Positions 1 to 64,000 of a stretch of DNA of 64,000 nucleotides are shown here, one piece after another. The notes under the pieces were generated by a model. The model saw nothing but the letters and a program-made list of their open reading frames with translations, was not told where the DNA came from and searched no databases. Position numbers and translations under genes: made by a program. The stretch's first letter is position 1. Each line of letters starts with the position of its first letter. Source of the stretch: an uncultured Chloroflexia bacterium (GTDB lineage: Bacteria > Chloroflexota > Dehalococcoidia > GIF9 > UBA5629); the NCBI GenBank assembly GCA_963751585.1, contig CAVVVB010000017.1, forward strand, positions 28,993-92,992, read 5' to 3'.

Positions 1-1335
1 GTCCAACTGGCCGTACTTCTACTGTCCTTAGCCGGCTACATCTGGATAGGCTATTTTACGGTACGAACCAACTTTATTCAGCTTATAACTATATACTTTC
101 TTCTATTCGGGCTTTATATCTTCGCAGTCTACGCCAAAATATTTGAAAACCGTGTTAAGGTGGCCATTGGCGCCGCTCTGCTGTTTCGACTGTCCTTGCT
201 CTTCATGACTCCCAATCTGACAGATGATTATTTCAGATTCATCTGGGACGGTCTGTTTGTCGCCCATGGCTTTAATCCCTACCTGGTAATGCCTTCTACG
301 TTCATTCACGCCTCCCAGACGGTTCCTGGAATCAGCCTGTCCCTTTTCAGCCAGCTCAATTCGCCAAACTATTACACAGTTTATCCACCTGTCTGTCAGT
401 TCATATTCGGATTCGCGGCAAGATTGTTCGGCGGCAACATACTGGGAAATATCATCACAACACGCATTTTCATACTACTTGCCGAGTTCGGCACTATCGC
501 TCTGCTCTACCGATTAGCGCAAAAATTCCGGAAGACAACGGGCCTGGTACTTTTATATGCGTTGAATCCACTCACCATTATCGAACTCACCGGGAATCTG
601 CATTTTGACGCCACGATGATATTCTTTCTCTTATTGGCGGTTTACCTGTTAGCAAATGAGCACCAGACATATTCCGCCCTTAGCTTTGCGGCAGCTGTTG
701 GCACCAAGTTGGTGCCGCTTCTCTTCCTGCCACTACTCATAAAACGGCTGGGGTGGAACAGAAGCTTAAGGTATTTCGGCATAGTTTTTGCAACGCTGGT
801 AATATTATTTTCACCTTTCCTGAGTGTCCATTCCGTCTCAAATTTCCTCTCCAGTGTATCTCTATACTTCCGGGTATTTGAATTTAACGCCAGTATCTAT
901 TACATAGCAAGATGGATCGGTTTTCTGATCACCGGGTACAATATGATTGCCGTTTCCGGCATCGTTCTTTCAATCCTAGCCTTCTTTGCTATCATTGCCA
1001 TAGCTTTTACAGAAAAGGAAACTGACTGGAAATCGTTATTTGGCAGCATGTTGTTCTGTGCAACGGCATATCTACTTTTTGCCACCACCGTTCACCCCTG
1101 GTATTTAACGCTGCTAATAATGTTTTCCGTATTCACCCGGTATAAATACGCGATAGCTTGGTCCTTACTTATAATGCTCACCTACGCGGCATATCGAACC
1201 ATACCTTATACGGAGAACCTTTGGTTGGTGGCAACCGAATACCTGATAGTCGTAGGATGGATGGTATATGAAGTTCTGAGCCGGCGGCCCGGTCATAGAA
1301 CACCAGAGGTGCCGAGTCATCTACCTTCACGTTGA
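1..1335 (+). CDS. Integral membrane protein, GT-C-like glycosyl/mannosyltransferase family (5' end outside window)
   Basis: Frame 1 is open from nt 1, with no stop before the listed ORF at 160, so the gene starts upstream. It has many hydrophobic helices. The motif NLTDDYFRFIWDG followed by a loop and repeated TM segments resembles DUF2029/PMT_2-type transferases (from memory). Confidence 0.5.
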   Translation, partial: VQLAVLLLSLAGYIWIGYFTVRTNFIQLITIYFLLFGLYIFAVYAKIFENRVKVAIGAALLFRLSLLFMTPNLTDDYFRFIWDGLFVAHGFNPYLVMPSTFIHASQTVPGISLSLFSQLNSPNYYTVYPPVCQFIFGFAARLFGGNILGNIITTRIFILLAEFGTIALLYRLAQKFRKTTGLVLLYALNPLTIIELTGNLHFDATMIFFLLLAVYLLANEHQTYSALSFAAAVGTKLVPLLFLPLLIKRLGWNRSLRYFGIVFATLVILFSPFLSVHSVSNFLSSVSLYFRVFEFNASIYYIARWIGFLITGYNMIAVSGIVLSILAFFAIIAIAFTEKETDWKSLFGSMLFCATAYLLFATTVHPWYLTLLIMFSVFTRYKYAIAWSLLIMLTYAAYRTIPYTENLWLVATEYLIVVGWMVYEVLSRRPGHRTPEVPSHLPSR

Positions 1336-1414
1336 TTTCAGTGCTGTTCTATCAGTAGAATTCAAGCAATGCCATTTGCGACAATCAGGCAACAGACCGG
1401 AAAAGGAGCTTAAA

Positions 1415-2297
1415 ATGGCAAGCATCTTAGTCATAGGTGCGGGCTACATGGGCTGTGGCATTGGGCAGGTATGCGCTCAGGCAGGCTGGCAAGTACACTT
1501 GATGGACGTTAAAGCCGCAGCTTTAGATAAAGCCATGACTGATACGAAGTGGTCGCTGGACAAATTGAACGGTAAAGGGGTGCTCAAAGAACCCACAGAT
1601 ATTATCTTGAATCGCATAAAACCCGAGCATGACTTTAGCTGCGCCGCCAAAGTGTCATGGGTCATTGAAGCCTCCCCGGAAATAGAGTCACTCAAGGACG
1701 CAAATCTTTCGAGAAGCCGACCGGCTTGCTTCACCAAATACTCCACTGGCCTCCAACACGTCCGCCATTCCCATCACTCGCCTGGCTCAAGCAACGCAGC
1801 ATCCGGAGAGAGTTCTGGGCCTTCACTTTTTCGGACCTGTCCCTCTGATGAGCTTAGTTGAAGTGACTAAAGGTGAAAAGACCTCCGCGACAATATTCGA
1901 ACAAGGCTTAGCGTTTGTGAAATCGCTGGGCAAAATACCGGTTCGAGTGGAGAGAGATGTGCCGGGTTTCGTAATGAACCGGATCTTCGCTGCTGCCTTT
2001 CGCGAGGCGGTCGACCTGGTCGCTGAAGGCATAACAACTGTTGAAGACGTGGATATAGGTATGCGATTGGGCTACGGTTGGAATGCCGGTCCCTTTGAAA
2101 TCGCCGATAACGCCGGAATTGACACCTGGGCTCTCATAGGGCAAACGATGAAAGCTTTGGGAGCAGGAAACCTGGTACCTCGTTCCGACATCATAGAACA
2201 ACTGGTCAAAGAGGGCCGCTTAGGCCGTAAGGTCGGAAAGGGATTCTACCGATATACACCAGAGGGCAAACGCCTCCCATGGCACCACCAAGATTAG
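1415..2297 (+). pseudogene. hbd: 3-hydroxyacyl-CoA (3-hydroxybutyryl-CoA) dehydrogenase, interrupted by a +1 frameshift (or assembly indel)
   Basis: RBS AAAGGAG precedes an ATG at 1415, followed by the Rossmann motif VIGAGYMGCGIGQ. Homology runs in frame 2 up to ...SPEIESLK (nt 1696). It continues in frame 3 from 1698 as TQIFREADRLASPNTPLASNTSAIPITRLAQATQHPERVLGLHFFGPVPLMSLVEVTKG. There is one extra base in the GG at 1696-1697. Confidence 0.8.
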
Positions 2298-2372
2298 AGG
2301 GCACATTAATATCTCAAAGCGGTAACCTTCGTTGACCAGTGCGAAATTTTGGGCTAGAATGAAGCTGTTTTT

Positions 2373-2447
2373 GCGGGAGTAACTCAGTGGTAGAGTTCCT
2401 GCCTTCCAAGCAGGCTGTCGCGGGTTCGAGTCCCGTCTCCCGCTCCA
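2373..2447 (+). tRNA. tRNA-Gly(UCC): tRNA-Gly (anticodon UCC), CCA encoded
   Basis: Cloverleaf read by eye: acceptor GCGGGAG/CTCCCGC, D arm ACTC/GAGT, anticodon stem CCTGC/GCAGG with loop CTTCCAA, T arm GCGGG-TTCGAGT-CCCGT, discriminator T, then CCA. Confidence 0.93.
2400..2444 (+). repeat. attL-like core: 3' 45 nt of tRNA-Gly, identical to 29071-29115
   Basis: Exact 45/45 direct repeat TGCCTTCCAAGCAGGCTGTCGCGGGTTCGAGTCCCGTCTCCCGCT. Confidence 0.85.
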
Positions 2448-2456
2448 ATTAGCTTC

Positions 2457-2485
2457 AAAATCTGCCTTCAGCGGCAGATTTTTTC
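2457..2485 (+). terminator. Rho-independent terminator after tRNA-Gly
   Basis: Stem ATCTGCC (2460-2466) pairs with GGCAGAT (2473-2479), with a 6-nt loop and a following T6 run. Confidence 0.75.
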
Positions 2486-2583
2486 ATGTCTAGACACCCT
2501 GCCATAAAAGCAGGATGTCGTAAGAAACTTCTGAATCAAACGTAAAATTCAAAAACTAGTCAACCTGCCTTATTAACATGAAA

Positions 2584-2627
2584 AGTCACAAGATAGTCAC
2601 AATGAGATCACAGCTAAGTCACGGTTC
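2584..2627. repeat. Four imperfect 11-bp phased direct repeats (AGTCACAnnnn)
   Basis: GTCAC at 2585, GTCAC at 2596, ATCAC at 2607 and GTCAC at 2618, so the spacing is exactly 11 bp. The reverse complement core TGTGAC resembles the TGTAAC core of the 7492-7548 array. Confidence 0.7.
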
Positions 2628-2852
2628 TGAATATTGACTAAATCACACAGAAGAGGCGATTGTTCCTTTATGGCATTTCCACTGAAGCAAAGCAGAGATG
2701 ATTCTGATTCAACACCAGCACCGGCTCCAGAACCCCCAGCGTAGGCCTGGGCATTTACCGCCATCGACGCGGCTCTGGTAATCGCCCTGATAGTCCTCTT
2801 TTCTAACTTCCGCCCTAAGTGAATTCCCCCCCCCACCCACCCAAAAAAAATG

Positions 2853-2880
2853 TTGACAAACCAAAAAAAGACATTAGAAT
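2853..2880 (+). promoter_or_regulatory. Sigma70-like promoter (TTGACA-16-TAGAAT) preceded by a C9..A8 tract
   Basis: TTGACA at 2853-2858 and TAGAAT at 2875-2880. An A8 run (2843-2850) sits just upstream like an UP element. The promoter lies about 200 nt upstream of the 3083 start. Confidence 0.55.
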
Positions 2881-3082
2881 AGGGCTGCTCAACCTGAAAT
2901 GACCTGGGTTCCTATAAGTTAATATTTGGCGGAGAAGCTGAGATTACAAGGTAAGGGCGCTAGTACCACAATGATATGATATCTGCTTAAGCAAGAGGCT
3001 CAAGGAGGTGATACATAACATAATTTATTGACGTTAAACTACGCTGTGACCTTTGCCCATGAATTGAGAAGGAGGAATTATT

Positions 3083-4219
3083 ATGAAGAAGCTATTTTCA
3101 GTCTTGTTGTTTATTGTACTGCTGGTCGGTTTGATTCTCGGCGGTTGCGCCGCTCCAGCTCCGGCCCCAGCCCCTGCACCAACACCAGCCCCGACACCAG
3201 CACCCGCATCCACACCGGCACTGTCTGCCGCACCAGCATCCGTAATCGATGTCTTCTGTCACGTTCTACCATCGAAGTATATGGAAGCTCTCAAGGCGCA
3301 ACTGCCCAAAGATTATTTTTTCAATATCATGTTCCAAATCTTTCCACAGCTGTATGATATGGATGCAAGATTCAAAGACACTGATATCCCGGGCTATAAA
3401 CAGGTAATATCTTTGGTGCTACCTGTTGAGGCAGTCGCTGACCCACAAAAAGCGGTAACCCTGGCACAGATGGCAAACGACGAAATGGCAGGGCTGGTCA
3501 AACAGTATCCGGATAAGTTTGCCGGGGCGATAGGCTGTCTACCAATGAATAATATGGACGCCGCTTTGAAAGAGGCGGACAGGTGCATAAACGTCTTGGG
3601 CTTTAAAGGCGTACAGATATACACGCCGACAAACGATAAGCCCTTGGACTCACCGGAATTCATACCGCTTTATGAAAAGATGCTTAAGTATGATTTACCC
3701 ATCTGGATTCACCCGTGGAGAGACCCGAGCTACCCGGATTATAGGACAGAAACCACATCAGAATTGCTGGCATTTCTCACGTGGGATTGGGATTTTGAGG
3801 AAACACTAGCTATGCATCGGTTGGCCTTAAGCGGCATTCTGGAAAAATATCCCAACCTGAAGTTTATTGTTCATCACGGTGGCTCGATGATACCGTTCTT
3901 CAATTCGAGGATACCCAACGCCGGCCAACCCGGTCTATTCACGCTGGGTGATCCAAAAATTTATGCGAAGCTCAGCAAGCCTACAATTGCGTATTTTAAG
4001 ATGTTCTACCCTGATACATCTAGCATGCCCGGGTCGGCGATAATAGAAATTCCCACTCAATTCTATGGTGCCGACCACATGCTATTTGCCACCGATTATC
4101 CCTTTCCAAATTCAAGTCCAAGTAAGATCATTGATTACGTAAGGAATATGAACATCAGCGATGCAGACAAAACAAAGATCTTTGAGACCAATGCCAAAAG
4201 ACTGCTGAAATTACCATAG
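3083..4219 (+). CDS. Lipoprotein-anchored amidohydrolase_2 family protein (ACMSD/LigW-like metal-dependent hydrolase/decarboxylase)
   Basis: RBS AGGAGG is present. The signal peptide has the lipobox LILGG|C, followed by a Pro/Ala/Thr linker (APAPAPAPAPTPAPTPAPAS...). The core carries IDVFCHVLP, WIHPW, VHHGGSMIPF and FATDYPFP. Confidence 0.8.
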   Translation: MKKLFSVLLFIVLLVGLILGGCAAPAPAPAPAPTPAPTPAPASTPALSAAPASVIDVFCHVLPSKYMEALKAQLPKDYFFNIMFQIFPQLYDMDARFKDTDIPGYKQVISLVLPVEAVADPQKAVTLAQMANDEMAGLVKQYPDKFAGAIGCLPMNNMDAALKEADRCINVLGFKGVQIYTPTNDKPLDSPEFIPLYEKMLKYDLPIWIHPWRDPSYPDYRTETTSELLAFLTWDWDFEETLAMHRLALSGILEKYPNLKFIVHHGGSMIPFFNSRIPNAGQPGLFTLGDPKIYAKLSKPTIAYFKMFYPDTSSMPGSAIIEIPTQFYGADHMLFATDYPFPNSSPSKIIDYVRNMNISDADKTKIFETNAKRLLKLP

Positions 4220-4711
4220 TGATTTAGGGAACGAGTTTATTATTGATTTCAGTTATAACTCTGGGCGGCAACAAGGTCTTGAGGCCAAAAAATGACAACG
4301 TAAATATACTGCTGCCTCTAAAAAATCACCCTTTAATTAAGCTAAGACGGCGAGAGAGAGGACTGGCAATATTGTAAGGAAAAGTTGAAAAGTGCTATCC
4401 AGAGCCGTACGTTTTTAGAGGGCCTGTGAGGAGCCAGGCATAAATTCGGTATCCGGCTAGTGACGATGGAATAGTGAAAATCGCTCCCATGTGTTGGGCT
4501 TCTCTTTTGGGTCGCATATTTTGCGGAATGAAATAGTGATGCCTGGGAGACTAGGTGAATAAACGAAGCAAGACAACAAACAAGGAAGGAGAGAACAATC
4601 AAGATCGTCAGCAACATGGGGACTAGTATATGAGGACCAGAGTCAAGTTATAAGATGTATAATCAAAGTTGAATAATATGCCACAGAAAGACACGATAAA
4701 GAGCCATTGGC

Positions 4712-6667
4712 ATGGAAACTACAAATATATTTGAGCGCAAGCAAACCGATAAACAACTGCAATTACTTAGCTCGATTGCAGAAATGGCATTGGATGCCAT
4801 TATCGTTACTGATACCAACTTCAAGATTGTCTATGTGAACAACGCTGTCCAGGACTTATATGGTTATTCTGAAAAGGAACTAATCGGAAATACGTTAGCG
4901 ATGCTGAATGCAGAACCGATTTCAGCAGAAATCCAGAAGGATATTTACACGATAGTTAAGAAAGGTGAGGTCTGGTTGGGGTCAATTTTGAAAAAGAAGA
5001 GGGATGGTAGCACATTCATATGCGGATGCAAAATTGCCCCGTATTATGACAACGAAGGTCAAATAGTAGCCCATATTAGTATCAACCGTGACATTACCAA
5101 GGGAGAGAACTGGGAACAACAGCACCGAGCAATTATGCAAGCAGCTGTCGACGGTTTTTGGACGCACGACCTGCAGGGGAAGCTACTTGAAGTCAATGAT
5201 GCCTACTGCAAGATGATAGGGTACACTGCCAAAGAACTGCTAGAGATGTCCATACCGGACTTCGAAGCTATCGAAATTACTGAAGATACTACTCGGCGTA
5301 TCCATAAACTAAATAAGCAGGGGTACAACCAATTATTCGAGCGTAGGCATAAGTGCAAGGATGGCAGGATAATTGATGTTGAGATTAGTTCTAGTTATCT
5401 CGATATGGGAAATGGGCAAATAATTACGTTTATCAGAAACATTACCGAACGCAAGGAGGCAGAAAAATTTCTAATAGAATCGGAACTGAAGTATAGGGAC
5501 CTGTATGATAATGCGCCGGTAACTTATTTCTCAGTAAACAATGACGGCTTGATTATAGAAAGCAACAAGGCGGCTCAAAATTGGTTAGGCTATTCTGCGG
5601 AAGAGCTTAAGGGCATGGAGGTCTTAGATATTTACGCTGAGGGGTCGAGACCAAAAGCACGGCTCCTCTTAGAGCGATTCAAACAGGGTCAATCAACTGA
5701 GAGTGAAGAAATGGTTTATTTAAGGAAGGACAAGCATCAGGTCTACGGTCTTCTCTCGGTTAGTCCAGTAATAGACTCATATGGCAAAGTTGTTGCCAGC
5801 CGTAGTGTAGTGAAAGACATAACTGAACGCAAGCAAATGGATGAACAACTGAGCAAATATAGCGAGCGTCTTGAGGAACTGGTGAAAAAGCGCACCCTTC
5901 AATTATCATCGGCGAATGAACAGCTGGAGAGTATGCTGCGACAGCAAAGAGATATGATTAGTCAGAGGGCCGATTTCACCAGGGCATTGGTGCATGAGCT
6001 AAAGACACCTCTTACTGGCATAGTTAGTTCCAGTGAGATACTGACCACGCGGCTTCAGGATAAACTGGAGCTAAAGTTGGCTAAAAACATATATAGAGGT
6101 GGTTTAAGTCTTAATACTAGGATTGATGAGCTCCTTGACCTAGCCAAAGGTGAAGTCGGTATACTCAAGGTTACATGTAAGTCATTAAATCCATTAAAGT
6201 TAATCCGTGAGGTGGCTGAGGGTATGACCCCAGAAGCCAGCAAGAGGGGGCAATCTATCATTCTGGATATTCCCAGATCATTACCTCGTATTTGGGCGGA
6301 TAGGGAGAGGATTAGGCAGATTCTTTTGAATCTTATCAGCAATGCCCTAAAATTTAATTCGGACGAAGGTAGATTAACTGTAAGAGCAAGGGCAGAAGGC
6401 GCCTCCATTGTATTCGAGATTGAGGATGAAGGCAGAGGTATGACTGGGGAAGAACAGGAGAGGTTATTCCAACCTTATTATCGAACCGATAGTGATCGGG
6501 AGAAACTTAGCGGGCTCGGATTAGGCCTGGCCCTATCAAAGAGACTGATTGAGCTGCACCAGGGACAGATATGGGTGAAAAGCCAAAAAGGGGAGGGCAG
6601 CACCTTCATTTTTTCGATACCTTTGGCTACTGAGGTAGAACACGGAAGCGGAGAGACGCATGGATGA
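4712..6667 (+). CDS. Cytoplasmic multi-PAS sensor histidine kinase
   Basis: Several PAS-like modules end in RNITERK/KDITERK. The H-box is ALVHELKTPL, the N-box LISNALKFN, and the G-boxes DEGRGM and GLGLGLALSKRL. No TM segment is present. Confidence 0.9.
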   Translation: METTNIFERKQTDKQLQLLSSIAEMALDAIIVTDTNFKIVYVNNAVQDLYGYSEKELIGNTLAMLNAEPISAEIQKDIYTIVKKGEVWLGSILKKKRDGSTFICGCKIAPYYDNEGQIVAHISINRDITKGENWEQQHRAIMQAAVDGFWTHDLQGKLLEVNDAYCKMIGYTAKELLEMSIPDFEAIEITEDTTRRIHKLNKQGYNQLFERRHKCKDGRIIDVEISSSYLDMGNGQIITFIRNITERKEAEKFLIESELKYRDLYDNAPVTYFSVNNDGLIIESNKAAQNWLGYSAEELKGMEVLDIYAEGSRPKARLLLERFKQGQSTESEEMVYLRKDKHQVYGLLSVSPVIDSYGKVVASRSVVKDITERKQMDEQLSKYSERLEELVKKRTLQLSSANEQLESMLRQQRDMISQRADFTRALVHELKTPLTGIVSSSEILTTRLQDKLELKLAKNIYRGGLSLNTRIDELLDLAKGEVGILKVTCKSLNPLKLIREVAEGMTPEASKRGQSIILDIPRSLPRIWADRERIRQILLNLISNALKFNSDEGRLTVRARAEGASIVFEIEDEGRGMTGEEQERLFQPYYRTDSDREKLSGLGLGLALSKRLIELHQGQIWVKSQKGEGSTFIFSIPLATEVEHGSGETHG

Positions 6668-7355
6668 TTTCAACAAAATACTCATCGTAGAGGACAATCA
6701 AGAAGTTGTTGAAGCCGTTTCTTTAGCCATTCAGATACGCTGGCCAGGATCAACAATTATGTCTACAGACAGCGGAAGAAAAGGGATAGAGTTGGCAATA
6801 GGAAAGCAGCCCGATATTATCATTCTTGATCTGGGCTTGCCTGATATTAGCGGGTTTGAGGTTCTAAAGGATATCCGTAATTTCTCTTCTATTCCCGTAA
6901 TCGTACTGACAGTAAGAGGAGAAGAAGCGGACGTCGTTAGAGGTCTTGAGTTGGGCGCCGATGAGTATATTGTAAAACCATTTCGTCAATTCGAGCTATT
7001 ATCCCGAATAAGAGCCCTAACCAGAAGAAAATATACGATCGAAGAAAATACCCCAATTGTCTCCGGGTCGCTTTGTTTTTACCCGATGGAACGTGTTGTA
7101 AAATTTAAGGGGCGGGAGATAAGTCTTACTCATTCGGAAAGTGTTATCCTGCAGCAACTAATGAAAAGGGCGGGTACCGTAGCGAGCCATGAGATACTAG
7201 CACAAGAGTTATGGGGCACTAATTATCCTGATGCCATCTCCGGTATAAAGGTTTATATAAGACGACTTCGGCAAAAGATTGAGGAAGACCAAGATCATCC
7301 GAAGCTAATCCTGACAAAGCATGGCTTGGGCTACTTATTTGCCAAGTCAGATTAA
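6660..7355 (+). CDS. OmpR/PhoB-family response regulator
   Basis: The receiver domain (ILIVEDN, IILDLGLPD, VKPF) is followed by a winged helix (IKVYIRRLRQKIE...HGLGYLF). The start overlaps the kinase stop (ATGGATGA). Confidence 0.9.
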   Translation: MDDFNKILIVEDNQEVVEAVSLAIQIRWPGSTIMSTDSGRKGIELAIGKQPDIIILDLGLPDISGFEVLKDIRNFSSIPVIVLTVRGEEADVVRGLELGADEYIVKPFRQFELLSRIRALTRRKYTIEENTPIVSGSLCFYPMERVVKFKGREISLTHSESVILQQLMKRAGTVASHEILAQELWGTNYPDAISGIKVYIRRLRQKIEEDQDHPKLILTKHGLGYLFAKSD

Positions 7356-7491
7356 CATCTAAATGGTATTCTATAATCCTATACGAAGCACATCTTAATA
7401 AAAGCCACTATCAACTTCAATCTCTCCTCTTTTTTCGTGCATTAATATGGCCCTGATCGGATTGCTATATCGCCTCATGCTATCTGAGCTA

Positions 7492-7548
7492 CTGTTTTAC
7501 CAAACTGTAACCAAACTGTAACCAAACTGTAACCAAACTGTAACCAGA
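7492..7548 (+). repeat. Tandem 11-bp direct repeats CTGTAACCAAA (4 good copies plus 1 degenerate); candidate response-regulator binding array
   Basis: CTGT starts at 7492 (13-nt degenerate unit), 7505, 7516, 7527 and 7538. The array lies 137 nt after the regulator gene and about 105 nt before the 7654 start. Confidence 0.85.
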
Positions 7549-7653
7549 GTGCAATGTGTCCACCAGTACTCTGTTTGTTAAACTTGTGATTAAATATAGG
7601 GTCGTTGAAATTGGTGCGCGTAAGTGGATAAAAAATAAGGAGGTTGAAAATAA

Positions 7654-8106
7654 ATGGAGGGAGAACAAATCCAGGTAGATGTTTCATCTGTTATCTTGTC
7701 TGATATCGATGACAAGAGAATCACTTTGGGGGACTTCAAAGGTAAGGTGGTACTTTTGACGGGAGGTGCAAACGCAGCGGCAAAACAATCGGAAGAATGG
7801 CTCCAGGCTTTGGTAGGAGAATGTAGCACAATGAAGGATGTTAAATATGCGCCTATAGCTTTTGTTGGGAAATTACCCCCATTTATTCCCAAGGGCATGA
7901 TAAAGGGAGAATTCAAAAAAATGGTGCAGACACCTTTAATTGCTTGGGATGATGGTCCGCAAAAGACACTAGGGCTCATAAAAAAGAATGTCAGCCATGC
8001 CTTCGTAATAGATAAACAGGGAGTGCTTCGATTCAGGCTGGCAGCACCGCTCTCTGATGAGAGTTTAAAGACAGTAATGGGGCAAGTTAAGAAGTTAGCC
8101 GCTTAA
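7654..8106 (+). CDS. Thioredoxin-fold (TlpA/AhpC-like) protein lacking the CxxC motif, copy 1
   Basis: The redoxin-like pattern ITLGDFKGKVVLL...FVIDKQGVLRFRL is present. The CxxC position reads TGGANAAAK. RBS AAGGAGG. About 70% identical to the 10343 copy. Confidence 0.6.
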   Translation: MEGEQIQVDVSSVILSDIDDKRITLGDFKGKVVLLTGGANAAAKQSEEWLQALVGECSTMKDVKYAPIAFVGKLPPFIPKGMIKGEFKKMVQTPLIAWDDGPQKTLGLIKKNVSHAFVIDKQGVLRFRLAAPLSDESLKTVMGQVKKLAA

Positions 8107-8213
8107 CTTGAACAACGCTCATATAGAGTAGCGCCGTTTATCGCAAAGTTACACAGCCGAACATTGGGGGCTCGAAACATTGAGCCATAACAGTAGAAAG
8201 GGGGATTTTATCG

Positions 8214-10202
8214 GTGCTCATTAGAAAACCAGCTGATGCAAGATTTACCAGGCTTTTTACTCCAGGTTATATTGGGAATTTGTGGATCAAGAATCGTGTC
8301 ATACGAGCTCCCATGGACCTAAACCTGGCCCTTAGTGACGGTTCTGTCACCCAGAGGCTTATAGACCATTATAAGGAGTTGGCTCGTGGCGGTGCCGGTA
8401 TGATCATTGTCGAATATTGCTATATTGACGAAGATGCTAGCAAAGCCAGCGATGGGCAACTTGGCATCAGTAATTCTAAACAACAGGCCGGATTACAGTG
8501 GTTAGCCAATGTCATAAAGGATGGAGGAGCCAGAGCGACCGTCCAGATAGCACATGCTGGACGGTCGAATTTCCCGGCCCGTAAGCCTTATAAATCAGCC
8601 TATCGCCGTGCCTGGCCCGATATCTATAAATACGGTGGCGCCGGACAACAGGGTAAAGGAGGCGCTATACCGGATGAGATGACCATCGAAGAGATTCAGC
8701 AGTGTATTGAGGACTTCGGCGTTGCCGCTTTGAGAGCCAAAGAAGTTGGTTTCGATGCCTGTGAGCTGCACGGCTCAAGCGGTTATCTGATTACCAATTT
8801 CCTCTCCCCCTGGAATCAGCGTCCCGACTGGTATGGCGGCCATTTTGAGAATAGAAAGCGGTTTGTCCTGCAGGTCTTCGAGAATATGCGCAAGAAGGTA
8901 GGCCCTAACTACCCACTGGGAGTTAGATTGAGCGGCACGGACTATGACTGGGCAAATCCGATACCCATAGAAGAGACTATTACCGTGGCTCAGGAACTGG
9001 AAGCGCTTGGCGCTAATTATATTCATGTGACCGGCGGCACGCACGAGGTCGCGCATAAGGAAACACCAACCATATATAACGACATGGCCTATCAGGCATG
9101 GGCATCCCAAAGGATTAAGGAAGCAGTCAGTATACCGGTAATTTGTTCTGGTTCTCTGGGTGACCCTGAACTGGCGGAAAAGATACTCGAGGAAGGTAAG
9201 GGAGATTTCGTCGGTCTGGCCAGACCGCTTCTTGCTGATCCGTACTGGCCGAAGAAAGCCCAGGAAGGGCATGTCGAAGATATTTGTCCCTGTATCCGCT
9301 GCATGGAATGCGTCGACCGGGGTGTCATGGTGGGTTATATCACCTGCACGGTTAATGCCGCTGCCACCAGAGAAGCTGAACTTGGCACGATTCCCCAGGC
9401 CAAACGGAGGAAGAAAGTTGCCATAGTTGGTGGTGGTCCTGGCGGTATGGAAGCCGCCAGAGTAGCCGCCTTGAAAGGACACGATGTCACTCTCTATGAA
9501 AAGAGAGAGCTGGGCGGTTTGCTTCTTGAAGCTGCTATCCCTGATTTCAAGCCGGACCTCAAACGCCTCACCAATTACCAAATTACCCAGTTGGAAAAGA
9601 CCGGGGTCAAAGTTCTGAAGGAGGAAGCTACGGTCACCAAGATCAAGAATGGCAAGTACGATGCCGTAATAGTAGCTAATGGTTCACAACCGATAATACC
9701 TGATGTCCCTGGTATCAAAAAACCGATTGTTGTCGCTGCTCTTGACGTTCTGCGTGGCGCCGAGACCAAAGATAACGTAATAGTAGTCGGTGGTGGGACG
9801 GTGGGCTGTGAAGTAGCCCTCTTTCTGGCCAAACAAGGCAAGGAAGTGACCATTGTAGAGGCACTAGATATGATGAGCCTGGCTGCAGGAATGTCTAATA
9901 CATTAAAGGGCGCCTTCTTTGAAATACTTATGCAATTATCATTTCAGCTTAAATGCGAACATGTGCTTACTGAAGTCGTCGATGATGGAATTGTTACCCT
10001 TCGTGGTTTAAAGAAAGAGAAGATTGCGGGTGATACGGTAGTTATTGCCATAGGCTTTACACCTGACCGGAACCTCTGGGACAATCTCTGCAAGATACCG
10101 GAATTGGAAGTTTATGCTATCGGTGACTGCGTCAAAGTGGGGACTAGCTATGACGCCATTCACGAGGGCTTCCACACCGCGTTTTCATTAATTTCTGATT
10201 AA
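8214..10202 (+). CDS. OYE-type NADH:flavin oxidoreductase fused to an FAD/NAD(P)-binding domain (2,4-dienoyl-CoA reductase / enoate reductase architecture)
   Basis: GTG start after AAAGGGGG. The N-domain has RAPM and HGSSGYLITNFLSPWNQRPDWYGG, followed by the Cys cluster CPCIRCMEC. Two dinucleotide folds follow: VAIVGGGPGGMEAA and VIVVGGGTVGCEVA. Confidence 0.85.
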   Translation: MLIRKPADARFTRLFTPGYIGNLWIKNRVIRAPMDLNLALSDGSVTQRLIDHYKELARGGAGMIIVEYCYIDEDASKASDGQLGISNSKQQAGLQWLANVIKDGGARATVQIAHAGRSNFPARKPYKSAYRRAWPDIYKYGGAGQQGKGGAIPDEMTIEEIQQCIEDFGVAALRAKEVGFDACELHGSSGYLITNFLSPWNQRPDWYGGHFENRKRFVLQVFENMRKKVGPNYPLGVRLSGTDYDWANPIPIEETITVAQELEALGANYIHVTGGTHEVAHKETPTIYNDMAYQAWASQRIKEAVSIPVICSGSLGDPELAEKILEEGKGDFVGLARPLLADPYWPKKAQEGHVEDICPCIRCMECVDRGVMVGYITCTVNAAATREAELGTIPQAKRRKKVAIVGGGPGGMEAARVAALKGHDVTLYEKRELGGLLLEAAIPDFKPDLKRLTNYQITQLEKTGVKVLKEEATVTKIKNGKYDAVIVANGSQPIIPDVPGIKKPIVVAALDVLRGAETKDNVIVVGGGTVGCEVALFLAKQGKEVTIVEALDMMSLAAGMSNTLKGAFFEILMQLSFQLKCEHVLTEVVDDGIVTLRGLKKEKIAGDTVVIAIGFTPDRNLWDNLCKIPELEVYAIGDCVKVGTSYDAIHEGFHTAFSLISD

Positions 10203-10342
10203 GAACCCGAATAAATAATGGAGGCTATTACTCGAAAAGAGGACGCCGGTAGACCGGTAGATCTGTAGAGCCAGGCAGTTTGGGAAATAGGCTTTTGTAA
10301 TTGGTATAATTCCTGAGAAATAAAATTAGGAGGTTTAAGAAA

Positions 10343-10795
10343 TTGGAAGGAGAACAAATCCAAGTAGACGTTTCATCTGTTGTTTTGTCTGATATCGACG
10401 ACAAGAAAATCACTCTGTCGGACCTCAAAGGTAAGGTGGTAGTTTTCTCGGGAGGTGGACAGCCAGCGGCGGAACAGTGTGAACAATGGGTCGCTGCTTT
10501 GATGAAAGAGTGTAGCGGAATGAAGGATGTCATGTTTAAGCCTCTAGCTTTCGTTGGCAGATTACCCATATTTGTTGACAAGAACACGATAAAGGGAGAG
10601 ATGAGAAAAGCGGATCCGATACCTTTAATTGATTGGGATGGTAGTCCACAAAAGGCGCTAGGGCTCATAAAACGGAATGTCAGTTATGTCTTCGTAATAG
10701 ATAGACAGGGAGTGCTTCGATTCAGGCTGGCAGCACCACTCTCCGATGAGAATTTAAAAACGGTAATAGAGCAAGTTAAAAAGATTGCTGTTTGA
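10343..10795 (+). CDS. Thioredoxin-fold protein lacking CxxC, copy 2 (TTG start)
   Basis: Paralogue of 7654..8106. The nucleotide sequence is near-identical at the 5' end (GGAGAACAAATCCA.GTAGA.GTTTCATCTGTT) and 3' end (CAGGGAGTGCTTCGATTCAGGCTGGCAGCACC). Confidence 0.6.
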   Translation: MEGEQIQVDVSSVVLSDIDDKKITLSDLKGKVVVFSGGGQPAAEQCEQWVAALMKECSGMKDVMFKPLAFVGRLPIFVDKNTIKGEMRKADPIPLIDWDGSPQKALGLIKRNVSYVFVIDRQGVLRFRLAAPLSDENLKTVIEQVKKIAV

Positions 10796-10888
10796 TTTAT
10801 GACATCGTTCACATGCAATAGCGTTGATTATGGATTGGGAGATTGCCAACTACGTGACAAGAATTAATCGAAGGGAGGAAAAATTACA

Positions 10889-13166
10889 ATGGATGAACTG
10901 AAACAAAAGGGAACATACGAAGAAGTAAAAGGGAAAAACTGGATATGGAAGGAACGACCATGGAGATGGGAAGAAGATGGCCTCACCGTGACCAGGGGGG
11001 CTTCATTTACCGGTCCCGGATGTCACGAGGGCTGTGGAGTATTGCTCTATACAAACAAAGAGGGCAAACTGGTTAAGGTTGAGGGCGACCCAGACAATAA
11101 CTACAGCCAGGGTCGGCTGTGCCTTCGCTGCCTGGCATTAAAAGATGTGGTTAACCACCCTGACCGTCTCAAGTATCCTATGAAAAGGGTAGGCAAAAAA
11201 GGATCGAATAAGTGGAAACGGATCAGCTGGGATGAAGCGTTAGACACCATTGCGGAAAAGTTCAACAAGATAAAGGCAGAGTACGGTGCAGAAGCAGTGG
11301 TATTTGCTCAGGGAACTGGCAGAGATATAGCTCCATATATAGAACGACTTTGCTACTCATTCGGCAGCCCTAACTATGTATGTATGGGGCTCTCAGGAAA
11401 TGCCTGCTATATACCGCGCATATCATTACAGATAGCCACCCACGGTGGCGCTACAATGGCCGATTCCTCTCAATATCTACCCGGCCGATATGACGACCCA
11501 GGCTATAAGGTTCCAGAATGCATACTCATGTGGGGACACAATCCTATAGTATCCAATTCAGATGGCAACCTTGGCCACTGGTACGTAGAATTGATGAAGA
11601 GGGGCTCGAAGCTAATTGTGGTTGACCCACGTATGACATGGTTTGCCTCAAGAGCTGATCTATGGTTGCAGATCCGACCGGGCACCGACTCCGCCCTGGC
11701 GCTGGGCATGCTGAATATAATCATCCAGGAAGGTTCTCTATGATAAGGAATTTGTTGACAAATGGACTTATGGATTTGACGACCTGGCAAAGAGGGCTGC
11801 CGAGTATCCCGTGGAGAAGGTAGCGGAGATTACCTGGATACCCAAAGAGAAGATAGTAGAAGCGGCAAGGCTGTACGCCAAGTCAAAGCCGGCAATGATC
11901 GTATGGGGACTTGCTATAGACATGACTAGAGAAGCATTACCGGCCTCTCAGGGTGTGACGGCACTATGGGACATAACCGGGAATATAGATGTGCCCGGCG
12001 GCAACCTGATAGTGGAACCGCCTTGTGGCGTCACCAGTTATTTCGGCTGGGGTTTCGAACTCCTTCCCCCAAAGCAGTTCGGAAAACGAATAGGAATGGA
12101 CAAATACCCGTTGTTGGAATTTGGTCTCCCGCTGGCAAACCCTGATGAGCTGCTGGAAACGATGCTTACCGACAAACCATATCCATTAAAGGCTTGTTGG
12201 TTCCAGACCAATAACCCGATAGCATGCATGTCGGCTGACCCGAAGAAGATGTATAAAGGGCTCAGCAGGCTGGAATTTGTGGTGGTTGTTGATCTATTCA
12301 TGACGCCAACAGCTACTGCTTTTGCCGATATCGTGCTTCCTGCCGCGGCCTATCCTGAACGAGACGGGCACCGAGCAGTATGGTATTCGGTACAAACAAT
12401 TAATAAGGTAACCCAAACAGGGGAATGCAAATCAGATCTGGAGATCAACCGGTTATTAGGCAGGCGCCTTAATCCTGAGGCCTGGCCCTGGGATAATGAG
12501 GAGCAGGTATGGGATGAGATAGTGAAAGGGTCTGGCTGGACTTTCAAGGAGCTGAGAGAGAAACATCAGGTGCTACACCCGTTTGCATACCGGAAGTATG
12601 AAACGGGGCGTTTGCGGGACGACGGCGAGCCAGGGTTCAATACAGATACAGGGCGTATTGAGCTCCGCTCCACCAAAATGGAGGAGTTTGGCCTCGATCC
12701 ATTACCGTACTTTGAAGAGCCAACGGAAGGTCCTGTCAGCACCCCCGAGCTAATGAAGGAATACCCACTGATCCTAACCACTGGCGCCCGAAACTGGGGT
12801 TCCTTCCACTCCGAGCACCGGCAAATTGCCAGCTTACGGGCTACCCATCCCCAGCCGGAGATAGAGATACATCCGGAGACGGCGGCAAAATACGGAATCA
12901 AGGATGGTGACTGGGTGTGGATCGAGAACCGCATGGGGAAATGCCGACAAAAGGCCGCTATTACGTACGAAGTTCCCAAGTGGCTGGTAAATGCCGATCA
13001 CGGCTGGTGGTTCCCGGAAGAGGATGGTGCAGAACCTAACCTGTTTGGCGTGTGGAAGTCAAACGTTAATCAATTGGTGCCGTTCTTGCCGGGTAAGAGC
13101 GGATTTGGTGGCAACTACAAGTCGCTAATCTGCAAGATCTACAAAGTAAAAGAAGGAGAGATGTAA
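10889..13166 (+). pseudogene. Mo/W-bisPGD oxidoreductase catalytic subunit, paralogue A, interrupted by a +1 frameshift (or assembly indel)
   Basis: Frame 2 ends at ...LNIIIQEG SL*. Frame 3 continues LYDKEFVDKWTYGFDDLAKRAAEYPVEKVAEITWI, which matches paralogue B (VIISEGLYDQHFVEN...). There is an extra T in the TT at 11734-11735. No twin-arginine leader is present. Confidence 0.8.
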
Positions 13167-13167
13167 G

Positions 13168-13503
13168 ATGGCTAAACATGGGCTTCTGATTGATTATAAG
13201 TATTGCACCGGGTGCCTTACATGTGAATTTGCCTGCAGCCAAGAGAATGATATTCCGCTTGGTCAGTGGGGAATCAAGGTAACGCAGATAGGTCCATGGC
13301 CAATCAAGGGTGATAAGTGGGAGTACGACTATGTCCCTGTTCCCACAGACCAGTGCAACCTGTGCGGCAAGCGGGTGGCTAAAGGCAAGCAGCCCAGTTG
13401 TGTCCAGCACTGCCAGGCCGGCGTAATGAGTTTCGGGACAGTAGAAGAACTGGCCAAAAAGATGGCTGATAAGCCAAAACAGGTGCTGTTTGCGCCTCAT
13501 TAG
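13168..13503 (+). CDS. Small 2x[4Fe-4S] ferredoxin-like subunit
   Basis: Motifs CTGCLTCEFAC and CNLCGKRVAKGKQPSCVQHC. The ATG lies 1 nt after the upstream stop. Confidence 0.75.
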   Translation: MAKHGLLIDYKYCTGCLTCEFACSQENDIPLGQWGIKVTQIGPWPIKGDKWEYDYVPVPTDQCNLCGKRVAKGKQPSCVQHCQAGVMSFGTVEELAKKMADKPKQVLFAPH

Positions 13504-13565
13504 GGCATGCCATCAATTCTCTCGAAAGAAGATCTGAATAATATAAGGAGGAGGTTATTTCCAGG

Positions 13566-14192
13566 ATGGAAAAAGAATATGTGGGCCCACCACAAAACAC
13601 GGCACTTAGAGCTTCGCTCTCTGTCTCGCTCGTGAGTGCCATGATTCTCGGACTTATGTTCCCAATGACCATGGGATGGACAAGCCTGGCGACCGCACGA
13701 CCCGTCATCGGATGTTTTCTTGCAGCATTTTCAGTGGTTTGGCTAATGTTGCTGGTATACTCCATTAAGGACAACGATCCGTTCGGAATGTTTCTGAATG
13801 GCATATTCGGCGGTTTTCTCGGCCTGGGATACGCGTTTAGCTTCCTGCTAGGGTACTATGCTCAAGTGAGTGGAGTCCAAGTTGACTGGATGCACGTGGA
13901 AGGATTTGTGAGTCTGTTCGCAGCCGTTCTTATGTTAGTGGTCTCTTTCGTTAGTGGTGGATTGATGTGGTCTTTGTTCCCGTCATTTATCTTACTCTTC
14001 GTATTCTGGGGCGGCCTTGGATGCGTTAGCCTGGGGTTCTTGAGTCCAATTCACATGAAGTTGTGGCTGGGTCCCATACTTGGCTTGGTCGGTGCTTTTT
14101 ACGCGTACGTAGCGATTGCGCTGTTTATTAACGCCTCATTTCTTAAGAATAAATTACCTTTAGGCGGTCCATTATTCTACCAAAAGGATTAA
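13566..14192 (+). CDS. Polytopic membrane protein, possibly GPR1/FUN34/YaaH (SatP-like) carboxylate channel family
   Basis: About six hydrophobic helices. The C-terminal LGLVGAFYAYVAIALFINASFLKNKLPLGGP resembles the SatP end (GLICGASAIYLAMGEVLNEQFGRTVLPIGE, recalled from memory). The N-terminal NDPFGM is only weakly like NPAPLG. Confidence 0.4.
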   Translation: MEKEYVGPPQNTALRASLSVSLVSAMILGLMFPMTMGWTSLATARPVIGCFLAAFSVVWLMLLVYSIKDNDPFGMFLNGIFGGFLGLGYAFSFLLGYYAQVSGVQVDWMHVEGFVSLFAAVLMLVVSFVSGGLMWSLFPSFILLFVFWGGLGCVSLGFLSPIHMKLWLGPILGLVGAFYAYVAIALFINASFLKNKLPLGGPLFYQKD

Positions 14193-14358
14193 AGCCCTGT
14201 TCAACAGCTAGTCTTCCTGAGATTCTTGGCCTGAACGCTAAGATGGTGATTGTGCATTGAGAAAGGGCTCACGCTCAGCAAATGTCAGTCTAATATTGTA
14301 TGCCTAAATGTCTTAGTTGTTATCAACATCTGTGAATCGAATATTTGGAGGTCCATGA

Positions 14359-14643
14359 ATGTGTTTCAGACCCCCTACTGCAGGAACAAGAGTAAATAAG
14401 TGCCCAAAATGTGGCAAAGCCAACGAGCCTGGGGCTACGGTTTGCGTAGAATGCGGCGCTAAGCTTTCGGCCCTGCCCCCCCCACCCGGGCAAGCAGGAG
14501 GTGCACCACCTCGCCCACCAGGAGCCCCCCACCGCCACCCAAACAACCACCTGCTCCACCTGTACCTCCTGGCCAGGCAGGAAACACGCCGCCAACCGCC
14601 GAAACAAGCCCCCACACCACCTGCGCCTCCTGACAAGAAGTGA
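14359..14643 (+). CDS. Zinc-ribbon protein with a Pro-rich tail (reading frame after nt 14527 uncertain)
   Basis: CPKCG...CVECG zinc ribbon, then PPPPGQAGGAPPRPPGAP. A C6 run lies at 14526-14531. The -1 frame reads a more natural PPPPPKQPPAPPVPPGQAGNTPP. Confidence 0.45.
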   Translation: MCFRPPTAGTRVNKCPKCGKANEPGATVCVECGAKLSALPPPPGQAGGAPPRPPGAPHRHPNNHLLHLYLLARQETRRQPPKQAPTPPAPPDKK

Positions 14644-14740
14644 GGTAGTTGGCTGCGGTATTTCTTAGCCAAAAACTGGCCTTTTCGAAAATGCGCATCC
14701 TTTAGAATATATTAAGTATAATTATAATACGGGAAATGAA

Positions 14741-15598
14741 TTGGGCGAATTCGTGTTCTTGGGGACAGGCGCTGCTTGTGGTGTACCTGCGTTCTATTGC
14801 GGATGCAGAGCCTGCCAAGAGGCACACAGTGAGTCGCGCTTTAGACGTACGCGCTGTGCGATAGTTCTGACCGGAGAAGAGGACCTCCTCGTTGATGCAC
14901 CACCGGAACTATCCACGCAACTGTCGCGTGAAGGCATCAAGAAGATAGATCATCTTGCGCTGACCCATTCCCACTATGACCACATAGGAGGCTTGGGTGA
15001 CCTCGAGTTCTATGTACGGTGGCACCGCAACAAAGCCTTGCCTGCCGTAATGAGTTATGAGACATGGACGCAACTGCAAACAATTTTTGGCTCAGTTGCT
15101 GAATGTCTGGACGTGAAACTAATTGAGCCGGGCCAAGTCGCTACATTTGGAGGGGTGCATCTTACAGCGCTGGAGGCAGCGCACTCACCGGGTACACTGG
15201 GTTTCCTCATCGAGAACAATGGTACGTCTATTGCTTACATACCCGACACAGGATCACTTCCTGCAAAAACGCGGGAATGCTTGCACGGCATAGATTATCT
15301 CGTACTGGACGCGACCTTTTGGGGACGTAACTGGTATCCCGGGCAGCACCTATCATTCGACGAAGCAATTGCAGTCGGACGGGAGCTTGAGGTACGAAAC
15401 CTTTATTTAACCCACCTGTCGATGCACTATGACACGCCGGTTACAAACCAAGAACTTGAAGAAGCTCTTAAACCGTACCAAAAACAGGTCCATCTGGCTT
15501 ATGACGGTTTGCGCTTTGCAGTCGGGCATCAAGAGCACGACCGAATAGTAACAATGAAGATTGAGCCTCCGGTTCAGATGAAGACGGAGTCGTCCTGA
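14741..15598 (+). CDS. MBL-fold metallo-hydrolase (PhnP/PqqB-like)
   Basis: FLGTGAACGVPAFYCGCRAC, HSHYDHIGG and a later AAHSPG. The start is uncertain: TTG at 14741 or in-frame GTG at 14753. Confidence 0.75.
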   Translation: MGEFVFLGTGAACGVPAFYCGCRACQEAHSESRFRRTRCAIVLTGEEDLLVDAPPELSTQLSREGIKKIDHLALTHSHYDHIGGLGDLEFYVRWHRNKALPAVMSYETWTQLQTIFGSVAECLDVKLIEPGQVATFGGVHLTALEAAHSPGTLGFLIENNGTSIAYIPDTGSLPAKTRECLHGIDYLVLDATFWGRNWYPGQHLSFDEAIAVGRELEVRNLYLTHLSMHYDTPVTNQELEEALKPYQKQVHLAYDGLRFAVGHQEHDRIVTMKIEPPVQMKTESS

Positions 15599-15622
15599 CA
15601 CTGGCAAGTCTGGAGGAAAAAC

Positions 15623-17842
15623 ATGGAAGAACAAGGGACGCAAATAAAGAAATCGGTGTGCTATTTCTGCCATCAGCAGTGCGGCATGTTGGTACACGTG
15701 AAGGGCGACAAAATTACAAAGGTTGAAGGAGACCCAGACCATCCCAGTCGGGGTGGGATGTGCCCGCGGGCCAACGTCTGGCTAAAGCATCACGATCATC
15801 CGGCACGTGTGAATTATCCCCTTAAGCGTGCTGGCGAACGTGGTGAAGGAAACTGGGAGCGGATCAGCTGGGAACAAGCGCTTGACGCAATTTCCAATAA
15901 GTTAGAGCAAATCCGCAAAGAGTCAGGTGCAGAATACGTGTGCAGTGCAGGAGGCACACAGCGTACTCATGACTGGGCCCGCCGTCGTTTTATGAACTTG
16001 TTTGGAAGTCCGAACGTTTTCAAGGTATCGTCTGTCTGCTGGATTCCAACCTTCATGATTGAGACAGCAATTTACGGCTGGTGCCCTTTCGACGTTGACC
16101 TACCCAAAAGTAAATGTGTTGTGTTGTGGGGGCATAACCCAGCCGGAGTCTATATGCCAGAGATACGCGGGTGGATGGACGTGAGAGAGAGCAACGGCAC
16201 CAAGATAATCGTAGTAGATCCAAGGATGACTGAAACGGCGGCGAAAGCAGATCTGTGGTTGCCGTTGCGGCCCGGCACTGACGCAGCACTGGCACTTTCC
16301 TGGCTCAATGTCATTATCTCCGAAGGGTTGTACGATCAGCACTTTGTTGAAAACTGCTGTTACGGCTGGGAAAAGCTTATAGAGCATGTAAAGCCTTACA
16401 CACCGGAGTGGGCAGAACCGATCACCTGGATTGATGCGGAAAAGATAAGGGCTGGTGCGCGCATGTATGCAACCTGCAAGCCGGGCAATATACAGTGGGG
16501 GGTTGCGGTGGATGAAATCGGGCCTCCCGGAGGAGCAGCTATGCATGCGCGGGCTTTGCTGCGAGCGGTTACCGGGAATCTCGACTGTCCCGGCGGGGAC
16601 ATGCTGGCTGGACCAGATCCAGTTATGATTACCGACGCCGAGATGGAGGCTAACGAATACATGACTGAGGAGCAGTGGGAGAAGCAGATTGGCTCTGACC
16701 GTTACATGATGTGCTCCTGGCCAGGATACAACAAAATTGCGGCGATTGCCAAAAGATTCTGGGGGAAACCACCGCCTGCTGAATGGATGTGCCTGGCACA
16801 TGCTCCCTCTGTTTTCGATGCAATGATTACCGGGGAGCCCTATAAGCCGCGAGCCTTATTGGTGCTTGCGAACAACACCCTTTCAGCCTATCCAGACACA
16901 AGAAAGGTATATAAGGCCTTGATGGAGTTTGAGCTATTAGTTGTTAAAGATTACTGGATAACACCAACAGCAATGCTCGCAGATTATGTATTGCCTACTG
17001 CGGACTGGCTAGAGCGCCCCACTATAACAAACACGTACGGCTGCAGTGATTTTTCTATTTGTTCGCAGCGTGCGATACAACCGACCTACGAGCGTAAGAC
17101 CGACTACCAGTTCTGGAAAGGATTAGCGGATCGGCTGGGACAATCTGAGTTCTGGCCCTGGGAAACCTTAGAAGAGGCAAAGTACTACCGTATTTACCCG
17201 CTGGGCCACAATGTAAGCAGTTACGATGAATACGTGGAGAAGGTACGGTTTTCCTTCCCGCCCAGAGAATACTACAAGTACGGCAAAATAGGATTCGGCA
17301 CTCCTTCGGGTCTGGTGGAACTCTACTCGAAGACGCTGGAACAACTTGGCTATGACCCGATGCCCAGATATGTGGGCCCGGCTGAAAATGAAGCTGATGA
17401 CCCTGAACTGGCCAAAGAATTCCCCCTAGTACTCATAGCCGGATCAGGTGTCATGCCATACTATCATTCCGAACACTTAAATATAAAGCCATTACGTTAT
17501 CTTCACCCGCAGCCTCGCATGCAGATAAATCCAAAAACAGCGAGAGACCTGGGTATTAAGAAGGGTGATTGGGCCTGGATCGAAACTCAACGGGGAAGGA
17601 TCATGCAGATAGCTGAACTAACCGAGACAATTCACCCGCGGACTATCTTCGTTGAGCGTGGCTGGTGGTTCCCTGAACGGGAGGCGAAAGAGCCGCGGCT
17701 CTACGATATATGGCAATCCAATTGTAACGTTTTGACTTCAGGGGATCCCAAACACTGTGATCCTATGAGCGGTAGCTGGGCAACCCGCGGCCTGCTTTGC
17801 AAGGTCTATAAAGTGGAAAAGGAGGACTTGCCCCATGACTAG
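15623..17842 (+). CDS. Mo/W-bisPGD oxidoreductase catalytic subunit, paralogue B (Psr/Dms-like, no Tat signal)
   Basis: N-terminal FS0 motif CYFCHQQCG...CPRA, VNYPLKR, candidate Cys ligand SSVCWIP, VVDPRMTETA and C-terminal GDWAWIET...LLCKVYKV. RBS GGAGG. Confidence 0.9.
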   Translation: MEEQGTQIKKSVCYFCHQQCGMLVHVKGDKITKVEGDPDHPSRGGMCPRANVWLKHHDHPARVNYPLKRAGERGEGNWERISWEQALDAISNKLEQIRKESGAEYVCSAGGTQRTHDWARRRFMNLFGSPNVFKVSSVCWIPTFMIETAIYGWCPFDVDLPKSKCVVLWGHNPAGVYMPEIRGWMDVRESNGTKIIVVDPRMTETAAKADLWLPLRPGTDAALALSWLNVIISEGLYDQHFVENCCYGWEKLIEHVKPYTPEWAEPITWIDAEKIRAGARMYATCKPGNIQWGVAVDEIGPPGGAAMHARALLRAVTGNLDCPGGDMLAGPDPVMITDAEMEANEYMTEEQWEKQIGSDRYMMCSWPGYNKIAAIAKRFWGKPPPAEWMCLAHAPSVFDAMITGEPYKPRALLVLANNTLSAYPDTRKVYKALMEFELLVVKDYWITPTAMLADYVLPTADWLERPTITNTYGCSDFSICSQRAIQPTYERKTDYQFWKGLADRLGQSEFWPWETLEEAKYYRIYPLGHNVSSYDEYVEKVRFSFPPREYYKYGKIGFGTPSGLVELYSKTLEQLGYDPMPRYVGPAENEADDPELAKEFPLVLIAGSGVMPYYHSEHLNIKPLRYLHPQPRMQINPKTARDLGIKKGDWAWIETQRGRIMQIAELTETIHPRTIFVERGWWFPEREAKEPRLYDIWQSNCNVLTSGDPKHCDPMSGSWATRGLLCKVYKVEKEDLPHD

Positions 17843-18380
17843 GTGGGCAATGGTTATCGACCTAAGGCGATGCGTGGGCTGTCAGGCCTGCACGGTCGCC
17901 TGCCAGCTAGGTAATGATCTACCGCTCGGCATGCTCTGGAACATTGTGACAACCGTCGGGCCAAAGGGGACTTTCCCTACTTTGAGTTATTATCACCTTC
18001 CACGTCCTTGTTTTCACTGTGATGATCCGCCCTGCGTACATTGCTGCCCCACGGGTGCATCTTCACAGCGTGAAGACGGAATCGTGATGGTGGACCCAGA
18101 CAAATGCATTGGTTGCGGCGCCTGCATTATGGCCTGTCCCTACGGTGCACGAACGCAGAATAAGGAGCTGGGGATAGTACAAAAGTGTACCTTCTGCGCC
18201 GATATCATCGGGAATGGCACAGAGCCCTATTGCGTGAGCACCTGCCATCAACGGGCACGCATATTTGGTGATATCAGTGATCGTGACAGCGAGATATATC
18301 GTCTTGTAAACGCTGATAACGCCATACAATTGATGCCCGAGTTAGGCACAGATCCCCATGTATATTATATTCAACCCTAG
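17835..18380 (+). CDS. Four-cluster Fe-S subunit (DmsB/PsrB/NrfC-like)
   Basis: CVGCQACTVAC, CFHCDDPPCVHCCP, CIGCGACIMACP and CTFC...CVSTC. Overlaps the alpha subunit stop by 8 nt. Confidence 0.9.
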   Translation: MTRWAMVIDLRRCVGCQACTVACQLGNDLPLGMLWNIVTTVGPKGTFPTLSYYHLPRPCFHCDDPPCVHCCPTGASSQREDGIVMVDPDKCIGCGACIMACPYGARTQNKELGIVQKCTFCADIIGNGTEPYCVSTCHQRARIFGDISDRDSEIYRLVNADNAIQLMPELGTDPHVYYIQP

Positions 18381-18390
18381 GGAGATCGAG

Positions 18391-19354
18391 ATGAAAAAAG
18401 AAATGACCTGGACTTGGCCGATTAGCAGCTATATATTTCTTGGAGGACTGGGAGGTGGTATCGCGATTGTCTCTGCTGTGGCTGATATATTTTGGGGTCT
18501 GGGGGGCATCTTCGCGATGGGTCCTTTCATCGCCGCGGTAATCATTGCCCTTGCTTCGGGGTTGCTCGTTTTTGAACTGGGCAGGCCCTTACGCTTCTGG
18601 CGTGTGATGGTGACAAAAAAGCTATCTGAAATGACTTTTGGTGCATGGATGCTTACACTGCTGATGATAGCTGGTCTAGTTTATAGTTCTTGCTGGCTGA
18701 CATTATTGCCATGGTACGGTCTGGCAGGGCTGCGTCACGCTTTCGCCTGGATTTGTCTGATATTAGGTATTGGGGTCGCTCTATACACTGGAGTTTTTCT
18801 CGGTACCATGAAATCACGCCCTTTCTGGAACGGTCCGGCTTTGCCTGTTCTTTTTCTTATTCTTAGTCTTTCCACCGGGCTTGCAGCACAGATACTCATC
18901 GTGAGTATCTGGCCTTGGGGAGGAAGTACAAGCCAGGCTGCAGATATCACGCCTCTTCTTGGAGTTGCCAACATTGGTTTTTTGGTTACTCGAGGGAATC
19001 ATCCTGTTCGTCTATGTCTTTATGATGCGTGCATCCGTAACCGTTCGCGCTTCAGGTCCGGCAGCAAGTTGGCTAAGCGGAAGCAGGGCATTGATTTTTT
19101 GGGTAGGAGCCGTAATTGCCGGAATTCTTGTGCCGATATTGTTATATGGCTTGCGGGTTCCGGCTACAGTCATAACAGCAGCCTTATTTGTTCTTGCAGG
19201 CGGAGCTATCCTCCGGTTCCTTGTCGTTTATACACAAGATCGGATAATGTTACCAGGAGAGGAAGAATTCCGTTACTGGCTACCAAAGGGTGATGAAAAA
19301 TTCCTTTCCAGCTGGAAGGAACGTCAGGAAACAGCCCAAATTAAGAGGAGATAA
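18391..19354 (+). pseudogene. NrfD/PsrC-like membrane anchor, interrupted by a +1 frameshift in a T6 run (or assembly indel)
   Basis: MKKEMTWTWPISSYIFLGGLGGG... is hydrophobic in frame 1 up to ...GVANIGF. Frame 2 continues WLLEGIILFVYVFMM...ILRFLVVY. The T6 run at 18978-18983 would restore the frame if it were T5. Confidence 0.8.
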
Positions 19355-19356
19355 TA

Positions 19357-20313
19357 GTGGTCATAGATTTTAAAGACAGGATAGAGGAGGTCAGCTCAGA
19401 ATTATTATTTTTTGATAAGCTTGAAACCTTGCAAGTTAATTTGGGGAATGTCTGCAACCAATCCTGTCGGCATTGTCACGTTGATGCAGGTCCTGCAGGC
19501 AATTATGTTATGTCCAAGGAGGTTATGAAGAACATAATCAGGTTCTTGCATAATCACTCGGATATCACAATCGATATCACAGGTGGATCCCCAGAGCTCT
19601 GTCCTGATTTCAAATTCTTAGTTGAAGAGGTTCGCCAATATGCTTCGCGGGTGATGGTCAGAACTAATCTGACGGTGTTGTTGGAGGAAGGGAAGGATTG
19701 GATTCCACGATGGTATAGAGATAACAGGATTATTGTTATCGCTTCAATGCCTTGTTACACGAAAAAAAACGTTGATGTGCAGAGGGGTGAGGGAGTTTTC
19801 GAAAAATGTGTTAAATCACTCAGAACACTAAACGATTTGGGCTATGGAGACTCTCTCGAGTTAAACTTAGCCTATAATCCACTGGAAGCCTATTTACCAG
19901 GTTCCCAAAAAGAACTAGAAGAGGCTTACAAAGAGGAACTTTTTCAACACTATGGACTCCGGTTCAACAAGTTGTTTACTATCACAAATGCCCCCATCGG
20001 AAGGTTTAAAAAACATCTTGAAACAAATCGGGAGGCAAACAAATATATCTCACTTCTGTCCGATAACTTCAACCCCAATGTCGTAAAGGATATTATGTGC
20101 CGGACCCTGATAAGTGTAGACTGGCGAGGCATATTATATAATTGTGATTTTAACTTGGCACTCGGGTTACCTATCAGAAATGAGTCAGGATATGCTGCGG
20201 ATGTTAATGGAATCGAAGATGTCATTAAGAACGGGTTCGAAATCGTAGTGGCCGAACATTGCTATGCTTGTACAGCTGGCACGGGATCTAGCTGTACAGG
20301 GACCTTGGCCTGA
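19357..20313 (+). CDS. ArsS-like radical SAM/Cys-rich-domain protein (TIGR04167-type)
   Basis: LQVNLGNVCNQSCRHCHVDAGP, DITGGSPELCPDF, RTNLTVLLEE, MPCYTKKNVDVQRGEGVF, ITNAPIGRF, MCRTLISVDWRGILYNCDFN and the C-terminal CYACTAGTGSSCTGTL. Confidence 0.8.
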   Translation: MVIDFKDRIEEVSSELLFFDKLETLQVNLGNVCNQSCRHCHVDAGPAGNYVMSKEVMKNIIRFLHNHSDITIDITGGSPELCPDFKFLVEEVRQYASRVMVRTNLTVLLEEGKDWIPRWYRDNRIIVIASMPCYTKKNVDVQRGEGVFEKCVKSLRTLNDLGYGDSLELNLAYNPLEAYLPGSQKELEEAYKEELFQHYGLRFNKLFTITNAPIGRFKKHLETNREANKYISLLSDNFNPNVVKDIMCRTLISVDWRGILYNCDFNLALGLPIRNESGYAADVNGIEDVIKNGFEIVVAEHCYACTAGTGSSCTGTLA

Positions 20314-20427
20314 TGCTAAGTAGACTATCCTATTACAGGATGGGTATTTGCTCTCGGTGTCACATTATGGCTCAGTGTCAAATTGTGCACAGTAAGGACA
20401 GTAGCGGTATTAAGACTGGTAAACAAT

Positions 20428-21606
20428 ATGAAACCACAAGTGGACAAACAAACCTATGATACGTTGGGTAACGTAGCTGCAGAATGCGCCGGGTGCGAAT
20501 TATTATGCAGTCAAGCTTGTGAGGTCTTGCAAGAGATAGCCCCCACAGCTCCGGGCGATGTTGCCAGACAGGTTCTGGGCGGGCAAGTAGATGAGGATAT
20601 ACGCAGATTTCTACTAAGGTGTTCATTATGCGGTCTATGTGTTAATTCCTGCCCTAAAAGCCTTGATATACCGCAAATGGTTATCGCTGCCCGCAGGGTT
20701 ATGGTGGACACTGGTATGACGGATACTGAGGTCTACCGTATCATGTGGGTGGATCATGACTGGAATGCCATTACCATTTTTCGCGACACATATCAGTTAA
20801 ACTTCGACAACCTGATTAAAGAAAAATGCTACACCCTGTTTATGCCGGGTTGCTCACTGGCTAACGAAGCACCTCAATTGGTATATACCACCATCGACTG
20901 GTTAGACGAGCAAGGAGGAGATAAAGCCGGTGTTATATTGATGTGCTGTGGTATGCCTCTGTTGGAAATGGGGCTAACGGAGAGGGCTAAAAGATATGAA
21001 AGGTCATTCTGGCAAAAGGTAAAAGAGACCGGTGCCAGAAGAGTGGTGGTGGCTTGTCCGAATTGTTTCCATCACTTAATTGCCAGTGAACTGAAAAAAG
21101 ACATAGAAGTGGTCTCTATGCTGGAACTAATGGCTAAATCCGGTTTACGTGTTCCGTCTGCAAAAGGCAAAAAAATTACTATTCACGATTCCTGTCCAAG
21201 CCGGTATGGTGAGATGGGCAAGTGGGCACGTCAGTTACTGGGTGATTATGAGATTACGGAAATGGAACACCACGGGAAGAACAGTTTGTGCTGTGGCTCT
21301 GGAGGTGTGGTGTCAATGGTGGATAAGGAGTTGCATGACAAACGGTCAAAAAGAAGATTGGAGGAATTTAAAAATACAGGCGCTGATATCTGCGCCACAT
21401 ATTGCATGGCATGTTGGCACACCTTGTCTCAGAAAGCGGTGCAGGGCGACGTGCGATTTATTCTTGAGCTTGTATTCGATCAGTTTATAGACCATGCAGA
21501 ATATCAGAATAAGTTGCAGGCTATGTGGGAGGGTGAGTGGGGGGTCTATAACGACTTTCGGCTTCGAAACTCGCAAATGCTCGACGAATGCAGAAAGGAA
21601 AAATGA
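20428..21606 (+). CDS. Fe-S oxidoreductase with two CCG domains (HdrD/GlpC/LutA-like)
   Basis: CSLCGLCVNSCP ferredoxin motif, then MPGCSL...CCGMPL and HDSCPSR...CCGSGG. The start is taken at MKPQVDK. Confidence 0.75.
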   Translation: MKPQVDKQTYDTLGNVAAECAGCELLCSQACEVLQEIAPTAPGDVARQVLGGQVDEDIRRFLLRCSLCGLCVNSCPKSLDIPQMVIAARRVMVDTGMTDTEVYRIMWVDHDWNAITIFRDTYQLNFDNLIKEKCYTLFMPGCSLANEAPQLVYTTIDWLDEQGGDKAGVILMCCGMPLLEMGLTERAKRYERSFWQKVKETGARRVVVACPNCFHHLIASELKKDIEVVSMLELMAKSGLRVPSAKGKKITIHDSCPSRYGEMGKWARQLLGDYEITEMEHHGKNSLCCGSGGVVSMVDKELHDKRSKRRLEEFKNTGADICATYCMACWHTLSQKAVQGDVRFILELVFDQFIDHAEYQNKLQAMWEGEWGVYNDFRLRNSQMLDECRKEK

Positions 21607-21607
21607 A

Positions 21608-22939
21608 ATGGCCTCTCTAGTTCCAGCCGGCCCTGTTATTGATCAAACAGAGAGCGTATGTCCACATTGCCTGAAGACCATACCCGCAACCATTTATGAG
21701 AATGGTGGCAGCGTCTACATGGGCAAAACGTGCCCCGAGCATGGCCACTGTGATGTTTATCTCTGGCCGGATGCGAATCATTACCTGTGGTTTACCAACT
21801 TTGCCTTTCCATCGAAATCACGTACGCCGCAGACCGAATGCTCAGATGGTTGTCCGCGAGATTGCGGGCTATGCCCGAACCACAAGAGAGGCATCACACT
21901 GGCTGAAATCGAGGTGACCTGGCGTTGTAACCAATCCTGCCGAGTCTGCTTTATGTCGGCGAGCGATAGTCTCCCCGATCCTTCGCTGGAGACTATATAT
22001 GATATGCTACAAACCGTCCAGCGCTACGATGGAGGACATGCCTCCCTGCAGATAACAGGAGGTGAGCCGACAGTGCGCGCTGATCTACCCGATATCATCA
22101 GGCTTGCCCGTCAAACCGGGTTCAGCACTGTCGAGATCAACACCAACGGCTTAGTCATTGGGAGAGACCGTGACTTCCTGTGTACGCTGAAAGAGGCTGG
22201 CCTTACCAATATCTATCTGCAGTTTGATGGCATCACGCCTGAGGTAACCCGTATCTTAAGGGGAGAAGGCCTATTCGATTGCAAACTGCAGGCGATTGAA
22301 AATTGCCGCCTGGAAGATATGAAGGTCATTCTGGCACCGACTATTATAAAGGAGATAAACGACGGCCAGATGGGCGGTCTCATTGATTTTTGCATGAACA
22401 ATATGGACGTGATTAGTGGTCTGGCGATTCAGCCCGCCTTTCTGTCTGGCCGATTTGATGTGGAAATGCAGCAACGCCTTTCGCTTGGTGATATCGTAGC
22501 CATGATAGAGGAGCAAACTGGCGGTAAGATCGCAGCGCGCAACTTCTGGCCCTTAAGCTGCATACATCCCCTCTGTGCCTGTTCAACTTATCTTATCGGA
22601 GAGGGCGAAAACTATACCACGCTTACAAGTAACATAACCGAAACTGACTACACAAAATATTTCAATGAAAGTAGCCCGCAAGGTTCGGTATTCGCCGACG
22701 TATTTGCAAATATGCATCATGAGAATAACACCCCCCAAGGGCTTGGTGTACTCATCATGAGCTATATGGATGCCTGGACGCTAGATGTGAAACGGCTGCG
22801 GGAATGCAACCTGGCAGTCACCGTCAGGGATGGGCGCTCCATACCATTTTGTGCGTACCACTTAACTGCCACCTCAGGCCGAAGGTTATATCCACTGGGC
22901 CAAAGGAGACCGTCTGCCATTGATTGCACGCAGGTCTAA
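21608..22939 (+). CDS. Radical SAM protein with N-terminal Zn-ribbon, MJ0619/Tes (GDGT-MAS)-like family
   Basis: CPHCLKTIPATIYENGGSVYMGKTCPEHG, CPRDCGLCPNHK and the radical SAM motif CNQSCRVC. The ATG lies 1 nt after the upstream stop. The family call is from memory of the motif pattern. Confidence 0.65.
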   Translation: MASLVPAGPVIDQTESVCPHCLKTIPATIYENGGSVYMGKTCPEHGHCDVYLWPDANHYLWFTNFAFPSKSRTPQTECSDGCPRDCGLCPNHKRGITLAEIEVTWRCNQSCRVCFMSASDSLPDPSLETIYDMLQTVQRYDGGHASLQITGGEPTVRADLPDIIRLARQTGFSTVEINTNGLVIGRDRDFLCTLKEAGLTNIYLQFDGITPEVTRILRGEGLFDCKLQAIENCRLEDMKVILAPTIIKEINDGQMGGLIDFCMNNMDVISGLAIQPAFLSGRFDVEMQQRLSLGDIVAMIEEQTGGKIAARNFWPLSCIHPLCACSTYLIGEGENYTTLTSNITETDYTKYFNESSPQGSVFADVFANMHHENNTPQGLGVLIMSYMDAWTLDVKRLRECNLAVTVRDGRSIPFCAYHLTATSGRRLYPLGQRRPSAIDCTQV

Positions 22940-25094
22940 TTGCACCTTATGCGGGTACCTATGTGGCATCCTGGCTTACTGCAGTGAAGATGGTAATCTA
23001 GTCAGGCTTGAGCCCGATAGTACGCGGTTCCCTTATAATGCTTCAATTATGAAAAAATGCGCTCGCTTTCACGAAACGAGTGCTATCCTAGATCATCCTG
23101 ATCGTATAAATTATCCAGTTAAACGCGTGGGTGAACGAGGCTCGGGCAAATGGCAAAGGGTGAGCTGGGACGAAGCGCTAGATGACATCGCGGGCAGAGT
23201 GCAAGACCTCAAGAAGCAGTATGGTGCTGAAACTCTGGCTACCTGCATTGGGGCTCCCCATTCCATATACTGGCCAATGCACCGTTTTATGAACTTATTC
23301 GGCAGCCCCAATAACATCGGTATCGGGCATATTTGCTGGAATCCAGCAATCTGGGTACATAGTCTCACATATGGGTGGCCTATCAAGCCTGAGCTGGACC
23401 CCGACAGAACCAACTGCGTAATCCTATGGGGGATCAATCCCGCCGAGTCTGATAACTCCCTGTTCTGGGAAACAATATTTAGATACAGCCAGTCCGGCAA
23501 GCCTCTTATCGTGATTGACCCGCGTTATACAAAGACTGCTGCAAAAGCGAGTACGTGGTTACCTGCCAGACCGGGAACAGATGTGGCACTGGCACTGGCA
23601 CTGATAAACGTTATTATAAAAGAGGAACTTTATGATAAAGGATTTGTTAACAAATGGTGCTCCGGATTCGAAGAGCTTAAAAACAATGTGGCCGGATACT
23701 CCCCCAATAGCGTATCTTCTATTACCGGTATCCACAGCCAAATTATAATCGAAATAGCCCGTCTTTTTGCTGAGAACAGACCGGCAACGATATTCAGCGG
23801 TCTGGGTATCGACCAGAGCGGGTGTAATTGTACTCAGGCTTTACGTGCTCTGGCAATCCTACGGGCTATTACTGGCAATGTAGATAAGCCTGGAGCCTGT
23901 CACCTTTGTGAGCAGCCTGACTTTATATCAGAAGCTGAGTTGGAGATGAGCAGCACCCTGCCCGCATCGTGCACAAAGAAACAACTATGTCAGAACGTAT
24001 TCCCACTCCTCACATATGATGGCTATAAGGCACTTACTCGCTACACTCTGTTGCATGGGAAAAGGTTACCCGTCCGTTATTTAACGTCGGCGCACCCCTT
24101 TCTTGCCTGGCAAGCCATGTTGACTGGGAATCCATATCCTATAAAAGCTCTTATAGTTATGGCAAGTAATCCACTACTTACCCAGGCTAACACCAATATG
24201 GTCTACCAGGCGCTTAAAAGCCTCGATCTTATTGTAGTACTGGATCAGTTTTTAACGCCTACCGCTATGCTTGCTGATTACGTACTTCCAAGCGCAGGAA
24301 GTCTTGAACAAAGTATGATTCAGATGGATGGAGGGATTTCCAACATAGCGTATGGCGGCAGCCGTGCTATTGCTCCGATGTATGAAAGAATGACAGATTA
24401 TTCCTTCTGGTATGAGCTTGGACAGCGCTGTGGGCAAACAGAGTACTGGCTATGGAAGACGGCGGAGGAAGCGTTCGATGAAGTCTTCTCCCGTGCCGGG
24501 TTAACATGGGAAGAATTTTGCGGCACAGGTATTTATTCGCCCAATAACTCTTATTATAAATACGAAAGGGAAGGGTTTGCCACGCCGAGCGGGAAAATAG
24601 AACTCCGTTCCATTCTGCTGGAACAGCTTGGATACAACCCTCTGCCCTATTTTACTCCTGCTCAAAACAACACCTCTGACTATCCTCTTACTCTGGTAAC
24701 AGGGGTGAGGCACCAACCATATTACGCTACCGAGTTCCGAAATATACAAAAATTTAGAAGGATACATCCAAATCCCATTGCGGAAATGGATAAGATAACC
24801 GCAACCCGGTTCGGAGTGCAGGAAGGGGACCATGTATGGATAGAGACACCAAAGGGGCGTATCAAACAGGTTGTCGGGCTTGCAAACATGCTACCAGGGC
24901 TGGTATGTATCGAATTTGGATGGTGGTATCCTGAATTGCTGCCTACAGAGCCGGCCCTGGGTGGCCTGTGGGAATCTAATGCCAATGTATTGACTGGTTC
25001 AGATATTGAGTCGTGTGACCCGATACTGGGGCAATGGACGTATCGCACTCTACAATGTAAAATCTACAAGGTTGACGAGGCAAGAGGATGCTAG
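22920..25094 (+). CDS. Mo/W-bisPGD oxidoreductase catalytic subunit, paralogue C (no Tat signal, no cognate beta/gamma)
   Basis: TTG start. CTLCGYLCG...C, INYPVKR, GHICWNP, VIDPRYTKTA and GDHVWIET...LQCKIYKV. Overlaps the upstream gene by 20 nt. Confidence 0.88.
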   Translation: MIARRSNCTLCGYLCGILAYCSEDGNLVRLEPDSTRFPYNASIMKKCARFHETSAILDHPDRINYPVKRVGERGSGKWQRVSWDEALDDIAGRVQDLKKQYGAETLATCIGAPHSIYWPMHRFMNLFGSPNNIGIGHICWNPAIWVHSLTYGWPIKPELDPDRTNCVILWGINPAESDNSLFWETIFRYSQSGKPLIVIDPRYTKTAAKASTWLPARPGTDVALALALINVIIKEELYDKGFVNKWCSGFEELKNNVAGYSPNSVSSITGIHSQIIIEIARLFAENRPATIFSGLGIDQSGCNCTQALRALAILRAITGNVDKPGACHLCEQPDFISEAELEMSSTLPASCTKKQLCQNVFPLLTYDGYKALTRYTLLHGKRLPVRYLTSAHPFLAWQAMLTGNPYPIKALIVMASNPLLTQANTNMVYQALKSLDLIVVLDQFLTPTAMLADYVLPSAGSLEQSMIQMDGGISNIAYGGSRAIAPMYERMTDYSFWYELGQRCGQTEYWLWKTAEEAFDEVFSRAGLTWEEFCGTGIYSPNNSYYKYEREGFATPSGKIELRSILLEQLGYNPLPYFTPAQNNTSDYPLTLVTGVRHQPYYATEFRNIQKFRRIHPNPIAEMDKITATRFGVQEGDHVWIETPKGRIKQVVGLANMLPGLVCIEFGWWYPELLPTEPALGGLWESNANVLTGSDIESCDPILGQWTYRTLQCKIYKVDEARGC

Positions 25095-25546
25095 TGTTAC
25101 GCAAGGCAAGAAAAAGCGACCATTCCGCTCTTGTTGAACTTCTCGCAAAAGCTAACATGCGTTACGTCGAGCCAATTAGGTCCTATACGATCGCACTTGA
25201 AGGACCAATTATTGCCGGTTGCGCAAGGTTGGAGGACCATGGTGATATCGTAATGCTAAGGCCACTTGTCGTAGCCGAAAAGTACCGGAGAAAGAGACTG
25301 GGCAAGCATATACTCAAGAAAATTATGCCAGATGATAAACCTACTATTGTTGCTGCACGCGGTGAGGCAATCCCGTTCTATGTCGCCATCGGATTCAACA
25401 AGACTGGCTGGCATGCTGTATCCGATGAACAACGAGACGAATGCAAGCTATGCCCTGAACGAAAAGTGTGCAATCCACAACCCATGATATACGTTCCAGA
25501 CCGTTGCGAAAATGAATATAGTATTAATCAATCCCAGAACGGTTAA
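25088..25546 (+). CDS. GNAT-family N-acetyltransferase
   Basis: 152 aa. The motif-A-like stretch is LVVAEKYRRKRLGKHILKK. Overlaps the upstream stop by 7 nt. Confidence 0.65.
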   Translation: MLVLRKARKSDHSALVELLAKANMRYVEPIRSYTIALEGPIIAGCARLEDHGDIVMLRPLVVAEKYRRKRLGKHILKKIMPDDKPTIVAARGEAIPFYVAIGFNKTGWHAVSDEQRDECKLCPERKVCNPQPMIYVPDRCENEYSINQSQNG

Positions 25547-26888
25547 AGCGAGCACTTTCCCTGGAGGAGAGTTCTTTAGCTGCACCGCACCCAATATGGG
25601 ATTAGCTTATCTCGCTGCGGTTCTGGAACAGGAAAACCACGACGTTAAGATAATAGACGCGCAGGCGTTGGGGCTTGACGACGAAGGGTTGAAAAGAAGC
25701 CTTTCAGATTTAGAGCCGGAAATAATCGGGGTTACTGCTACAACAACGACTATATATGACGGCTTTAACGCTGTCAGCATAGGCAAGGAATTATATCCCC
25801 GGGCGTTCACTGTCATGGGTGGTATCCATGCTTCTTATCTGCCGTTTGAGACGTTGCAGGAATGCTCTCAATTAGATGCCGTATGTATTGGCGAGAGTGA
25901 AGAAACCGTAGTTGAACTTACTTGTGCCTTAGAGAATGGAATGGATGAATTGGCTCGCGTTAAAGGAATTGCCTATAGGTGGGAGAACAAGATAAGAAAA
26001 ACGCCATCGAGAATTTCTCTCCCTGATTTGGATGCCTTGCCGCTTCCGGCCAGGCATCTCCTTCCCATGGAGTATTATGCCTCCGGAGGGCACCCGCACA
26101 GGACTGCTTCGATCGTCTCTAGCCGCGGCTGTCCCTTCAAATGTGCGTTCTGTGCTACGCCGTTTATCGCGGGCCGCAGATATCGAGCTAGGAGTGCTGA
26201 GAGTATATTGAATGAAATAGAACAGATAGTATCAAAATATGAAATGAATTCATTTGAATTTGTCGACGATCTGTTCACACTGGATAATAGACGTGTTGAA
26301 GCCATTTGCAGCGGGATCCTTGAGCGCGGTATGAAAGTACGCTGGTCGTGCAGCAGCCGGGCAGATACAGTCAATCCATGTTTGCTCGCCACTATGGCAG
26401 ATGCCGGTTGCGGATGCATTTTCTATGGGATCGAATCCGGCTCTCAGCGAATACTGGACTGTATGCGGAAGGGGGAAAACCTTAAGCAAATAGAGGAAGC
26501 TGTACGATATACGAGAGAAGCGGGGATACAAACATGGGGGTTTTTCATTCTTGGCTTCCCAGAGGAAACCAGAGAGGATATCGAAAGGACCATCAGATTT
26601 GCGTGCGAACTGGATTTAGATTTTGTGGAATTCTTTATAGCATCAGCTTTCCCCGGCAGTGCTCTTTATGAACGTGCAAGAAGGGATGATCTGCTTTTGA
26701 TTGAAGGCTGGTCGGATATCTCGTATGGAAAAGCAAACATAAAGAACCCTGTCCTTTTTCCACAGGACGTGCAGGAATATCTGATTAAAGCTTACCGAGA
26801 TTTCTATACGTCGTCACGGGTGATTTCCAGATTACTAAGAGAGGGAAAGACTCAATTTCTGTCTGAAATCAAGTCCAAGACGGGATAA
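25512..26888 (+). CDS. B12-binding-domain radical SAM protein (class B)
   Basis: N-terminal cobalamin-binding-like domain (IVLINP...GLAYLAAVLEQENHDVKIID...VMGGIHAS), then SSRGCPFKCAFC. Overlaps the GNAT gene by 35 nt. Confidence 0.85.
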   Translation: MNIVLINPRTVKASTFPGGEFFSCTAPNMGLAYLAAVLEQENHDVKIIDAQALGLDDEGLKRSLSDLEPEIIGVTATTTTIYDGFNAVSIGKELYPRAFTVMGGIHASYLPFETLQECSQLDAVCIGESEETVVELTCALENGMDELARVKGIAYRWENKIRKTPSRISLPDLDALPLPARHLLPMEYYASGGHPHRTASIVSSRGCPFKCAFCATPFIAGRRYRARSAESILNEIEQIVSKYEMNSFEFVDDLFTLDNRRVEAICSGILERGMKVRWSCSSRADTVNPCLLATMADAGCGCIFYGIESGSQRILDCMRKGENLKQIEEAVRYTREAGIQTWGFFILGFPEETREDIERTIRFACELDLDFVEFFIASAFPGSALYERARRDDLLLIEGWSDISYGKANIKNPVLFPQDVQEYLIKAYRDFYTSSRVISRLLREGKTQFLSEIKSKTG

Positions 26889-27056
26889 GGGAAGCTTACA
26901 GGATTCATGTTGACAAATGTCAGCACTACCTATGCTCCAGTAGAACTGGGTATCAAAACCGGACGGCTGGGAACATTCCAGTTCTCGACGGATGCTGCTT
27001 ATGTTCCTCCTTTCGCCAGCCGTCGAGACTTGCTAACCTGAGATGAAACGAAAGTA

Positions 27057-27905
27057 ATGAGAAACCACGCATTATCATTATTTACCAAATCGCCCCAGCC
27101 GGGAACGACCAAGACGCGTCTAACTCGGAAGTACGGAGGCTCACTTAGTGACGAGGAAGCGGCCGATTTTTACAGGGCAACAATGCTTGACGTTGCGGCT
27201 GCTGCGTTTCGCGCACTGGAGCTATGCCGTAAGACGGCGGCTGATGAAAACAGGATGGATAAATATGACTTTTGCGTCTCGTGTTCGCCTGAAAGCGAAA
27301 AACCCAGACTCGAGAAGATCTTCCAGGAAGAGTGCTCAAATGAGGCCAATATTCGCTATATAGTTGATAACGGGCAGAATTTTAATGAGCATTTCAATAA
27401 CCACTACCAGCAATTATTCCGGCAAGGATACCATTCAGTTGTATGTATCGGCGGTGATTTGCCTACTATATCGCCTGAATTTATACATAACGCGTTCCAA
27501 TGGCTTGATTATATGGGAACAGGGTCGGAAAGAGGCGCAATGGTAATTGCCCCCTGCCAGGCAGCCGGTGTATCGCTGGTTGGATTAACGGCAGCCGCAC
27601 CAATGGATTTTGCCGGTGTATTCTACAATATGCAGGGTGTACCGGCTCTGGAAGCCATAATCAAGACAGCTGCAGAGCGACAGATACCTACATCAGTGCT
27701 TGAAACCCAGGCTGATGTGGATACCATGGAAGATCTAGCACATACTATTGCACTAATAAACGCGCTGAAGTATGCTAGCCTTTTTTCACCTGGTAAGTTC
27801 GTCCCCGCGCGCACGCTCGCATGGATACAAGAGCGGGGGCTTGTTGTACATACTCCGCCAAATGAAGAACACGACCCAAGAGGCACAATTGATGGTCAAG
27901 ATTGA
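27057..27905 (+). CDS. DUF2064 / TIGR04282-like nucleotidyl/glycosyl-transferase-like protein
   Basis: The N-terminal LSLFTKSPQPGTTKTRLT matches the DUF2064 signature (aK.P.pG.vKTRL) as I recall it. Confidence 0.6.
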   Translation: MRNHALSLFTKSPQPGTTKTRLTRKYGGSLSDEEAADFYRATMLDVAAAAFRALELCRKTAADENRMDKYDFCVSCSPESEKPRLEKIFQEECSNEANIRYIVDNGQNFNEHFNNHYQQLFRQGYHSVVCIGGDLPTISPEFIHNAFQWLDYMGTGSERGAMVIAPCQAAGVSLVGLTAAAPMDFAGVFYNMQGVPALEAIIKTAAERQIPTSVLETQADVDTMEDLAHTIALINALKYASLFSPGKFVPARTLAWIQERGLVVHTPPNEEHDPRGTIDGQD

Positions 27906-28875
27906 AATAGACATAGAACGATGCAGGGGCTGCGGTACTTGCGCGGACTTTTGCCCGACATCTGTTTTTGAGCTTTCGGAAATAAACGGACACAAGGTCA
28001 GTTCCGCTGCACGTATTGACGATTGCTGCGCCTGTAACACCTGCGCAGGGCAATGTCCGCAGGGGGCGATACTACTGACGGATGCGATTTCAGAGAGGGA
28101 ATGCCTGGACAGCATCAGTACCGGAGCTCCTGCTACCCCTCTGGATAACGAGGAGCGTGAAAGCTATGGCAAGCTTTCGAAATTACTTGTGGATATATTG
28201 GGCTTGCGTTGGAGTCCTGTTGCCGTTACCCTTATATCCAAAGACACAGCACTACCCAACGTTCCGCTGCCACGCAGCCGGTTGCGCTATTGCCAGGCAT
28301 TGATGATGGCTCGCCGGGGCAAGACTTTGCTGATGCCGCCTCAAGTTCATGCCTGCCCCGATGGTATGTATATCCTGGGACTAACCAGTGCTTCTCCCAA
28401 GCTTGCCACTGGGGAAATATATATCAAGTTTGGCAAACTGGCGTCTATTGAAGCGGCGCGCCAGATGATTGCCGAGCGTCCTCATCTGCCTGAAAAATCG
28501 GTAAAGGCCACGCTTGTATCACCACTGGAAAAGGCTGTTATAAAACCGGATGTTGTAGTGGTTGTGGCTCCGCCGGAAAGCATGATGTGGTTATGTATGG
28601 CATCTTCTTTTTATACGGGTAAGCGTTTTGAGTTCAAGGTAAGTGGTTATAACTCACAATGCATAGAAGCTACGCTGTACCCTTATACAACAGGCGATAT
28701 AAACATATCTCTGGGGTGCTATGGCTGCCGCGCTGCTTCAGATATAGGTGACGATATGATGTTTATGGGGATACCTTTAGCTAAATTAGGCTCGTTGGTA
28801 AGTGGACTGGAGCAATTGGGTAAAAAGGCTATTCCAGACTCTCGCATGAAAATCTATTTGCCGCCGTTGGTTTAA
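27892..28875 (+). CDS. 2x[4Fe-4S] ferredoxin domain fused to a DUF169 domain
   Basis: CRGCGTCADFCP and CCACNTCAGQCP, then DUF169-like WSPVAVTL...RYCQALMMAR...ACPDG...GCYGCR. The start at MVKIEID overlaps the upstream gene by 14 nt. Confidence 0.65.
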   Translation: MVKIEIDIERCRGCGTCADFCPTSVFELSEINGHKVSSAARIDDCCACNTCAGQCPQGAILLTDAISERECLDSISTGAPATPLDNEERESYGKLSKLLVDILGLRWSPVAVTLISKDTALPNVPLPRSRLRYCQALMMARRGKTLLMPPQVHACPDGMYILGLTSASPKLATGEIYIKFGKLASIEAARQMIAERPHLPEKSVKATLVSPLEKAVIKPDVVVVVAPPESMMWLCMASSFYTGKRFEFKVSGYNSQCIEATLYPYTTGDINISLGCYGCRAASDIGDDMMFMGIPLAKLGSLVSGLEQLGKKAIPDSRMKIYLPPLV

Positions 28876-29070
28876 CCGATGAAAAATCACCAGCTTTTAG
28901 ATGCCAGACCGTTATCACAAAGTCACGGTCACCTCACACTTTTTGCAAATTCTTACTATTAATGCGATAATATTTTTCAAGAGGAGTAATTAAAGACCTC
29001 CTGCCTAGTTAACAGTTAGCTTCGGGCTTTAACTAGGAAATGAATCTGGGACAAGTAAAAATATTCAGCT

Positions 29071-29115
29071 TGCCTTCCAAGCAGGCTGTCGCGGGTTCGA
29101 GTCCCGTCTCCCGCT
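29071..29115 (+). repeat. attR-like core: orphan copy of the 3' 45 nt of tRNA-Gly
   Basis: Identical to 2400-2444. The upstream sequence is not tRNA-like, and TTTTTT follows instead of CCA. Confidence 0.85.
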
Positions 29116-29317
29116 TTTTTGACCTCTAGAGTTCCTGCTTTTTCTGAGCATACGTTCTAAAGGTAGGTTTTAGAAGTCCTGCTTATTTCCGCATCGATCG
29201 CACGAGTCAAATATCATGTGTAAGGACATCAGCAATAATAAAGGTTTCGTTATTCCTATCCTTAACTGTATATTTCGTCGCCTAGAGTGCATATCAATAT
29301 TGCACTTGTGGGTGCAT

Positions 29318-29878
29318 ATGAAGAAGGGCCGGAGGCAATCACGCATTTTGGTCGATCACTATGTTTCTTGTTGGTTTATCGCCAGCATAGCTTTCATATT
29401 GATCTTCTACCATTGGCGCTCTTTTACCGGCAATTGTTGGCTGTATAACGGTTTCATCTGCCTAATCCTTTTGCTTGCGATATGGAGGTTTGTTGATATT
29501 ATCCAGGCGTGGTGGAATCGCTATTTTGTTACTCCTTTTGTAGCTAGTGCACCGAGAAACATTATTCTCACGTTTGTAAACTATTGGGAGATAATAATTG
29601 TATTCGCCATCGTGGGCTTGTTTTTTAATCTTGATCCATATTACCCTCCCAGAGGTGCTGGGGGGAGCGATTGGGCGATTATGACTGCTTGGCGTGAAAG
29701 CTTACGCATCGCCACCCCGTTGGGCCTCACCCGGGAACCACCTCCTTTATGGCCGGGTACCTTGTTCTATGTCGAATACGCCTTCGGACTCGGCTTCCTT
29801 GCGGTGTTCATCAGTGTGGTATTATCGTACCTGCGTAATGGAGGGGAGAGATCCCATCCAAATGGTGGGAGGTCTTAG
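29318..29878 (+). CDS. Hypothetical membrane protein
   Basis: Four to five hydrophobic segments and no recognisable motif. The start is taken at MKKGRRQ. Confidence 0.4.
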   Translation: MKKGRRQSRILVDHYVSCWFIASIAFILIFYHWRSFTGNCWLYNGFICLILLLAIWRFVDIIQAWWNRYFVTPFVASAPRNIILTFVNYWEIIIVFAIVGLFFNLDPYYPPRGAGGSDWAIMTAWRESLRIATPLGLTREPPPLWPGTLFYVEYAFGLGFLAVFISVVLSYLRNGGERSHPNGGRS

Positions 29879-30081
29879 ATGAAGACTGACCGTTCCCTGG
29901 AGGTGAGACGTGACAAAGATTGCAGATTCCCATTATCATCGCGGTTCGAGAAAGTCAACCAGATGCACCTGCATAGCATCGACCTGACGTCACATCCTTT
30001 GCATTTCTTCTAACGAAAGGTTATTCTACTACATAAATTCGCTGCTGGCACTCAATGATGAACTGTAATGAAGGAGGCAAG

Positions 30082-31335
30082 ATGAGGAAAATAGCGATCG
30101 CAACGATTACCGCGGCAATCCTGACAGCTGTACTTGTGGGTGGTTGCGCCGGACCTGCCGTAACTCCCCCACCATCAACACCGACACCGTCTGCACCCGC
30201 AGCACAACAGACACTAAATATCGGAGTGGTAAGTCCTTTAACCGGACCGATGGCAGATCTTGGTACCAACATGAAGAACGGGATACTGATGGCCATCGAT
30301 GACCAAAATCAGCAGGGCGGCGTTACCATCGGCGGGCAGAAATATGTGCTAAATGGCATCGTTCGTGACAGCAAGGCCGATCTTGTTGTCTCCAAAAGTA
30401 TTGCAGAGGAGCTAGTATTTGACAAGAAAGTGATAGCCATTGGCGGGCCTTTTATGGGGGATGCAATAGGTGTTCAAACTGTTACCGAACCGAACAAGGT
30501 CATAGCCTTCTTTCTTGTCGCCATAATTAAAGGGATAGTTGGCCCAAATAAGCCATATTCTTTCTTCTACGGTCAAGGCCCGCTTTCAGAAATGCTCCTG
30601 ACAAGCGCGTATACGCAGAAATTCTACCCCGAAGCCAAAACTATTGTCTCCATCATAGTTGACGTAGCCGACCTTCCGGTCTTCGCCGATGCCGCAAAAT
30701 CCATGGGAGAACGATACGGCTTAAACTGGCTGGGTTATGAGAGGTGCCCCATAACCACGACCGACTTCACTCCAATAATTTCACGTGTGCTTGAGAAGAA
30801 ACCGGATATCGTAGATACCAGCAACGTGGGGGGCGATATGGGAGGCCTGTGCGCTTCCTTAATAAAGCAGTTGCGGCAGGCGGGCTTCAACGGCATTATT
30901 TGGGTACCTGCTCCTCCTCCCCCAGGCGTATTTCAGGAGGTGATTCCGAAAGAACAATTAAACAAGATTGTCGATCTTTCCATAAATCTGGACAGTCCTA
31001 TAGTAGCACAGGCCTACCGGGATTTGGGCAAGCGGTATGAGAAGGAATACAACCAGACTCCGGCTCCAGTGATTGCCATGGCATACGACCCGGTCAAGAG
31101 TTTTTTCCAGTTTCTCAACACTCAGAATACCCTGGACACCACGGCATGGATGGAGGGATTTGCGAACTACCACTGGCAGGGAATATGGGGCAAGGAAGCG
31201 TTTTGGGTAGGCAAGCCACTATATGGAATTAACCGCATCCTTCTTGGATCCCGCTGGGTCTCGGAATGGACAAATGGCCAACTCGATACCAAGTGGGAGG
31301 CGCCTCTTCCTCTAGAACTGTGGGTAGAGCAATAG
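30082..31335 (+). CDS. ABC-type (LivK/PBP1-like) solute-binding lipoprotein, paralogue 1
   Basis: RBS GAAGGAGG. Lipobox LVGG|CAGP and a Pro/Thr linker, followed by LNIGVVSPLTGPMADLG...AIDDQNQQGGVTIGGQKY. Confidence 0.85.
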   Translation: MRKIAIATITAAILTAVLVGGCAGPAVTPPPSTPTPSAPAAQQTLNIGVVSPLTGPMADLGTNMKNGILMAIDDQNQQGGVTIGGQKYVLNGIVRDSKADLVVSKSIAEELVFDKKVIAIGGPFMGDAIGVQTVTEPNKVIAFFLVAIIKGIVGPNKPYSFFYGQGPLSEMLLTSAYTQKFYPEAKTIVSIIVDVADLPVFADAAKSMGERYGLNWLGYERCPITTTDFTPIISRVLEKKPDIVDTSNVGGDMGGLCASLIKQLRQAGFNGIIWVPAPPPPGVFQEVIPKEQLNKIVDLSINLDSPIVAQAYRDLGKRYEKEYNQTPAPVIAMAYDPVKSFFQFLNTQNTLDTTAWMEGFANYHWQGIWGKEAFWVGKPLYGINRILLGSRWVSEWTNGQLDTKWEAPLPLELWVEQ

Positions 31336-31372
31336 CGGAACCCCTGATCTTGTTTTAAGGAGGAATTTGTTG

Positions 31373-32617
31373 ATGAACAGAGTTTTACTGGGTGTGATAA
31401 CGATAGTCCTTTTAACCAGCATAGTTCTTGTAGGCTGCGCTAAACCGGCAGCGTCCACAGTCCCAACTCCTGCCCCAGCAGCCAAGACTTTGAATATCGG
31501 AGTTGCTACTCCGCTAACCGGGCCCGCCGCTATGCTTGGTAACAATATGCAAAATGCCGCGTTAATTGCTATAGACGACCAGAATAAGCAAGGCGGAGTC
31601 ACCATCGCCGGCGAAAAATACACGTTAAATCCCCTTGCCCGTGACACCAAAGGAGACCTTCTGGTCGGCAAGTCTATTACCGAGGAGATGGTATTCAACA
31701 ACGGCGTAAAAGCCATCGCGGGACCTTTTCTGGGTGATGCCATAGGTGTACAATCGGTAACTGAGCCAAATAAAATAATATTGTTCGCCGTTGCTCCCTT
31801 GATACTAAGCATGACAGGTCCAAATAAGCCATATACTTTCTTTTTCGGTGGGCCTCATCCTCAGATGTTTAACAACGGCGCTTCTTACATTGCCAAGTAT
31901 TACCCTAATGCCAAAACGGTTGTTACCATGGCTCCTGATGAAGCTCAGTTGCCCTCATTTTTGGATGCGGTTCAGGTGATATGTAAAATCTACGGCCTTA
32001 ATTGGTTGGGCGTTGAGAAGTTTCCTTTTGAAACCAAGGACTTTATGCCTTTTATTTCCCGTGTGCTGGCAAAGAACCCTGACATCATAGATACCAACTT
32101 CACGGGAGGCGATCTTGGGGCATTGGCTGCCCTCTTGGTAAAGCAGTTACGTGAAGCCGGATTCAAGGGAATTATTTGGATGGCAGCTCCTCCCCCACCA
32201 GGTGCAATTGAAGAGGTCGTGCCCTTAAAGTACCAGGACGGGATTGTAACTAATGATGTAAACCCAGCGTCTCCGATCGTGAGTGCTGCCTATCGTGACC
32301 TGTATAACAGGTACCTACAAAAATTCGGTTCCCCACCAATTGATGTTGTTTCGCAACTTTACAACGTTCTCAAGCCTTTCTTCGAATTCTTGAATACGCA
32401 GAATACAATGGACACCACCGCGTGGATGGAAGGCTTCGCGCAATACCACTGGCAGGGCATCTATGGGAAAGAGGCCGAATGGATAGGAAAGCCGATTTAC
32501 GGAATCGACAGGGAGGCTTACCGGCCTGATTGGGCTTCCATTTATAAAGATGGAAAGATGGAGACTGTTTGGGAGGCACCTATTCCCCCTGGCATTTTTG
32601 CCACACCCACCCAGTGA
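31373..32617 (+). CDS. LivK-like solute-binding lipoprotein, paralogue 2
   Basis: Lipobox LVG|CAKP, then LNIGVATPLTGPAAMLG...AIDDQNKQGGVTIAGEKY. About 80% identical to the 52577..53818 product. Confidence 0.85.
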   Translation: MNRVLLGVITIVLLTSIVLVGCAKPAASTVPTPAPAAKTLNIGVATPLTGPAAMLGNNMQNAALIAIDDQNKQGGVTIAGEKYTLNPLARDTKGDLLVGKSITEEMVFNNGVKAIAGPFLGDAIGVQSVTEPNKIILFAVAPLILSMTGPNKPYTFFFGGPHPQMFNNGASYIAKYYPNAKTVVTMAPDEAQLPSFLDAVQVICKIYGLNWLGVEKFPFETKDFMPFISRVLAKNPDIIDTNFTGGDLGALAALLVKQLREAGFKGIIWMAAPPPPGAIEEVVPLKYQDGIVTNDVNPASPIVSAAYRDLYNRYLQKFGSPPIDVVSQLYNVLKPFFEFLNTQNTMDTTAWMEGFAQYHWQGIYGKEAEWIGKPIYGIDREAYRPDWASIYKDGKMETVWEAPIPPGIFATPTQ

Positions 32618-32730
32618 GACGTTCCACGAGGTATTTGGTTAAAAGCACGAATGGATCGGCTCGGCCTGTTGCCCCATATGTTAATCAGCTATTTTGGCTA
32701 GGTCCAGGGGGATATTGCCGCGCACTGTAT

Positions 32731-33159
32731 TTATTGGATTTTCTTTGCGTAAACCTTAAATACGACGTGCCCCAGCCCGCCACGCTTGATACCCGGGTCA
32801 AGACATTCGGCCCCAGACCACATACCTCCGTTAGGATCCAGGCCCTCCACCATTCTATCCCAAAACCCGACTATAAGGTTGGCAATAGGGCCAAGAGCTC
32901 TGACACACAGGGGACAGTCTGACTCCTCAGCTATCAGTACGGCCGGAAACGTATTAAAGACATATTTCTGGCCGACTTTTAATCCCGCGCCGCAGTATTT
33001 GGACTCAATAACTTCGGCAATTATCCTGTACTTCATGAGCTCCGGGATGCGCTCGGCAAGCTTGCGGTTCTGGGCGTGACTCATATGACTTTGAAAATCC
33101 TCATCGCTGATGCCAAACTGCTGTTTCATTATTTGCTTGATCATCTCTTCTTGTGCCAT
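32731..33159 (-). CDS. Small Cys-containing protein, TIGR04076-like
   Basis: The pattern C..G.KVGQKYVF...CPLC...ECLDPG...GGLGHVVFKV resembles TIGR04076 (C..eGq.f...C...CnDG.RPViFkl), recalled from memory. Confidence 0.4.
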   Translation of the reverse strand: MAQEEMIKQIMKQQFGISDEDFQSHMSHAQNRKLAERIPELMKYRIIAEVIESKYCGAGLKVGQKYVFNTFPAVLIAEESDCPLCVRALGPIANLIVGFWDRMVEGLDPNGGMWSGAECLDPGIKRGGLGHVVFKVYAKKIQ

Positions 33160-33403
33160 CTATTCTCCCTCCGCGTATTTTCTCTATGTTCTTAGCAAAG
33201 TAATCCTCAGATTGCCGCTTATCTCCAAATTTCTGGAAAACGCAATGATATTACCAAAATCTTCGCCACTTCTACAAGTTGTTGAGCAATGGATAAATGA
33301 AAAGATATTCGTATCACTTCATAGCTTTCACAACTCTGGCACAAAGATTTGTCAACCGACCGGTTACGAACAAAGAGCAAGGATCGTGACAAACTTAATT
33401 CAT

Positions 33404-33433
33404 TTGACAGAGATAACAATAGTATTGTAGATT
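33404..33433 (+). promoter_or_regulatory. Sigma70-like promoter (TTGACA-18-TAGATT)
   Basis: TTGACA at 33404-33409 and TAGATT at 33428-33433, about 75 nt upstream of the 33510 start. Confidence 0.45.
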
Positions 33434-33509
33434 TTCTACCAACCCAAAACAATATCAACTCGCGAATTCCATCCTTTAAAATGCTCGGAGCTGAAAAAAG
33501 ATAATTGCC

Positions 33510-34751
33510 ATGTTGAACAGCCTGCTGAACGGTTTTCGGGCTCTTGATCTAACAGACGATAAAGGATTTGCCTGCGGGCAGATCTTGGCATCTCTGGGAG
33601 TCGATGTAATAAAGATTGAGAAACCCGGTGGAGAGCCAACACGAAATATACCCCCCTTCTATCATGATGACCCCGCGCCGGAGAAAAGCCTTCACTGGTT
33701 TGCTTTCAATACCGACAAAAAGAGTATTACTCTTGATCTGGAGAAGGAACGGGGGCGAGAGCTATTCAAAAAACTCGTGGCCAAAGCTGATTTCATACTG
33801 GAATCGTTCCTTCCAGGCTACATGGATGGCCTCGGGATCGGTTACGAGGCCTTAAGCCGCGTGAATAAGAGAATTATCGTGACCTCTATTACCCACTTTG
33901 GCCAGAAAGGCCCTTATAGCGGCTACAAAGGCTGTGAGATCGTAGATTCCGCTATGAGCGGAGTATTGGACAACACGGGACACCCAGACCGCCCACCGGT
34001 GAAAGAAGCCATCGGCACTATATATTTCCATGCCGGAGCGGCGGCCGCTCTCGGAACATTAATAAGCCATTACTCTCGGGAGGCTACCGGCGAGGGACAG
34101 CAGGTCGATGTTTCGATTCAGGAAGTTGCTGCCAGCCGCGCTATCCTGTGCCTGTTACCGTGGCAGTGGGATAAGCGTCTGGTAAAACGCGGTGGGCCAA
34201 TGGGACAGATCGGTTTCCGTCCCTTCAGGCATATCTGGCCGTGTAAAGACGGATACGTATACTGGATGTTCAACGGTGGGCCCATAGGCGCGCCAGCCAA
34301 TCGAGCCCTGTCCAAATGGATTGATGACGAAGGGATGGAAAACCCTCTGAGCCAGGTAACAAACTGGGAGGAACTGGACAGATCCACAATGACTCAGCAA
34401 ATGCATGATGCTTTTCAGGAAACAATCGGCAAGTTTTTCCTGCGGCGCACCAAGAAAGAGATATCCGAGGAGGGATTAAGGAGGGGGATAAACGCAGTCA
34501 TTGCCAGCGATCCCGCCGATGTCCTTTCCAACCCTCAGCTTAATGCGAGGAACTTTTGGACGGGCCTGGAACATCCGGACCTGGGGATTACACTCAAGTA
34601 TCCCAGGCACTTCTTTCTTTGCAGCGAAACGGAAAACTATGCGAGGCATCCGGCTCCCAATATCGGTCAAGCCAGCACCGAATTCTACGTCAAGGAATTG
34701 GGCTTAACTAGTAAGGAAATCGCTGAATTGAAGAAAACGGGCGTCATTTGA
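33510..34751 (+). CDS. Type III (CaiB/BaiF family) CoA-transferase, subunit/paralogue 1
   Basis: LNGFRALDLTDDKGFACGQILASLGVDVIKIEKPGG...D is the typical family III N-terminus. Confidence 0.88.
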   Translation: MLNSLLNGFRALDLTDDKGFACGQILASLGVDVIKIEKPGGEPTRNIPPFYHDDPAPEKSLHWFAFNTDKKSITLDLEKERGRELFKKLVAKADFILESFLPGYMDGLGIGYEALSRVNKRIIVTSITHFGQKGPYSGYKGCEIVDSAMSGVLDNTGHPDRPPVKEAIGTIYFHAGAAAALGTLISHYSREATGEGQQVDVSIQEVAASRAILCLLPWQWDKRLVKRGGPMGQIGFRPFRHIWPCKDGYVYWMFNGGPIGAPANRALSKWIDDEGMENPLSQVTNWEELDRSTMTQQMHDAFQETIGKFFLRRTKKEISEEGLRRGINAVIASDPADVLSNPQLNARNFWTGLEHPDLGITLKYPRHFFLCSETENYARHPAPNIGQASTEFYVKELGLTSKEIAELKKTGVI

Positions 34752-34777
34752 ATGATAAACACCGAAATGGGGAAAAT

Positions 34778-35998
34778 ATGGCGAAGCAGGCGTTAGCTGG
34801 GGTAAACGTTCTGGATTTTGGCTGGATCATAGTCGGCGCCTTGACCGGGAGACATCTGGCCGACCATGGCGCCCAAGTTGTTCGTATCGAGAGTATCGCT
34901 CGTCCCGATGTTATGAGGGGTGACCGGCATGTATCCGTATCTACAGCGGCCAACCCAGATGACAAGCCCATGTTCACCTTTCTCAATACGTCGAAATATA
35001 GTATGACGCTGAATTTGAAGCATCCTAGAGCCCGAGAGGTCATAGACAGGCTTGTCCGCTGGGCTGACGTGGTCAACGAGAACTTCACCCCGGGGACAAT
35101 GAGTAAGCTGGGCTTGAGCTACGAACACGTCAGAAAGATAAAGCCCGATATCATTATGGTTGGAAGCAGTGTATACGGGCAAACCGGCCCGCTCTCCCAA
35201 GAATGGGGCATGGATGGAACCGGCATGACCTTATCAGGACATATTCATCTTACCGGCTGGCCGGACAGGGAACCGATGATGACAACCTGTTGCCCTTACG
35301 GTGATATCGTCCTTCCGATTTTTGCTGCCTCAGCCATTGTCGCAGCTCTAGATTACAAGCGCAGGACAGGTAAAGGACAGTACATAGATGCCACCATGCT
35401 TGAGGTCTGCGCGTACAAGAACAGTCCAGCCCTGCTGGATTTGCAGGCAAACGGACGGTTACAGACCCGTACGGGCAACCACATACCTGATGCTTCGCCG
35501 CACGGTGTCTTTCCTTGCATCGGAGATGATCGCTGGTGTGCCATTGCTGTTTTCACCAATGAGGAGTGGGAATCTTTTTGCCATGTGGTGGGAGACCCGC
35601 CCTGGACGCGAGATAGGAAATTCGCCACTCTCGACTTAAGGAAACAGAACGAAGACGAACTAGAGAAGTTCGTGGCGGATTGGACCAGGAACCGTTCAGC
35701 TGAAGAAATCATGCACCTGATGCAAGCAGCCGGTGTAGCCGCGGGCGTGGTCGAAAATGCCCGGGACATACTGGAAAACGATCCCCAACTCAAGGAGAGA
35801 GAATTCTTGATACCACTGAAACACCCGGTTCTCGGGGTATTTGGCCACCCGACCCCTCCCTTCAAGTTGCTTAAAACCAAAGCGCAAGTTAGGACATCTC
35901 CATGCTTCGGTGAACATACCGAGTATGTATGTACAAAGCTCCTCGGGATGTCCGACGGCGACTTTGTTGAGCTATTGCAGGAGGGCGTCTTCAAGTGA
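34778..35998 (+). CDS. Type III (CaiB/BaiF family) CoA-transferase, subunit/paralogue 2
   Basis: LAGVNVLDFGWIIVGALTGRHLADHGAQVVRIES. It follows the first transferase after 26 nt. Confidence 0.88.
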   Translation: MAKQALAGVNVLDFGWIIVGALTGRHLADHGAQVVRIESIARPDVMRGDRHVSVSTAANPDDKPMFTFLNTSKYSMTLNLKHPRAREVIDRLVRWADVVNENFTPGTMSKLGLSYEHVRKIKPDIIMVGSSVYGQTGPLSQEWGMDGTGMTLSGHIHLTGWPDREPMMTTCCPYGDIVLPIFAASAIVAALDYKRRTGKGQYIDATMLEVCAYKNSPALLDLQANGRLQTRTGNHIPDASPHGVFPCIGDDRWCAIAVFTNEEWESFCHVVGDPPWTRDRKFATLDLRKQNEDELEKFVADWTRNRSAEEIMHLMQAAGVAAGVVENARDILENDPQLKEREFLIPLKHPVLGVFGHPTPPFKLLKTKAQVRTSPCFGEHTEYVCTKLLGMSDGDFVELLQEGVFK

Positions 35999-36106
35999 AG
36001 ATACCTGTCGCTGAAATGGCGCGCGGGAAAAGCAGCGCTCAGAGAGGTCATTTCCAACCTGACACTCCGGAGACCAAGAGAACCGCTGAAACGCTCAACC
36101 GATGCG

Positions 36107-36135
36107 TTGACAAAGGGGGGTTATCATTGTAGAAT
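36107..36135 (+). promoter_or_regulatory. Sigma70-like promoter (TTGACA-17-TAGAAT)
   Basis: TTGACA at 36107-36112 and TAGAAT at 36130-36135, 30 nt upstream of the GTG at 36165 (RBS AAGGAGG). Confidence 0.55.
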
Positions 36136-36164
36136 CGCGGCACCAGTAAATAAGGAGGCGAAAA

Positions 36165-37272
36165 GTGAGTCAAAATAATAGGTACGACGTGGTCGTTGTG
36201 GGCGGTGGACCTGCCGGCTCATCGGCAGCAAAGATAACTGCCAAGGCAGGTGCCAGAACCATACTTCTTGAGGAACATCCCCAGATAGGCATTCCAGAGC
36301 ACTGCGTCGGATTACAGCCTCCCTCGAGCAGCCTTATTGAAGAACTAATAGAAGGAATGAATAAGCGTGTAGTGCTGGCAAAGATAGCATCGCGGCGTAT
36401 GATTGCACCCGATGGCAAAACAGCCGAATTCTCGTTCGGCAAGCCCGCGTACATACTGGAAAGGAATTTGTTCGACCTTGAATTAGCCAAACAGGCAACA
36501 GAAGCCGGTGCGGAAGTCGTGGTGAACACGCGTGTGACGGGCATCCTGCACCAGGACGGGGTTGTCACAGGGGTGACAACAAACTCAAAGGCCATGCCGG
36601 AAGTTCATGGCAAGATCGTCATAGCCGGTGACGGCATACGGGCGCTGTTCAAAGGCATTCCAAAATGGGAAGGGCTCGCCAAAGAAAACCTTCAAATCTT
36701 ATCAGGTATTAAATGGCACTTAAGCGGAGTCAAATTTGACCCGGGCATACTGGAACTTCACCTCGGTTCCTTCTGTGAACGAGGTTGGGTCACTATAGCC
36801 CCGCTGGACGGCGTAACCTGCTACACCGACATCTCCAACATGGAGGACCTCGAGAAAATCAAGACTGGAAAGTGGGTTTCTGTCCAAGAAGCTCAAGAAC
36901 TGCTCAGTACTCAGAATGACCGGCTGGTCACATCCCATGCCCATGTCGGGGATACACACTACGAAAAAGACCAAAGCCGGATTGATCCTTGTCGGCGACG
37001 CGGCCAGGGGGCTAGGAGGGATAGACTTCGCCATCACCTCCGGAGCAAAGGCGGGTGAAGTGGCTGCCAAGGCCGTCAAAGAGGGCAACGTTTCCGAAAA
37101 GAACTTAAGCAGCTACGAGGACTTTTGTCGCGAGCTCGAATCGATAAAAGGGGGATATGCCTGGCAATTTGAACGGCTCGACCAATTCAACAATCTCTCT
37201 GATAAGCAAATCCAGGAGGAATTTGAGCAGCGAGAGGGGAAGAGGTTTGCTGCGACCGCTGGCCAGAGTTGA
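36165..37272 (+). pseudogene. FAD-dependent oxidoreductase (geranylgeranyl reductase / FixC-like), interrupted by a +1 frameshift (or assembly indel)
   Basis: YDVVVVGGGPAGSSAA. Frame 3 is plausible up to ...EDLEKIKTG. Frame 1 continues SGFLSKKLKNCSVLRMTGWSHPMPMSGI...LILVGDAARG. There is an extra A in the AAA at 36869-36871. Confidence 0.75.
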
Positions 37273-37285
37273 TGTGACGGGTAGC

Positions 37286-37317
37286 AGCGATTCTGACCTG
37301 GCAATTTCAGAATCGCT
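37286..37317 (+). terminator. Perfect 11-bp stem hairpin after the oxidoreductase gene (no U tract)
   Basis: AGCGATTCTGA (37286-37296) pairs with TCAGAATCGCT (37307-37317), with a 10-nt loop. Confidence 0.4.
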
Positions 37318-37452
37318 CCGCACGAATCGCTGATATCAGTCTTTGGCAAGAGATACTCAGTGGCAGCGTTCTATTTTTCAATATAATCAAGCACGCCAAG
37401 AGCCAGCGCTAGCACTGAGAACTTGCCTTAGTCACAAACATGGCTGCTTCAT

Positions 37453-37480
37453 TTGACAACGTTCAAATATGGATTATAAT
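37453..37480 (+). promoter_or_regulatory. Sigma70-like promoter (TTGACA-16-TATAAT)
   Basis: TTGACA at 37453-37458 and TATAAT at 37475-37480, about 85 nt upstream of the 37565 start. Confidence 0.55.
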
Positions 37481-37564
37481 ATTGTCCACATTCCCCGAGT
37501 GCAGACGAAAATGAGATGCGGTGTTCCAAATATTCAAAGCCTACAGTAAGCGGAGATTAGAATT

Positions 37565-38560
37565 ATGATAATCGACATGTTCACGCACATCTGTCCCGTA
37601 AAATACCGCGATGCGATGCGAAAGTATCTGCCGGCGGACGACCCTCGCGTGGCATCAAAGGAATACGCCCCTTCGCTGACAAATGTGGACCTGCGCCTTG
37701 AGTTCATGGAGCATTACGGCCGCGAATACGTGCAAGTACTCACCTGTCAATGGTTTCCCGAGGAGATTGCCAATCCAAAGGAATCGCCGGAGCTGGCGCG
37801 CATTGGAAATGATGCCATTGCTGAAATAATTGCCAAGTACCCGGATCGGTTCATCGCCGGAGCGGCTAATTTGCCCATGAATAATATCGAAGCCGCGCTA
37901 AAGGAAATGGATAGAGCCATAAGGAACCTGGGCTTTAAGGGGATAATGGTATGTTCCAACATAAACGGCAAGGCGTTGGACGCTCCCGAATTCATGCCTA
38001 TCTATGACAAAGCCGCTCAGTATGACGTACCCATCTGGATACACCCCTCCAGGCCCCCGACGTTCGCAGATTATGCCACCGAAAATGAGTCAAAATACAA
38101 CATATCCGCTGCCATAGGCTGGCCATATGATATGATGGTGGCCATTATTAGACTGGTATGCTCTGGAGTTCTGGATAAACATCCTAACCTTAAGTTCTAC
38201 GCACATCTAACCGCGGGTGGAATTGCCTATTATGCAGATAGAGTCGGGAGTCTACTTGGCCTCCACAAGAGAACCGTGCCGAATTCTAATCTGAATAAAC
38301 TCGCCAAGGCTCCCGTTGAATATCTGCGCATGTTCTATTCCGACACTGAGATGAGTTATACCACCGCTGCGCTCGAATGCACCTATGCATTCTTCGGAGC
38401 TGAGCACATGGTTTACAGTTCGGGTATGCCTTACGGAACCGCTTTTGGACACTCTTCGATAGGAGAGTCGATAAATGCTGTAAAGAGGATGAACATAAGC
38501 GGTACAGACAAACAGACGATTTTTGAAGGCAACGCCAAAAAGTTGTTGCATATAAGTTAA
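37565..38560 (+). CDS. Amidohydrolase_2 family protein (divergent active-site positions)
   Basis: IIDMFTHICP, ANLPMNN, FKGIMV, WIHPSRP and YAHLTAGG. The usual TDYPF region reads SSGMPYG. Confidence 0.75.
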   Translation: MIIDMFTHICPVKYRDAMRKYLPADDPRVASKEYAPSLTNVDLRLEFMEHYGREYVQVLTCQWFPEEIANPKESPELARIGNDAIAEIIAKYPDRFIAGAANLPMNNIEAALKEMDRAIRNLGFKGIMVCSNINGKALDAPEFMPIYDKAAQYDVPIWIHPSRPPTFADYATENESKYNISAAIGWPYDMMVAIIRLVCSGVLDKHPNLKFYAHLTAGGIAYYADRVGSLLGLHKRTVPNSNLNKLAKAPVEYLRMFYSDTEMSYTTAALECTYAFFGAEHMVYSSGMPYGTAFGHSSIGESINAVKRMNISGTDKQTIFEGNAKKLLHIS

Positions 38561-38656
38561 CGGAGGTAAGTAGAGGAGGACTTGCTATGTGAGTGTTTCC
38601 TGAAAATGCATATGCTATGTAGGAGGCATTAAGATGTTGAAGGAGGTAAATTTTTG

Positions 38657-39898
38657 ATGAAAAGAACGCTGATAACTTTGATTTTGGTTGGGTTGATGGT
38701 AGTTGTGGCGGCAGTGGGCTGTGCCAGCCAGACTCCTAGCTCTACCCCAACGACTGCGCCTACCCCTGCGGCAGCGAAGACGCTGGATATCGGTGTAGCC
38801 ACGCCATTAACCGGACCAATGTCTTTCGTCGGTACCACCATACAAAATGCCATACTTCTGTCAATAGACGACCAGAATAACGAGGGTGGAGTCACCATCG
38901 GCGGGCAAAATTATAAACTTAATCCAGTCGTCCGCGATACTAAGCAAGATCTGGTATTGGGCAAGAGCATTGCCGAGGAGCTGATATTCACCAAAGGTGT
39001 CAAGGTTATTATGGGGCCTTTCGTTTCTGACGCCATAGGTGCGCAGCCAGTCACCGAAAAGAACAAGGTAATAGCCTTTCTTATGCAGCCCACCCTAATG
39101 AGCATGACGGGACCAGACAAGCCATATACCTTTTTCTTCGGTGGTTCGCCCGAGCAATTCTACAACAATACATCCGCTTACACCCAGAAATACTATCCGG
39201 ACTTAAAAAAGGTTCTGTCCGTATCGCCTGACATACCCAGCTTGCCGATATTCGAGACCGCTATCAAAGAGGTATTGCCCCACTACGGCCAGGAGTGGAT
39301 GGGCATGGATAAGTTTCCACTGAATACTACGGACCTCACGCCGGTGATTGCCCGGGAGTTAGCCAAAAAACCGGACATCTTCGACGCCTCCTGCGCCGGT
39401 GGCATGGCAGGCATGGGCCCGCTACTGCCAAAATTAGCGCGTGAGATTGGCTTTACCGGCCCAGTTATAATGCCTATGAGCCCTGCCAAGGGCGCTCTCG
39501 AGGAGGTCGTACCGGCCAAGTCCCTGACCGGGGTTATCATGAACGACTATGACATAAATAGCAGTTCAGTCACTCCGCAGTTCCGCGCTGTGTACGATGG
39601 GGCGAAACAGAAGTTCGGGGGAGTACCTGATATGTTGCTATTCAACACTTATAATGTGACCAAGGCTTTCTTCGAGTTTCTGAACACCCAGTCTACCATA
39701 GACGATACTACATGGATGGAGAACTTTGCCCAATACCGCTGGCAGAACATGTACGGCTTCGAGAACTACTGGCTGGGAAAGAACCTGTGGGGCATTGACC
39801 GGCGCGTATGGCAGTGCCCCTGGGTATCTGAGTACAAAGACGGTAAGGTAGCCATTCAGTTTGCGGCTCCTCTTCCCGATTTCCTTTTGGGACAGTAG
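38657..39898 (+). CDS. LivK-like solute-binding lipoprotein, paralogue 3
   Basis: Lipobox AVG|CASQ, then LDIGVATPLTGPMSFVG...SIDDQNNEGGVTIGGQNY. Confidence 0.85.
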   Translation: MKRTLITLILVGLMVVVAAVGCASQTPSSTPTTAPTPAAAKTLDIGVATPLTGPMSFVGTTIQNAILLSIDDQNNEGGVTIGGQNYKLNPVVRDTKQDLVLGKSIAEELIFTKGVKVIMGPFVSDAIGAQPVTEKNKVIAFLMQPTLMSMTGPDKPYTFFFGGSPEQFYNNTSAYTQKYYPDLKKVLSVSPDIPSLPIFETAIKEVLPHYGQEWMGMDKFPLNTTDLTPVIARELAKKPDIFDASCAGGMAGMGPLLPKLAREIGFTGPVIMPMSPAKGALEEVVPAKSLTGVIMNDYDINSSSVTPQFRAVYDGAKQKFGGVPDMLLFNTYNVTKAFFEFLNTQSTIDDTTWMENFAQYRWQNMYGFENYWLGKNLWGIDRRVWQCPWVSEYKDGKVAIQFAAPLPDFLLGQ

Positions 39899-39999
39899 GG
39901 GGTTTTACCACTTAGCTTCCAATATCCCATCCCTGGAAAATGGGCATAGGTGGCATACGCTTGCCAAAAGAAGAAGATTAGGGGGCCAAAGTCGAAAGC

Positions 40000-40018
40000 T
40001 TAGTCAGTTTGTGACTAA
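40000..40018. promoter_or_regulatory. Perfect 7-bp inverted repeat TTAGTCA-N5-TGACTAA (candidate operator)
   Basis: Read directly. The repeat lies 27 nt upstream of the 40045 start codon. Confidence 0.4.
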
Positions 40019-40044
40019 AATTGAGAGAAGGAGGGTCGACAGAG

Positions 40045-41718
40045 ATGAGCCAGAGTCAGAACCCCGTTGAATCTATACTGCCTCCCGGCGTCAGGTTTGA
40101 AGAGAACGTCCGTGTGCCCATGAGGGACGGCATTAAGATTGCCGTCGACGTATATCGTCCCGAGAAGGCAGGCCGCTACCCAGCACTCCTGTCGACATCG
40201 GCTTATATCAAGGCGGCACAACCATGGCCGCCGGAACTATCACACTCCATAGAAGCCGGGTCGACTTTCTTTTTTGTAGCCAGGGAATACGTACACGTTG
40301 TTGCCCAGGCAAGAGGCAGTGGACTCTCTCAGGGCCAGTACAACTGGTATGATCGCACTGAGCAGTTAGACGGGGCTGAGCTGATAGAATGGATAGCCAG
40401 GCAGCCATGGTGTAACGGTAACGTCGGCATGCTTGGCGACTCCTACTTCGGCCGAATGCAATGGCTCATCGCCGGCGAACAGCCTCCCCACCTCAAAGCT
40501 ATAGCACCATATGACGCCTCCATGGACGATTATAGGTCACGCCACGAAGGAGGCCTGATAAAACTTGGGTTCTTGGGCATGTGGGGCGCTGACACCACGC
40601 TACAGTGCCTGTGGCCGGGGCCGGTGGAGGGAAAACTGCCACCTACCAATCTGTTCGCCGAGATTGGTAGCCATCCTGATGACGGGCCGTTTTATTGGGA
40701 GAGGAGCGGGTACACCAAGGCAGACAAGATAAAGATTCCTGTGTTGAACATAGCCGCAGCCGGTAGCGAAGTCCATTCAAAATCACAGCTCTGGGGACAC
40801 AAGCTGATCAAGTCACCTAATAAGCTATTAGTGTTACCAGCTCTCGGTTTCTTCGCCAACGTATTCTTGATACGAAGTAAGCCTCTCAACGAATACATTT
40901 CAAGATGGTACGATCATTGGCTAAAGGGCATAGATACAGGCATCATGAAAGAGCCTCCGGTGGCTATATGCGATAGTGCTACGGGAGAATGGCGCTATGA
41001 AAACGAATACCCATTAGCCAGGACGGAGTGGACCAAGTTTTATTTGCGCGCAAACACCACCGGTCCGGCCACCAAACCGCCATACGGTCTGTTGAGCCTC
41101 GAGTCGCCTCAACAAGAGGCACCCGACAGTTATGCTACTCCAGAGTGTATGCAGTTGGTATTTACTCGCCGGCCGGTTCTCGCGTTCTCAACGACGCCGC
41201 TGGAAAAGGACACACGTGTCTGGGGCCCGCTCAGCGCTACACTGTACGGATCATCCACCACAACTGACACCGCCTGGTTCGTCAAAGTGTGCGATGTGGC
41301 ACCCGACGAGCAGGTAACGCCCCTTACTACAGGCGTTCTGAAGGCCTCATACCAGGAGGTGGATCAAGCCAGGTCGGCTCCAGGCCAGCCCTTCCACCCA
41401 TTCCGGAATCCGGCACGTCCTGAGCCGAACAAGATATACGAGTACCAAGTAGAGATAATACCCATATTCCATACTTTTAAGAAGGGCCATAAGATATGGA
41501 TACAGATAGCAAGTCACGACATCGAATATTTAACGCCGCTCCACACTGAATATACCTGGGAGATGTTGCCAATTCCGGCAAAGAATACGGTCTACCACGA
41601 CGCAAATCACCCGTCTCACATATTGTTACCCATAATTCCCGACGCTCCCATAATAAGACCCGTGGAACCGCCGCTGTCGCAGGTAAAGTGGCCAATGGGC
41701 GACACAGCCATGAGATAG
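40045..41718 (+). CDS. CocE/NonD-family (S15 X-Pro dipeptidyl-peptidase-like) alpha/beta hydrolase
   Basis: VPMRDGIKIAVDVYRPEKAGRYPALL, the nucleophile region GNVGMLGDSYFG, and a long C-terminal beta-domain. Confidence 0.8.
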   Translation: MSQSQNPVESILPPGVRFEENVRVPMRDGIKIAVDVYRPEKAGRYPALLSTSAYIKAAQPWPPELSHSIEAGSTFFFVAREYVHVVAQARGSGLSQGQYNWYDRTEQLDGAELIEWIARQPWCNGNVGMLGDSYFGRMQWLIAGEQPPHLKAIAPYDASMDDYRSRHEGGLIKLGFLGMWGADTTLQCLWPGPVEGKLPPTNLFAEIGSHPDDGPFYWERSGYTKADKIKIPVLNIAAAGSEVHSKSQLWGHKLIKSPNKLLVLPALGFFANVFLIRSKPLNEYISRWYDHWLKGIDTGIMKEPPVAICDSATGEWRYENEYPLARTEWTKFYLRANTTGPATKPPYGLLSLESPQQEAPDSYATPECMQLVFTRRPVLAFSTTPLEKDTRVWGPLSATLYGSSTTTDTAWFVKVCDVAPDEQVTPLTTGVLKASYQEVDQARSAPGQPFHPFRNPARPEPNKIYEYQVEIIPIFHTFKKGHKIWIQIASHDIEYLTPLHTEYTWEMLPIPAKNTVYHDANHPSHILLPIIPDAPIIRPVEPPLSQVKWPMGDTAMR

Positions 41719-41772
41719 GAAGCGATTTTTCGATTTCGGCGGGCGATTGAAATACTCACGAGGTGATTCTTG

Positions 41773-43014
41773 ATGAAGAGACTCCTATTAAGTTCGGCCG
41801 CGATCACACTGATAGCAGTAGTGCTGGCCATGGGATGTGCTAAACCGTCGGCAGTTCCATCACCTGTCCCCACCTCAGAAACACCTAAGACGCTGGACAT
41901 AGGTGTAGCCACGCCATTGACTGGAACGATGGCATTCGTGGGCTCCCACATTAGGAATGCCGCGCTGTTAGCAATAGATGATCAGAATGCCCAGGGCGGC
42001 GTTACTATTGCCGGCCAAAAGTACATGCTGAATCCAGTTATCCGCGACACCAAGCAGGACCTGGTTCTTGGCAAGAGTATCGCCGAAGAGCTCATTTTCG
42101 ACAAAAGGATAAAGATCATTGTGGGCCCATTCATTTCGGATGCTATAGGTGCACAGAGAGTTACCGAACCCAATAAGGTTATAGCGTTCTTGGCGCTTCC
42201 TACCGTAGCCGGAATGTCCGGTCCAGACAAGCCATATTCCTTTTTCTGCACCCCTATCATTGAGCAGTCTTATGTCAATCCGGCTGCCTACGTCCAAAAA
42301 TTCTACCCGGAGGAAAAGACTGTGCTTTCCATAACACCGGACCTCCCCAGCCTGCCATCGTTTGTGACGGCAATAGAATCCGTATTGCCACAATATGGCC
42401 TAAAGTGGCTGGGCACGGAAAAATTCCCAGTGAGTACCCAAGACCTGACGCCGGTGATCTCGCGAGCGCTGGCCAAGAACCCTGACATCATAGACATCTG
42501 CTGCACCGGCGGCATGGCCGGCATAGGTAGCCTTTCCATAAAGCAGCTCCGACAGGAGGGCTTCAAGGGGCCTATCATGGTTCCTCTACCTCCGTCCAGG
42601 CGTGAGACTGAAGAGGTAGTACCTCAGCAATATTTGACCAAGATCATCATTAACTATCCCGACCAAAACAGTCCAATAGTCAGTGACGCCTTCCGTGCGG
42701 TATACAACGAGGCCAAGCAGAAATATCAAGAAGACCCGGAAACTCCACTGTTTTTCTTCTATAACCCGGTGAGGGCTTTATTCAAGCTTCTTGACGGCCA
42801 GGCTACCATGGACAGTACCGCGTGGATGGAGGACTTCGCCAAATATCACTGGCAGGGGATTTATGGCTTCGAGAATTACTGGGTTGGCAAGAAGGTCTGG
42901 GGTATAGATCGGCGCGTATTCATATATCCCTGGGTCTCTGAATACAAAGACGGGAAACTCGTAACTGAATTCTCCGCTCCAATTCCTTATGAAATGTTTG
43001 TAGGGGACAAATAG
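41773..43014 (+). CDS. LivK-like solute-binding lipoprotein, paralogue 4
   Basis: Lipobox AMG|CAKP, then LDIGVATPLTGTMAFVG...AIDDQNAQGGVTIAGQKY. Confidence 0.85.
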   Translation: MKRLLLSSAAITLIAVVLAMGCAKPSAVPSPVPTSETPKTLDIGVATPLTGTMAFVGSHIRNAALLAIDDQNAQGGVTIAGQKYMLNPVIRDTKQDLVLGKSIAEELIFDKRIKIIVGPFISDAIGAQRVTEPNKVIAFLALPTVAGMSGPDKPYSFFCTPIIEQSYVNPAAYVQKFYPEEKTVLSITPDLPSLPSFVTAIESVLPQYGLKWLGTEKFPVSTQDLTPVISRALAKNPDIIDICCTGGMAGIGSLSIKQLRQEGFKGPIMVPLPPSRRETEEVVPQQYLTKIIINYPDQNSPIVSDAFRAVYNEAKQKYQEDPETPLFFFYNPVRALFKLLDGQATMDSTAWMEDFAKYHWQGIYGFENYWVGKKVWGIDRRVFIYPWVSEYKDGKLVTEFSAPIPYEMFVGDK

Positions 43015-43092
43015 GCAATATTCGGTATTTACTGCCAATTCCCTACATCAACCTTACTATGATTTGTTTCATCATCCACGGTTTACAAATCA

Positions 43093-43128
43093 GAAGCTGG
43101 GTATCCCTTTAAAAAAATACCCAGCTTC
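43093..43128. terminator. Bidirectional terminator hairpin between convergent genes
   Basis: GAAGCTGGGTAT (43093-43104) pairs with ATACCCAGCTTC (43117-43128). The loop is CCCTTTAAAAAA. Confidence 0.7.
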
Positions 43129-43150
43129 AGGTTCCCAGTTATTCAGATAA

Positions 43151-43291
43151 CTAGCTCTTGCCTATTCGGAACATTTTAGTTCCACAGCTCGGACAAATCC
43201 CCTGCGTGGCCGGCTTACCATTTTTCATTTTAACGGGCCTCTGATTACTCATCTCTTTCTTGGTGCGGCATTTCATACAGTAGGCTTGCAT
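43151..43291 (-). CDS. 46-aa zinc-ribbon protein (DUF5679-like), below the ORF-track cutoff
   Basis: The reverse strand reads MQAYCMKCRTKKEMSNQRPVKMKNGKPATQGICPSCGTKMFRIGKS*. RBS GGGGGTG lies 6 nt upstream, and the terminator at 43093-43128 lies downstream. Confidence 0.65.
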   Translation of the reverse strand: MQAYCMKCRTKKEMSNQRPVKMKNGKPATQGICPSCGTKMFRIGKS

Positions 43292-43505
43292 TAGTCACCC
43301 CCTTTCTTTAACTAATAGAACGACAAATTCTTCGCAAAAGTTTATGTGCTCAATGCAAGTGCCTCATCAATTTATCTTCTATTCGGGGCAATGCAAACCA
43401 GCAAGCTGTTCTAGGGGAGCTATCCCATGCCGGCGCATTCTGCAGCTGGCCCAACTACCATTTATATACCGATTTGAAGTTTCAATATCCGGATTGGGGT
43501 ATTTA

Positions 43506-43724
43506 TTACTCAACCTCTATTTTGGTAGGGCCCTTTTTTTCTGTCTCTTCCGATCGTTCAATAGCAGCATCAATAAGGCTTCTGAGAGCCATGAGTATTT
43601 CTTTGCGAGCTGCCTTGACATGACCCCTAGCCTCGTCTGATACTGCGGTGCCGGAAGGAGGTTTGAAGCGTAGGACAAATTCTTCCCCGGGGCGGTGCTC
43701 CCATTCGATCATTCCACCGATCAT
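43506..43724 (-). CDS. Hypothetical 72-aa protein co-transcribed with the ArsA-like ATPase
   Basis: RBS GGAGGT. The start lies 15 nt after the ArsA stop. The C-terminal half is charged and helical, and I recognise no family. Confidence 0.45.
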   Translation of the reverse strand: MIGGMIEWEHRPGEEFVLRFKPPSGTAVSDEARGHVKAARKEILMALRSLIDAAIERSEETEKKGPTKIEVE

Positions 43725-43739
43725 GGCTTAACCTCCACA

Positions 43740-44939
43740 TTAAGATTTTACATTTGGCTCGTTGGCTAGAGCATCTTCGCTGTGGAACCTAATAACCAAT
43801 CTTCTATTCTCTAACTTTGCTCCCTTTACCGACAAGCCTGCCAGTGTTCGAGGCAAAATAATGTTTCGCCTGTAAGAGCCCACGTGGATTATTAGTTCAT
43901 CCCTATTCCGCATCAGGGATACCTCTTCCTTGGTCGCGTAGGGCAGGTCAAAGCTAAGAATATAGTAGCTATCTTCTTTTTCTATAGACTGGATCTTCCC
44001 ACGGTAGAAAAAGACAGTTGGGTCTTTGTCGCCGTACAGCTTGTGTGCCATAACCTGCAGCATATCTAACCCCATAACCTCTCGTTCCATCAGAGGGACT
44101 GTAATTACCGGCAGTGGGGCAAAACGCTCCACAATATCGTCATAGTAGTGCACCTGGTTCTCCTTCCAATAGTCGAAATAGCGATCGGTCACAGCCTGCG
44201 GGATAAACCGGTTACAGACAATGAGATCGGTAAAATAGCCGTAAAGATTCAAGTAAGTGAAGGTGCGCTGTGTCTCTTTAATGACCATCTTTTCCGGGTT
44301 TAGAACCAACCGCATCGACGTTTTGTCAAAGTCTGTGAGAATTGTCCGCATTTGTTTTAGCTGCGGAAATAGTTCTTGAATCGAATCGAAAACCTGCTCA
44401 TCGGGTATAGGTATGTGCAGGAAAGGCTTGAGAACAGGTCGAACAATCTTAGCCGCTTCGCGCTGAACCGGAAATAGCTTCTCCACCCACCAGTTAAGTA
44501 TCTCTGGAAAACTGAGCAGGCGGAGCGTCTCTCCAGTCGGGGCACAATCGACCACGATGGTGTCAAATTCGCCCTCCTCAGCATACTTAACTATATAAAG
44601 GAGGTTGGCCAGCTCCTCCATGCCTGGCAAAATAGCTATTTCCTCAGCTATAACATCTTGCAGTCCACGCCATGCCAAAAGCGCTGAAAGCCACTTGTGA
44701 ATTGTTGCCCACTGCTTTTCGATAGCAGAATTGAGATTAGTCTCCTGTCCCCACAAGTTAGTCGTAAGGGCACTGGGTTCTGAACCTATCGGTAAGTCAA
44801 AGCAATCCGAGAGGCTGTGCGCTGCATCGGTGCTCATCACTAGGGTTCGGTAACCTAACTCTGCACAACGAAGCGCAGTAGCTGCGGATACACTGGTCTT
44901 GCCAACACCACCCTTGCCCGAATAAAGAATAATACGCAT
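43740..44939 (-). CDS. ArsA/GET3(TRC40)-family ATPase with C-terminal HSP20-like domain
   Basis: P-loop SGKGGVGKTS and STDAAHSLSD. The C-terminal alpha-crystallin-like stretch is YILSFDLPYATKEEVSLMRNRDELIIHVGSYRRNIILP. Confidence 0.85.
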   Translation of the reverse strand: MRIILYSGKGGVGKTSVSAATALRCAELGYRTLVMSTDAAHSLSDCFDLPIGSEPSALTTNLWGQETNLNSAIEKQWATIHKWLSALLAWRGLQDVIAEEIAILPGMEELANLLYIVKYAEEGEFDTIVVDCAPTGETLRLLSFPEILNWWVEKLFPVQREAAKIVRPVLKPFLHIPIPDEQVFDSIQELFPQLKQMRTILTDFDKTSMRLVLNPEKMVIKETQRTFTYLNLYGYFTDLIVCNRFIPQAVTDRYFDYWKENQVHYYDDIVERFAPLPVITVPLMEREVMGLDMLQVMAHKLYGDKDPTVFFYRGKIQSIEKEDSYYILSFDLPYATKEEVSLMRNRDELIIHVGSYRRNIILPRTLAGLSVKGAKLENRRLVIRFHSEDALANEPNVKS

Positions 44940-45280
44940 ATCTTTCTACTTTACTAGATTATCCTGTTTTCAGTTGTCTTAATATTCAAAGACTTTGGCC
45001 GCCTATGATTGGATTTTAGCCGCCTCCACAACGGCTGTCAACTTGACTCTGACTGAAAGTAAGAGCATTTTCAAATGAATAGAGTGGTTTGACCCACGTT
45101 GTTCTTTGTCCTCTTTTTGCTGGAAGACTCATAAAAAGCTATAATAGCACCTCGCGTAGCTGAAAGTTCTTGTCCGCATACTAACAAGTTTTGTATAGCT
45201 ATCCTAATCGAAGTTCGCGATGGTGAGGGCATGCATATTGCCCGAGGTCAGTAACCAGTTAGCAGGGAACTGGAGTACAT

Positions 45281-47440
45281 ATGAAAACATTGGCTCAAAT
45301 CAAATATACACCTGAAAAGGTCATCGGTGGTTATACTGACCGTATACTCAATATCGACTTGACGACGCGAACAATAGCGATTCGGCAGTTAGCAGCTGAT
45401 TTTAAGGAAAAATACGTCGGCGGGCGTGGTTACGCTCTAAAGATCATTTGGGACGGTACATCGCGGGATACCCATTATGATAGCCCGGATAATATTCTGG
45501 TAATGGCTAGCGGGCCGTTGGGAAACGAGCCCGCATTCCCAGGAACAGGTAAATTCATAGTTGGCACCATTTCCCCTTTGACAGATACGTTCATCGATTC
45601 AAATATCGGCGGTCATTTTGGGCCTCTTTTGAAACTTGCGGGTTTTGATGCCCTTGCCGTTTTCGGAATATCCAAAGAAGAGGTGGTTATTATCGTTGAC
45701 GGCGACAAAAAGACAATTAGCATCGCTGCTGCCCCGGCTTATGATCAAGAAATTGACGATGGCGCAATTTCTTTTGGCCAGCAACTGCTGAAAGATATTA
45801 GCGGGGGAACATATTCCAATTCTCTTGCCGCCGTAACTGCAGGCAAAGGTGCGATCAATGCCAGGTTTGGTATTGTTAACAGCCTGTTCTTCGATGTTAA
45901 GCGAAATCGCATCCGTTCAAAGCAGGCAGGTAGAGGCGGCACCGGAACAGTTATGCGATACAAAGGTCTCCGTGGCATTGTGGTACGCTCCAGCCTACCA
46001 AAAGCAAACGGCAACAACGCTATGGATAAGGAAGCTGTGCGGGTGGCAGGTTCCCAACTAAAGGCAGTTATCTCAGAATGCGACTCCAAGCAACTACAAC
46101 TAGCCGCATGGGGAACCACGGGTTTGTCACAGTATATGGATAAGTTTCATCTCTTCCCCATTAATAACTACCAATATGGCCAGAGCCCCGAATCTTCGAA
46201 GCTATTCTCAGATATTTTCCTTAACAAGTACTTTGCAAAGAAGATGCCTGACGGTTGCTACTATGGATGCAATCTTGCGTGTGCCAAGAGCGCGGAAAGC
46301 ATCAAACTCAAAGGGGGGCCAATGGCGGGGCGCGTGGTTAACGTTGACGGGCCTGAGTACGAAACGGTGGCCGCCGTAGCCTGTATGGGCATCTTCGACC
46401 CGCACTTTGTCATAGAATACAATTGGTATTGTGATGAATACGGCCTTGACACTATTTCAACCGGTGTGACAATCGGGTTCTTTATGGAGTGTTTCCAACG
46501 CGGATTTCTGAGTTCTAACGATACAGGTTACGAATTGACGTTCGGCAACATGCAAGCGGCTGATAGACTGCTGCATGAAATAGCCAGCGGCAAGGGCTTC
46601 AGTAAGATTGCTGGCCAGGGTGTAGCCAGAGGCAAGCGATGGGTTTCTCAGAAGTGTGCCAGCCGAAACAAAACTTCGGAAGAAGCGGTCATGACCGAGT
46701 TAAATAAATTTGGCATGGAAGTTAAAGGCCTCGAGTTCTCTATGTATATTACCAAGGAGTCACTGGCTCAACAGGCCGGATATGGCCTGGCTCTCAAAGG
46801 CCCTCAACATGACGAAGCCTGGCTAATCTTCATCGACCAGGTGCACAAAGAATTGCCGACCTTGGAGCAAAAGGCCAATGCGCTAAAATGGTTCCCACTC
46901 ATCCGAACATGGTTCAATGCAACCGGCCTCTGTAAATTGCCGTGGATCGACGTACGAAACCCAGAGGCAGCTAACACAAATGAGCCGGCGAAGAATCTGC
47001 CCACATTAGCCTATTATGTCTCCTATCTCAACGCCACAACGGGTAGTAATAAGAATCTTGAAGGCATTCTGAATGATTCGGAGAGGCTGTACATACTTCA
47101 AAAGTTGATCAACTTGAGGCAGGGTAAAGGAACTCGGATACACGATCAGGTCCCACTGAGAGCCATTGGCCCCGCCTATCTTAACGAATATCAAGCACGC
47201 GCCGATTATTATGACGAATGGTTGGGGCAGCATATTCATAACGGTAAAATCCCAGCTACCCTCCAAGAACGACATTCACTTCTTATTGAAAAAAGGATGG
47301 AAGCCTACCAGCAGCTTTGCAGTATCGTCTACGAAAAGAAGGGCTTCACATCCGAAGGCATACCAAAGCGTGAGACAGTGGAAAAATTCGGACTACTGGA
47401 CAAACAAGTTGAGCATCTGCTAGGCGAATTTAGTGTATGA
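45281..47440 (+). CDS. Aldehyde:ferredoxin oxidoreductase (AOR) family tungsten enzyme, long form (719 aa)
   Basis: AOR_N motifs (GGRGYALKIIW, GPLG, GTGKF, SPLT), GPEYETVAAVACMG, CDEYGLDTISTG and CYYGCNLAC. It carries an extra insertion of about 90 aa relative to the 634-aa paralogue. Confidence 0.88.
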   Translation: MKTLAQIKYTPEKVIGGYTDRILNIDLTTRTIAIRQLAADFKEKYVGGRGYALKIIWDGTSRDTHYDSPDNILVMASGPLGNEPAFPGTGKFIVGTISPLTDTFIDSNIGGHFGPLLKLAGFDALAVFGISKEEVVIIVDGDKKTISIAAAPAYDQEIDDGAISFGQQLLKDISGGTYSNSLAAVTAGKGAINARFGIVNSLFFDVKRNRIRSKQAGRGGTGTVMRYKGLRGIVVRSSLPKANGNNAMDKEAVRVAGSQLKAVISECDSKQLQLAAWGTTGLSQYMDKFHLFPINNYQYGQSPESSKLFSDIFLNKYFAKKMPDGCYYGCNLACAKSAESIKLKGGPMAGRVVNVDGPEYETVAAVACMGIFDPHFVIEYNWYCDEYGLDTISTGVTIGFFMECFQRGFLSSNDTGYELTFGNMQAADRLLHEIASGKGFSKIAGQGVARGKRWVSQKCASRNKTSEEAVMTELNKFGMEVKGLEFSMYITKESLAQQAGYGLALKGPQHDEAWLIFIDQVHKELPTLEQKANALKWFPLIRTWFNATGLCKLPWIDVRNPEAANTNEPAKNLPTLAYYVSYLNATTGSNKNLEGILNDSERLYILQKLINLRQGKGTRIHDQVPLRAIGPAYLNEYQARADYYDEWLGQHIHNGKIPATLQERHSLLIEKRMEAYQQLCSIVYEKKGFTSEGIPKRETVEKFGLLDKQVEHLLGEFSV

Positions 47441-47485
47441 CGGTGAGTTAAAACTGTTACAGGTGCAAAAACCCGGATTCGAAAG

Positions 47486-47731
47486 ATGGCAGTTTCAATT
47501 GAGTTCTTAGGAATGCAGCGCGCGGTGACAAGCGCCGACAGGATGGAAATGCCTGTGACCGTAGGCGCAAAGGTGAGCGATGCGCTTGAATACGTCAGAC
47601 GAAAGCATCCTGGCCTCCGCTTGGACGAGGAGATGATGCTCGTAATCGTCAATCTCAAAACAGCGTCTCTCGACACCGTTCTAAAGGATAATGACACCGT
47701 CTCATTTCTGCCTATTATTGGCGGCGGTTAG
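47486..47731 (+). CDS. MoaD/ThiS-like beta-grasp protein ending in Gly-Gly-Gly
   Basis: 81 aa with C-terminus ...DNDTVSFLPIIGGG*, immediately downstream of the AOR gene. Confidence 0.7.
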   Translation: MAVSIEFLGMQRAVTSADRMEMPVTVGAKVSDALEYVRRKHPGLRLDEEMMLVIVNLKTASLDTVLKDNDTVSFLPIIGGG

Positions 47732-47811
47732 GATAACAATTTGTTAGAGGGCCGTCGTAGGCGCGTCGGATCCGCTTTAACGACCGACCGACGTTATTAA
47801 CGGAGGTGACC

Positions 47812-48846
47812 ATGAAGAAAATCGCTGTTGAGGAGCACTTCCTTACCCAGGGCTTTGTAGAGTACCTTGTCTCCAAAAAAGAAGGAGCAAGGTGGGAAGT
47901 CATCGAACCCGGCAAGATCGAACGCGTCTACTGGTCGTCATCCTTCAGTATGCCCATGAATCCAGAACTGAAGAAAGCACTGCTCGATCTTAGCAACATG
48001 AGGTTGCGACTCATGGATGAGGCCGGCATCGACATGCAGGTGCTTTCCTTATCAGCTCCGGGACTCGAGGCACTGGATCCTTCTGAGGGCACGACTTTGG
48101 CCGAGCAAATCAATAACGAACTTGCCGGGGTCATAAAAAGAAACCCGAACAGATTTGCCGGGCTTGCCGCCATAGCACCGCAGAATCCCGATGCAGCCGC
48201 TAAGGAATTGCGACGGGCTGTGCGAGACCTTGGATTCAAAGGAGCAATAATAAACTCCCACATAAACGGCGAGTATCTTGATGATCAGAAATTCTGGGTC
48301 ATCTTAGAAACAGCAGAGAAGCTGGGTGTCCCCATTTATCTGCATCCCAGACAGCCTTCGCCTGATATGATAAAGCCATATCTAACTTACCCGGCACTGG
48401 CCAGTGCCATGTGGGGATTTGGTGCTGAGACTGGCTTGCACGCCATGCGCCTCATCTGCGCTGGCATCTTCGATAGATATCCCAACCTGAAGATCATACT
48501 CGGACATTTAGGGGAGGCGATTCCCTATTGGCTATGGCGAATAGACAACTTCTGGCTAGTTGTGAAAAGAGGCATGCGCACCGCCGACCCATCCGGCACC
48601 AAGTGCCAAAAAGAGCCGAGCCAATACTTCAAGAACAACTTCTACGTTTCAATCAGCGGTATGTTTTGGCAGCCAGCGATGCTATGTGCTCAGATGGCTG
48701 TGGGAGTAGACAGGATATTGTTTGCTGTAGACTATCCCTACGAATTGAACAACGAAGCCGTGAATTTCATGGAGTCATTGCCACTAAGCAATGATGACAA
48801 GGAAAAAATTTATCATCTAAATGCAGAAAGGCTTTTGGGACTGTAA
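47812..48846 (+). CDS. Amidohydrolase_2 family, decarboxylase-like subgroup (LigW / gamma-resorcylate decarboxylase type)
   Basis: KKIAVEEHF N-terminus, FKGAIINSH, IYLHPRQP, LGHLGEAIPY and FAVDYPYE. The ATG at 47812 sits 5 nt after GGAGG. Confidence 0.8.
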   Translation: MKKIAVEEHFLTQGFVEYLVSKKEGARWEVIEPGKIERVYWSSSFSMPMNPELKKALLDLSNMRLRLMDEAGIDMQVLSLSAPGLEALDPSEGTTLAEQINNELAGVIKRNPNRFAGLAAIAPQNPDAAAKELRRAVRDLGFKGAIINSHINGEYLDDQKFWVILETAEKLGVPIYLHPRQPSPDMIKPYLTYPALASAMWGFGAETGLHAMRLICAGIFDRYPNLKIILGHLGEAIPYWLWRIDNFWLVVKRGMRTADPSGTKCQKEPSQYFKNNFYVSISGMFWQPAMLCAQMAVGVDRILFAVDYPYELNNEAVNFMESLPLSNDDKEKIYHLNAERLLGL

Positions 48847-48862
48847 ATCCCAAAAGCCTTTA
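48830..48862. terminator. Hairpin overlapping the stop codon between convergent genes
   Basis: GGCTTTTGGGA (48830-48840) pairs with TCCCAAAAGCC (48848-48858). The loop is CTGTAAA, followed by TTT. Confidence 0.55.
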
Positions 48863-48952
48863 CTTATCACTGCCGGCTAGATAATTTTCCCTCAGATAAC
48901 GAGAACCGTGCTAGACCATTCCAAGTCTCTCACAGATTCAGTTATCTTATTT

Positions 48953-50857
48953 TCACTCCTGGTAGACTCCGGTCTTTTCCAACTGGTCAGCCACATATTT
49001 CAGCCCCAGTTTCTCGAGGGTGTCCTTTCTGGGAGCTCCAGTTTTCCTATCCGATCCTCGCAGATCATACCAGGCATCCTTCAGAACCTCGAATTTTTCC
49101 AGGTCAATGGTCTTGCCGGCATCAGCTCCACTCGGTACTGGAGTGTCCAAAAAATATTGCGGCGGATTGTCATCTTTGCGTCTGATGCCGTGCTTTACCA
49201 AGTAGGCCCTTTCCAAATTGTAGACCCTGTCCGCAACATCATGTAATCGTTGCTCGCTGAAATCGAAGCCAGTGAGCGCCGACAGCAGCTCCGCCATCCT
49301 GGCGACGCCACCTTTCCCTGGCTCCATAATCTCAAAATCAGTCAGGAACTTGCATATCTCCGTACAGTCGGCGGCTGTATTGCTATGCTCCCTATCTGTG
49401 CACCACTTAGCGTACTTAGGATCATAGTCCCAGAATTTGGGCGGCCCCGGCTCCGGCTTTACGTGGGGGAAAACCGACGAACGCAGATGGCAAAAGCCGC
49501 GCGTCGAAAAAGCAAAGCCCATAACAGTGGGCATGTAAGAAGCAATGCGGTCGGGATGGGACTTTCCTTTGATATGATGAACATATTTCTCGGCCCCCTT
49601 ACCGATCTTACGGGCAGCATTTAGCGTCCCGTCGGCCAGAATAGCACCGAACCCTTCCCTGTAGGCTATTTGTCGTATTAGCTCCAGAATTACTTCTTTG
49701 TTACCCCACTCAAGTCTCAGACCACCGGTGTCTTTTCTGGTCAGAATGCCCCTCTGATAGCATTCAAACGCCATCGACATGCTATGGCCAAGCTCCATCA
49801 GATCCATGCCCCATTTATTGGCCAGATTGGTGGCTAGAAGGCCAAACCCCACGTCAAAGACACCCAGCAATGTAGTCACGGCGGCAAAAGCAAATTCGGG
49901 GCGGGAGCCTCGCTCTCCGGCAAAGGGCCCATCAGTAATTTCCATGAATTTCTGACAGCCATGGGGACAAGCGAAACAGCTAATATCCCTAATCTTATAC
50001 TTAGGCAGCCAATTCTGCACGAAGAAGTCCCTGAGCTCCTCGTCGTTTCTATGCAGCTCCTGGGCATTATTAATGGGCAGGACATGGATTTGATTGAATG
50101 TACCGATCAAATACGGGCTGCCAAATTCATGATGAGTACCTGACAAAGGTCCTTTCGGCATATCTTCATACCAGCTCCGGATCATTTCTGTGTATTTCTT
50201 CAAGTTGGCTACTTTTACAGACTTGGAGCCTCTGAAAACAATTGCCTTAAGGTTCTTCGACCCCATCACGGCGCCCATACCACACTGGCCGGCTACTCTC
50301 TCATCAGGAGGAACCGGGCAGGCATACTTGACAAGGCTCTCTCCAGCCGGCCCGATCGCCAAAGGCTGCACATCTTTATCGCCGAGTTCTTGCTTTATCT
50401 TTGCCTCGAACTCCCATATATCGGTTCCCCACAGATGCTGCGCATCTCTTATTTCCACTTCGTCATCGTGTACCCAGATATAAACGGGTTTCTTTGCCCT
50501 GCCCTGGACAATGACATGGTCATATCCGGCGAATTTCACCTCGGCGGCAAGAGACCCACCACCACTACCGTCACCCAGATGGCCCGTTAGCGGAGACTTG
50601 CATGTCAACGTATAACGCCCGCTACCCAAGGGCATGGTACCACTCGTAGGGCCGGTGCCAATAATGAACCGGTTGTCCGGTCCCAACGGGTCAGTTTCAG
50701 GACCGGTTTCATCATAAAGTATCTTGGCATTAAGACCCCTACCCCCCACAAAGTCATAAAGTACATCTTCTTTCAGGGGCTCTTTGGTGACCTTTCCCTT
50801 GGAAAGGTCGATCCTGAGATTATTCCCCATCCAGCCATACCATTCAGTCATGTTCAT
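48953..50857 (-). CDS. Aldehyde:ferredoxin oxidoreductase (AOR) family tungsten enzyme (634 aa)
   Basis: GGRGLNAKILYDE, GTGPTSG, SPLTGHLG, CFACPHGCQKF and NKWGMDLMELG. Confidence 0.88.
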   Translation of the reverse strand: MNMTEWYGWMGNNLRIDLSKGKVTKEPLKEDVLYDFVGGRGLNAKILYDETGPETDPLGPDNRFIIGTGPTSGTMPLGSGRYTLTCKSPLTGHLGDGSGGGSLAAEVKFAGYDHVIVQGRAKKPVYIWVHDDEVEIRDAQHLWGTDIWEFEAKIKQELGDKDVQPLAIGPAGESLVKYACPVPPDERVAGQCGMGAVMGSKNLKAIVFRGSKSVKVANLKKYTEMIRSWYEDMPKGPLSGTHHEFGSPYLIGTFNQIHVLPINNAQELHRNDEELRDFFVQNWLPKYKIRDISCFACPHGCQKFMEITDGPFAGERGSRPEFAFAAVTTLLGVFDVGFGLLATNLANKWGMDLMELGHSMSMAFECYQRGILTRKDTGGLRLEWGNKEVILELIRQIAYREGFGAILADGTLNAARKIGKGAEKYVHHIKGKSHPDRIASYMPTVMGFAFSTRGFCHLRSSVFPHVKPEPGPPKFWDYDPKYAKWCTDREHSNTAADCTEICKFLTDFEIMEPGKGGVARMAELLSALTGFDFSEQRLHDVADRVYNLERAYLVKHGIRRKDDNPPQYFLDTPVPSGADAGKTIDLEKFEVLKDAWYDLRGSDRKTGAPRKDTLEKLGLKYVADQLEKTGVYQE

Positions 50858-50887
50858 GCCTCCTACTAGTTTATTGTCTCGTTATGT

Positions 50888-51358
50888 TCAATGCGGTGGA
50901 CCTCCGTGAGGTGGTGCAGCCGGAGCCGCCACAGGCTCTGGAACTCGTTCAAACTTGAGCACCTTCTCGAAACACCATTTAGCACATTCAGGATCACCGT
51001 TACACAGATCGCAGATCTTAGCCGTTTTGGAAATAGGGTCCATGATAATGGCGCCTTGCGGACAAGCCTTGGCGCAAAGACCACAGGCATTGCATTTTTC
51101 TATGTTAACCCTAACAATCCCAGCCTTCTCATCCCAGGCGAGGGCACCTCGATTGCAGGCGTCGAGACAAGTCTTGCACTGAGTGCAAACTAGCGGCGCG
51201 TTTATCCCTTCTCTGGATCTGACCACGACTTTGATTCTGGCTCTCCTGGGGTTGAATTCACCTTCATGAAAGAAGGTGCAGGCTTGTTCGCACATGCGGC
51301 AACCGGTGCATCTCTTGGCATCTACAGTGAGTTTCCATGTACCTTGGTCGACAACCAT
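50888..51358 (-). CDS. Poly-[4Fe-4S] ferredoxin subunit (AorA-like) with a Pro/Ala-rich C-terminal tail
   Basis: CTGCRMCEQAC, CTQCKTCLDAC, CNACGLCAKACP and CDLCNGDPECAKWC, with the tail VPEPVAAPAAPPHGGPPH. It lies directly upstream of the AOR gene. Confidence 0.8.
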   Translation of the reverse strand: MVVDQGTWKLTVDAKRCTGCRMCEQACTFFHEGEFNPRRARIKVVVRSREGINAPLVCTQCKTCLDACNRGALAWDEKAGIVRVNIEKCNACGLCAKACPQGAIIMDPISKTAKICDLCNGDPECAKWCFEKVLKFERVPEPVAAPAAPPHGGPPH

Positions 51359-51409
51359 CTTTGAGACCTCCTTTCTACGTATGCATTCATTTCACGCAAA
51401 AGTCGCAGT

Positions 51410-51438
51410 ATTTTAGTATTTCCGTGTCACATTGTCAA
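51410..51438 (-). promoter_or_regulatory. Sigma70-like promoter on the minus strand (TTGACA-17-TAAAAT)
   Basis: The plus strand reads TGTCAA at 51433-51438 and ATTTTA at 51410-15, about 50 nt upstream of the 51358 start (RBS AGGAGG). Confidence 0.5.
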
Positions 51439-51808
51439 AAGCTTGCAGGTCTGGATCATTTGACTAATGCAATTTGCACCATAATTATCCTCTCCAGAGG
51501 GGGGTTGCCATTTCTATGATTTCACAAATGGGGAAGAATGAGGAACAGGAACAATAGCGGACTCACAAAAAGCTACTTTGCACAAGGCAACTCTAACAAA
51601 CCCGGAGGAGGCCTGGCTACAATACTTGTAGCCCAGTCAATAAATTCCCAGGACCAGACATTTCACCATAAGGGAATTCAGGGTACTTAAAATAAAAGAG
51701 GCACACCCCGAACTTCCAAAACCTGAGTTTCATGCTGTCGGGGTGTACCCCTTGACAAACCACCAGTTAATAGATAAGACGAATTTACGACAATTCCTAC
51801 TAACTATC

Positions 51809-52297
51809 CTATGGTTGTACCACGATTTGCGATGGGTCAGAGGCATAGATCTGAGGACCGCCAGTGAAGCTGTTCTTGGTAACATCACCGGTGACACAGA
51901 TGTTTTGGCCGGCTTTGTAAAATGTTTTAGGATCGCTAGGCCACTTTTTAGCATTCTCTTGCGTAATCAGAACAGCCATCATCATCGGAGCACCCATTTC
52001 AATTATATCCTCACCGGGGGGCACGGGTTTTATCATGGTATCGGCAACGGGACCGCATACGGTTCCGCTCTTACCGATCAGCGTTCCGGCATTATCCCAC
52101 GTAACGCTGCCCGCGGGTGCTGTCGCTGCTGGCGGCGTTGGGGGTGGTGCCGGGGCTGGGGTTGGTGCTGGCGCTGGTGCTGGGGCTGGTGCTGGGGCTG
52201 GTGCTGGGGCTGGTGCTGGGGCTGGCGCCGCGCAGGCAATCGCCATAGTTAAAACTACGATCAGCCCAAGCACTACAAACAGTATACCTCTTCTCAT
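51809..52297 (-). CDS. Small lipoprotein with a long (Pro-Ala)n linker
   Basis: Signal peptide and lipobox AIA|CAA, then [35 protein letters not shown], then a globular part of about 100 aa of unknown family. Confidence 0.6.
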   Translation of the reverse strand: [162 protein letters not shown]

Positions 52298-52336
52298 AAC
52301 TCCTCCTTTTAATTTTTATCCCGTAGGATAGGCTGT

Positions 52337-52366
52337 ATTATAGAGTGGCATTTTCTATTTTGTCAA
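52337..52366 (-). promoter_or_regulatory. Sigma70-like promoter on the minus strand (TTGACA-18-TATAAT)
   Basis: The plus strand reads TGTCAA at 52361-52366 and ATTATA at 52337-52342, about 40 nt upstream of the 52297 start. Confidence 0.5.
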
Positions 52367-52576
52367 GACCCTAAAGCCAAATAACGAATTCTCTGGCAAT
52401 TTTTCAAAAACGATGCAATAACGATCTGAGAACAGGCGACGTAACACCGGAATGAGGCAGCCATGGTTGCTGTAAGCTCGCTACCCATAGTCTGCCTCCT
52501 TAGCTAAACTGACTTCAATTTGACGAGATTGAACTTCCCGTTCAAATGCCTTTGTGCCAACAGTCCATAGAAGGTC

Positions 52577-53818
52577 TTATCGTCCGGCAAAAACGCCTTC
52601 GGGGATGGGCGCCTCCCAGACGGTCTCCATCTTTCCATCCTTATAGATGGAGGCCCAATCGGCTCGGTAGGACATCCTATCGATTCCGTATATCGGCTTT
52701 CCTATCCACATGGCCTGTTTCCCATATATTCCCTGCCACTTGTACTGCGCAAAGCCTTCCATCCACGCCGTTGTGTCCATAGCGTTCTGCGTATTCAAAA
52801 ATTCGAAGAAGGGCTTAATGACATTATATAGTTGCGCCACGATGTCAACCGGCGGAGACCCGAATTTCTGCAAATACCTATTATACAGGTCACGATAGGC
52901 TGCGCTAACTATTTGAGACTCCGGGTTTACATCGTTAGTTACTATGTCAACCTGATACTTTAGCGGCACTACCTCTTCAACTGAGCCCGGGGGTGGCGGT
53001 GTCGGCATCCAGATAATTCCCTTGAAGCCGGCTTCGCGCAACTGCTTAACCAGGAGAGCGGCCAGCGTCCCCAGGTCCCCTGCCGTGAAGCTAGTATCTA
53101 TGATATCAGGGTTCTTGACCAGCACACGGGAGATGAAAGGCCCGAAGTCCTTGGTCTCAAAGGGGAACTTCTCCCAATCCAGCCAAGTGAAGCCGTAGAC
53201 TTTACACATCTGCTGAGCGGCTGCCAGAAACTGAGGCGCCTGGGCCTCATCAGGCGCCATGGTGACAACTGTCTTGGCGTTGGGGTAATATTTGGCAATG
53301 TAGGAAGCTCCGTTATTGAACATTTGCGGGATAGGCCCGCTGTAAAAGAATGTATAGGGCTTATTCGCACCCGTCATACTTGGTACCATAGGCGTAACGC
53401 CGAACATAATGATCTTATTCGGCTCGGTCACCGATTGTATGCCGATCGAATCACCGAGGAAAGGCCCGGCGATAACCTTTGCCCCGTCGTTAAATACCAT
53501 CTCTTCAGCAATAGACTTGCCAACCAAAAGGTCTCCTTTAGTGTCACGAACAAGCGCATTTATCGTATATTTTTGCCCAGCGATGGTAAGTCCGCCCTGT
53601 TTATTCTGGTCTTCAACCGCAATCAATACTGAGTTTTGCATGTTGGTACCAAGATGGGCCGCAGGTCCAGTCAGCGGAGTGGCAACTCCGACAGTAAATA
53701 CCTTGGCTTCCGGCGCAGGAGCCGGGCCGGTAGTTGAGGGTGCAGGCTTGGCACATCCCACCAGCGCTACGCCGATCACCAGCACTACCCCAATCACACC
53801 TAGCAAAACTTTCTTCAT
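52577..53818 (-). CDS. LivK-like solute-binding lipoprotein, paralogue 5
   Basis: Lipobox LVG|CAKP, then FTVGVATPLTGPAAHLG. The GAGGAGG-N9-ATG spacing is the same as for its paralogue at 31373. Confidence 0.85.
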   Translation of the reverse strand: MKKVLLGVIGVVLVIGVALVGCAKPAPSTTGPAPAPEAKVFTVGVATPLTGPAAHLGTNMQNSVLIAVEDQNKQGGLTIAGQKYTINALVRDTKGDLLVGKSIAEEMVFNDGAKVIAGPFLGDSIGIQSVTEPNKIIMFGVTPMVPSMTGANKPYTFFYSGPIPQMFNNGASYIAKYYPNAKTVVTMAPDEAQAPQFLAAAQQMCKVYGFTWLDWEKFPFETKDFGPFISRVLVKNPDIIDTSFTAGDLGTLAALLVKQLREAGFKGIIWMPTPPPPGSVEEVVPLKYQVDIVTNDVNPESQIVSAAYRDLYNRYLQKFGSPPVDIVAQLYNVIKPFFEFLNTQNAMDTTAWMEGFAQYKWQGIYGKQAMWIGKPIYGIDRMSYRADWASIYKDGKMETVWEAPIPEGVFAGR

Positions 53819-54153
53819 AATCAAATTACCTCCTCAAAAAATGAAAGCCTTCCTCAACTTCTAGACTCATGCCCGCATATACCACCCCCTCGGCCGATAC
53901 CGCAGAATCCAGTACACAATTGTAGCTGCTCCGAAGCAGCAACTCTGCTCCTCTGCCTTGAATGCCCAAATTCGGACAAATTATAGTGCCAGCTAACCGC
54001 CAAGTCAAATAGCTGTTCATTGACCAGGAGAAAAACGTAGTGCTATAATCCGTTAATACGGACTTGCAGATTCCAATGCGCGAAATCAACCTGTAAGCTA
54101 TGCCATGGAACTAGTTTAAACACAATAATAAAGGAGGAAGGAGAGTAAAAATA

Positions 54154-54612
54154 ATGGATTTGCAGGATTGTATCAAATTCGCCAATAAGAACAATGCGTG
54201 CGCCATCGCGACGCTAGAAGGAGACCAGCCACGGGTAAGGTTTGTAGAAGTGTGGCGCGCTGATAACACTGGCTTTTATTTCCAGACGGAATCTCCCAAA
54301 GCCTTCTATAAACAACTGAAGCGCAACCCTAACGTGGAGGTATGTTTTGTCATTCCGAAAGCCTTTCAACACGACGCCGCCAGTGATCCGACTGAGAAGA
54401 TGACCATGAGGCTGACAGGCAAAGTCGAATTCCTTGATGACAAAGCTATTAAGGCCGCATGTCTAAAAGCTAGACCGTTTCTAAAAGAGGCGGGAATAGA
54501 AACCCCTGATGACCCCAGACTGATCCTATTTCGGATACCCAAAGGAGAAATATTCTTCTGGTCGTTAGCAAACACCTGCCGGGAATCTGACATACCGAGA
54601 ATACGATTCTAG
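54154..54612 (+). CDS. Pyridoxamine 5'-phosphate oxidase-like FMN-binding split-barrel protein
   Basis: 152 aa with CAIATLEGDQPRVRFVEVWRADNTGFYFQT...NPNVEVCF. RBS AAGGAGGAAGGAG. Confidence 0.6.
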   Translation: MDLQDCIKFANKNNACAIATLEGDQPRVRFVEVWRADNTGFYFQTESPKAFYKQLKRNPNVEVCFVIPKAFQHDAASDPTEKMTMRLTGKVEFLDDKAIKAACLKARPFLKEAGIETPDDPRLILFRIPKGEIFFWSLANTCRESDIPRIRF

Positions 54613-54674
54613 GTATTCGGTTTGGCAGCGTAAGCTTAAGCTATGAGGCAATCGGTTCGAGGAATCTTCCTCTG

Positions 54675-54703
54675 TTGACATTTCGGCAGAAATTTCATAT
54701 TAT
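54675..54703 (+). promoter_or_regulatory. Sigma70-like promoter (TTGACA-17-TATTAT)
   Basis: TTGACA at 54675-54680 and TATTAT at 54698-54703, upstream of the S58-pan operon. Confidence 0.5.
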
Positions 54704-54844
54704 ATGAGTGCCATCGACCTTATAGAAGGCGGTGAGCAGTATTACGGAACAGAATAAAGTCCGCTTGGATCAGCGATGACCGAGACGGGAAATAGCCATG
54801 AGTTTATTAAGCCTTCTCGGCGATGCTGAGAAGGCTCTTTCTTT

Positions 54845-55819
54845 ATGGGGACGATGTTTAACGCCATAACCGATGTGCCGGGGATAAAGGTAGGGCATTA
54901 TACCAACAAAGATGCCGCTACCGGATGTTCTGTCGTTCTGTGCGAGACCGGGGCGGTAGCTGGAGTTGACGTTAGAGGTTCGGCCCCGGGTACCAGAGAA
55001 ACTGACGCCCTCCGCCCCATGAACCTCGTGGATAAAGCGCATGCTATTCTGCTTAGCGGTGGTACCGCGTTCGGGCTAGATGCTGCGGGAGGAGTGATGC
55101 GATACCTCGAGGAACATGGCTTTGGTTACGAAACTCTGGTAGCCAAAGTCCCCATCGTACCCGCGGCTATCATCTTCGACTTGAATATAGGCGATGCCAA
55201 GGTCAGACCCGGAATTGAGGAAGGCTACAAAGCTTGCCTGGCAGCTACCGATAAGGAGGTAGCCGAAGGCTGCGTCGGTGCCGGGACTGGCGCTACGGTA
55301 GGAAAAATTCTGGGACTAGGGCGAGCAGTCAAAAGCGGTTTGGGTACGGCTAGCTACAATCTAGCTGGCGGTCTGGTCGTCGCAGCGCTTGCCGTGGTCA
55401 ACGCCATCGGCGATGTAATTGACCATAAAACCGGCAAAATCATAGCAGGTGCTCGCAATCAAGACGGCAAAGGTTTTCTCAATACTGCCGAACTACTAGG
55501 CCAGAATCGAAGTTATAGAGCACATAGCCCGCTGCCACAAAACACGACACTAGGCGTGGTAGCTACCAATGCCAGCTTGAATAAGGAACAGGTGAATAAG
55601 CTGGCGCAGATGGCTCACGATGGCCTGGCTCGGGCTATTAATCCAAGCCACACTATGTATGATGGCGATACTATCTTTGCGCTGTCGTTAGGTAGTAGGA
55701 CAGGTGACCTCAACGTGTTAGGCACCATGGCGGCCGAAGCGATGTCCTATGCCATTGTCAGAGCAGTTCAACAAGCCGAAACATTAGCCGGGATACCAGC
55801 AGTTAGAGACCTTAAATGA
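54845..55819 (+). CDS. Peptidase family S58 / P1 (DmpA/BapA-like aminopeptidase)
   Basis: NAITDVPGIKVGHYTN...TGCSVVL, GGTAFGLDAA and NTTLGVVATNA. Confidence 0.8.
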   Translation: MGTMFNAITDVPGIKVGHYTNKDAATGCSVVLCETGAVAGVDVRGSAPGTRETDALRPMNLVDKAHAILLSGGTAFGLDAAGGVMRYLEEHGFGYETLVAKVPIVPAAIIFDLNIGDAKVRPGIEEGYKACLAATDKEVAEGCVGAGTGATVGKILGLGRAVKSGLGTASYNLAGGLVVAALAVVNAIGDVIDHKTGKIIAGARNQDGKGFLNTAELLGQNRSYRAHSPLPQNTTLGVVATNASLNKEQVNKLAQMAHDGLARAINPSHTMYDGDTIFALSLGSRTGDLNVLGTMAAEAMSYAIVRAVQQAETLAGIPAVRDLK

Positions 55820-56685
55820 AACACGAAAAGGCCGCAACTATAGGCTTCATAGGTGCCGGGACAACCGGCACCGCGCTGGCGGTAAGGCTGGCTCAGCACG
55901 GATACACGATTATGGCTGTATCAAGTCGAAGCTTGACCTCCGCAAAAACGCTGGCTAGGCGAATAACTAACTGTGGAGTTTACAATTCGCCTCAAGAGCT
56001 AGCCAATGTAGCTCAACTTGTGTTTATCACCACTCCAGACGATGCTATTTCAAACGTTGTCGATGCAATACAATGGCGTCGCGGGCAAAGCGTGATTCAC
56101 TGCAGCGGAGCACATTCGGTTGATATTCTGGAATCAGCAAACCAGCAAGGAGCCTATACCGGCTGCTTTCATCCATTACAGACTTTTGCCAGCGTTGACC
56201 AGGCTATAGAGAATATGCCCGGTTCTACATTTGCCATCGAAGCTGAAGAGCCATTGTTATCGATACTTAAGGAGATGGCGATATCCTTAAAGGGCGACTG
56301 GGTGGTCCTCAAGGCGGGCGATAAAGTGCTTTACCACGTGGCAGCGGTCTTTGCCTGCAACTATCTGGTAACTGTAGTCAAGTTGGCCACGGACTTGTGG
56401 CAGACTTTCGGCGTATCAACGACACAATCAACCAAAGCACTTATGCCCCTCTTACGCGGTACATTAGGCAATATTGAAAACATCGGCTTACCTAACTGTT
56501 TGACCGGCCCGATCGCCCGGGGTGATCTGGGCACCATAAGCAGGCATCTGGAATCACTAGAGAGCCAAGCTCCGGCACTACTTCATGTCTACAAGGAGCT
56601 GGGGCAGCAGACTATACCTATTTCCCTGGCTAAGGGAAAAATCGACTCCAAAAGAGCAAAACAGCTGCAAGCTTTATTGAAATAG
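55816..56685 (+). CDS. Rossmann-fold plus DUF2520-like protein, candidate PanG-type ketopantoate reductase
   Basis: IGFIGAGTTGTALAVRL. The start overlaps the upstream stop (ATGA), and panD-panB-panC follow. The PanG assignment is inferred from context. Confidence 0.55.
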   Translation: MKHEKAATIGFIGAGTTGTALAVRLAQHGYTIMAVSSRSLTSAKTLARRITNCGVYNSPQELANVAQLVFITTPDDAISNVVDAIQWRRGQSVIHCSGAHSVDILESANQQGAYTGCFHPLQTFASVDQAIENMPGSTFAIEAEEPLLSILKEMAISLKGDWVVLKAGDKVLYHVAAVFACNYLVTVVKLATDLWQTFGVSTTQSTKALMPLLRGTLGNIENIGLPNCLTGPIARGDLGTISRHLESLESQAPALLHVYKELGQQTIPISLAKGKIDSKRAKQLQALLK

Positions 56686-56704
56686 ACAAAATAAGGAGGC
56701 AGAA

Positions 56705-57097
56705 ATGAGAACTATGCTCAAAAGCAAAATCCACCGAGCCCGGGTGACCGGATGTAATGTGGGCTACGAAGGCAGCATAACCGTCGACAAGGATTTGGTT
56801 GAGGCAGCCGATTTATTCCCCTACGAGCAGGTAAACATCTTGAACGTCAACAACGGTGCTAGATTTCACACCTATGTGCTCGAAGGCGAAAGGGGATCAG
56901 GGGAAATCTGCCTTAACGGTGCTGCCGCCAGATTAGTGGCCAAAGGTGACATAGTCATCATTCTGTCCTATCAAATACTAAACGATGACGAAGCTACTAC
57001 AGCTGCCCCCACACTGGTATATGTCAATTCGGAAAACCATATTATCGATATCAAGGCTGACAAAAACTGGACAAGAGATCTGCTGTCGACAGTGTAA
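56705..57097 (+). CDS. panD: Aspartate 1-decarboxylase (pyruvoyl-dependent)
   Basis: MRTMLKSKIHRARVTGCNVGYEGSITVD, with the G24/S25 self-cleavage site. Confidence 0.93.
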   Translation: MRTMLKSKIHRARVTGCNVGYEGSITVDKDLVEAADLFPYEQVNILNVNNGARFHTYVLEGERGSGEICLNGAAARLVAKGDIVIILSYQILNDDEATTAAPTLVYVNSENHIIDIKADKNWTRDLLSTV

Positions 57098-57134
57098 ACG
57101 ATTATCCGTTCGTTAGACACGAGGAGAGTTAAAA

Positions 57135-57968
57135 ATGCGGGTGAGTATTAATGAAATAAAGGAGATGAAAACCAAGAAAGAGAATATCCCCATGCTTACC
57201 GCCTATGACTATTCCACCGCTAAATTGGTGGACGAAGCCGGCGTACCACTGATTTTGGTAGGTGACAGCCTAGGCATGGTGATGCTCGGCTATGAATCAA
57301 CCATTCCCGTAACTATGGATGAAATGATTCATCATACCAAGGCTGTGGTCAGAGGCACCAAACGGGCACTGGTGGTAGGCGACATGCCTTTTATGACCTA
57401 TCATACAAATATTTCTGATACGTTGCGTAATGCAGCACGATTTATTCAGGAAGCAGGTGCGCAAGCAGTTAAGCTAGAAGGTGGATTGACAGTCGCCGAA
57501 ACGGTTAGGCGGATTGTAGAATGCGGAATACCGGTAATGGGACACATCGGACTTACGCCGCAATCTATCAATCAACTCGGCGGCTACAAGACTCAGGGAA
57601 AGACGCCCGAGGCGGCAGCGCGATTGCTACAAGATGCTCAAGCACTCGAACAAGCCGGGGCCTTTGCCATTGTTCTGGAACTTGTGCCAGCGCCACTTGC
57701 CAAGTTGATCACCCAGAAGTTGAGTATTCCTACTATTGGCATAGGCGCTGGACCTGATTGTGACGGTCAGGTGCAGGTGATCAGCGATCTATTGGGCATA
57801 TTTTCTGACTTTGTGCCGAAACATGCTAAACAGTATGCCAAGCTAGCTGTCACTATCAGGGCTGCTCTCGCTGACTATATCGCCGAGGTCAAAACAGGTA
57901 GCTTCCCAACAGAGGAGCATAGCTCCAGGATGGATGAGAGATTACTGGAACAACTAGCGCGGGCTTGA
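57135..57968 (+). CDS. panB: 3-methyl-2-oxobutanoate hydroxymethyltransferase
   Basis: [34 protein letters not shown]...VGDMPF...KLEGG. Confidence 0.93.
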
Positions 57969-57974
57969 ACACGC

Positions 57975-58808
57975 ATGCGCATAGCTAAGACCGTAGCCGA
58001 GATGAAAGCCTTGAGGTTAAAAAGCCTCGGCTCGGTAGGTTTTGTGCCCACTATGGGCTACCTTCACGACGGGCACCTGGTATTAGTCAAACAAGCTAGA
58101 GCCGAGACCTCGATTGTGGTAGCCAGTATCTTTGTCAATCCCACCCAGTTTGGTCCAACTGAAGACTTTGAAACTTATCCCAGAGACACGGAGCGGGACC
58201 TCGCATTACTGGAAAAAGAGAAAACCGACATCGTATTCATGCCTTCCGTCACAGAAATGTACCCGGATGGTTTCAGCAGCTGGATAGAGGTGGGACAGAT
58301 CACGGAACGACTCGAAGGCCAGTGCCGTCCGGGGCATTTCAAGGGAGTGACTACTGTGGTTGCCAAACTTTTCAATATCGTCGAGCCCACACGCGCTTAT
58401 TTCGGCCAGAAAGATGCGCAGCAAGCGCTGGTAATAAAGAAGATGGTGGCTGACCTAGGTATGAATCTAGAAGTCGTAGTAGTGCCTACTGTTCGGGAAA
58501 GTGATGGGGTTGCCATGAGCAGTCGCAATATTTACTTGAATCCCCACGAGCGCCAAGCGGCTACTGTCTTGTTTAAGGCTCTCACCCTGGCTCAGAACTT
58601 GCAGCAGCAAGGCGAGAGAAATGCTGACACCATACGTCAAAAGATGGATTCACTAATCAAGAAGGAACCGCTGGCCAGTATTGAGTACATCAGCATTGCT
58701 GACACACATACATTGGAGGAGATGTCAAAGACCGACCAACCCGCATTAGTTTCTCTGGCAGTCCGAATCGGCAAAATCAGACTCATAGACAATCTGATTC
58801 TGCAGTAA
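57975..58808 (+). CDS. panC: Pantoate--beta-alanine ligase
   Basis: GFVPTMGYLHDGHLVLV, SIFVNPTQFG, YFGQKDAQQ and MSSRN. Confidence 0.93.
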   Translation: MRIAKTVAEMKALRLKSLGSVGFVPTMGYLHDGHLVLVKQARAETSIVVASIFVNPTQFGPTEDFETYPRDTERDLALLEKEKTDIVFMPSVTEMYPDGFSSWIEVGQITERLEGQCRPGHFKGVTTVVAKLFNIVEPTRAYFGQKDAQQALVIKKMVADLGMNLEVVVVPTVRESDGVAMSSRNIYLNPHERQAATVLFKALTLAQNLQQQGERNADTIRQKMDSLIKKEPLASIEYISIADTHTLEEMSKTDQPALVSLAVRIGKIRLIDNLILQ

Positions 58809-58810
58809 AA

Positions 58811-60040
58811 TCACTCACGCACCAGCACTAACAGCCCAATCATTGCCAGAAATGCTAGGCTGGCTCCAAAGTAAAATGGCGCCGCCGGACTAATAGCTTG
58901 CCACAGCCAGCCAGCAATCACGCTGGCTGGCAAAAGAGCAATACCAACGATGCCGTGAAAAAGACCGTAAGCCGTGCCCCGTCGTTCCACTGGAACCAAA
59001 TCAGCGACAAAGGCTCGAGCTACCCCCTCGGTAAACCCGTAATAAACCCCATAAAGAGCAAAAAGCAGCCATATAGACCACGAAGCTGAAACCAAGCCAA
59101 AACCAAGATAACTGAGAGCATAGACCAGCCAGCCCAGGACGATGAGTCGTCGCCTGCCTAGCTTGTCCGAGACTACTCCCGCGGGAACCGACACTACTGA
59201 GTAGACAATGTTGAACAAGACCAGCATCAAAAGTATATAGAATACTGGATGGCCCAGGTTTTGTGCCCGCAGAACAAGAAAAGCGTCGCTAGAATTACCT
59301 AACGTGAACAAAAACATTATGCCGAGAAAGATTTTGAAGCGAGTGTCAAAGCCAGCCTTGCTACCTTCAGAACGCTCATCAGCACGCCCGGATCGATTCT
59401 GTTTCCTCAGCTCTTTCTTGGTTTCGCGAACAAAGAAAAAGATGAATAACGCGAACACCGCTGGTATGATGCCAATCAACACAAGCCATTGATAAGTATT
59501 CCTGGCCAGATCCAATGTACCTCTTTGTAGGAAGAAAACGACCGCAGCTGCGGCAATAATCCCGAGCGCAGCCCCAGAGGTATCCATAGCACGATGGAAT
59601 CCAAAGCTCCGCCCTCTTTCGCCAGGCGATACAGAATCGGCAACCAGAGCATCCCTTGGTGCAGTCCGTATTCCTTTGCCAAATCTATCGGCAAATCTCA
59701 CACCGAGTACCACTCCCCACGCCGTGGCTATATACATAAAAGGTTTAGCCACCGTAGATAGCCCATATCCTATGATTGCTAGAGATTTACGCTTGCCCGA
59801 CCTATCGCTAAGCCAACCACTTAGTATTCTGAGCAAAGAGGCCGTACTCTCGGCTATCCCCTCAACAAGACCAATGACAACAGTAGCTACGCCCAAAATG
59901 TTGGCAAGGAATAAAGGAAGAAGCGTGAAAATCATTTCACTGCTGATGTCGTTCAGGAAGCTCACAAGGCCTAGAAAGAATACGTTCCTGTTCAGGCCCA
60001 TTATGCGTTTTTGTCTAGGGACTTCTAGCTGTGTACTCAT
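58811..60040 (-). CDS. MFS transporter
   Basis: About 12 TM segments with the loop motif GWLSDRSGKRK. It converges on panC with a 2-nt gap. Confidence 0.8.
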   Translation of the reverse strand: MSTQLEVPRQKRIMGLNRNVFFLGLVSFLNDISSEMIFTLLPLFLANILGVATVVIGLVEGIAESTASLLRILSGWLSDRSGKRKSLAIIGYGLSTVAKPFMYIATAWGVVLGVRFADRFGKGIRTAPRDALVADSVSPGERGRSFGFHRAMDTSGAALGIIAAAAVVFFLQRGTLDLARNTYQWLVLIGIIPAVFALFIFFFVRETKKELRKQNRSGRADERSEGSKAGFDTRFKIFLGIMFLFTLGNSSDAFLVLRAQNLGHPVFYILLMLVLFNIVYSVVSVPAGVVSDKLGRRRLIVLGWLVYALSYLGFGLVSASWSIWLLFALYGVYYGFTEGVARAFVADLVPVERRGTAYGLFHGIVGIALLPASVIAGWLWQAISPAAPFYFGASLAFLAMIGLLVLVRE

Positions 60041-60194
60041 TTAGATATAGCCAAAAAGTATAACAACTTTGCTAGTATCTCGCTCCAGACTTTCCCTATT
60101 TAAGGGCTAAGCTTGAATTGAGCTAAGCGGAAATTGACCGAAGGTGCTTTTTTTGCTAAACTTCTGCTTTGGTTAGCTAGGTAGGGAAACACAG

Positions 60195-60644
60195 ATGTCG
60201 GATGAATTGGCTAAGATAGCAGCCGAATATAAGGGGGAAAGAGGAGCACTAATTCCAATATTGCAAAAAGTCCAAGAAAAATTCGGTTACCTTTCGGAAA
60301 AAGCAATCGCCGAAATAGCTAAAGCTTCTCGAATGTCAGAGAGCGAGGTTTTTGGGGTTGCTTCTTTTTATGCCCAGTTCTATTTCAGCCGACGTGGCCA
60401 GCACACTGTAAAAGTCTGTTTAGGCACCGCTTGCCACGTACGCGGGGGCGAGAAAATTCTGGATGAAATTAAGAGAGAACTTAGTGTCGACTCGGCAGGC
60501 ACGACAGAAGATTATAAATTCAGTTTGGAGAGGGTAGCTTGCTTCGGTTCCTGTGCCTTGGCTCCGGTGCTGGTCATAGACAAAGATGTCTATGGCCGGA
60601 TGACAGTTGCCAAGTCAAAAGAGACTCTAAACAAATATAGATAA
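60195..60644 (+). CDS. NuoE/HydC-like [2Fe-2S] subunit of an NAD(P)-linked formate dehydrogenase/hydrogenase module
   Basis: CLGTACHVRG...CFGSCALAP. Confidence 0.88.
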   Translation: MSDELAKIAAEYKGERGALIPILQKVQEKFGYLSEKAIAEIAKASRMSESEVFGVASFYAQFYFSRRGQHTVKVCLGTACHVRGGEKILDEIKRELSVDSAGTTEDYKFSLERVACFGSCALAPVLVIDKDVYGRMTVAKSKETLNKYR

Positions 60645-60656
60645 AGCATAGGCATC

Positions 60657-62567
60657 ATGACTTTTGAGAGTATCCAAAAAAAAGCAATCGTAGAGTGGGA
60701 GGCGCTGCAATCAAGCGATAAGCCGCGACTTCTGGTAGGTGCCGGCACCTGTGGTAATGCAGCCGGGGCTATGGATGTCCTCAAGGCTATTAATGAAGAA
60801 CTAGCAAATGAAAATATCGAAGCCTCCGTAATCCAGGTTGGCTGCATGGGTCTTTGTTTTGCTGAGCCTATGGTCGGCATAATTAAGCCGGGACACCCAC
60901 AGATCATCTATGGCAATCTAACGCCTGAGAATGCCATCCAGATTGTCAAAGGCTATTTGGTAAATGGCAACCCTCGAGCTGACTTGGCTCTAGGTTACGT
61001 TGGTGATGGAAAAGCTGATGGTATTGCCAACTTGTTCGAACTGCCAGTGCTCAAACCACAGGTACGAGTTATCCTGCACAACTGCGGTTTTATCGATCCC
61101 GAGAACATAAACCACTACATCGCGAACGGTGGCTACAGCGGCTTGGTCAAGGCGTTGCAGATGTCACCGGAAGCAATAATTGAAGAGATCAAGAAATCAG
61201 GCTTGCGCGGCAGAGGCGGCGCCGGTTTCTCGACAGGACAGAAATGGGATTTTTGCCGGAAGGCACCAGGAAAGGAAAAATACATTATCTGTAATGCTGA
61301 TGAAGGAGACCCGGGCGCTTTCATGAACCGCTCGCTACTGGAAGGTGACCCCCATTCAGTGCTCGAGGGAATGGCTATCGGTGCGTACGCCATAGGGGCA
61401 AGCCAGGGGTATATCTACTGTCGCGCCGAATATCCGTTGGCTCTGGAACGACTGCGACTAGCTTTACGGCAAATGGAAGAATATGGATTTATCGGAGACA
61501 ATATACTTGGCTCTGGCTTCGATCTTCATATAAAGGTTAAGGAGGGAGCAGGAGCTTTCGTTTGCGGAGAAGAAACAGCTTTGATGGCCTCGATAGAAGG
61601 TAAGCGGGGAATGCCTCGTGCACGCCCTCCGTTTCCAGCGATAGCGGGATTATGGGGCAAGCCGACAAATATCAACAACGTAGAAACTTGGGCAAATACG
61701 GCACGTATCTTACAAAAGGGCAGCGAATGGTATGCCCTGAATGGCTCCGAGAAAAGTAAGGGTACAAAGACTTTCGCCCTGGTAGGGAAGATAGAGCGCA
61801 CCGGGCTTATCGAAGTCCCCTTGGGCATCACTTTGCGTCAAATAATCTACGAGATAGGCGGTGGTATTCTCAAAGGCAAGGAGTTCAAAGCCGTACAGAC
61901 CGGAGGCCCCTCAGGAGGATGTCTACCGCCGTCAATGCTGGATTCGCCTGTTGACTATGAATCGTTGGCCGCTGCCGGCTCAATCATGGGCTCTGGCGGC
62001 ATGATTGTTGCTGATGAAGATACTTGCATGGTTGACCTGACACGGTACTTTCTCACTTTCACGCAGGCTGAATCATGCGGCAAATGTACACCCTGTAGAG
62101 TTGGTACACGGCAAATGCTGGGCATTCTGGAGCGCATCACCCGAGGTGAAGGCAAAACCGGAGATATAGAACAACTTGAGCGGATAGCCACTACGGTGAA
62201 GCAAGGTTCACTGTGCGGCTTAGGCCAGACTGCCCCCAACCCCGTGCTGACCACAATCCGTTATTTTCACAAGGAATATGAAACTCACATTAACGAGAAG
62301 CGTTGCCCTGCCCTGGTGTGCAAAAATTTGATTTCTTTTTACGTTTTGCCTGACAAATGTCAAGGCTGCGGTATCTGCCTCCGTGCTTGCCCAGTAGAAG
62401 CAATCGGTGGAGGCAAACGACTAGTTCATGTCATCGACCAGAGTAAATGTATTAAATGCGGAACATGTGCGGACTTATGCCCACCACGCTTTGCTGCCAT
62501 ATCTAAGACATCGGGCGAACAGATAAAAGTCCCGCAGCAACCAGTACCTGTTGAGGCATCTTCCTGA
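60657..62567 (+). CDS. NuoF/HydB-like NAD(P)H/FMN-binding Fe-S subunit
   Basis: GLRGRGGAGFSTGQKW, ICNADEGDPGAFMNR, ESCGKCTPCR and the C-terminal CQGCGICLRACP/CIKCGTCADLCP. Confidence 0.9.
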   Translation: MTFESIQKKAIVEWEALQSSDKPRLLVGAGTCGNAAGAMDVLKAINEELANENIEASVIQVGCMGLCFAEPMVGIIKPGHPQIIYGNLTPENAIQIVKGYLVNGNPRADLALGYVGDGKADGIANLFELPVLKPQVRVILHNCGFIDPENINHYIANGGYSGLVKALQMSPEAIIEEIKKSGLRGRGGAGFSTGQKWDFCRKAPGKEKYIICNADEGDPGAFMNRSLLEGDPHSVLEGMAIGAYAIGASQGYIYCRAEYPLALERLRLALRQMEEYGFIGDNILGSGFDLHIKVKEGAGAFVCGEETALMASIEGKRGMPRARPPFPAIAGLWGKPTNINNVETWANTARILQKGSEWYALNGSEKSKGTKTFALVGKIERTGLIEVPLGITLRQIIYEIGGGILKGKEFKAVQTGGPSGGCLPPSMLDSPVDYESLAAAGSIMGSGGMIVADEDTCMVDLTRYFLTFTQAESCGKCTPCRVGTRQMLGILERITRGEGKTGDIEQLERIATTVKQGSLCGLGQTAPNPVLTTIRYFHKEYETHINEKRCPALVCKNLISFYVLPDKCQGCGICLRACPVEAIGGGKRLVHVIDQSKCIKCGTCADLCPPRFAAISKTSGEQIKVPQQPVPVEASS

Positions 62568-62579
62568 CGGGAACGAAGT

Positions 62580-64000
62580 ATGGTCATCAGTGAAGAGACC
62601 AGAGTTGCCAAACTGACCATAGACGGAAAGCGCATTAGCGTAAAGGAAGGCGTTACTGTGCTCGAAGCCGCCCGGCAGTCAGGTATCTATATTCCAACCT
62701 TGTGTTACCATCCTAGCCTTACTCCCTATGGGGGTTGCCGTCTGTGCATCGTAGAGATTGAAAACTTACGTGGATTTCCTACTTCCTGCACTACCCCCGT
62801 AGCTGAGGGGATGGTAGTAAGGACCAATACTCCACAGCTTCAGGAGTTAAGGCGCAATGTTTTTGAACTTATTCTGGCGGAACATCCCCAACAATGCCTT
62901 ACTTGCCCCAAGAATTTGCGTTGCGAGTTACAAGAGGTTTCCTCTCGCATCGGAGTCAAGGAAATTACGCTGCCGCCAATACGCAAAGAGTTGCCAGTTT
63001 ACCAGGATAGTCCTTTCTTCGATCGTGATTACAATCTATGTATACTCTGCGGGCGATGTGTCCGTGTATGTCAGGAGGTAAGAGGAGCCGGAGCAATTGC
63101 CTTCACTTACCGAGGCAGTCAGGCTTTGGTTGGCACCGCTTTCGGCAAGACATTGGAAGATTCAGAATGTCAATTTTGCGGGGCCTGCGTCGATATCTGT
63201 CCCACCGGCGCCCTAATGGACCGACCCAGCAAGTGGCTGGGGGTGCCTGAACGCTCAATAGTCACAACTTGCCCATACTGTGGCGTCGGCTGTCAACTCA
63301 GTCTGGAATTAAACGGAGGAAAAATCGTCCGCTCGGTACCTGTTCTAGAAAACACGGTGAACCAGGGACAGGCCTGTGTTAAAGGCCGTTTTGGCATTGC
63401 CGAGTTTGTCCATCATCCTGAACGGCTCACCACACCTTTAATACGGAAGAACGGTGAACTGGCCAAGGCAGGCTGGGACGAAGCCATAGATTTAATAGCA
63501 GCCAAGCTGGAAAAATACAAAGGAAACCAATTCGCCTTTGTCGCCTCAGCCAAATGCACCAATGAGGAAAACTACCTTGCGCAGAAATTCACACGTGCGG
63601 TGATGCAGACTAATAACGTAGACCACTGCGCCCGTCTCTGACATTCCCCCACGGTGGCCGGTCTGGCCGCCAGTTTCGGCAGCGGTGCCATGACCAATTC
63701 CATCAACGAAATAAACGATGCTGCTTGCGTCTTGGTCATTGGCAGCAACACCAGCTCGGGTCATCCGGTCATTTCGCTAGCGATAAAGAAAGCGGTCCGC
63801 AACGGCGGGAGACTTATAGTGGCTAATCCCCGAGAGATTGACCTTTGTCGCTACGCCGATATCTGGATAAGACACATTCCGGGCAGTGACGTTGCCCTCC
63901 TCATGGGCATGATGAAAGTTATCCTCGAGGAACAGCTAGCCGATTTAAGCTTTGTCGCAGAATGTTGTGACAATTTCGATACTTTCAGGGAATCATTGAA
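62580..64000 (+). CDS. fdhA: Formate dehydrogenase catalytic subunit (NuoG-like N-terminus plus Mo/W-bisPGD domain), selenocysteine at TGA 63639-63641; 3' end outside window
   Basis: The [2Fe-2S] motif is CYHPSLTPYGGCRLC and the 4Fe-4S motifs are CILCGRCVRVC and CQFCGACVDICP. The MopB motif is CPYCGVGC. The sequence reads [32 protein letters not shown], and the same frame stays open to nt 64000. Confidence 0.9.
63653..63671 (+). promoter_or_regulatory. SECIS-like hairpin 11 nt downstream of the in-frame TGA
   Basis: GGTGGCC (63653-59) pairs with GGCCGCC (63665-71) in 7 bp including one G-U pair. The apical loop is GGTCT. Confidence 0.55.

Follow-up and report, generated by a model that had tools for sequence, protein, structure and literature searches.

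How a block of metabolic genes comes to lie between a tRNA gene and a displaced copy of part of that gene, with no integrase of its own, is the question raised by this locus in an uncultured member of the Dehalococcoidia. The window, the whole 64-kb stretch of DNA analysed here, contains a single tRNA gene: an intact tRNA-Gly(TCC) gene with an encoded CCA on the + strand at 2373-2447, on which ARAGORN and Rfam agree (RF00005, 69.7 bits). A repeat search re-found the exact repeat reported in the original prediction, a 45-nt core running from the anticodon stem to the discriminator base of the tRNA (positions 28-72). This core lies within the gene on the putative attL side (2400-2444, + strand) and recurs in the same orientation and at 100% identity (45/45) on the putative attR side (29071-29115, + strand). 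The base preceding the core is C at one copy and T at the other, and the downstream sequences differ as well: CCA and a hairpin terminator follow the first copy, and TTTTTT stands in place of CCA after the second. The second copy also lacks a tRNA 5′ half, as predicted, and neither ARAGORN nor Rfam makes a tRNA call there, which rules it out as a pseudo-tRNA gene. With a best local score of 90-96, as against 20-24 after shuffling, the 45-nt repeat cannot have arisen by chance.

The scar is more complex than a pair of repeats. A 12-nt tRNA fragment (positions 19-30, TAGAGTTCCTGC; 12/12 by blastn-short) lies on the + strand at 29127-29138, 11 nt past the displaced copy, a proximity with a chance probability of about 8e-4. 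Nearly all related tRNA-Gly genes encode CCA, and none follows the displaced copy here; this lack of CCA, together with the second tRNA fragment 11 nt on, therefore makes the scar no simple one-step product. A search for further displaced copies near 45.0-45.3 kb and 54.6 kb gave only an 8-mer (GGTTCGAG, 54654-54661; p ~0.06) on which we do not rely, and viral contigs gave no match to the 45-mer.

Related loci indicate how such a core is used. The 75-nt tRNA-Gly sequence is identical in six of them (L081, L095, L107, L127, L155 and L172), and in one, L095, the full tRNA and a displaced copy (positions 28-75) lie 5.2 kb apart and bound an element with a Phage_integrase gene (E = 1.9e-24), an excisionase-like HTH_17 gene and an AAA_25 gene. 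The left edge of the repeat is tRNA position 28 both in this element and in the window. Because the flank after the L095 displaced copy is the same as the flank after the full tRNA in L085, L085 represents the empty site of L095. In three further loci (L194, L197 and L201) an integrase lies immediately downstream of the identical tRNA, L083 contains a displaced 51-nt copy of tRNA-Gly, and among 123 places where the 45-mer occurs in metagenomes, 56 have no tRNA 5′ half; four loci (L081, L127, L155 and L172) have no displaced fragment. Judging from these comparisons, the view that the repeat pair in the window behaves as attL and attR is well supported.

Most of the interval between the two cores is filled by a cargo block of ~26.2 kb (2680-28925), which is 86-94% identical at the nucleotide level to contigs from other datasets. 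We count 22-24 plausible genes between the repeats, every one on the + strand, in good agreement with the ~25 same-strand genes first claimed, and Pfam and NCBIfam families bear out the description of the cargo as purely metabolic and regulatory. The genes encode an amidohydrolase, a PAS kinase with an OmpR-type regulator, an OYE-type flavoenzyme, three molybdopterin oxidoreductases with Fe-S and NrfD partners, an MBL-fold protein, ArsS, a TrsS/Tes-like enzyme, a B12 radical SAM enzyme, and GNAT, DUF2064 and DUF169 proteins. The amidohydrolase at the left end of the block has a 74%-identity homolog that stands alone in a core-gene context. Within the split molybdopterin gene at 10889-13166, a hidden selenocysteine codon was considered and rejected: one extra T near 11733 puts the two parts in different frames. 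Single-base frameshifts are present in the window.

The predicted lack of an integrase inside the element also held. A custom profile was built from 31 integrases that adjoin the same tRNA core in metagenome loci and run against each stop-to-stop frame of 20 aa or longer in all six reading frames of the 64 kb; its best match had E = 0.77, leaving no tyrosine recombinase detectable in the window. Pfam searches of all unassigned window ORFs returned no mobile-element-related match, and no ORF in the window carries integrase, conjugation or mobilization domains (relaxase, oriT, T4SS), which excludes the island's identity as an ICE or IME. ARAGORN finds no tmRNA in the window and no serine recombinase domain was found there; these results, and the tRNA-Gly target, exclude identity with the ssrA genomic islands of Dehalococcoides. 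The island is thus without integration, excision and transfer genes.

The block and its flanks differ sharply in their distribution. Among contigs from other datasets, L210 matches window positions 2710-16708 at 91.9-94.5% nucleotide identity and L205 matches 21515-28878 at ~91%, while homology extends up to 28929 in L206 and L207 (92%) and up to 28921 in L211 (86%); the flanks find no better match than 72-78% at the nucleotide level. Of 9 island proteins, 8 have a cluster mate at 90% identity in JGI, ENA or NCBI data, and of 15 flank proteins 2 do (Fisher p = 5e-4); the absent cluster mates suggest that the genomes with 92% copies may differ from this one in their core genes. An exact database look-up of the window proteins at 29216-29878 and 3083-4219 returned no record. 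A GT87 flank gene, used as a handle in species genomes, led to relatives at ~60% identity that have no tRNA-Gly in the vicinity; synteny is thus absent at such a distance. By its distribution, the block appears foreign and seems to have a history separate from that of its flanks, although its composition gives no sign of it.

On composition, the original prediction counted likeness to the flanks as a refutation of an island. GC, GC3 and tetranucleotides give no signal separating the repeat interior from its flanks: GC is 0.476 in the island and 0.494-0.497 outside it, and tetranucleotide distances are 0.0190 within the island, 0.0189 between island and distal region, and 0.0196 between island and core. 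We read this likeness as transfer between compositionally similar relatives, and not as a refutation of integration. Atypical base composition is common in genomic islands but not obligatory, and detection of islands by composition fails where donor and recipient are alike.

The absence of a compositional difference would also suit a block that is ordinary, vertically inherited chromosome, next to a tRNA fragment left as the old scar of an unrelated element and moved 26.6 kb by rearrangements such as inversions at the tRNA locus. Paralogues of the island's amidohydrolase and molybdopterin genes are indeed present outside the repeats, and the whole segment from the tRNA to a distal AFOR cluster is inverted relative to L083, so large rearrangements do occur here. 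Yet vertical inheritance fits poorly with 90%-identity mates that are found in many datasets for island proteins and not for flank proteins, with nucleotide identities of 92% in the block and at most 78% in the flanks, with a fragment that remains 45/45 identical, and with the lack of any fragment in several relatives (L081, L127, L155 and L172); we regard it as quite improbable.

Two short arms, both unique to this genome, separate the block from the cores. The 232-nt left arm (2448-2679, + strand), past which L210 homology begins only at ~2680, contains a hairpin terminator at ~2457-2485 and four AGTCAC/ATCAC motifs with 11-nt spacing (at 2584, 2595, 2606 and 2617), and it weakly resembles the spacer between tRNA and integrase in L197 (CAAAAAC...CAACCTGCCT). 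The right arm (28926-29070, + strand), 145 nt long and non-coding, has no ORF with a family match, and homology to L205, L206, L207 and L211 stops at 28878-28929. A 9-mer, AAGTCACGG, that occurs only at 2616 and 28920 was considered as an integrase arm site and is not relied on: chance alone would give 0.15 shared 9-mers between two 200-nt arms, and the second occurrence falls within L206-homologous sequence. The arms also bear on a further possibility, an assembly chimera, in which the contig would pass from one population to another at the tRNA and at the displaced copy, two places where different genomes have the same sequence. Many related populations share the 75-nt tRNA exactly and the frameshifts suggest an error-prone assembly, but the unique arms are contiguous with the block at both junctions, the block is ~8% different from every other copy found, so that none of those contigs was pasted in, and the 45-nt repeat is far below long-read length. 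Some genome with the block between both cores would still be required, and we consider a chimera highly improbable.

All other genomes sampled carry the block in contexts other than a tRNA gene, and none has a tRNA fragment bordering it. The original prediction named such contexts as evidence against integration, and copies at 86-94% identity do lie in them; our reading is that the cargo is not bound to this att site, and not that integration is refuted. Since the context is non-tRNA in every other sampled genome, arrival of the block here by att recombination is a step that we infer. It is the part of the original att-scar claim that reaches beyond the well-supported one, a probable scar whose core also bounds the integrase-bearing L095 element, with an empty site in L085 and a displaced copy in L083, around a block with an apparently separate history. 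In L210, beside a type I restriction-modification cluster, the left end of the block adjoins a truncated integrase N-terminus of 78 aa, which matches Phage_int_SAM_1 at E = 0.004 and the N-terminus of the tRNA-Gly-adjacent L197 integrase at E = 6e-6; we count this as support for the view that the block may travel with integrase-type elements.

The same observations could instead mean that the att cores and arms are the relic of an older, gutted element, whose interior was replaced when the 26-kb block came separately, for example by recombination of incoming DNA or local rearrangement, in which case the repeats would not be the cargo's entry marks. The unique arms part the block from both cores, block ends elsewhere are without tRNA fragments, the right-hand breakpoint varies (28878 in L205, ~28925 in L206 and L211), and the block cuts into an integrase gene in L210. 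However, this history needs two events where one is enough, the block occupies all the space between the arms with no residual element genes, and integrative elements are well documented to capture genes and then decay (PMC5704250). We judge separate arrival rather unlikely.

Beyond the displaced copy lies a distal variable region (29116-54684) that shows flank-like divergence from relatives and has no detectable distal repeat. It includes the AFOR cluster (45270-51374), which in L083 follows immediately after the displaced tRNA-Gly copy, at 73-76% nucleotide identity. Synteny with relatives resumes at a pan motif RNA (54709-54792, + strand; Rfam RF01749, 46.8 bits, cutoff 36.2), the leader of an S58 peptidase and the pan operon, with homology to L155 from 54685 and to L127 and L172 from 54709. 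In these three loci the distal region is absent from between tRNA-Gly and the pan operon, and L155 has the order 3HCDH, tRNA-Gly, 50 nt, pan leader, so that the whole 2.4-54.7 kb stretch is missing. We count L155, apparently a more distant relative with an empty site, as support. Among the related contigs examined, none showed the exact empty site foreseen at first, in which the tRNA would run straight into the sequence at 29116. Because more distant relatives have tRNA-Gly directly before the pan operon, the island is best described as the proximal module of a ~52-kb variable region.

On balance, we favour the interpretation that the island has decayed to the cis-mobilizable type, having entered at tRNA-Gly with or before its cargo and later lost its integrase. 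An element with a tyrosine integrase specific for the 3′ part of tRNA-Gly(TCC) would have integrated into this gene, rebuilding the tRNA at attL and displacing a 45-nt copy of its 3′ part to attR. It would have brought, or afterwards acquired, the 26-kb metabolic and regulatory block that appears to circulate among related uncultured Dehalococcoidia, and subsequent loss of the integrase and excision genes would have left short element arms, cargo and two intact att cores. The island would then be the newest, tRNA-proximal layer of a ~52-kb region accreted at a tRNA hot spot, and today it may be either immobilised or mobile in trans.

A broader proposal, possible if doubtful, is that uncultured Dehalococcoidia of peat and sediment actively exchange the block, which has no integrase of its own and would be carried in cis by tyrosine-integrase elements specific for tRNA-Gly as these accrete at the hot spot. 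The block in question comprises three Mo/W-pterin oxidoreductase modules, a cluster of ArsS, TrsS-Tes-like and B12 radical-SAM enzymes, and its own two-component regulator. If the proposal is true, CIME-type mobilization, shown in few cultured bacteria so far, would extend to a major uncultured lineage, and mobilization in cis would explain the spread of respiratory modules in Dehalococcoidia. For a lineage that only metagenomes have revealed, the locus is a worked case of a large block of respiratory and radical-SAM genes that appears to pass from genome to genome, with an intact att scar, a lost integrase, and near relatives in which the same cargo occupies at least three other contexts. In Dehalococcoidia MAGs, tRNA-Gly(TCC) should be treated as a variable hot spot, and the genes found there should not be taken as core metabolism.

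An integrase-less, decayed genomic island is of a kind already known, and no new mechanism is revealed here. As in classical tRNA islands and prophages with P4- or lambda-type tyrosine integrases, an intact tRNA marks one end, a displaced copy of its 3′ portion beginning at the anticodon stem marks the other, and the content varies between strains; in contrast to them, there is no integrase beside the tRNA and no compositional signature, and the repeat breaks off at the discriminator base, short of CCA. The ssrA islands of Dehalococcoides form tandem arrays that follow the tmRNA gene, and 20-bp repeats of the 3′ end of that gene bound them (McMurdie 2011, PMC3146451); some lack an integration module and were suggested by the authors to be cis-mobilizable (PMC3146451). 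They share with our locus the bacterial class, a small-RNA gene as target, respiratory and metabolic cargo, and a tandem arrangement within ~100 kb downstream in which some islands have no integration module. They differ in target (ssrA, not tRNA-Gly), in repeat length (20, not 45 nt), in recombinase (the CcrB-like serine recombinase DsiB, versus tyrosine integrases in the relatives here) and in their low GC, which this island does not have. CIMEs are decayed derivatives of ICEs or IMEs that keep attL and attR and have lost the genes for integration and transfer (Pavlovic 2004, Bellanger 2011, reviewed in PMC5704250); their definition came from experiments at the fda site of Streptococcus, which showed them to move once an ICE integrates alongside (PMC5704250). 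For our island, in an uncultured Dehalococcoidia host, neither a partner element nor excision has been observed, and its cargo is found also away from any att site. It resembles a CIME in its att sites, which are intact direct repeats at the target gene's 3′ end, with both 45-nt cores identical, in carrying cargo only, without integrase, excisionase or relaxase, and in occupying a site with tandem accretion. Decay from an ICE or IME may be reflected in the unique arms beside the cores and in the truncated integrase that adjoins the same block in L210.

The only tRNA gene in the window, a tRNA-Gly(TCC) on the + strand at 2373-2447 (ARAGORN; Rfam), has a displaced partner: nucleotides 2400-2444, which correspond to tRNA positions 28-72 and extend from the anticodon stem (5' strand) as far as the discriminator, are repeated without mismatch and in the same orientation at 29071-29115. 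The local score of the repeat is 90-96, versus 20-24 for shuffled sequence. CCA and a hairpin terminator (~2457-2485) follow the first copy; the second has unrelated sequence upstream and TTTTTT downstream, and is not called as a tRNA by ARAGORN or Rfam. The original prediction of an exact 45-bp tRNA-Gly 3'-end repeat (45/45, with one intact tRNA) thus holds exactly as written.

Both edges show irregularities. The displaced copy lacks the CCA encoded by nearly all related tRNA-Gly genes, and a 12-nt piece of tRNA positions 19-30 (TAGAGTTCCTGC) lies at 29127-29138, 11 nt past it (p ~8e-4), with GC-TTTTT following both the displaced copy and this fragment. Together, the missing CCA and the nearby fragment indicate that the attR side underwent more than one event; the fragment itself hints at a second event or at a microhomology deletion. 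At the other edge, the 9 nt past the full tRNA (CCAATTAGC) recur after the tRNA in L081 and L127 (L-numbers denote comparison loci from other genomes and metagenomes), each of which has a small insert of its own there, but the emptiest site, L155, reads CCAAACCACC directly past the tRNA. The sequence just past the tRNA may therefore be element-derived in both the window and these two loci. Short arrays with an 11-nt periodicity occur in the left arm (AGTCAC/ATCAC, four copies, 2584-2623) and just 3' of an OmpR-type regulator gene (ACCAAACTGTA, 4.9 copies, 7499-7553), and could be binding sites for a regulator or integrase; likewise, in L210 the truncated integrase is preceded by four copies of GGTCAC/GGTCAA spaced 10-11 nt apart.

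Metagenomes searched for exact matches to the 45-mer yielded at least 120 loci; among 123 listed occurrences, 63 are full-length tRNAs and 56 have no tRNA 5' half. The tRNA is identical to the window's in L095, L085, L194, L197, L201 and L083. In L095, the 5.2 kb between the full tRNA and its displaced copy (positions 28-75) encode a Phage_integrase protein (E = 1.9e-24), an HTH_17 excisionase-like protein, an AAA_25 protein and a Cro/CI-type repressor, and L085 is the corresponding empty site, its post-tRNA sequence equalling that past the L095 displaced copy. An integrase gene lies immediately 3' of the tRNA in L194, L197 and L201, and L083 (contig_64513) has a displaced copy of 51 nt. The left edge of the repeat falls at tRNA position 28 in the window and L095 and at position 27 in L083, a near-coincidence that fits one shared recombination site. 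The 45-mer is a real att core, and the earlier reading of the repeat as an att scar is strengthened by an integrase-bearing element bounded by the same core and by its empty site. More than 40 displaced tRNA-Gly copies in soil metagenomes (L087-L200) are preceded by a conserved TAxCAAGCGAGCGGCGATCTTGCGACACC and followed by 9 nt and then AACCGTCTCTCTGCA, often with an integrase after; these resemble attP-like junctions of a widespread element family using the same 45-nt core. Three tandem tyrosine-recombinase genes (recombinase-in-trio) immediately precede the identical tRNA-Gly in L107, L126 and L195, and over the 47 nt ahead of the tRNA the window is 94% identical to L107 and L126.

Every plausible gene between the repeats is on the + strand. 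These genes encode an Amidohydro_2 lipoprotein, a PAS histidine kinase with an OmpR-type regulator, two small AhpC-like paralogues, an OYE/FadH-type flavoenzyme, three molybdopterin oxidoreductases of the PhsA/DMSO-reductase kind with 4Fe-4S and NrfD partners, an MBL-fold protein, ArsS (TIGR04167, above cutoff), a CCG/dicluster protein, a TrsS/Tes-like radical SAM enzyme (354 bits to the tetraether lipid synthase model, below cutoff), a GNAT protein, a B12 radical SAM enzyme, a TIGR04282-like DUF2064 protein and a ferredoxin-DUF169 fusion. Domain searches detected no integrase, transposase, relaxase or excisionase in any ORF of the whole window, and a custom profile built from 31 tyrosine integrases adjoining the same tRNA core in metagenome contigs detected none in all stop-to-stop frames of at least 20 aa, in six frames of the 64-kb window (best E = 0.77). 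Both the one-strand, metabolic and regulatory gene content and the lack of recombination and mobilization genes had been noted, and both are borne out. A one-base insertion near 11733 (an extra T in GGTTCTC) splits the first molybdopterin oxidoreductase gene, and a single-base frameshift at ~1700 splits the 3-hydroxyacyl-CoA dehydrogenase (3HCDH) gene just upstream of the tRNA; these breaks may reflect genuine pseudogenes or errors in long reads. Comparable gene breaks are numerous in L210, at positions other than the window's. In the right half of the cargo (19357-28875), the genes for ArsS, both radical SAM enzymes, the TIGR04282-like protein and the DUF169-ferredoxin fusion occur together, and in ~60%-identity relatives (L001-L011) a GT87 glycosyltransferase gene adjoins the ArsS-like and TIGR04282-like genes, which hints at lipid or organo-arsenic/selenium chemistry.

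The block between the repeats appears foreign by its distribution, not by its composition. The comparison of island and flanks put forward in the original prediction gave no difference: GC is 0.476 inside versus 0.494 and 0.497 outside, and tetranucleotide distances are alike within and between compartments (0.0190, 0.0189, 0.0196). Evidently the donors were compositionally similar relatives, which would explain the missing signal. At the nucleotide level, window 2710-16708 is 91.9-94.5% identical to L210 (ENA ERZ25039515 contig_97542), 21515-28878 ~91% to L205 (GCA_042578605.1), 27680-28929 92% to L206 and L207 (ENA / Logan), and 27387-28921 86% to L211 (JGI). Outside the repeats, the best identity found is 72-78% (3HCDH, the AFOR cluster and the pan region), and the flanking genes assign the window, part of a 177.9-kb contig, to uncultured Dehalococcoidia (Chloroflexota) such as those obtained from fen, peat and sediment samples. 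In JGI, ENA and NCBI data, 8/9 island proteins have mates in 90%-identity clusters, versus 2/15 flank proteins (Fisher p = 5e-4), the two being a 45-aa fragment and a small ferredoxin. Vertically inherited chromosome carrying an unrelated old tRNA scar is contradicted both by this distribution and by the perfect 45/45 identity of the repeat, and we regard it as improbable.

Homology to the other block copies starts at ~2680 and stops at ~28925, leaving between block and cores two arms, 232 nt and 145 nt long, that are unique to this genome. These arms at the junctions, and the 8% divergence of the block from all other copies, make an assembly chimera hardly credible. No tRNA or tRNA fragment lies beside the block at any of the other copies compared. 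In L210, a truncated integrase N-terminus of 78 aa (Phage_int_SAM_1, E = 0.004; E = 6e-6 to the N-terminus of the tRNA-Gly-adjacent L197 integrase) lies against the left end of the block and beside a type I restriction-modification/PIN cluster. The right end adjoins flavin reductase and GT4 genes in L206, L207 and L211, CxxCxxCC, PfkB, DeoC and LytB genes in L205, and a third context in L212 (70% identity); L205 and L206 share 95.7% identity as far as the DUF169 stop codon, beyond which they diverge. A homolog of the left-end amidohydrolase (74% identity) occurs by itself in a core-gene setting. The varied non-tRNA contexts, and the arms separating block from cores, point to a cargo that is an independent mobile module, one that is not confined to this att site and is associated with integrase-type elements.

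The unique arms and varying breakpoints could be accommodated if cores and arms were the shell of an older element whose interior the block replaced by another route; this account needs two events, and we think it possible but rather unlikely. We prefer, as the most economical explanation and a reasonably probable one, that an element with a tyrosine integrase specific for tRNA-Gly brought the block and later decayed. Such an element would have delivered the cargo in a first step, and subsequent loss of its recombination genes would have left an island of the cis-mobilizable element (CIME) type, CIMEs being decayed ICE/IME derivatives.

Comparison with relatives extends the variable region well beyond the island. 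A pan motif RNA at 54709-54792 (RF01749, 46.8 bits) precedes genes for an S58 peptidase, a DUF2520 protein, panD, panB and panC, and synteny with relatives restarts exactly at this RNA. In L155, 3.2 kb lie between 3HCDH and tRNA-Gly, and 50 nt between tRNA-Gly and the downstream promoter with its pan motif RNA (window 54.67-54.79 kb); the stretch corresponding to the tRNA-pan interval is 1.4 kb in L172 and 3.3 kb in L127. In L083, the AFOR gene (window 45281) follows the displaced tRNA-Gly copy (CCA included) at a distance of 400 nt, and the whole segment, with the AFOR, ThiS and amidohydrolase cluster (L083 12727-19725; window 45270-51374), is inverted relative to 3HCDH. These arrangements indicate variability at this tRNA over the whole of 2.4-54.7 kb. 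Flank-like divergence and the absence of cluster mates mark the distal part (29.1-54.7 kb) as probably older or ancestral, and the 26.6-kb island appears to be the tRNA-proximal, most recent layer, as expected under tandem accretion at a tRNA-proximal att site. The T-arm 8-mer GGTTCGAG at 54654-54661, 13 nt ahead of the pan promoter, could be all that is left of the oldest displaced copy, but is compatible with chance (p ~0.06). Five paralogous Peripla_BP_6 solute-binding lipoprotein genes occupy 30055-32617, 38654-39898, 41770-43014 and 52577-53824; an inverted pair among them (31457-32602 and 52586-53731, 78% identity) could mediate a ~20-kb inversion.

The island is a real, well-delimited feature of an already known type, an ordinary case for mobile-element specialists and mildly useful to Dehalococcoidia genomics. 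CIMEs keep their att sites, have lost integration and transfer genes, and are mobilized via accretion with a functional element (PMC5704250); the island shares their anatomy and might be mobilized in the same way. The tandem ssrA islands of Dehalococcoides differ in target (ssrA versus tRNA-Gly), in repeat length (20 nt versus 45 nt), in recombinase (serine, versus tyrosine in the window island's relatives) and in a GC signature that is absent here. They nonetheless belong to the same class, and the parallel lies in their tandem arrangement and in those islands without an integration module, which their authors proposed to be cis-mobilizable (PMC3146451).

Follow-up and report, generated by a model that had tools for sequence, protein, structure and literature searches.

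Gene content and boundaries of the cluster

The locus carries a compact set of plus-strand genes in which two Mo/W-bisPGD proteins are encoded alongside three radical SAM enzymes and several iron-sulfur proteins. Coordinates are positions within the window, i.e. the whole 64,000-nt stretch of DNA that was analysed.

2373..2447, + strand: tRNA-Gly(UCC) (ARAGORN; Rfam tRNA, 69.7 bits)
2400-2444, + strand: left copy of a 45-nt direct repeat, 3' half of tRNA-Gly, putative attL
14741..15598, + strand: MBL-fold hydrolase, PhnP / RNase Z-like (Pfam Lactamase_B_2, 105 bits)
15623..17842, + strand: alpha-B, cytoplasmic Mo/W-bisPGD catalytic subunit (FS0 motif CYFCHQQC)
17835..18380, + strand: beta, four-cluster ferredoxin-type electron-transfer subunit (Pfam Fer4_11)
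18391..19354, + strand: NrfD/PsrC-type membrane anchor with a one-base frameshift (Pfam NrfD, residues 10-198 of the frame-1 ORF)
19357..20313, + strand: ArsS-family radical SAM enzyme, Cys form, not a selenoprotein (TIGR04167, 400 bits, cut-off 300; DUF3641)
20416..20459, + strand: 3' remnant of a displaced BioB-like radical SAM gene, encoding ...GKQYETTSGQTN and overlapping the start of the CCG gene
20428..21606, + strand: HdrD-like CCG protein (N-terminal 2x[4Fe-4S] domain and two CCG domains)
21608..22939, + strand: Tes/GDGT-MAS-like radical SAM enzyme, invariant core gene (PDB 7tol, 309 bits)
22920..25094, + strand: alpha-C, second cytoplasmic Mo/W-bisPGD protein (FS0 motif CTLCGYLC; PDB 2e7z, 393 bits)
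25088..25546, + strand: GNAT-fold protein (Pfam Acetyltransf_7/10/1)
25512..26888, + strand: B12-binding radical SAM enzyme (Pfam B12-binding and Radical_SAM)
27057..27905, + strand: DUF2064 protein, CofC / TIGR04282-like nucleotidyl- or glycosyl-transferase fold (Pfam DUF2064, 49 bits)
27892..28875, + strand: Fd-DUF169, last gene of the unit (DUF169 protein with a fused 2x[4Fe-4S] ferredoxin domain)
29071..29115, + strand: right repeat copy, putative attR (45 nt, 100% identity to the 3' half of tRNA-Gly)

The original prediction described the eleven ORFs from alpha-B to Fd-DUF169 as an operon-like unit. All eleven are present, every domain call was reproduced by Pfam and NCBIfam profile searches, and the junctions of -8, +10, +2, 114, +1, -20, -7, -35, 168 and -14 nt are exact with starts at 18391, 20428, 21608 and 27892. 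The last three of these starts are backed by gene lengths in close relatives, that of Fd-DUF169 being supported because its homologues are 322-343 aa long. The unit is real, its core being co-conserved in other genomes far above chance, but it had been drawn too small, omitting the MBL gene. This gene ends 24 nt upstream of alpha-B, is preceded by a promoter-like site (14701-14728), keeps its syntenic place ahead of alpha-B in 32-35 of the 80 loci surveyed, and is probably the first gene of the operon. In NCBIfam it stays under cut-off against PhnP (129 bits) as well as against 'GPMC system MBL' (123 bits).

The location of the cluster on a tRNA-bounded island, also predicted, is supported by an exact 45-nt duplication of the 3' half of tRNA-Gly, the right copy of which begins 196 nt past the last gene (matches expected by chance in the pattern search: 0), so that the flanked island spans 26.7 kb. 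A second tRNA was not found, tRNA-Gly being the sole one detected in the window by ARAGORN, and neither an integrase nor a compositional shift was found on the island. Also encoded in the window are amidohydrolase_2 proteins of the decarboxylase type, CoA-transferases, an OYE-type reductase, an ArsA ATPase (43740-44939), and a soluble alpha-A of Gordonibacter type together with a small Fe-S partner.

Conserved and replaced genes of the operon across anaerobes

The synteny survey covered 80 loci from Chloroflexota, Desulfobacterota, Bacillota, Coriobacteriia and Acidobacteriota (counted as five phyla). The concern that the genes might not be co-conserved elsewhere does not hold: the core recurs in the five phyla in the same order, commonly MBL, alpha-B, beta, NrfD, CCG, Tes-like radical SAM, alpha-C, GNAT, DUF2064 and Fd-DUF169. 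The beta subunit is present in 57 of the 80 loci, DUF2064 in 55, Fd-DUF169 in 50, GNAT in 46 and the CCG protein in 45. The invariant heart of the operon is the Tes-like enzyme beside alpha-C, which share a locus in 66-75 of 80 cases; here their genes overlap by 20 nt and are probably translationally coupled. The eleven genes do not, by contrast, constitute one co-conserved set, since ArsS occurs in none of the 80 loci and the B12-binding enzyme in four, and of the three predicted radical SAM classes, all present here, the Tes-like one alone is core. The locus is one lineage's form of an operon that is widespread in strict anaerobes and uncharacterised. Its claimed novelty stands, as the core proteins score under the cut-off of every curated NCBIfam model; a search of the accessible literature found no paper describing the cluster.

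The operon varies between lineages. The Bacillota version is reduced to alpha-B, beta, NrfD, the radical SAM enzyme and alpha-C, the quartet of CCG, GNAT, DUF2064 and Fd-DUF169 being mostly missing within 10 kb, and outside Bacillota the HdrD-like CCG protein, Fd-DUF169 and a PhnP-like MBL protein are also carried. In Desulfobacterota, a different alpha and, next to the CCG protein, an anchor resembling QmoC/TmcC take the place of alpha-B and NrfD; the membrane redox link is therefore conserved even without orthology. Two Coriobacteriales loci (L049, L080) carry a four-gene set of DUF2064, the radical SAM enzyme, Fd-DUF169 and GNAT without any alpha within reach. Some loci have sigma-54/PAS regulators and transporters of the MFS, TRAP or SSF type close to the cluster, and molybdenum-cofactor biosynthesis genes flank it in two phyla.

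The ArsS gene is a swapped-in accessory of a variable slot, having replaced a BioB-like radical SAM gene. The slot holds ArsS again in L084 and L086, two other assemblies, and a BioB-like enzyme in L081, L082 and L002; in a relative of the latter kind the core genes are ~92-94% identical to those described here. Breakpoints from DNA alignment delimit an exchanged cassette at ~19325-20415, a 48-aa ORF (20313-20459) ends in the C-terminal residues of the L081 enzyme, and the DNA from the remnant onward is near-identical to L081. The B12-binding enzyme, found in three close relatives (L081, L082, L083) besides the four surveyed loci, is a lineage-specific accessory; its top NCBIfam matches, HpnJ and BchE, score ~220 bits, far under their cut-offs. 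Both the slot enzyme, ArsS here and BioB-like elsewhere, and the B12-binding enzyme are thus interchangeable or lineage-specific additions.

Properties of the encoded proteins

Alpha-B has the Pfam domains Molybdop_Fe4S4, Molybdopterin and Molydop_binding. Among PDB entries it matches acetylene hydratase (2e7z) best, at 442 bits over the full length, and on sequence grounds alpha-B and alpha-C are assigned as paralogues within the acetylene-hydratase / catechol-dehydroxylase clade. The motif C-[YF]-F-C-H, with His at the Asp13 position, is found in 34/34 alpha-B orthologues, and C-x-x-C-G-Y, with Gly at that position, in 54/54 alpha-C orthologues, which have short N-termini. The metal-ligand Cys and the FS0 cysteines are kept in both proteins. 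Neither carries a twin-arginine signal (Tat signals in 0/34 alpha-B orthologues), no export signal was found on alpha-B, beta or NrfD, and beta is without a signal peptide; the NCBIfam matches of the latter are TtrB/DsrO/ArrB-like and under cut-offs.

In NrfD, the N-terminal two thirds are read in frame 1 (18391-18993) and the C-terminal third, 88% identical to L081, in frame 2 (18986-19354), the shift falling near 18986 in a T6 run. An intact 309-aa orthologue, used as tblastn query, gave two HSPs, one per frame. The '+2' junction after NrfD uses the second frame. Two further genes of the window are split, those for alpha-A (near 11733) and for a 3-hydroxyacyl-CoA dehydrogenase (1376-2297), so assembly indels are as likely as pseudogenes to account for the NrfD frameshift. 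The CCG protein matches Pfam CCG in two stretches and Fer4_17, and its top NCBIfam match is to the C-terminal half of NF045663 (171 bits, cut-off 530). For Fd-DUF169 (Pfam DUF169, 194 bits; predicted model pLDDT 83), the Foldseek match against the PDB was limited to the ferredoxin domain.

The AlphaFold model of the Tes-like enzyme (pLDDT 85) aligns over its full length with 7tol (Foldseek TM 0.83), MoaA being the next-best structural match. Compared with the published GDGT-MAS/Tes metal-site motifs (PMC9433317), it retains the rubredoxin-type CX2CX20CX2H site, the N-terminal auxiliary cluster ([Fe4S4]N with a His), the RS cluster and the C-terminal cluster with a Met. Residues C18, C21, C42, H45, C82, C86, C89, H92, C107, C111, C114, C323, C400 and C415 are invariant. 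Its profile matches include the Zn-ribbon_HMPTM domain. In NCBIfam it scores 395 bits against TrsS (cut-off 490) and 354 against Tes (cut-off 450).

Alpha-C is fused in frame to GNAT in L007, L010, L016 and L082, and to GNAT and DUF2064 in L003, which are five independent loci. The C-terminus of the GNAT protein has a conserved tail of three cysteines (C-x2-C-x6-C), in most cases with x-P-x-P after it. Of 33 family members, 28 show the motif in full, four have a near-variant of the tail and one, L061, lacks it; the motif also occurs inside the alpha-C fusion proteins. The DUF2064 protein scores 92 bits against TIGR04282 (cut-off 134) and 33 against CofC, and weakly matches PDB 3cgx.

Functional interpretation

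The earlier proposal of radical activation combined with Mo/W-dependent oxo-transfer or hydration is plausible. We infer that the cluster serves radical C-H activation or C-C coupling, combined with oxygen-atom transfer at Mo/W and connected to the quinone pool. An unreactive sp3 carbon, probably in a hydrophobic or aromatic small molecule, would be activated by the Tes-like enzyme with the help of 5'-deoxyadenosyl radicals and the enzyme's C-terminal cluster, and a C-C bond may be formed in the process. Alpha-C, in a putative complex with GNAT and DUF2064, and alpha-B would carry out Mo/W-dependent oxygen-atom transfer, of a dehydroxylation or hydroxylation type rather than acetylene hydration. 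Electrons might pass between the menaquinone pool and alpha-B, beta and NrfD on the cytoplasmic side, and the CCG protein and Fd-DUF169 might supply or remove low-potential electrons. The nearby regulators, transporters and window enzymes are consistent with a substrate-inducible redox pathway. We favour this reading, with its mechanism as proposed, only tentatively. Against it count the absence of a substrate clue from any gene of the cluster, the cost of stoichiometric SAM use for catabolism, the frameshifted NrfD in the window, the scarcity of the quartet in Bacillota and the Mo-cofactor genes flanking the cluster in two phyla.

A role in maturation, rather unlikely on balance, would dispense with a metabolite substrate: the radical SAM enzyme, DUF2064, GNAT and Fd-DUF169, possibly with MBL and CCG, would mature alpha-C and related acetylene-hydratase-clade enzymes, either by modifying them post-translationally or through synthesis or insertion of a modified pyranopterin dinucleotide. 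It would explain why the radical SAM gene adjoins an alpha and why fusions join alpha-C with GNAT and with the DUF2064 protein of CofC/MobA fold, and the four-gene set standing alone without an alpha in L049 and L080 fits a trans-acting module at least as well as it fits radical metabolite chemistry. MoaA, MoeA, MoaC, MobB, Mog, MOSC and FmdE-like genes flank the cluster (Bacillota, Desulfobacterota, some Chloroflexota), MoaA is the second structural match, and NCBIfam offers a precedent in TIGR04317, a tungsten-cofactor oxidoreductase radical SAM maturase, matched weakly here. However, the crystal structure of acetylene hydratase contains ordinary bis-MGD, the whole Tes catalytic apparatus is kept, including the C-terminal cluster for C-C coupling, Bacillota have the radical SAM enzyme and alpha-C without the other accessory genes nearby, and a TorD/NarJ-type chaperone is absent. 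Synthesis of membrane-spanning or branched lipids, e.g. of brGDGT type, is improbable. The Tes-like enzyme would couple alkyl tails, the B12-binding enzyme would methylate, and the remaining proteins would serve head groups and redox. The gut Coriobacteriia carriers are not known to make spanning lipids, the B12-binding enzyme is rare among the surveyed loci, the 80 loci share no conserved gene for lipid biosynthesis (PlsA/Ger, acyltransferase, CDP-alcohol transferase), no proposed tetraether route uses two Mo/W oxidoreductases, and the Tes-like enzyme stays under the NCBIfam Tes cut-off and is shorter than GDGT-MAS (below). In favour are its full-length homology with all metal sites, the membrane anchoring of the complex, HpnJ and a lipid-biosynthesis family among the top matches of the B12-binding enzyme, and the proposal of Tes homologues in Chloroflexota, Desulfobacterota and Acidobacteriota as bacterial brGDGT synthases (PMC8941075, PMC11868695).

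Transformation of arsenic species by ArsS, a TIGR04282-like DUF2064 protein, an ArsN2-like GNAT and Arr/Psr-like Mo enzymes, i.e. an organoarsenical or metalloid pathway, is very improbable. It draws on the ArsS score above curated cut-off, the pairing of ArsS with a DUF2064 protein in canonical ArsS loci (L085), the ArsA gene in the window and weak ArsN2 and ArsL matches of GNAT and the B12-binding enzyme. But these reach 30 bits (cut-off 125) and 61 bits (cut-off 450), DUF2064 is itself below the TIGR04282 cut-off, both alphas match acetylene hydratase far better than ArrA, ArsM, Acr3 and ArsR are absent from the cluster, and ArsS, absent from each of the 80 loci, is here a replacement for a BioB-like enzyme. 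Chance juxtaposition, or dead remnants on a degraded island, can be given next to no weight: NrfD and alpha-A are frameshifted and the island has no remaining integrase, but the order is kept in five phyla, in-frame fusions occur, ten of the eleven genes are intact and their junctions overlap, and a third split gene outside the island points to assembly indels.

Relative to archaeal tetraether synthase GDGT-MAS/Tes, the radical SAM enzyme is a full-length homologue that keeps all four metal-site motifs but lacks ~60-80 residues between the core and the C-terminal cluster; characterised Tes acts on membrane lipids, not aromatics, which counts against the reading favoured here. Relative to acetylene hydratase, whose characterised neighbours are the catechol dehydroxylases (PMC7028382), the catalytic Asp13 is replaced by His in alpha-B and by Gly in alpha-C, and acetylene-type hydration is unlikely because this residue is missing from both.

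Gene content and setting of the cluster

All eleven plus-strand open reading frames foreseen by the original prediction at 15623-28875 are present, every claimed domain was reproduced by HMM searches of Pfam and NCBIfam, and the junction distances it quoted are exact. Its eleven-gene boundary has to be moved, since the MBL gene immediately upstream also belongs to the unit.

Genes of the cluster in the window (plus-strand assignments by Pfam/NCBIfam)
14741-15598: MBL, PhnP/RNase Z-like, 24 nt upstream of alpha-B, with a promoter-like site before the gene
15623-17842, plus: alpha-B, Mo/W-bisPGD protein
17835-18380, plus: four-cluster beta protein
18391-19354, plus: NrfD-like protein
19357-20313, plus: ArsS (TIGR04167, 400 bits against a curated cut-off of 300; DUF3641, 170 bits), with a Cys-rich C-terminus ...HCYACTAGTGSSCTG
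20428-21606, plus: CCG protein, a dicluster domain and two CCG domains
21608-22939, plus: rSAM, Zn_ribbon_HMPTM radical SAM enzyme
22920-25094, plus: alpha-C, Mo/W-bisPGD protein
25088-25546, plus: GNAT
25512-26888, plus: B12-binding rSAM (B12-rSAM)
27057-27905, plus: DUF2064
27892-28875, plus: ferredoxin-DUF169 (Fd-DUF169)

The CCG protein has the HdrD-type architecture, a 2x[4Fe-4S] domain (Fer4_17) followed by two stretches of Pfam CCG. DUF2064 is weakly CofC/TIGR04282-like. Among solved structures, nothing related to DUF169 in sequence or fold was found, and matches were confined to the ferredoxin domain of that protein. A T6 run near 18986 is the site of a one-base frameshift that breaks the NrfD reading frame. 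Single-base frameshifts likewise split two other genes, alpha-A, the third Mo/W-bisPGD catalytic protein of the window (10889-13166), and that for a 3-hydroxyacyl-CoA dehydrogenase (1376-2297); two of the three events lie at short T runs. Since three genes are split alike, assembly indels are at least as likely an explanation as decay, and the pattern points to such indels more than to pseudogenes that arose three times independently. Rfam revealed no Moco or other riboswitch within the operon. A RiPP-type small conserved peptide gene in the 114-nt or 168-nt gap was considered and rejected, no conservation being found there; the 114-nt gap contains the remnant of a displaced gene.

The tRNA-bounded island proposed to carry the set is borne out as a repeat-flanked segment of 26.7 kb, but not as regards an integrase or a compositional shift. 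ARAGORN identified one tRNA gene, a tRNA-Gly, whose 3' half (2400-2444) is copied perfectly at 29071-29115 (45 nt, 100% identity, 0 expected by chance). Scanning of ORFs in the interval 2447-29115 revealed no integrase domain, base composition does not deviate (G+C 0.43-0.52 inside the island versus 0.47-0.53 outside), and at no other locus was this tRNA repeat found beside the cluster.

Several further features of the window were recorded. Four tandem copies of an 11-nt sequence (ACCAAACTGTA) at 7499-7553, upstream of the next ORF and just downstream of a PAS histidine kinase/OmpR-type regulator pair (4712-7355), form a possible regulator-binding array. Two paralogous 150-aa ORFs (7654-8106 and 10343-10795; 78% DNA identity over 300 nt, no Pfam match) look thioredoxin-fold-like by eye, yet lack a CxxC motif, and each lies directly upstream of a reductase gene, OYE-type at 8214-10202 and alpha-A at 10889. 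The 'pan' motif (Rfam RF01749) occurs at 54709-54792 on the plus strand (46.8 bits; gathering score 36.2), with a Peptidase_S58 gene downstream. At least five Peripla_BP_6 substrate-binding proteins are encoded (30055-32617, 38654-39898, 41770-43014, 52577-53824), with no ABC permease or ATPase beside them in the annotated parts of the window. Mo/W enzymes are abundant beyond the cluster (43740-51000 and 63252-64000), a fourth bisPGD alpha (63252-64000) running off the window end.

Genes at 43740-51000
43740-44939, minus: ArsA-type ATPase
45281-47440 and 48953-50857, minus: two AOR-family tungsten/molybdenum enzymes

Conservation of the operon and its variable slot

The survey was seeded with aligned homologues of the central rSAM, one genome being scanned per GTDB species, and yielded 282 confirmed loci, the best 80 of which were examined with 10-kb flanks. 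Counts were taken from a tblastn matrix queried with the window proteins, because shadow ORFs make simple ORF clustering under-count genes in high-GC Coriobacteriia; many of the 80 loci lie on truncated contigs, so that the per-gene frequencies are lower bounds.

Occurrence of cluster genes (tblastn, best 80 of 282 loci)
alpha-C: orthologues in 66/80, any alpha-C-like match in 75/80
beta: 57/80
DUF2064: 55/80
Fd-DUF169: 50/80
NrfD: 48/80
GNAT: 46/80
CCG: 45/80
alpha-B: orthologues in 44/80
MBL: 32-35/80
B12-rSAM: 4/80
ArsS: 0/80

Recurrence of the eleven-gene set, the check originally proposed, is borne out for the core and its order but not for ArsS and B12-rSAM. No further family was conserved in more than 16 of these best 80 loci, the 16-locus family being a divergent GNAT. 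The 80 loci belong to Chloroflexota (Dehalococcoidia, which with 61-72% identity stand nearest to the window, and Anaerolineae), Desulfobacterota, Bacillota (Desulfitobacterium, Desulfosporosinus, Negativicutes), Coriobacteriia (Gordonibacter, Adlercreutzia, Slackia, Raoultibacter) and Acidobacteriota. The Chloroflexota order is MBL, alpha-B, beta, NrfD, (slot rSAM), CCG, rSAM, alpha-C, (GNAT), DUF2064, Fd-DUF169. Desulfobacterota keep it, except that another alpha (FS0 CxxCPWHC) and a QmoC/TmcC-like anchor replace alpha-B and NrfD, while in Coriobacteriia it is permuted to alpha-C, DUF2064, rSAM, Fd-DUF169, GNAT. The GNAT protein ends in a C-x2-C-x6-C tail, usually followed by x-P-x-P, with the full motif in 28 of 33 sequences and a near-variant in four of the other five; three such cysteines, unusual for GNAT proteins, suggest a metal or cluster site.

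Variation is found in the slot between NrfD and CCG. The nearest relative (L081; 92-94% identity in rSAM, alpha-C and CCG) encodes there a 363-aa BioB-like rSAM, as do L082 and L002. In DNA alignment, L081 and the window are near-identical up to ~19324 and again from ~20416, with ArsS in between in the window, where a remnant of the displaced BioB-like gene, its final twelve codons, persists at 20416-20459. ArsS occupies the same slot in L084 and L086, at an identity of only 65-67%. L086 shares 92% identity with the window in alpha-B, only 52-58% in NrfD, 66% in ArsS and ~82-92% in the other cluster genes; the contrast between NrfD and alpha-B indicates that the NrfD-slot segment is a mosaic, to which recombination would be confined. 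A canonical ArsS locus (L085) reads GT2, DUF3047, ArsS, DUF2064, disulfide oxidoreductase, methyltransferase, and a recurrent ArsS-DUF2064 partnership may explain the recruitment of ArsS. B12-rSAM was found in the lineage of the window (L062, L081-L083) and in a paralogous Adlercreutzia/Slackia cluster.

Function of the operon and alternative explanations

The cluster is a conserved, horizontally distributed operon with a Tes-like rSAM and a cytoplasmic Mo/W protein of the acetylene hydratase clade at its heart, and the same operon brings a membrane/quinone link together with redox and transferase accessories. The rSAM matches 7tol (GDGT-MAS/Tes, MJ0619) at 309 bits by phmmer, and its AlphaFold model (pLDDT 85) matches that fold over its full length (Foldseek TM 0.83, 34% identity, E 8.5e-40), MoaA following far behind (TM 0.46). 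All four GDGT-MAS metallocofactor motifs occur in the rSAM, and these published motifs (PMC9433317) are invariant across the family (C18, C21, C42, H45, C82, C86, C89, H92, C107, C111, C114, C323, C400, C415). The old annotation of MJ0619 as a pterin methylase, source of the Pfam name Zn_ribbon_HMPTM, was rejected as an identity for the rSAM, MJ0619 having been re-assigned to GDGT-MAS (PMC9433317). Selenoprotein read-through was likewise discarded for ArsS and rSAM, both being complete Cys forms.

The reading we favour, though tentatively, is that the operon performs radical activation or C-C coupling of unreactive carbon in conjunction with oxygen-atom transfer by the Mo/W enzymes, the substrate being hydrophobic or aromatic. 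The window context, with amidohydrolase_2 genes of the decarboxylase type, CoA-transferases, an OYE-type reductase, a pair of AOR-family enzymes and numerous Peripla_BP_6 proteins, leans to aromatic or organic-acid metabolism, without proving it. The rSAM and alpha-C genes overlap by 20 nt in the window and are nearly always found at one locus. Four loci (L007:6350-8998; L010:11136-13943; L016:11253-13871; L082:10812-13394) encode alpha-C and GNAT as a natural in-frame fusion, which in a fifth (L003:6570-10091) also includes DUF2064. It is conceivable, if rather doubtful, that rSAM and alpha-C form a new two-component catalytic system, in which a Mo/W-bisPGD centre would be mechanistically linked to radical C(sp3) activation or to C-C coupling, and of which GNAT and DUF2064 would be integral parts. 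If so, the pair would catalyse a reaction so far without precedent in anaerobic metabolism, and a large clade of 'bacterial Tes homologues', now taken as brGDGT-synthesis markers, would have a different job.

The conserved accessory set could amount to a new pathway or else to the maturation factor still missing for the catechol-dehydroxylase clade. A maturation or cofactor module for acetylene-hydratase-clade enzymes seems unlikely to us, yet is the most probable of the alternatives. It is favoured by the genes MoeA, MoaA, MoaC, Mog and MobB that follow the cluster in Bacillota, and by two loci (L049 and L080) that keep DUF2064, rSAM, Fd-DUF169 and GNAT together with no alpha in range; that Bacillota loci mostly comprise alpha-B, beta, NrfD, rSAM and alpha-C only speaks against it. 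A brGDGT-type lipid pathway is improbable. Earlier work tentatively connected bacterial Tes homologues with brGDGT synthesis but did not refer to the gene context described here, and metagenome counts take them as possible brGDGT producers (PMC8941075, PMC11868695); the rSAM falls below the curated Tes equivalog NF045702 (354 bits against a cut-off of 450), and conserved lipid genes were not found among the 80 loci. Organoarsenical metabolism would draw on the feature shared with canonical ArsS loci (TIGR04167, TIGR04282 and TIGR04283, 'arsenosugar biosynthesis'), namely an above-cut-off ArsS and a DUF2064-family protein in one operon; unlike these, the window cluster lacks a TIGR04283-type GT2 and a methyltransferase, its DUF2064 is of another subfamily (92 bits against the TIGR04282 cut-off of 134) and its ArsS is a replaceable slot gene rather than part of the core, and we consider this explanation very improbable. 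Chance juxtaposition is scarcely credible for genes whose core and order recur.

To our knowledge, no characterised system joins a Tes-type radical SAM enzyme to Mo/W-bisPGD enzymes, and our searches found none. The cluster also appears to be undescribed, as originally proposed: no core protein reaches an NCBIfam equivalog cut-off, and no description was found in the literature searched, the TrsS paper (Haft & Tolstoy 2025) standing outside this comparison. The Tes-type rSAM/Mo-W pairing is conserved in Chloroflexota, Desulfobacterota, Bacillota, Acidobacteriota and human-gut Coriobacteriia (Gordonibacter, Adlercreutzia, Slackia). Catechol dehydroxylases act on dopamine and dietary polyphenols. 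The genomic context argues against reading at least this Tes-like clade as brGDGT producers without testing, and occurrence of the cluster in cultured strains, among them Gordonibacter pamelaeae CCUG 55131, Adlercreutzia spp., Desulfitobacterium sp. Sab5, Desulfosporosinus fructosivorans and Geomonas azotofigens, opens it to experiment.

Comparison with known systems

Tes/GDGT-MAS shares with the rSAM the rubredoxin-type CX2CX20CX2H, the [Fe4S4]N CX3CX2C plus His, the RS CX3CX2C and the C-terminal [Fe4S4]C Cys plus Met, M384 of the rSAM being aligned with the labile Met439. The rSAM differs in its length (443 versus 506 aa), the stretch that joins core and C-terminal cluster being shorter, and, in contrast to archaeal Tes/GDGT-MAS, is bacterial and almost always encoded beside a Mo/W-bisPGD protein rather than lipid genes. 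The TrsS neighbourhood is similar in that NF045646 and NF045663 are the best NCBIfam matches of the rSAM and the CCG protein, which suggests, from family-model scores, that in that selenoprotein neighbourhood, too, a Tes-like rSAM and a CCG protein are paired, as paralogues of those in the cluster. On these scores both nevertheless stay below the curated cut-offs (rSAM 395 bits against 490 for TrsS, NF045646; CCG protein 171 against 530 for NF045663), there is no selenocysteine, and the CCG protein lacks the pyridine-nucleotide-disulfide oxidoreductase half.

For both alphas, the best solved-structure match is acetylene hydratase 2e7z of Pelobacter acetylenicus, over the full length (442 bits for alpha-B, 393 for alpha-C). 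Both keep the N-terminal C-x2-C-x3-C...C [4Fe-4S] site and have a Cys where the hydratase has its tungsten ligand Cys141, whereas the position of the catalytic Asp13 carries His in 34/34 alpha-B and Gly in 54/54 alpha-C orthologues; the alphas are therefore not acetylene hydratases. Their orthologues have no twin-arginine motif, 7-24 residues preceding the first Cys, and the absence of a Tat signal is common to the alphas, acetylene hydratase and Gordonibacter-type dehydroxylases. Acetylene hydratase is a soluble monomer without beta or gamma subunits, whereas alpha-B is accompanied by beta and NrfD, and alpha-C, without a beta, is fused or adjacent to other proteins.

The characterised neighbours of acetylene hydratase are the Eggerthellaceae catechol dehydroxylases, including Dadh, Dodh and Cldh, the Dadh type being an exported alpha-beta-anchor complex with a Tat signal (PMC7028382). 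Unlike Dadh, alpha-B has beta and an NrfD anchor yet faces the cytoplasm; unlike the Dodh type, alpha-C has neither a small Fe-S partner nor an MFS neighbour; and none of the characterised acetylene hydratase or catechol dehydroxylases has been reported with a radical SAM partner. Occurrence in Gordonibacter, Adlercreutzia, Desulfitobacterium and Geobacter relatives is a shared feature. By sequence, the alphas would fall in the clade holding catechol dehydroxylases, the likeness consisting in a shared proximity to acetylene hydratase. The layout of alpha-A with a small Fe-S protein (13168-13503, 111 aa) resembles the soluble Gordonibacter-type catechol dehydroxylases (PMC7028382), and alpha-A orthologues have the same partner, sometimes with an MFS transporter, in L022, L026, L032, L052 and L078.

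SoeABC sulfite dehydrogenase is a cytoplasm-facing three-subunit Mo enzyme with an NrfD-type anchor. Although its alpha belongs to another clade, its substrate is different and it has no rSAM, CCG or DUF169 partners, it has in common with the cluster the trio of alpha, beta and NrfD-type anchor, none of which carries an export signal, and the cluster would therefore carry out quinone-linked chemistry on the cytoplasmic side.
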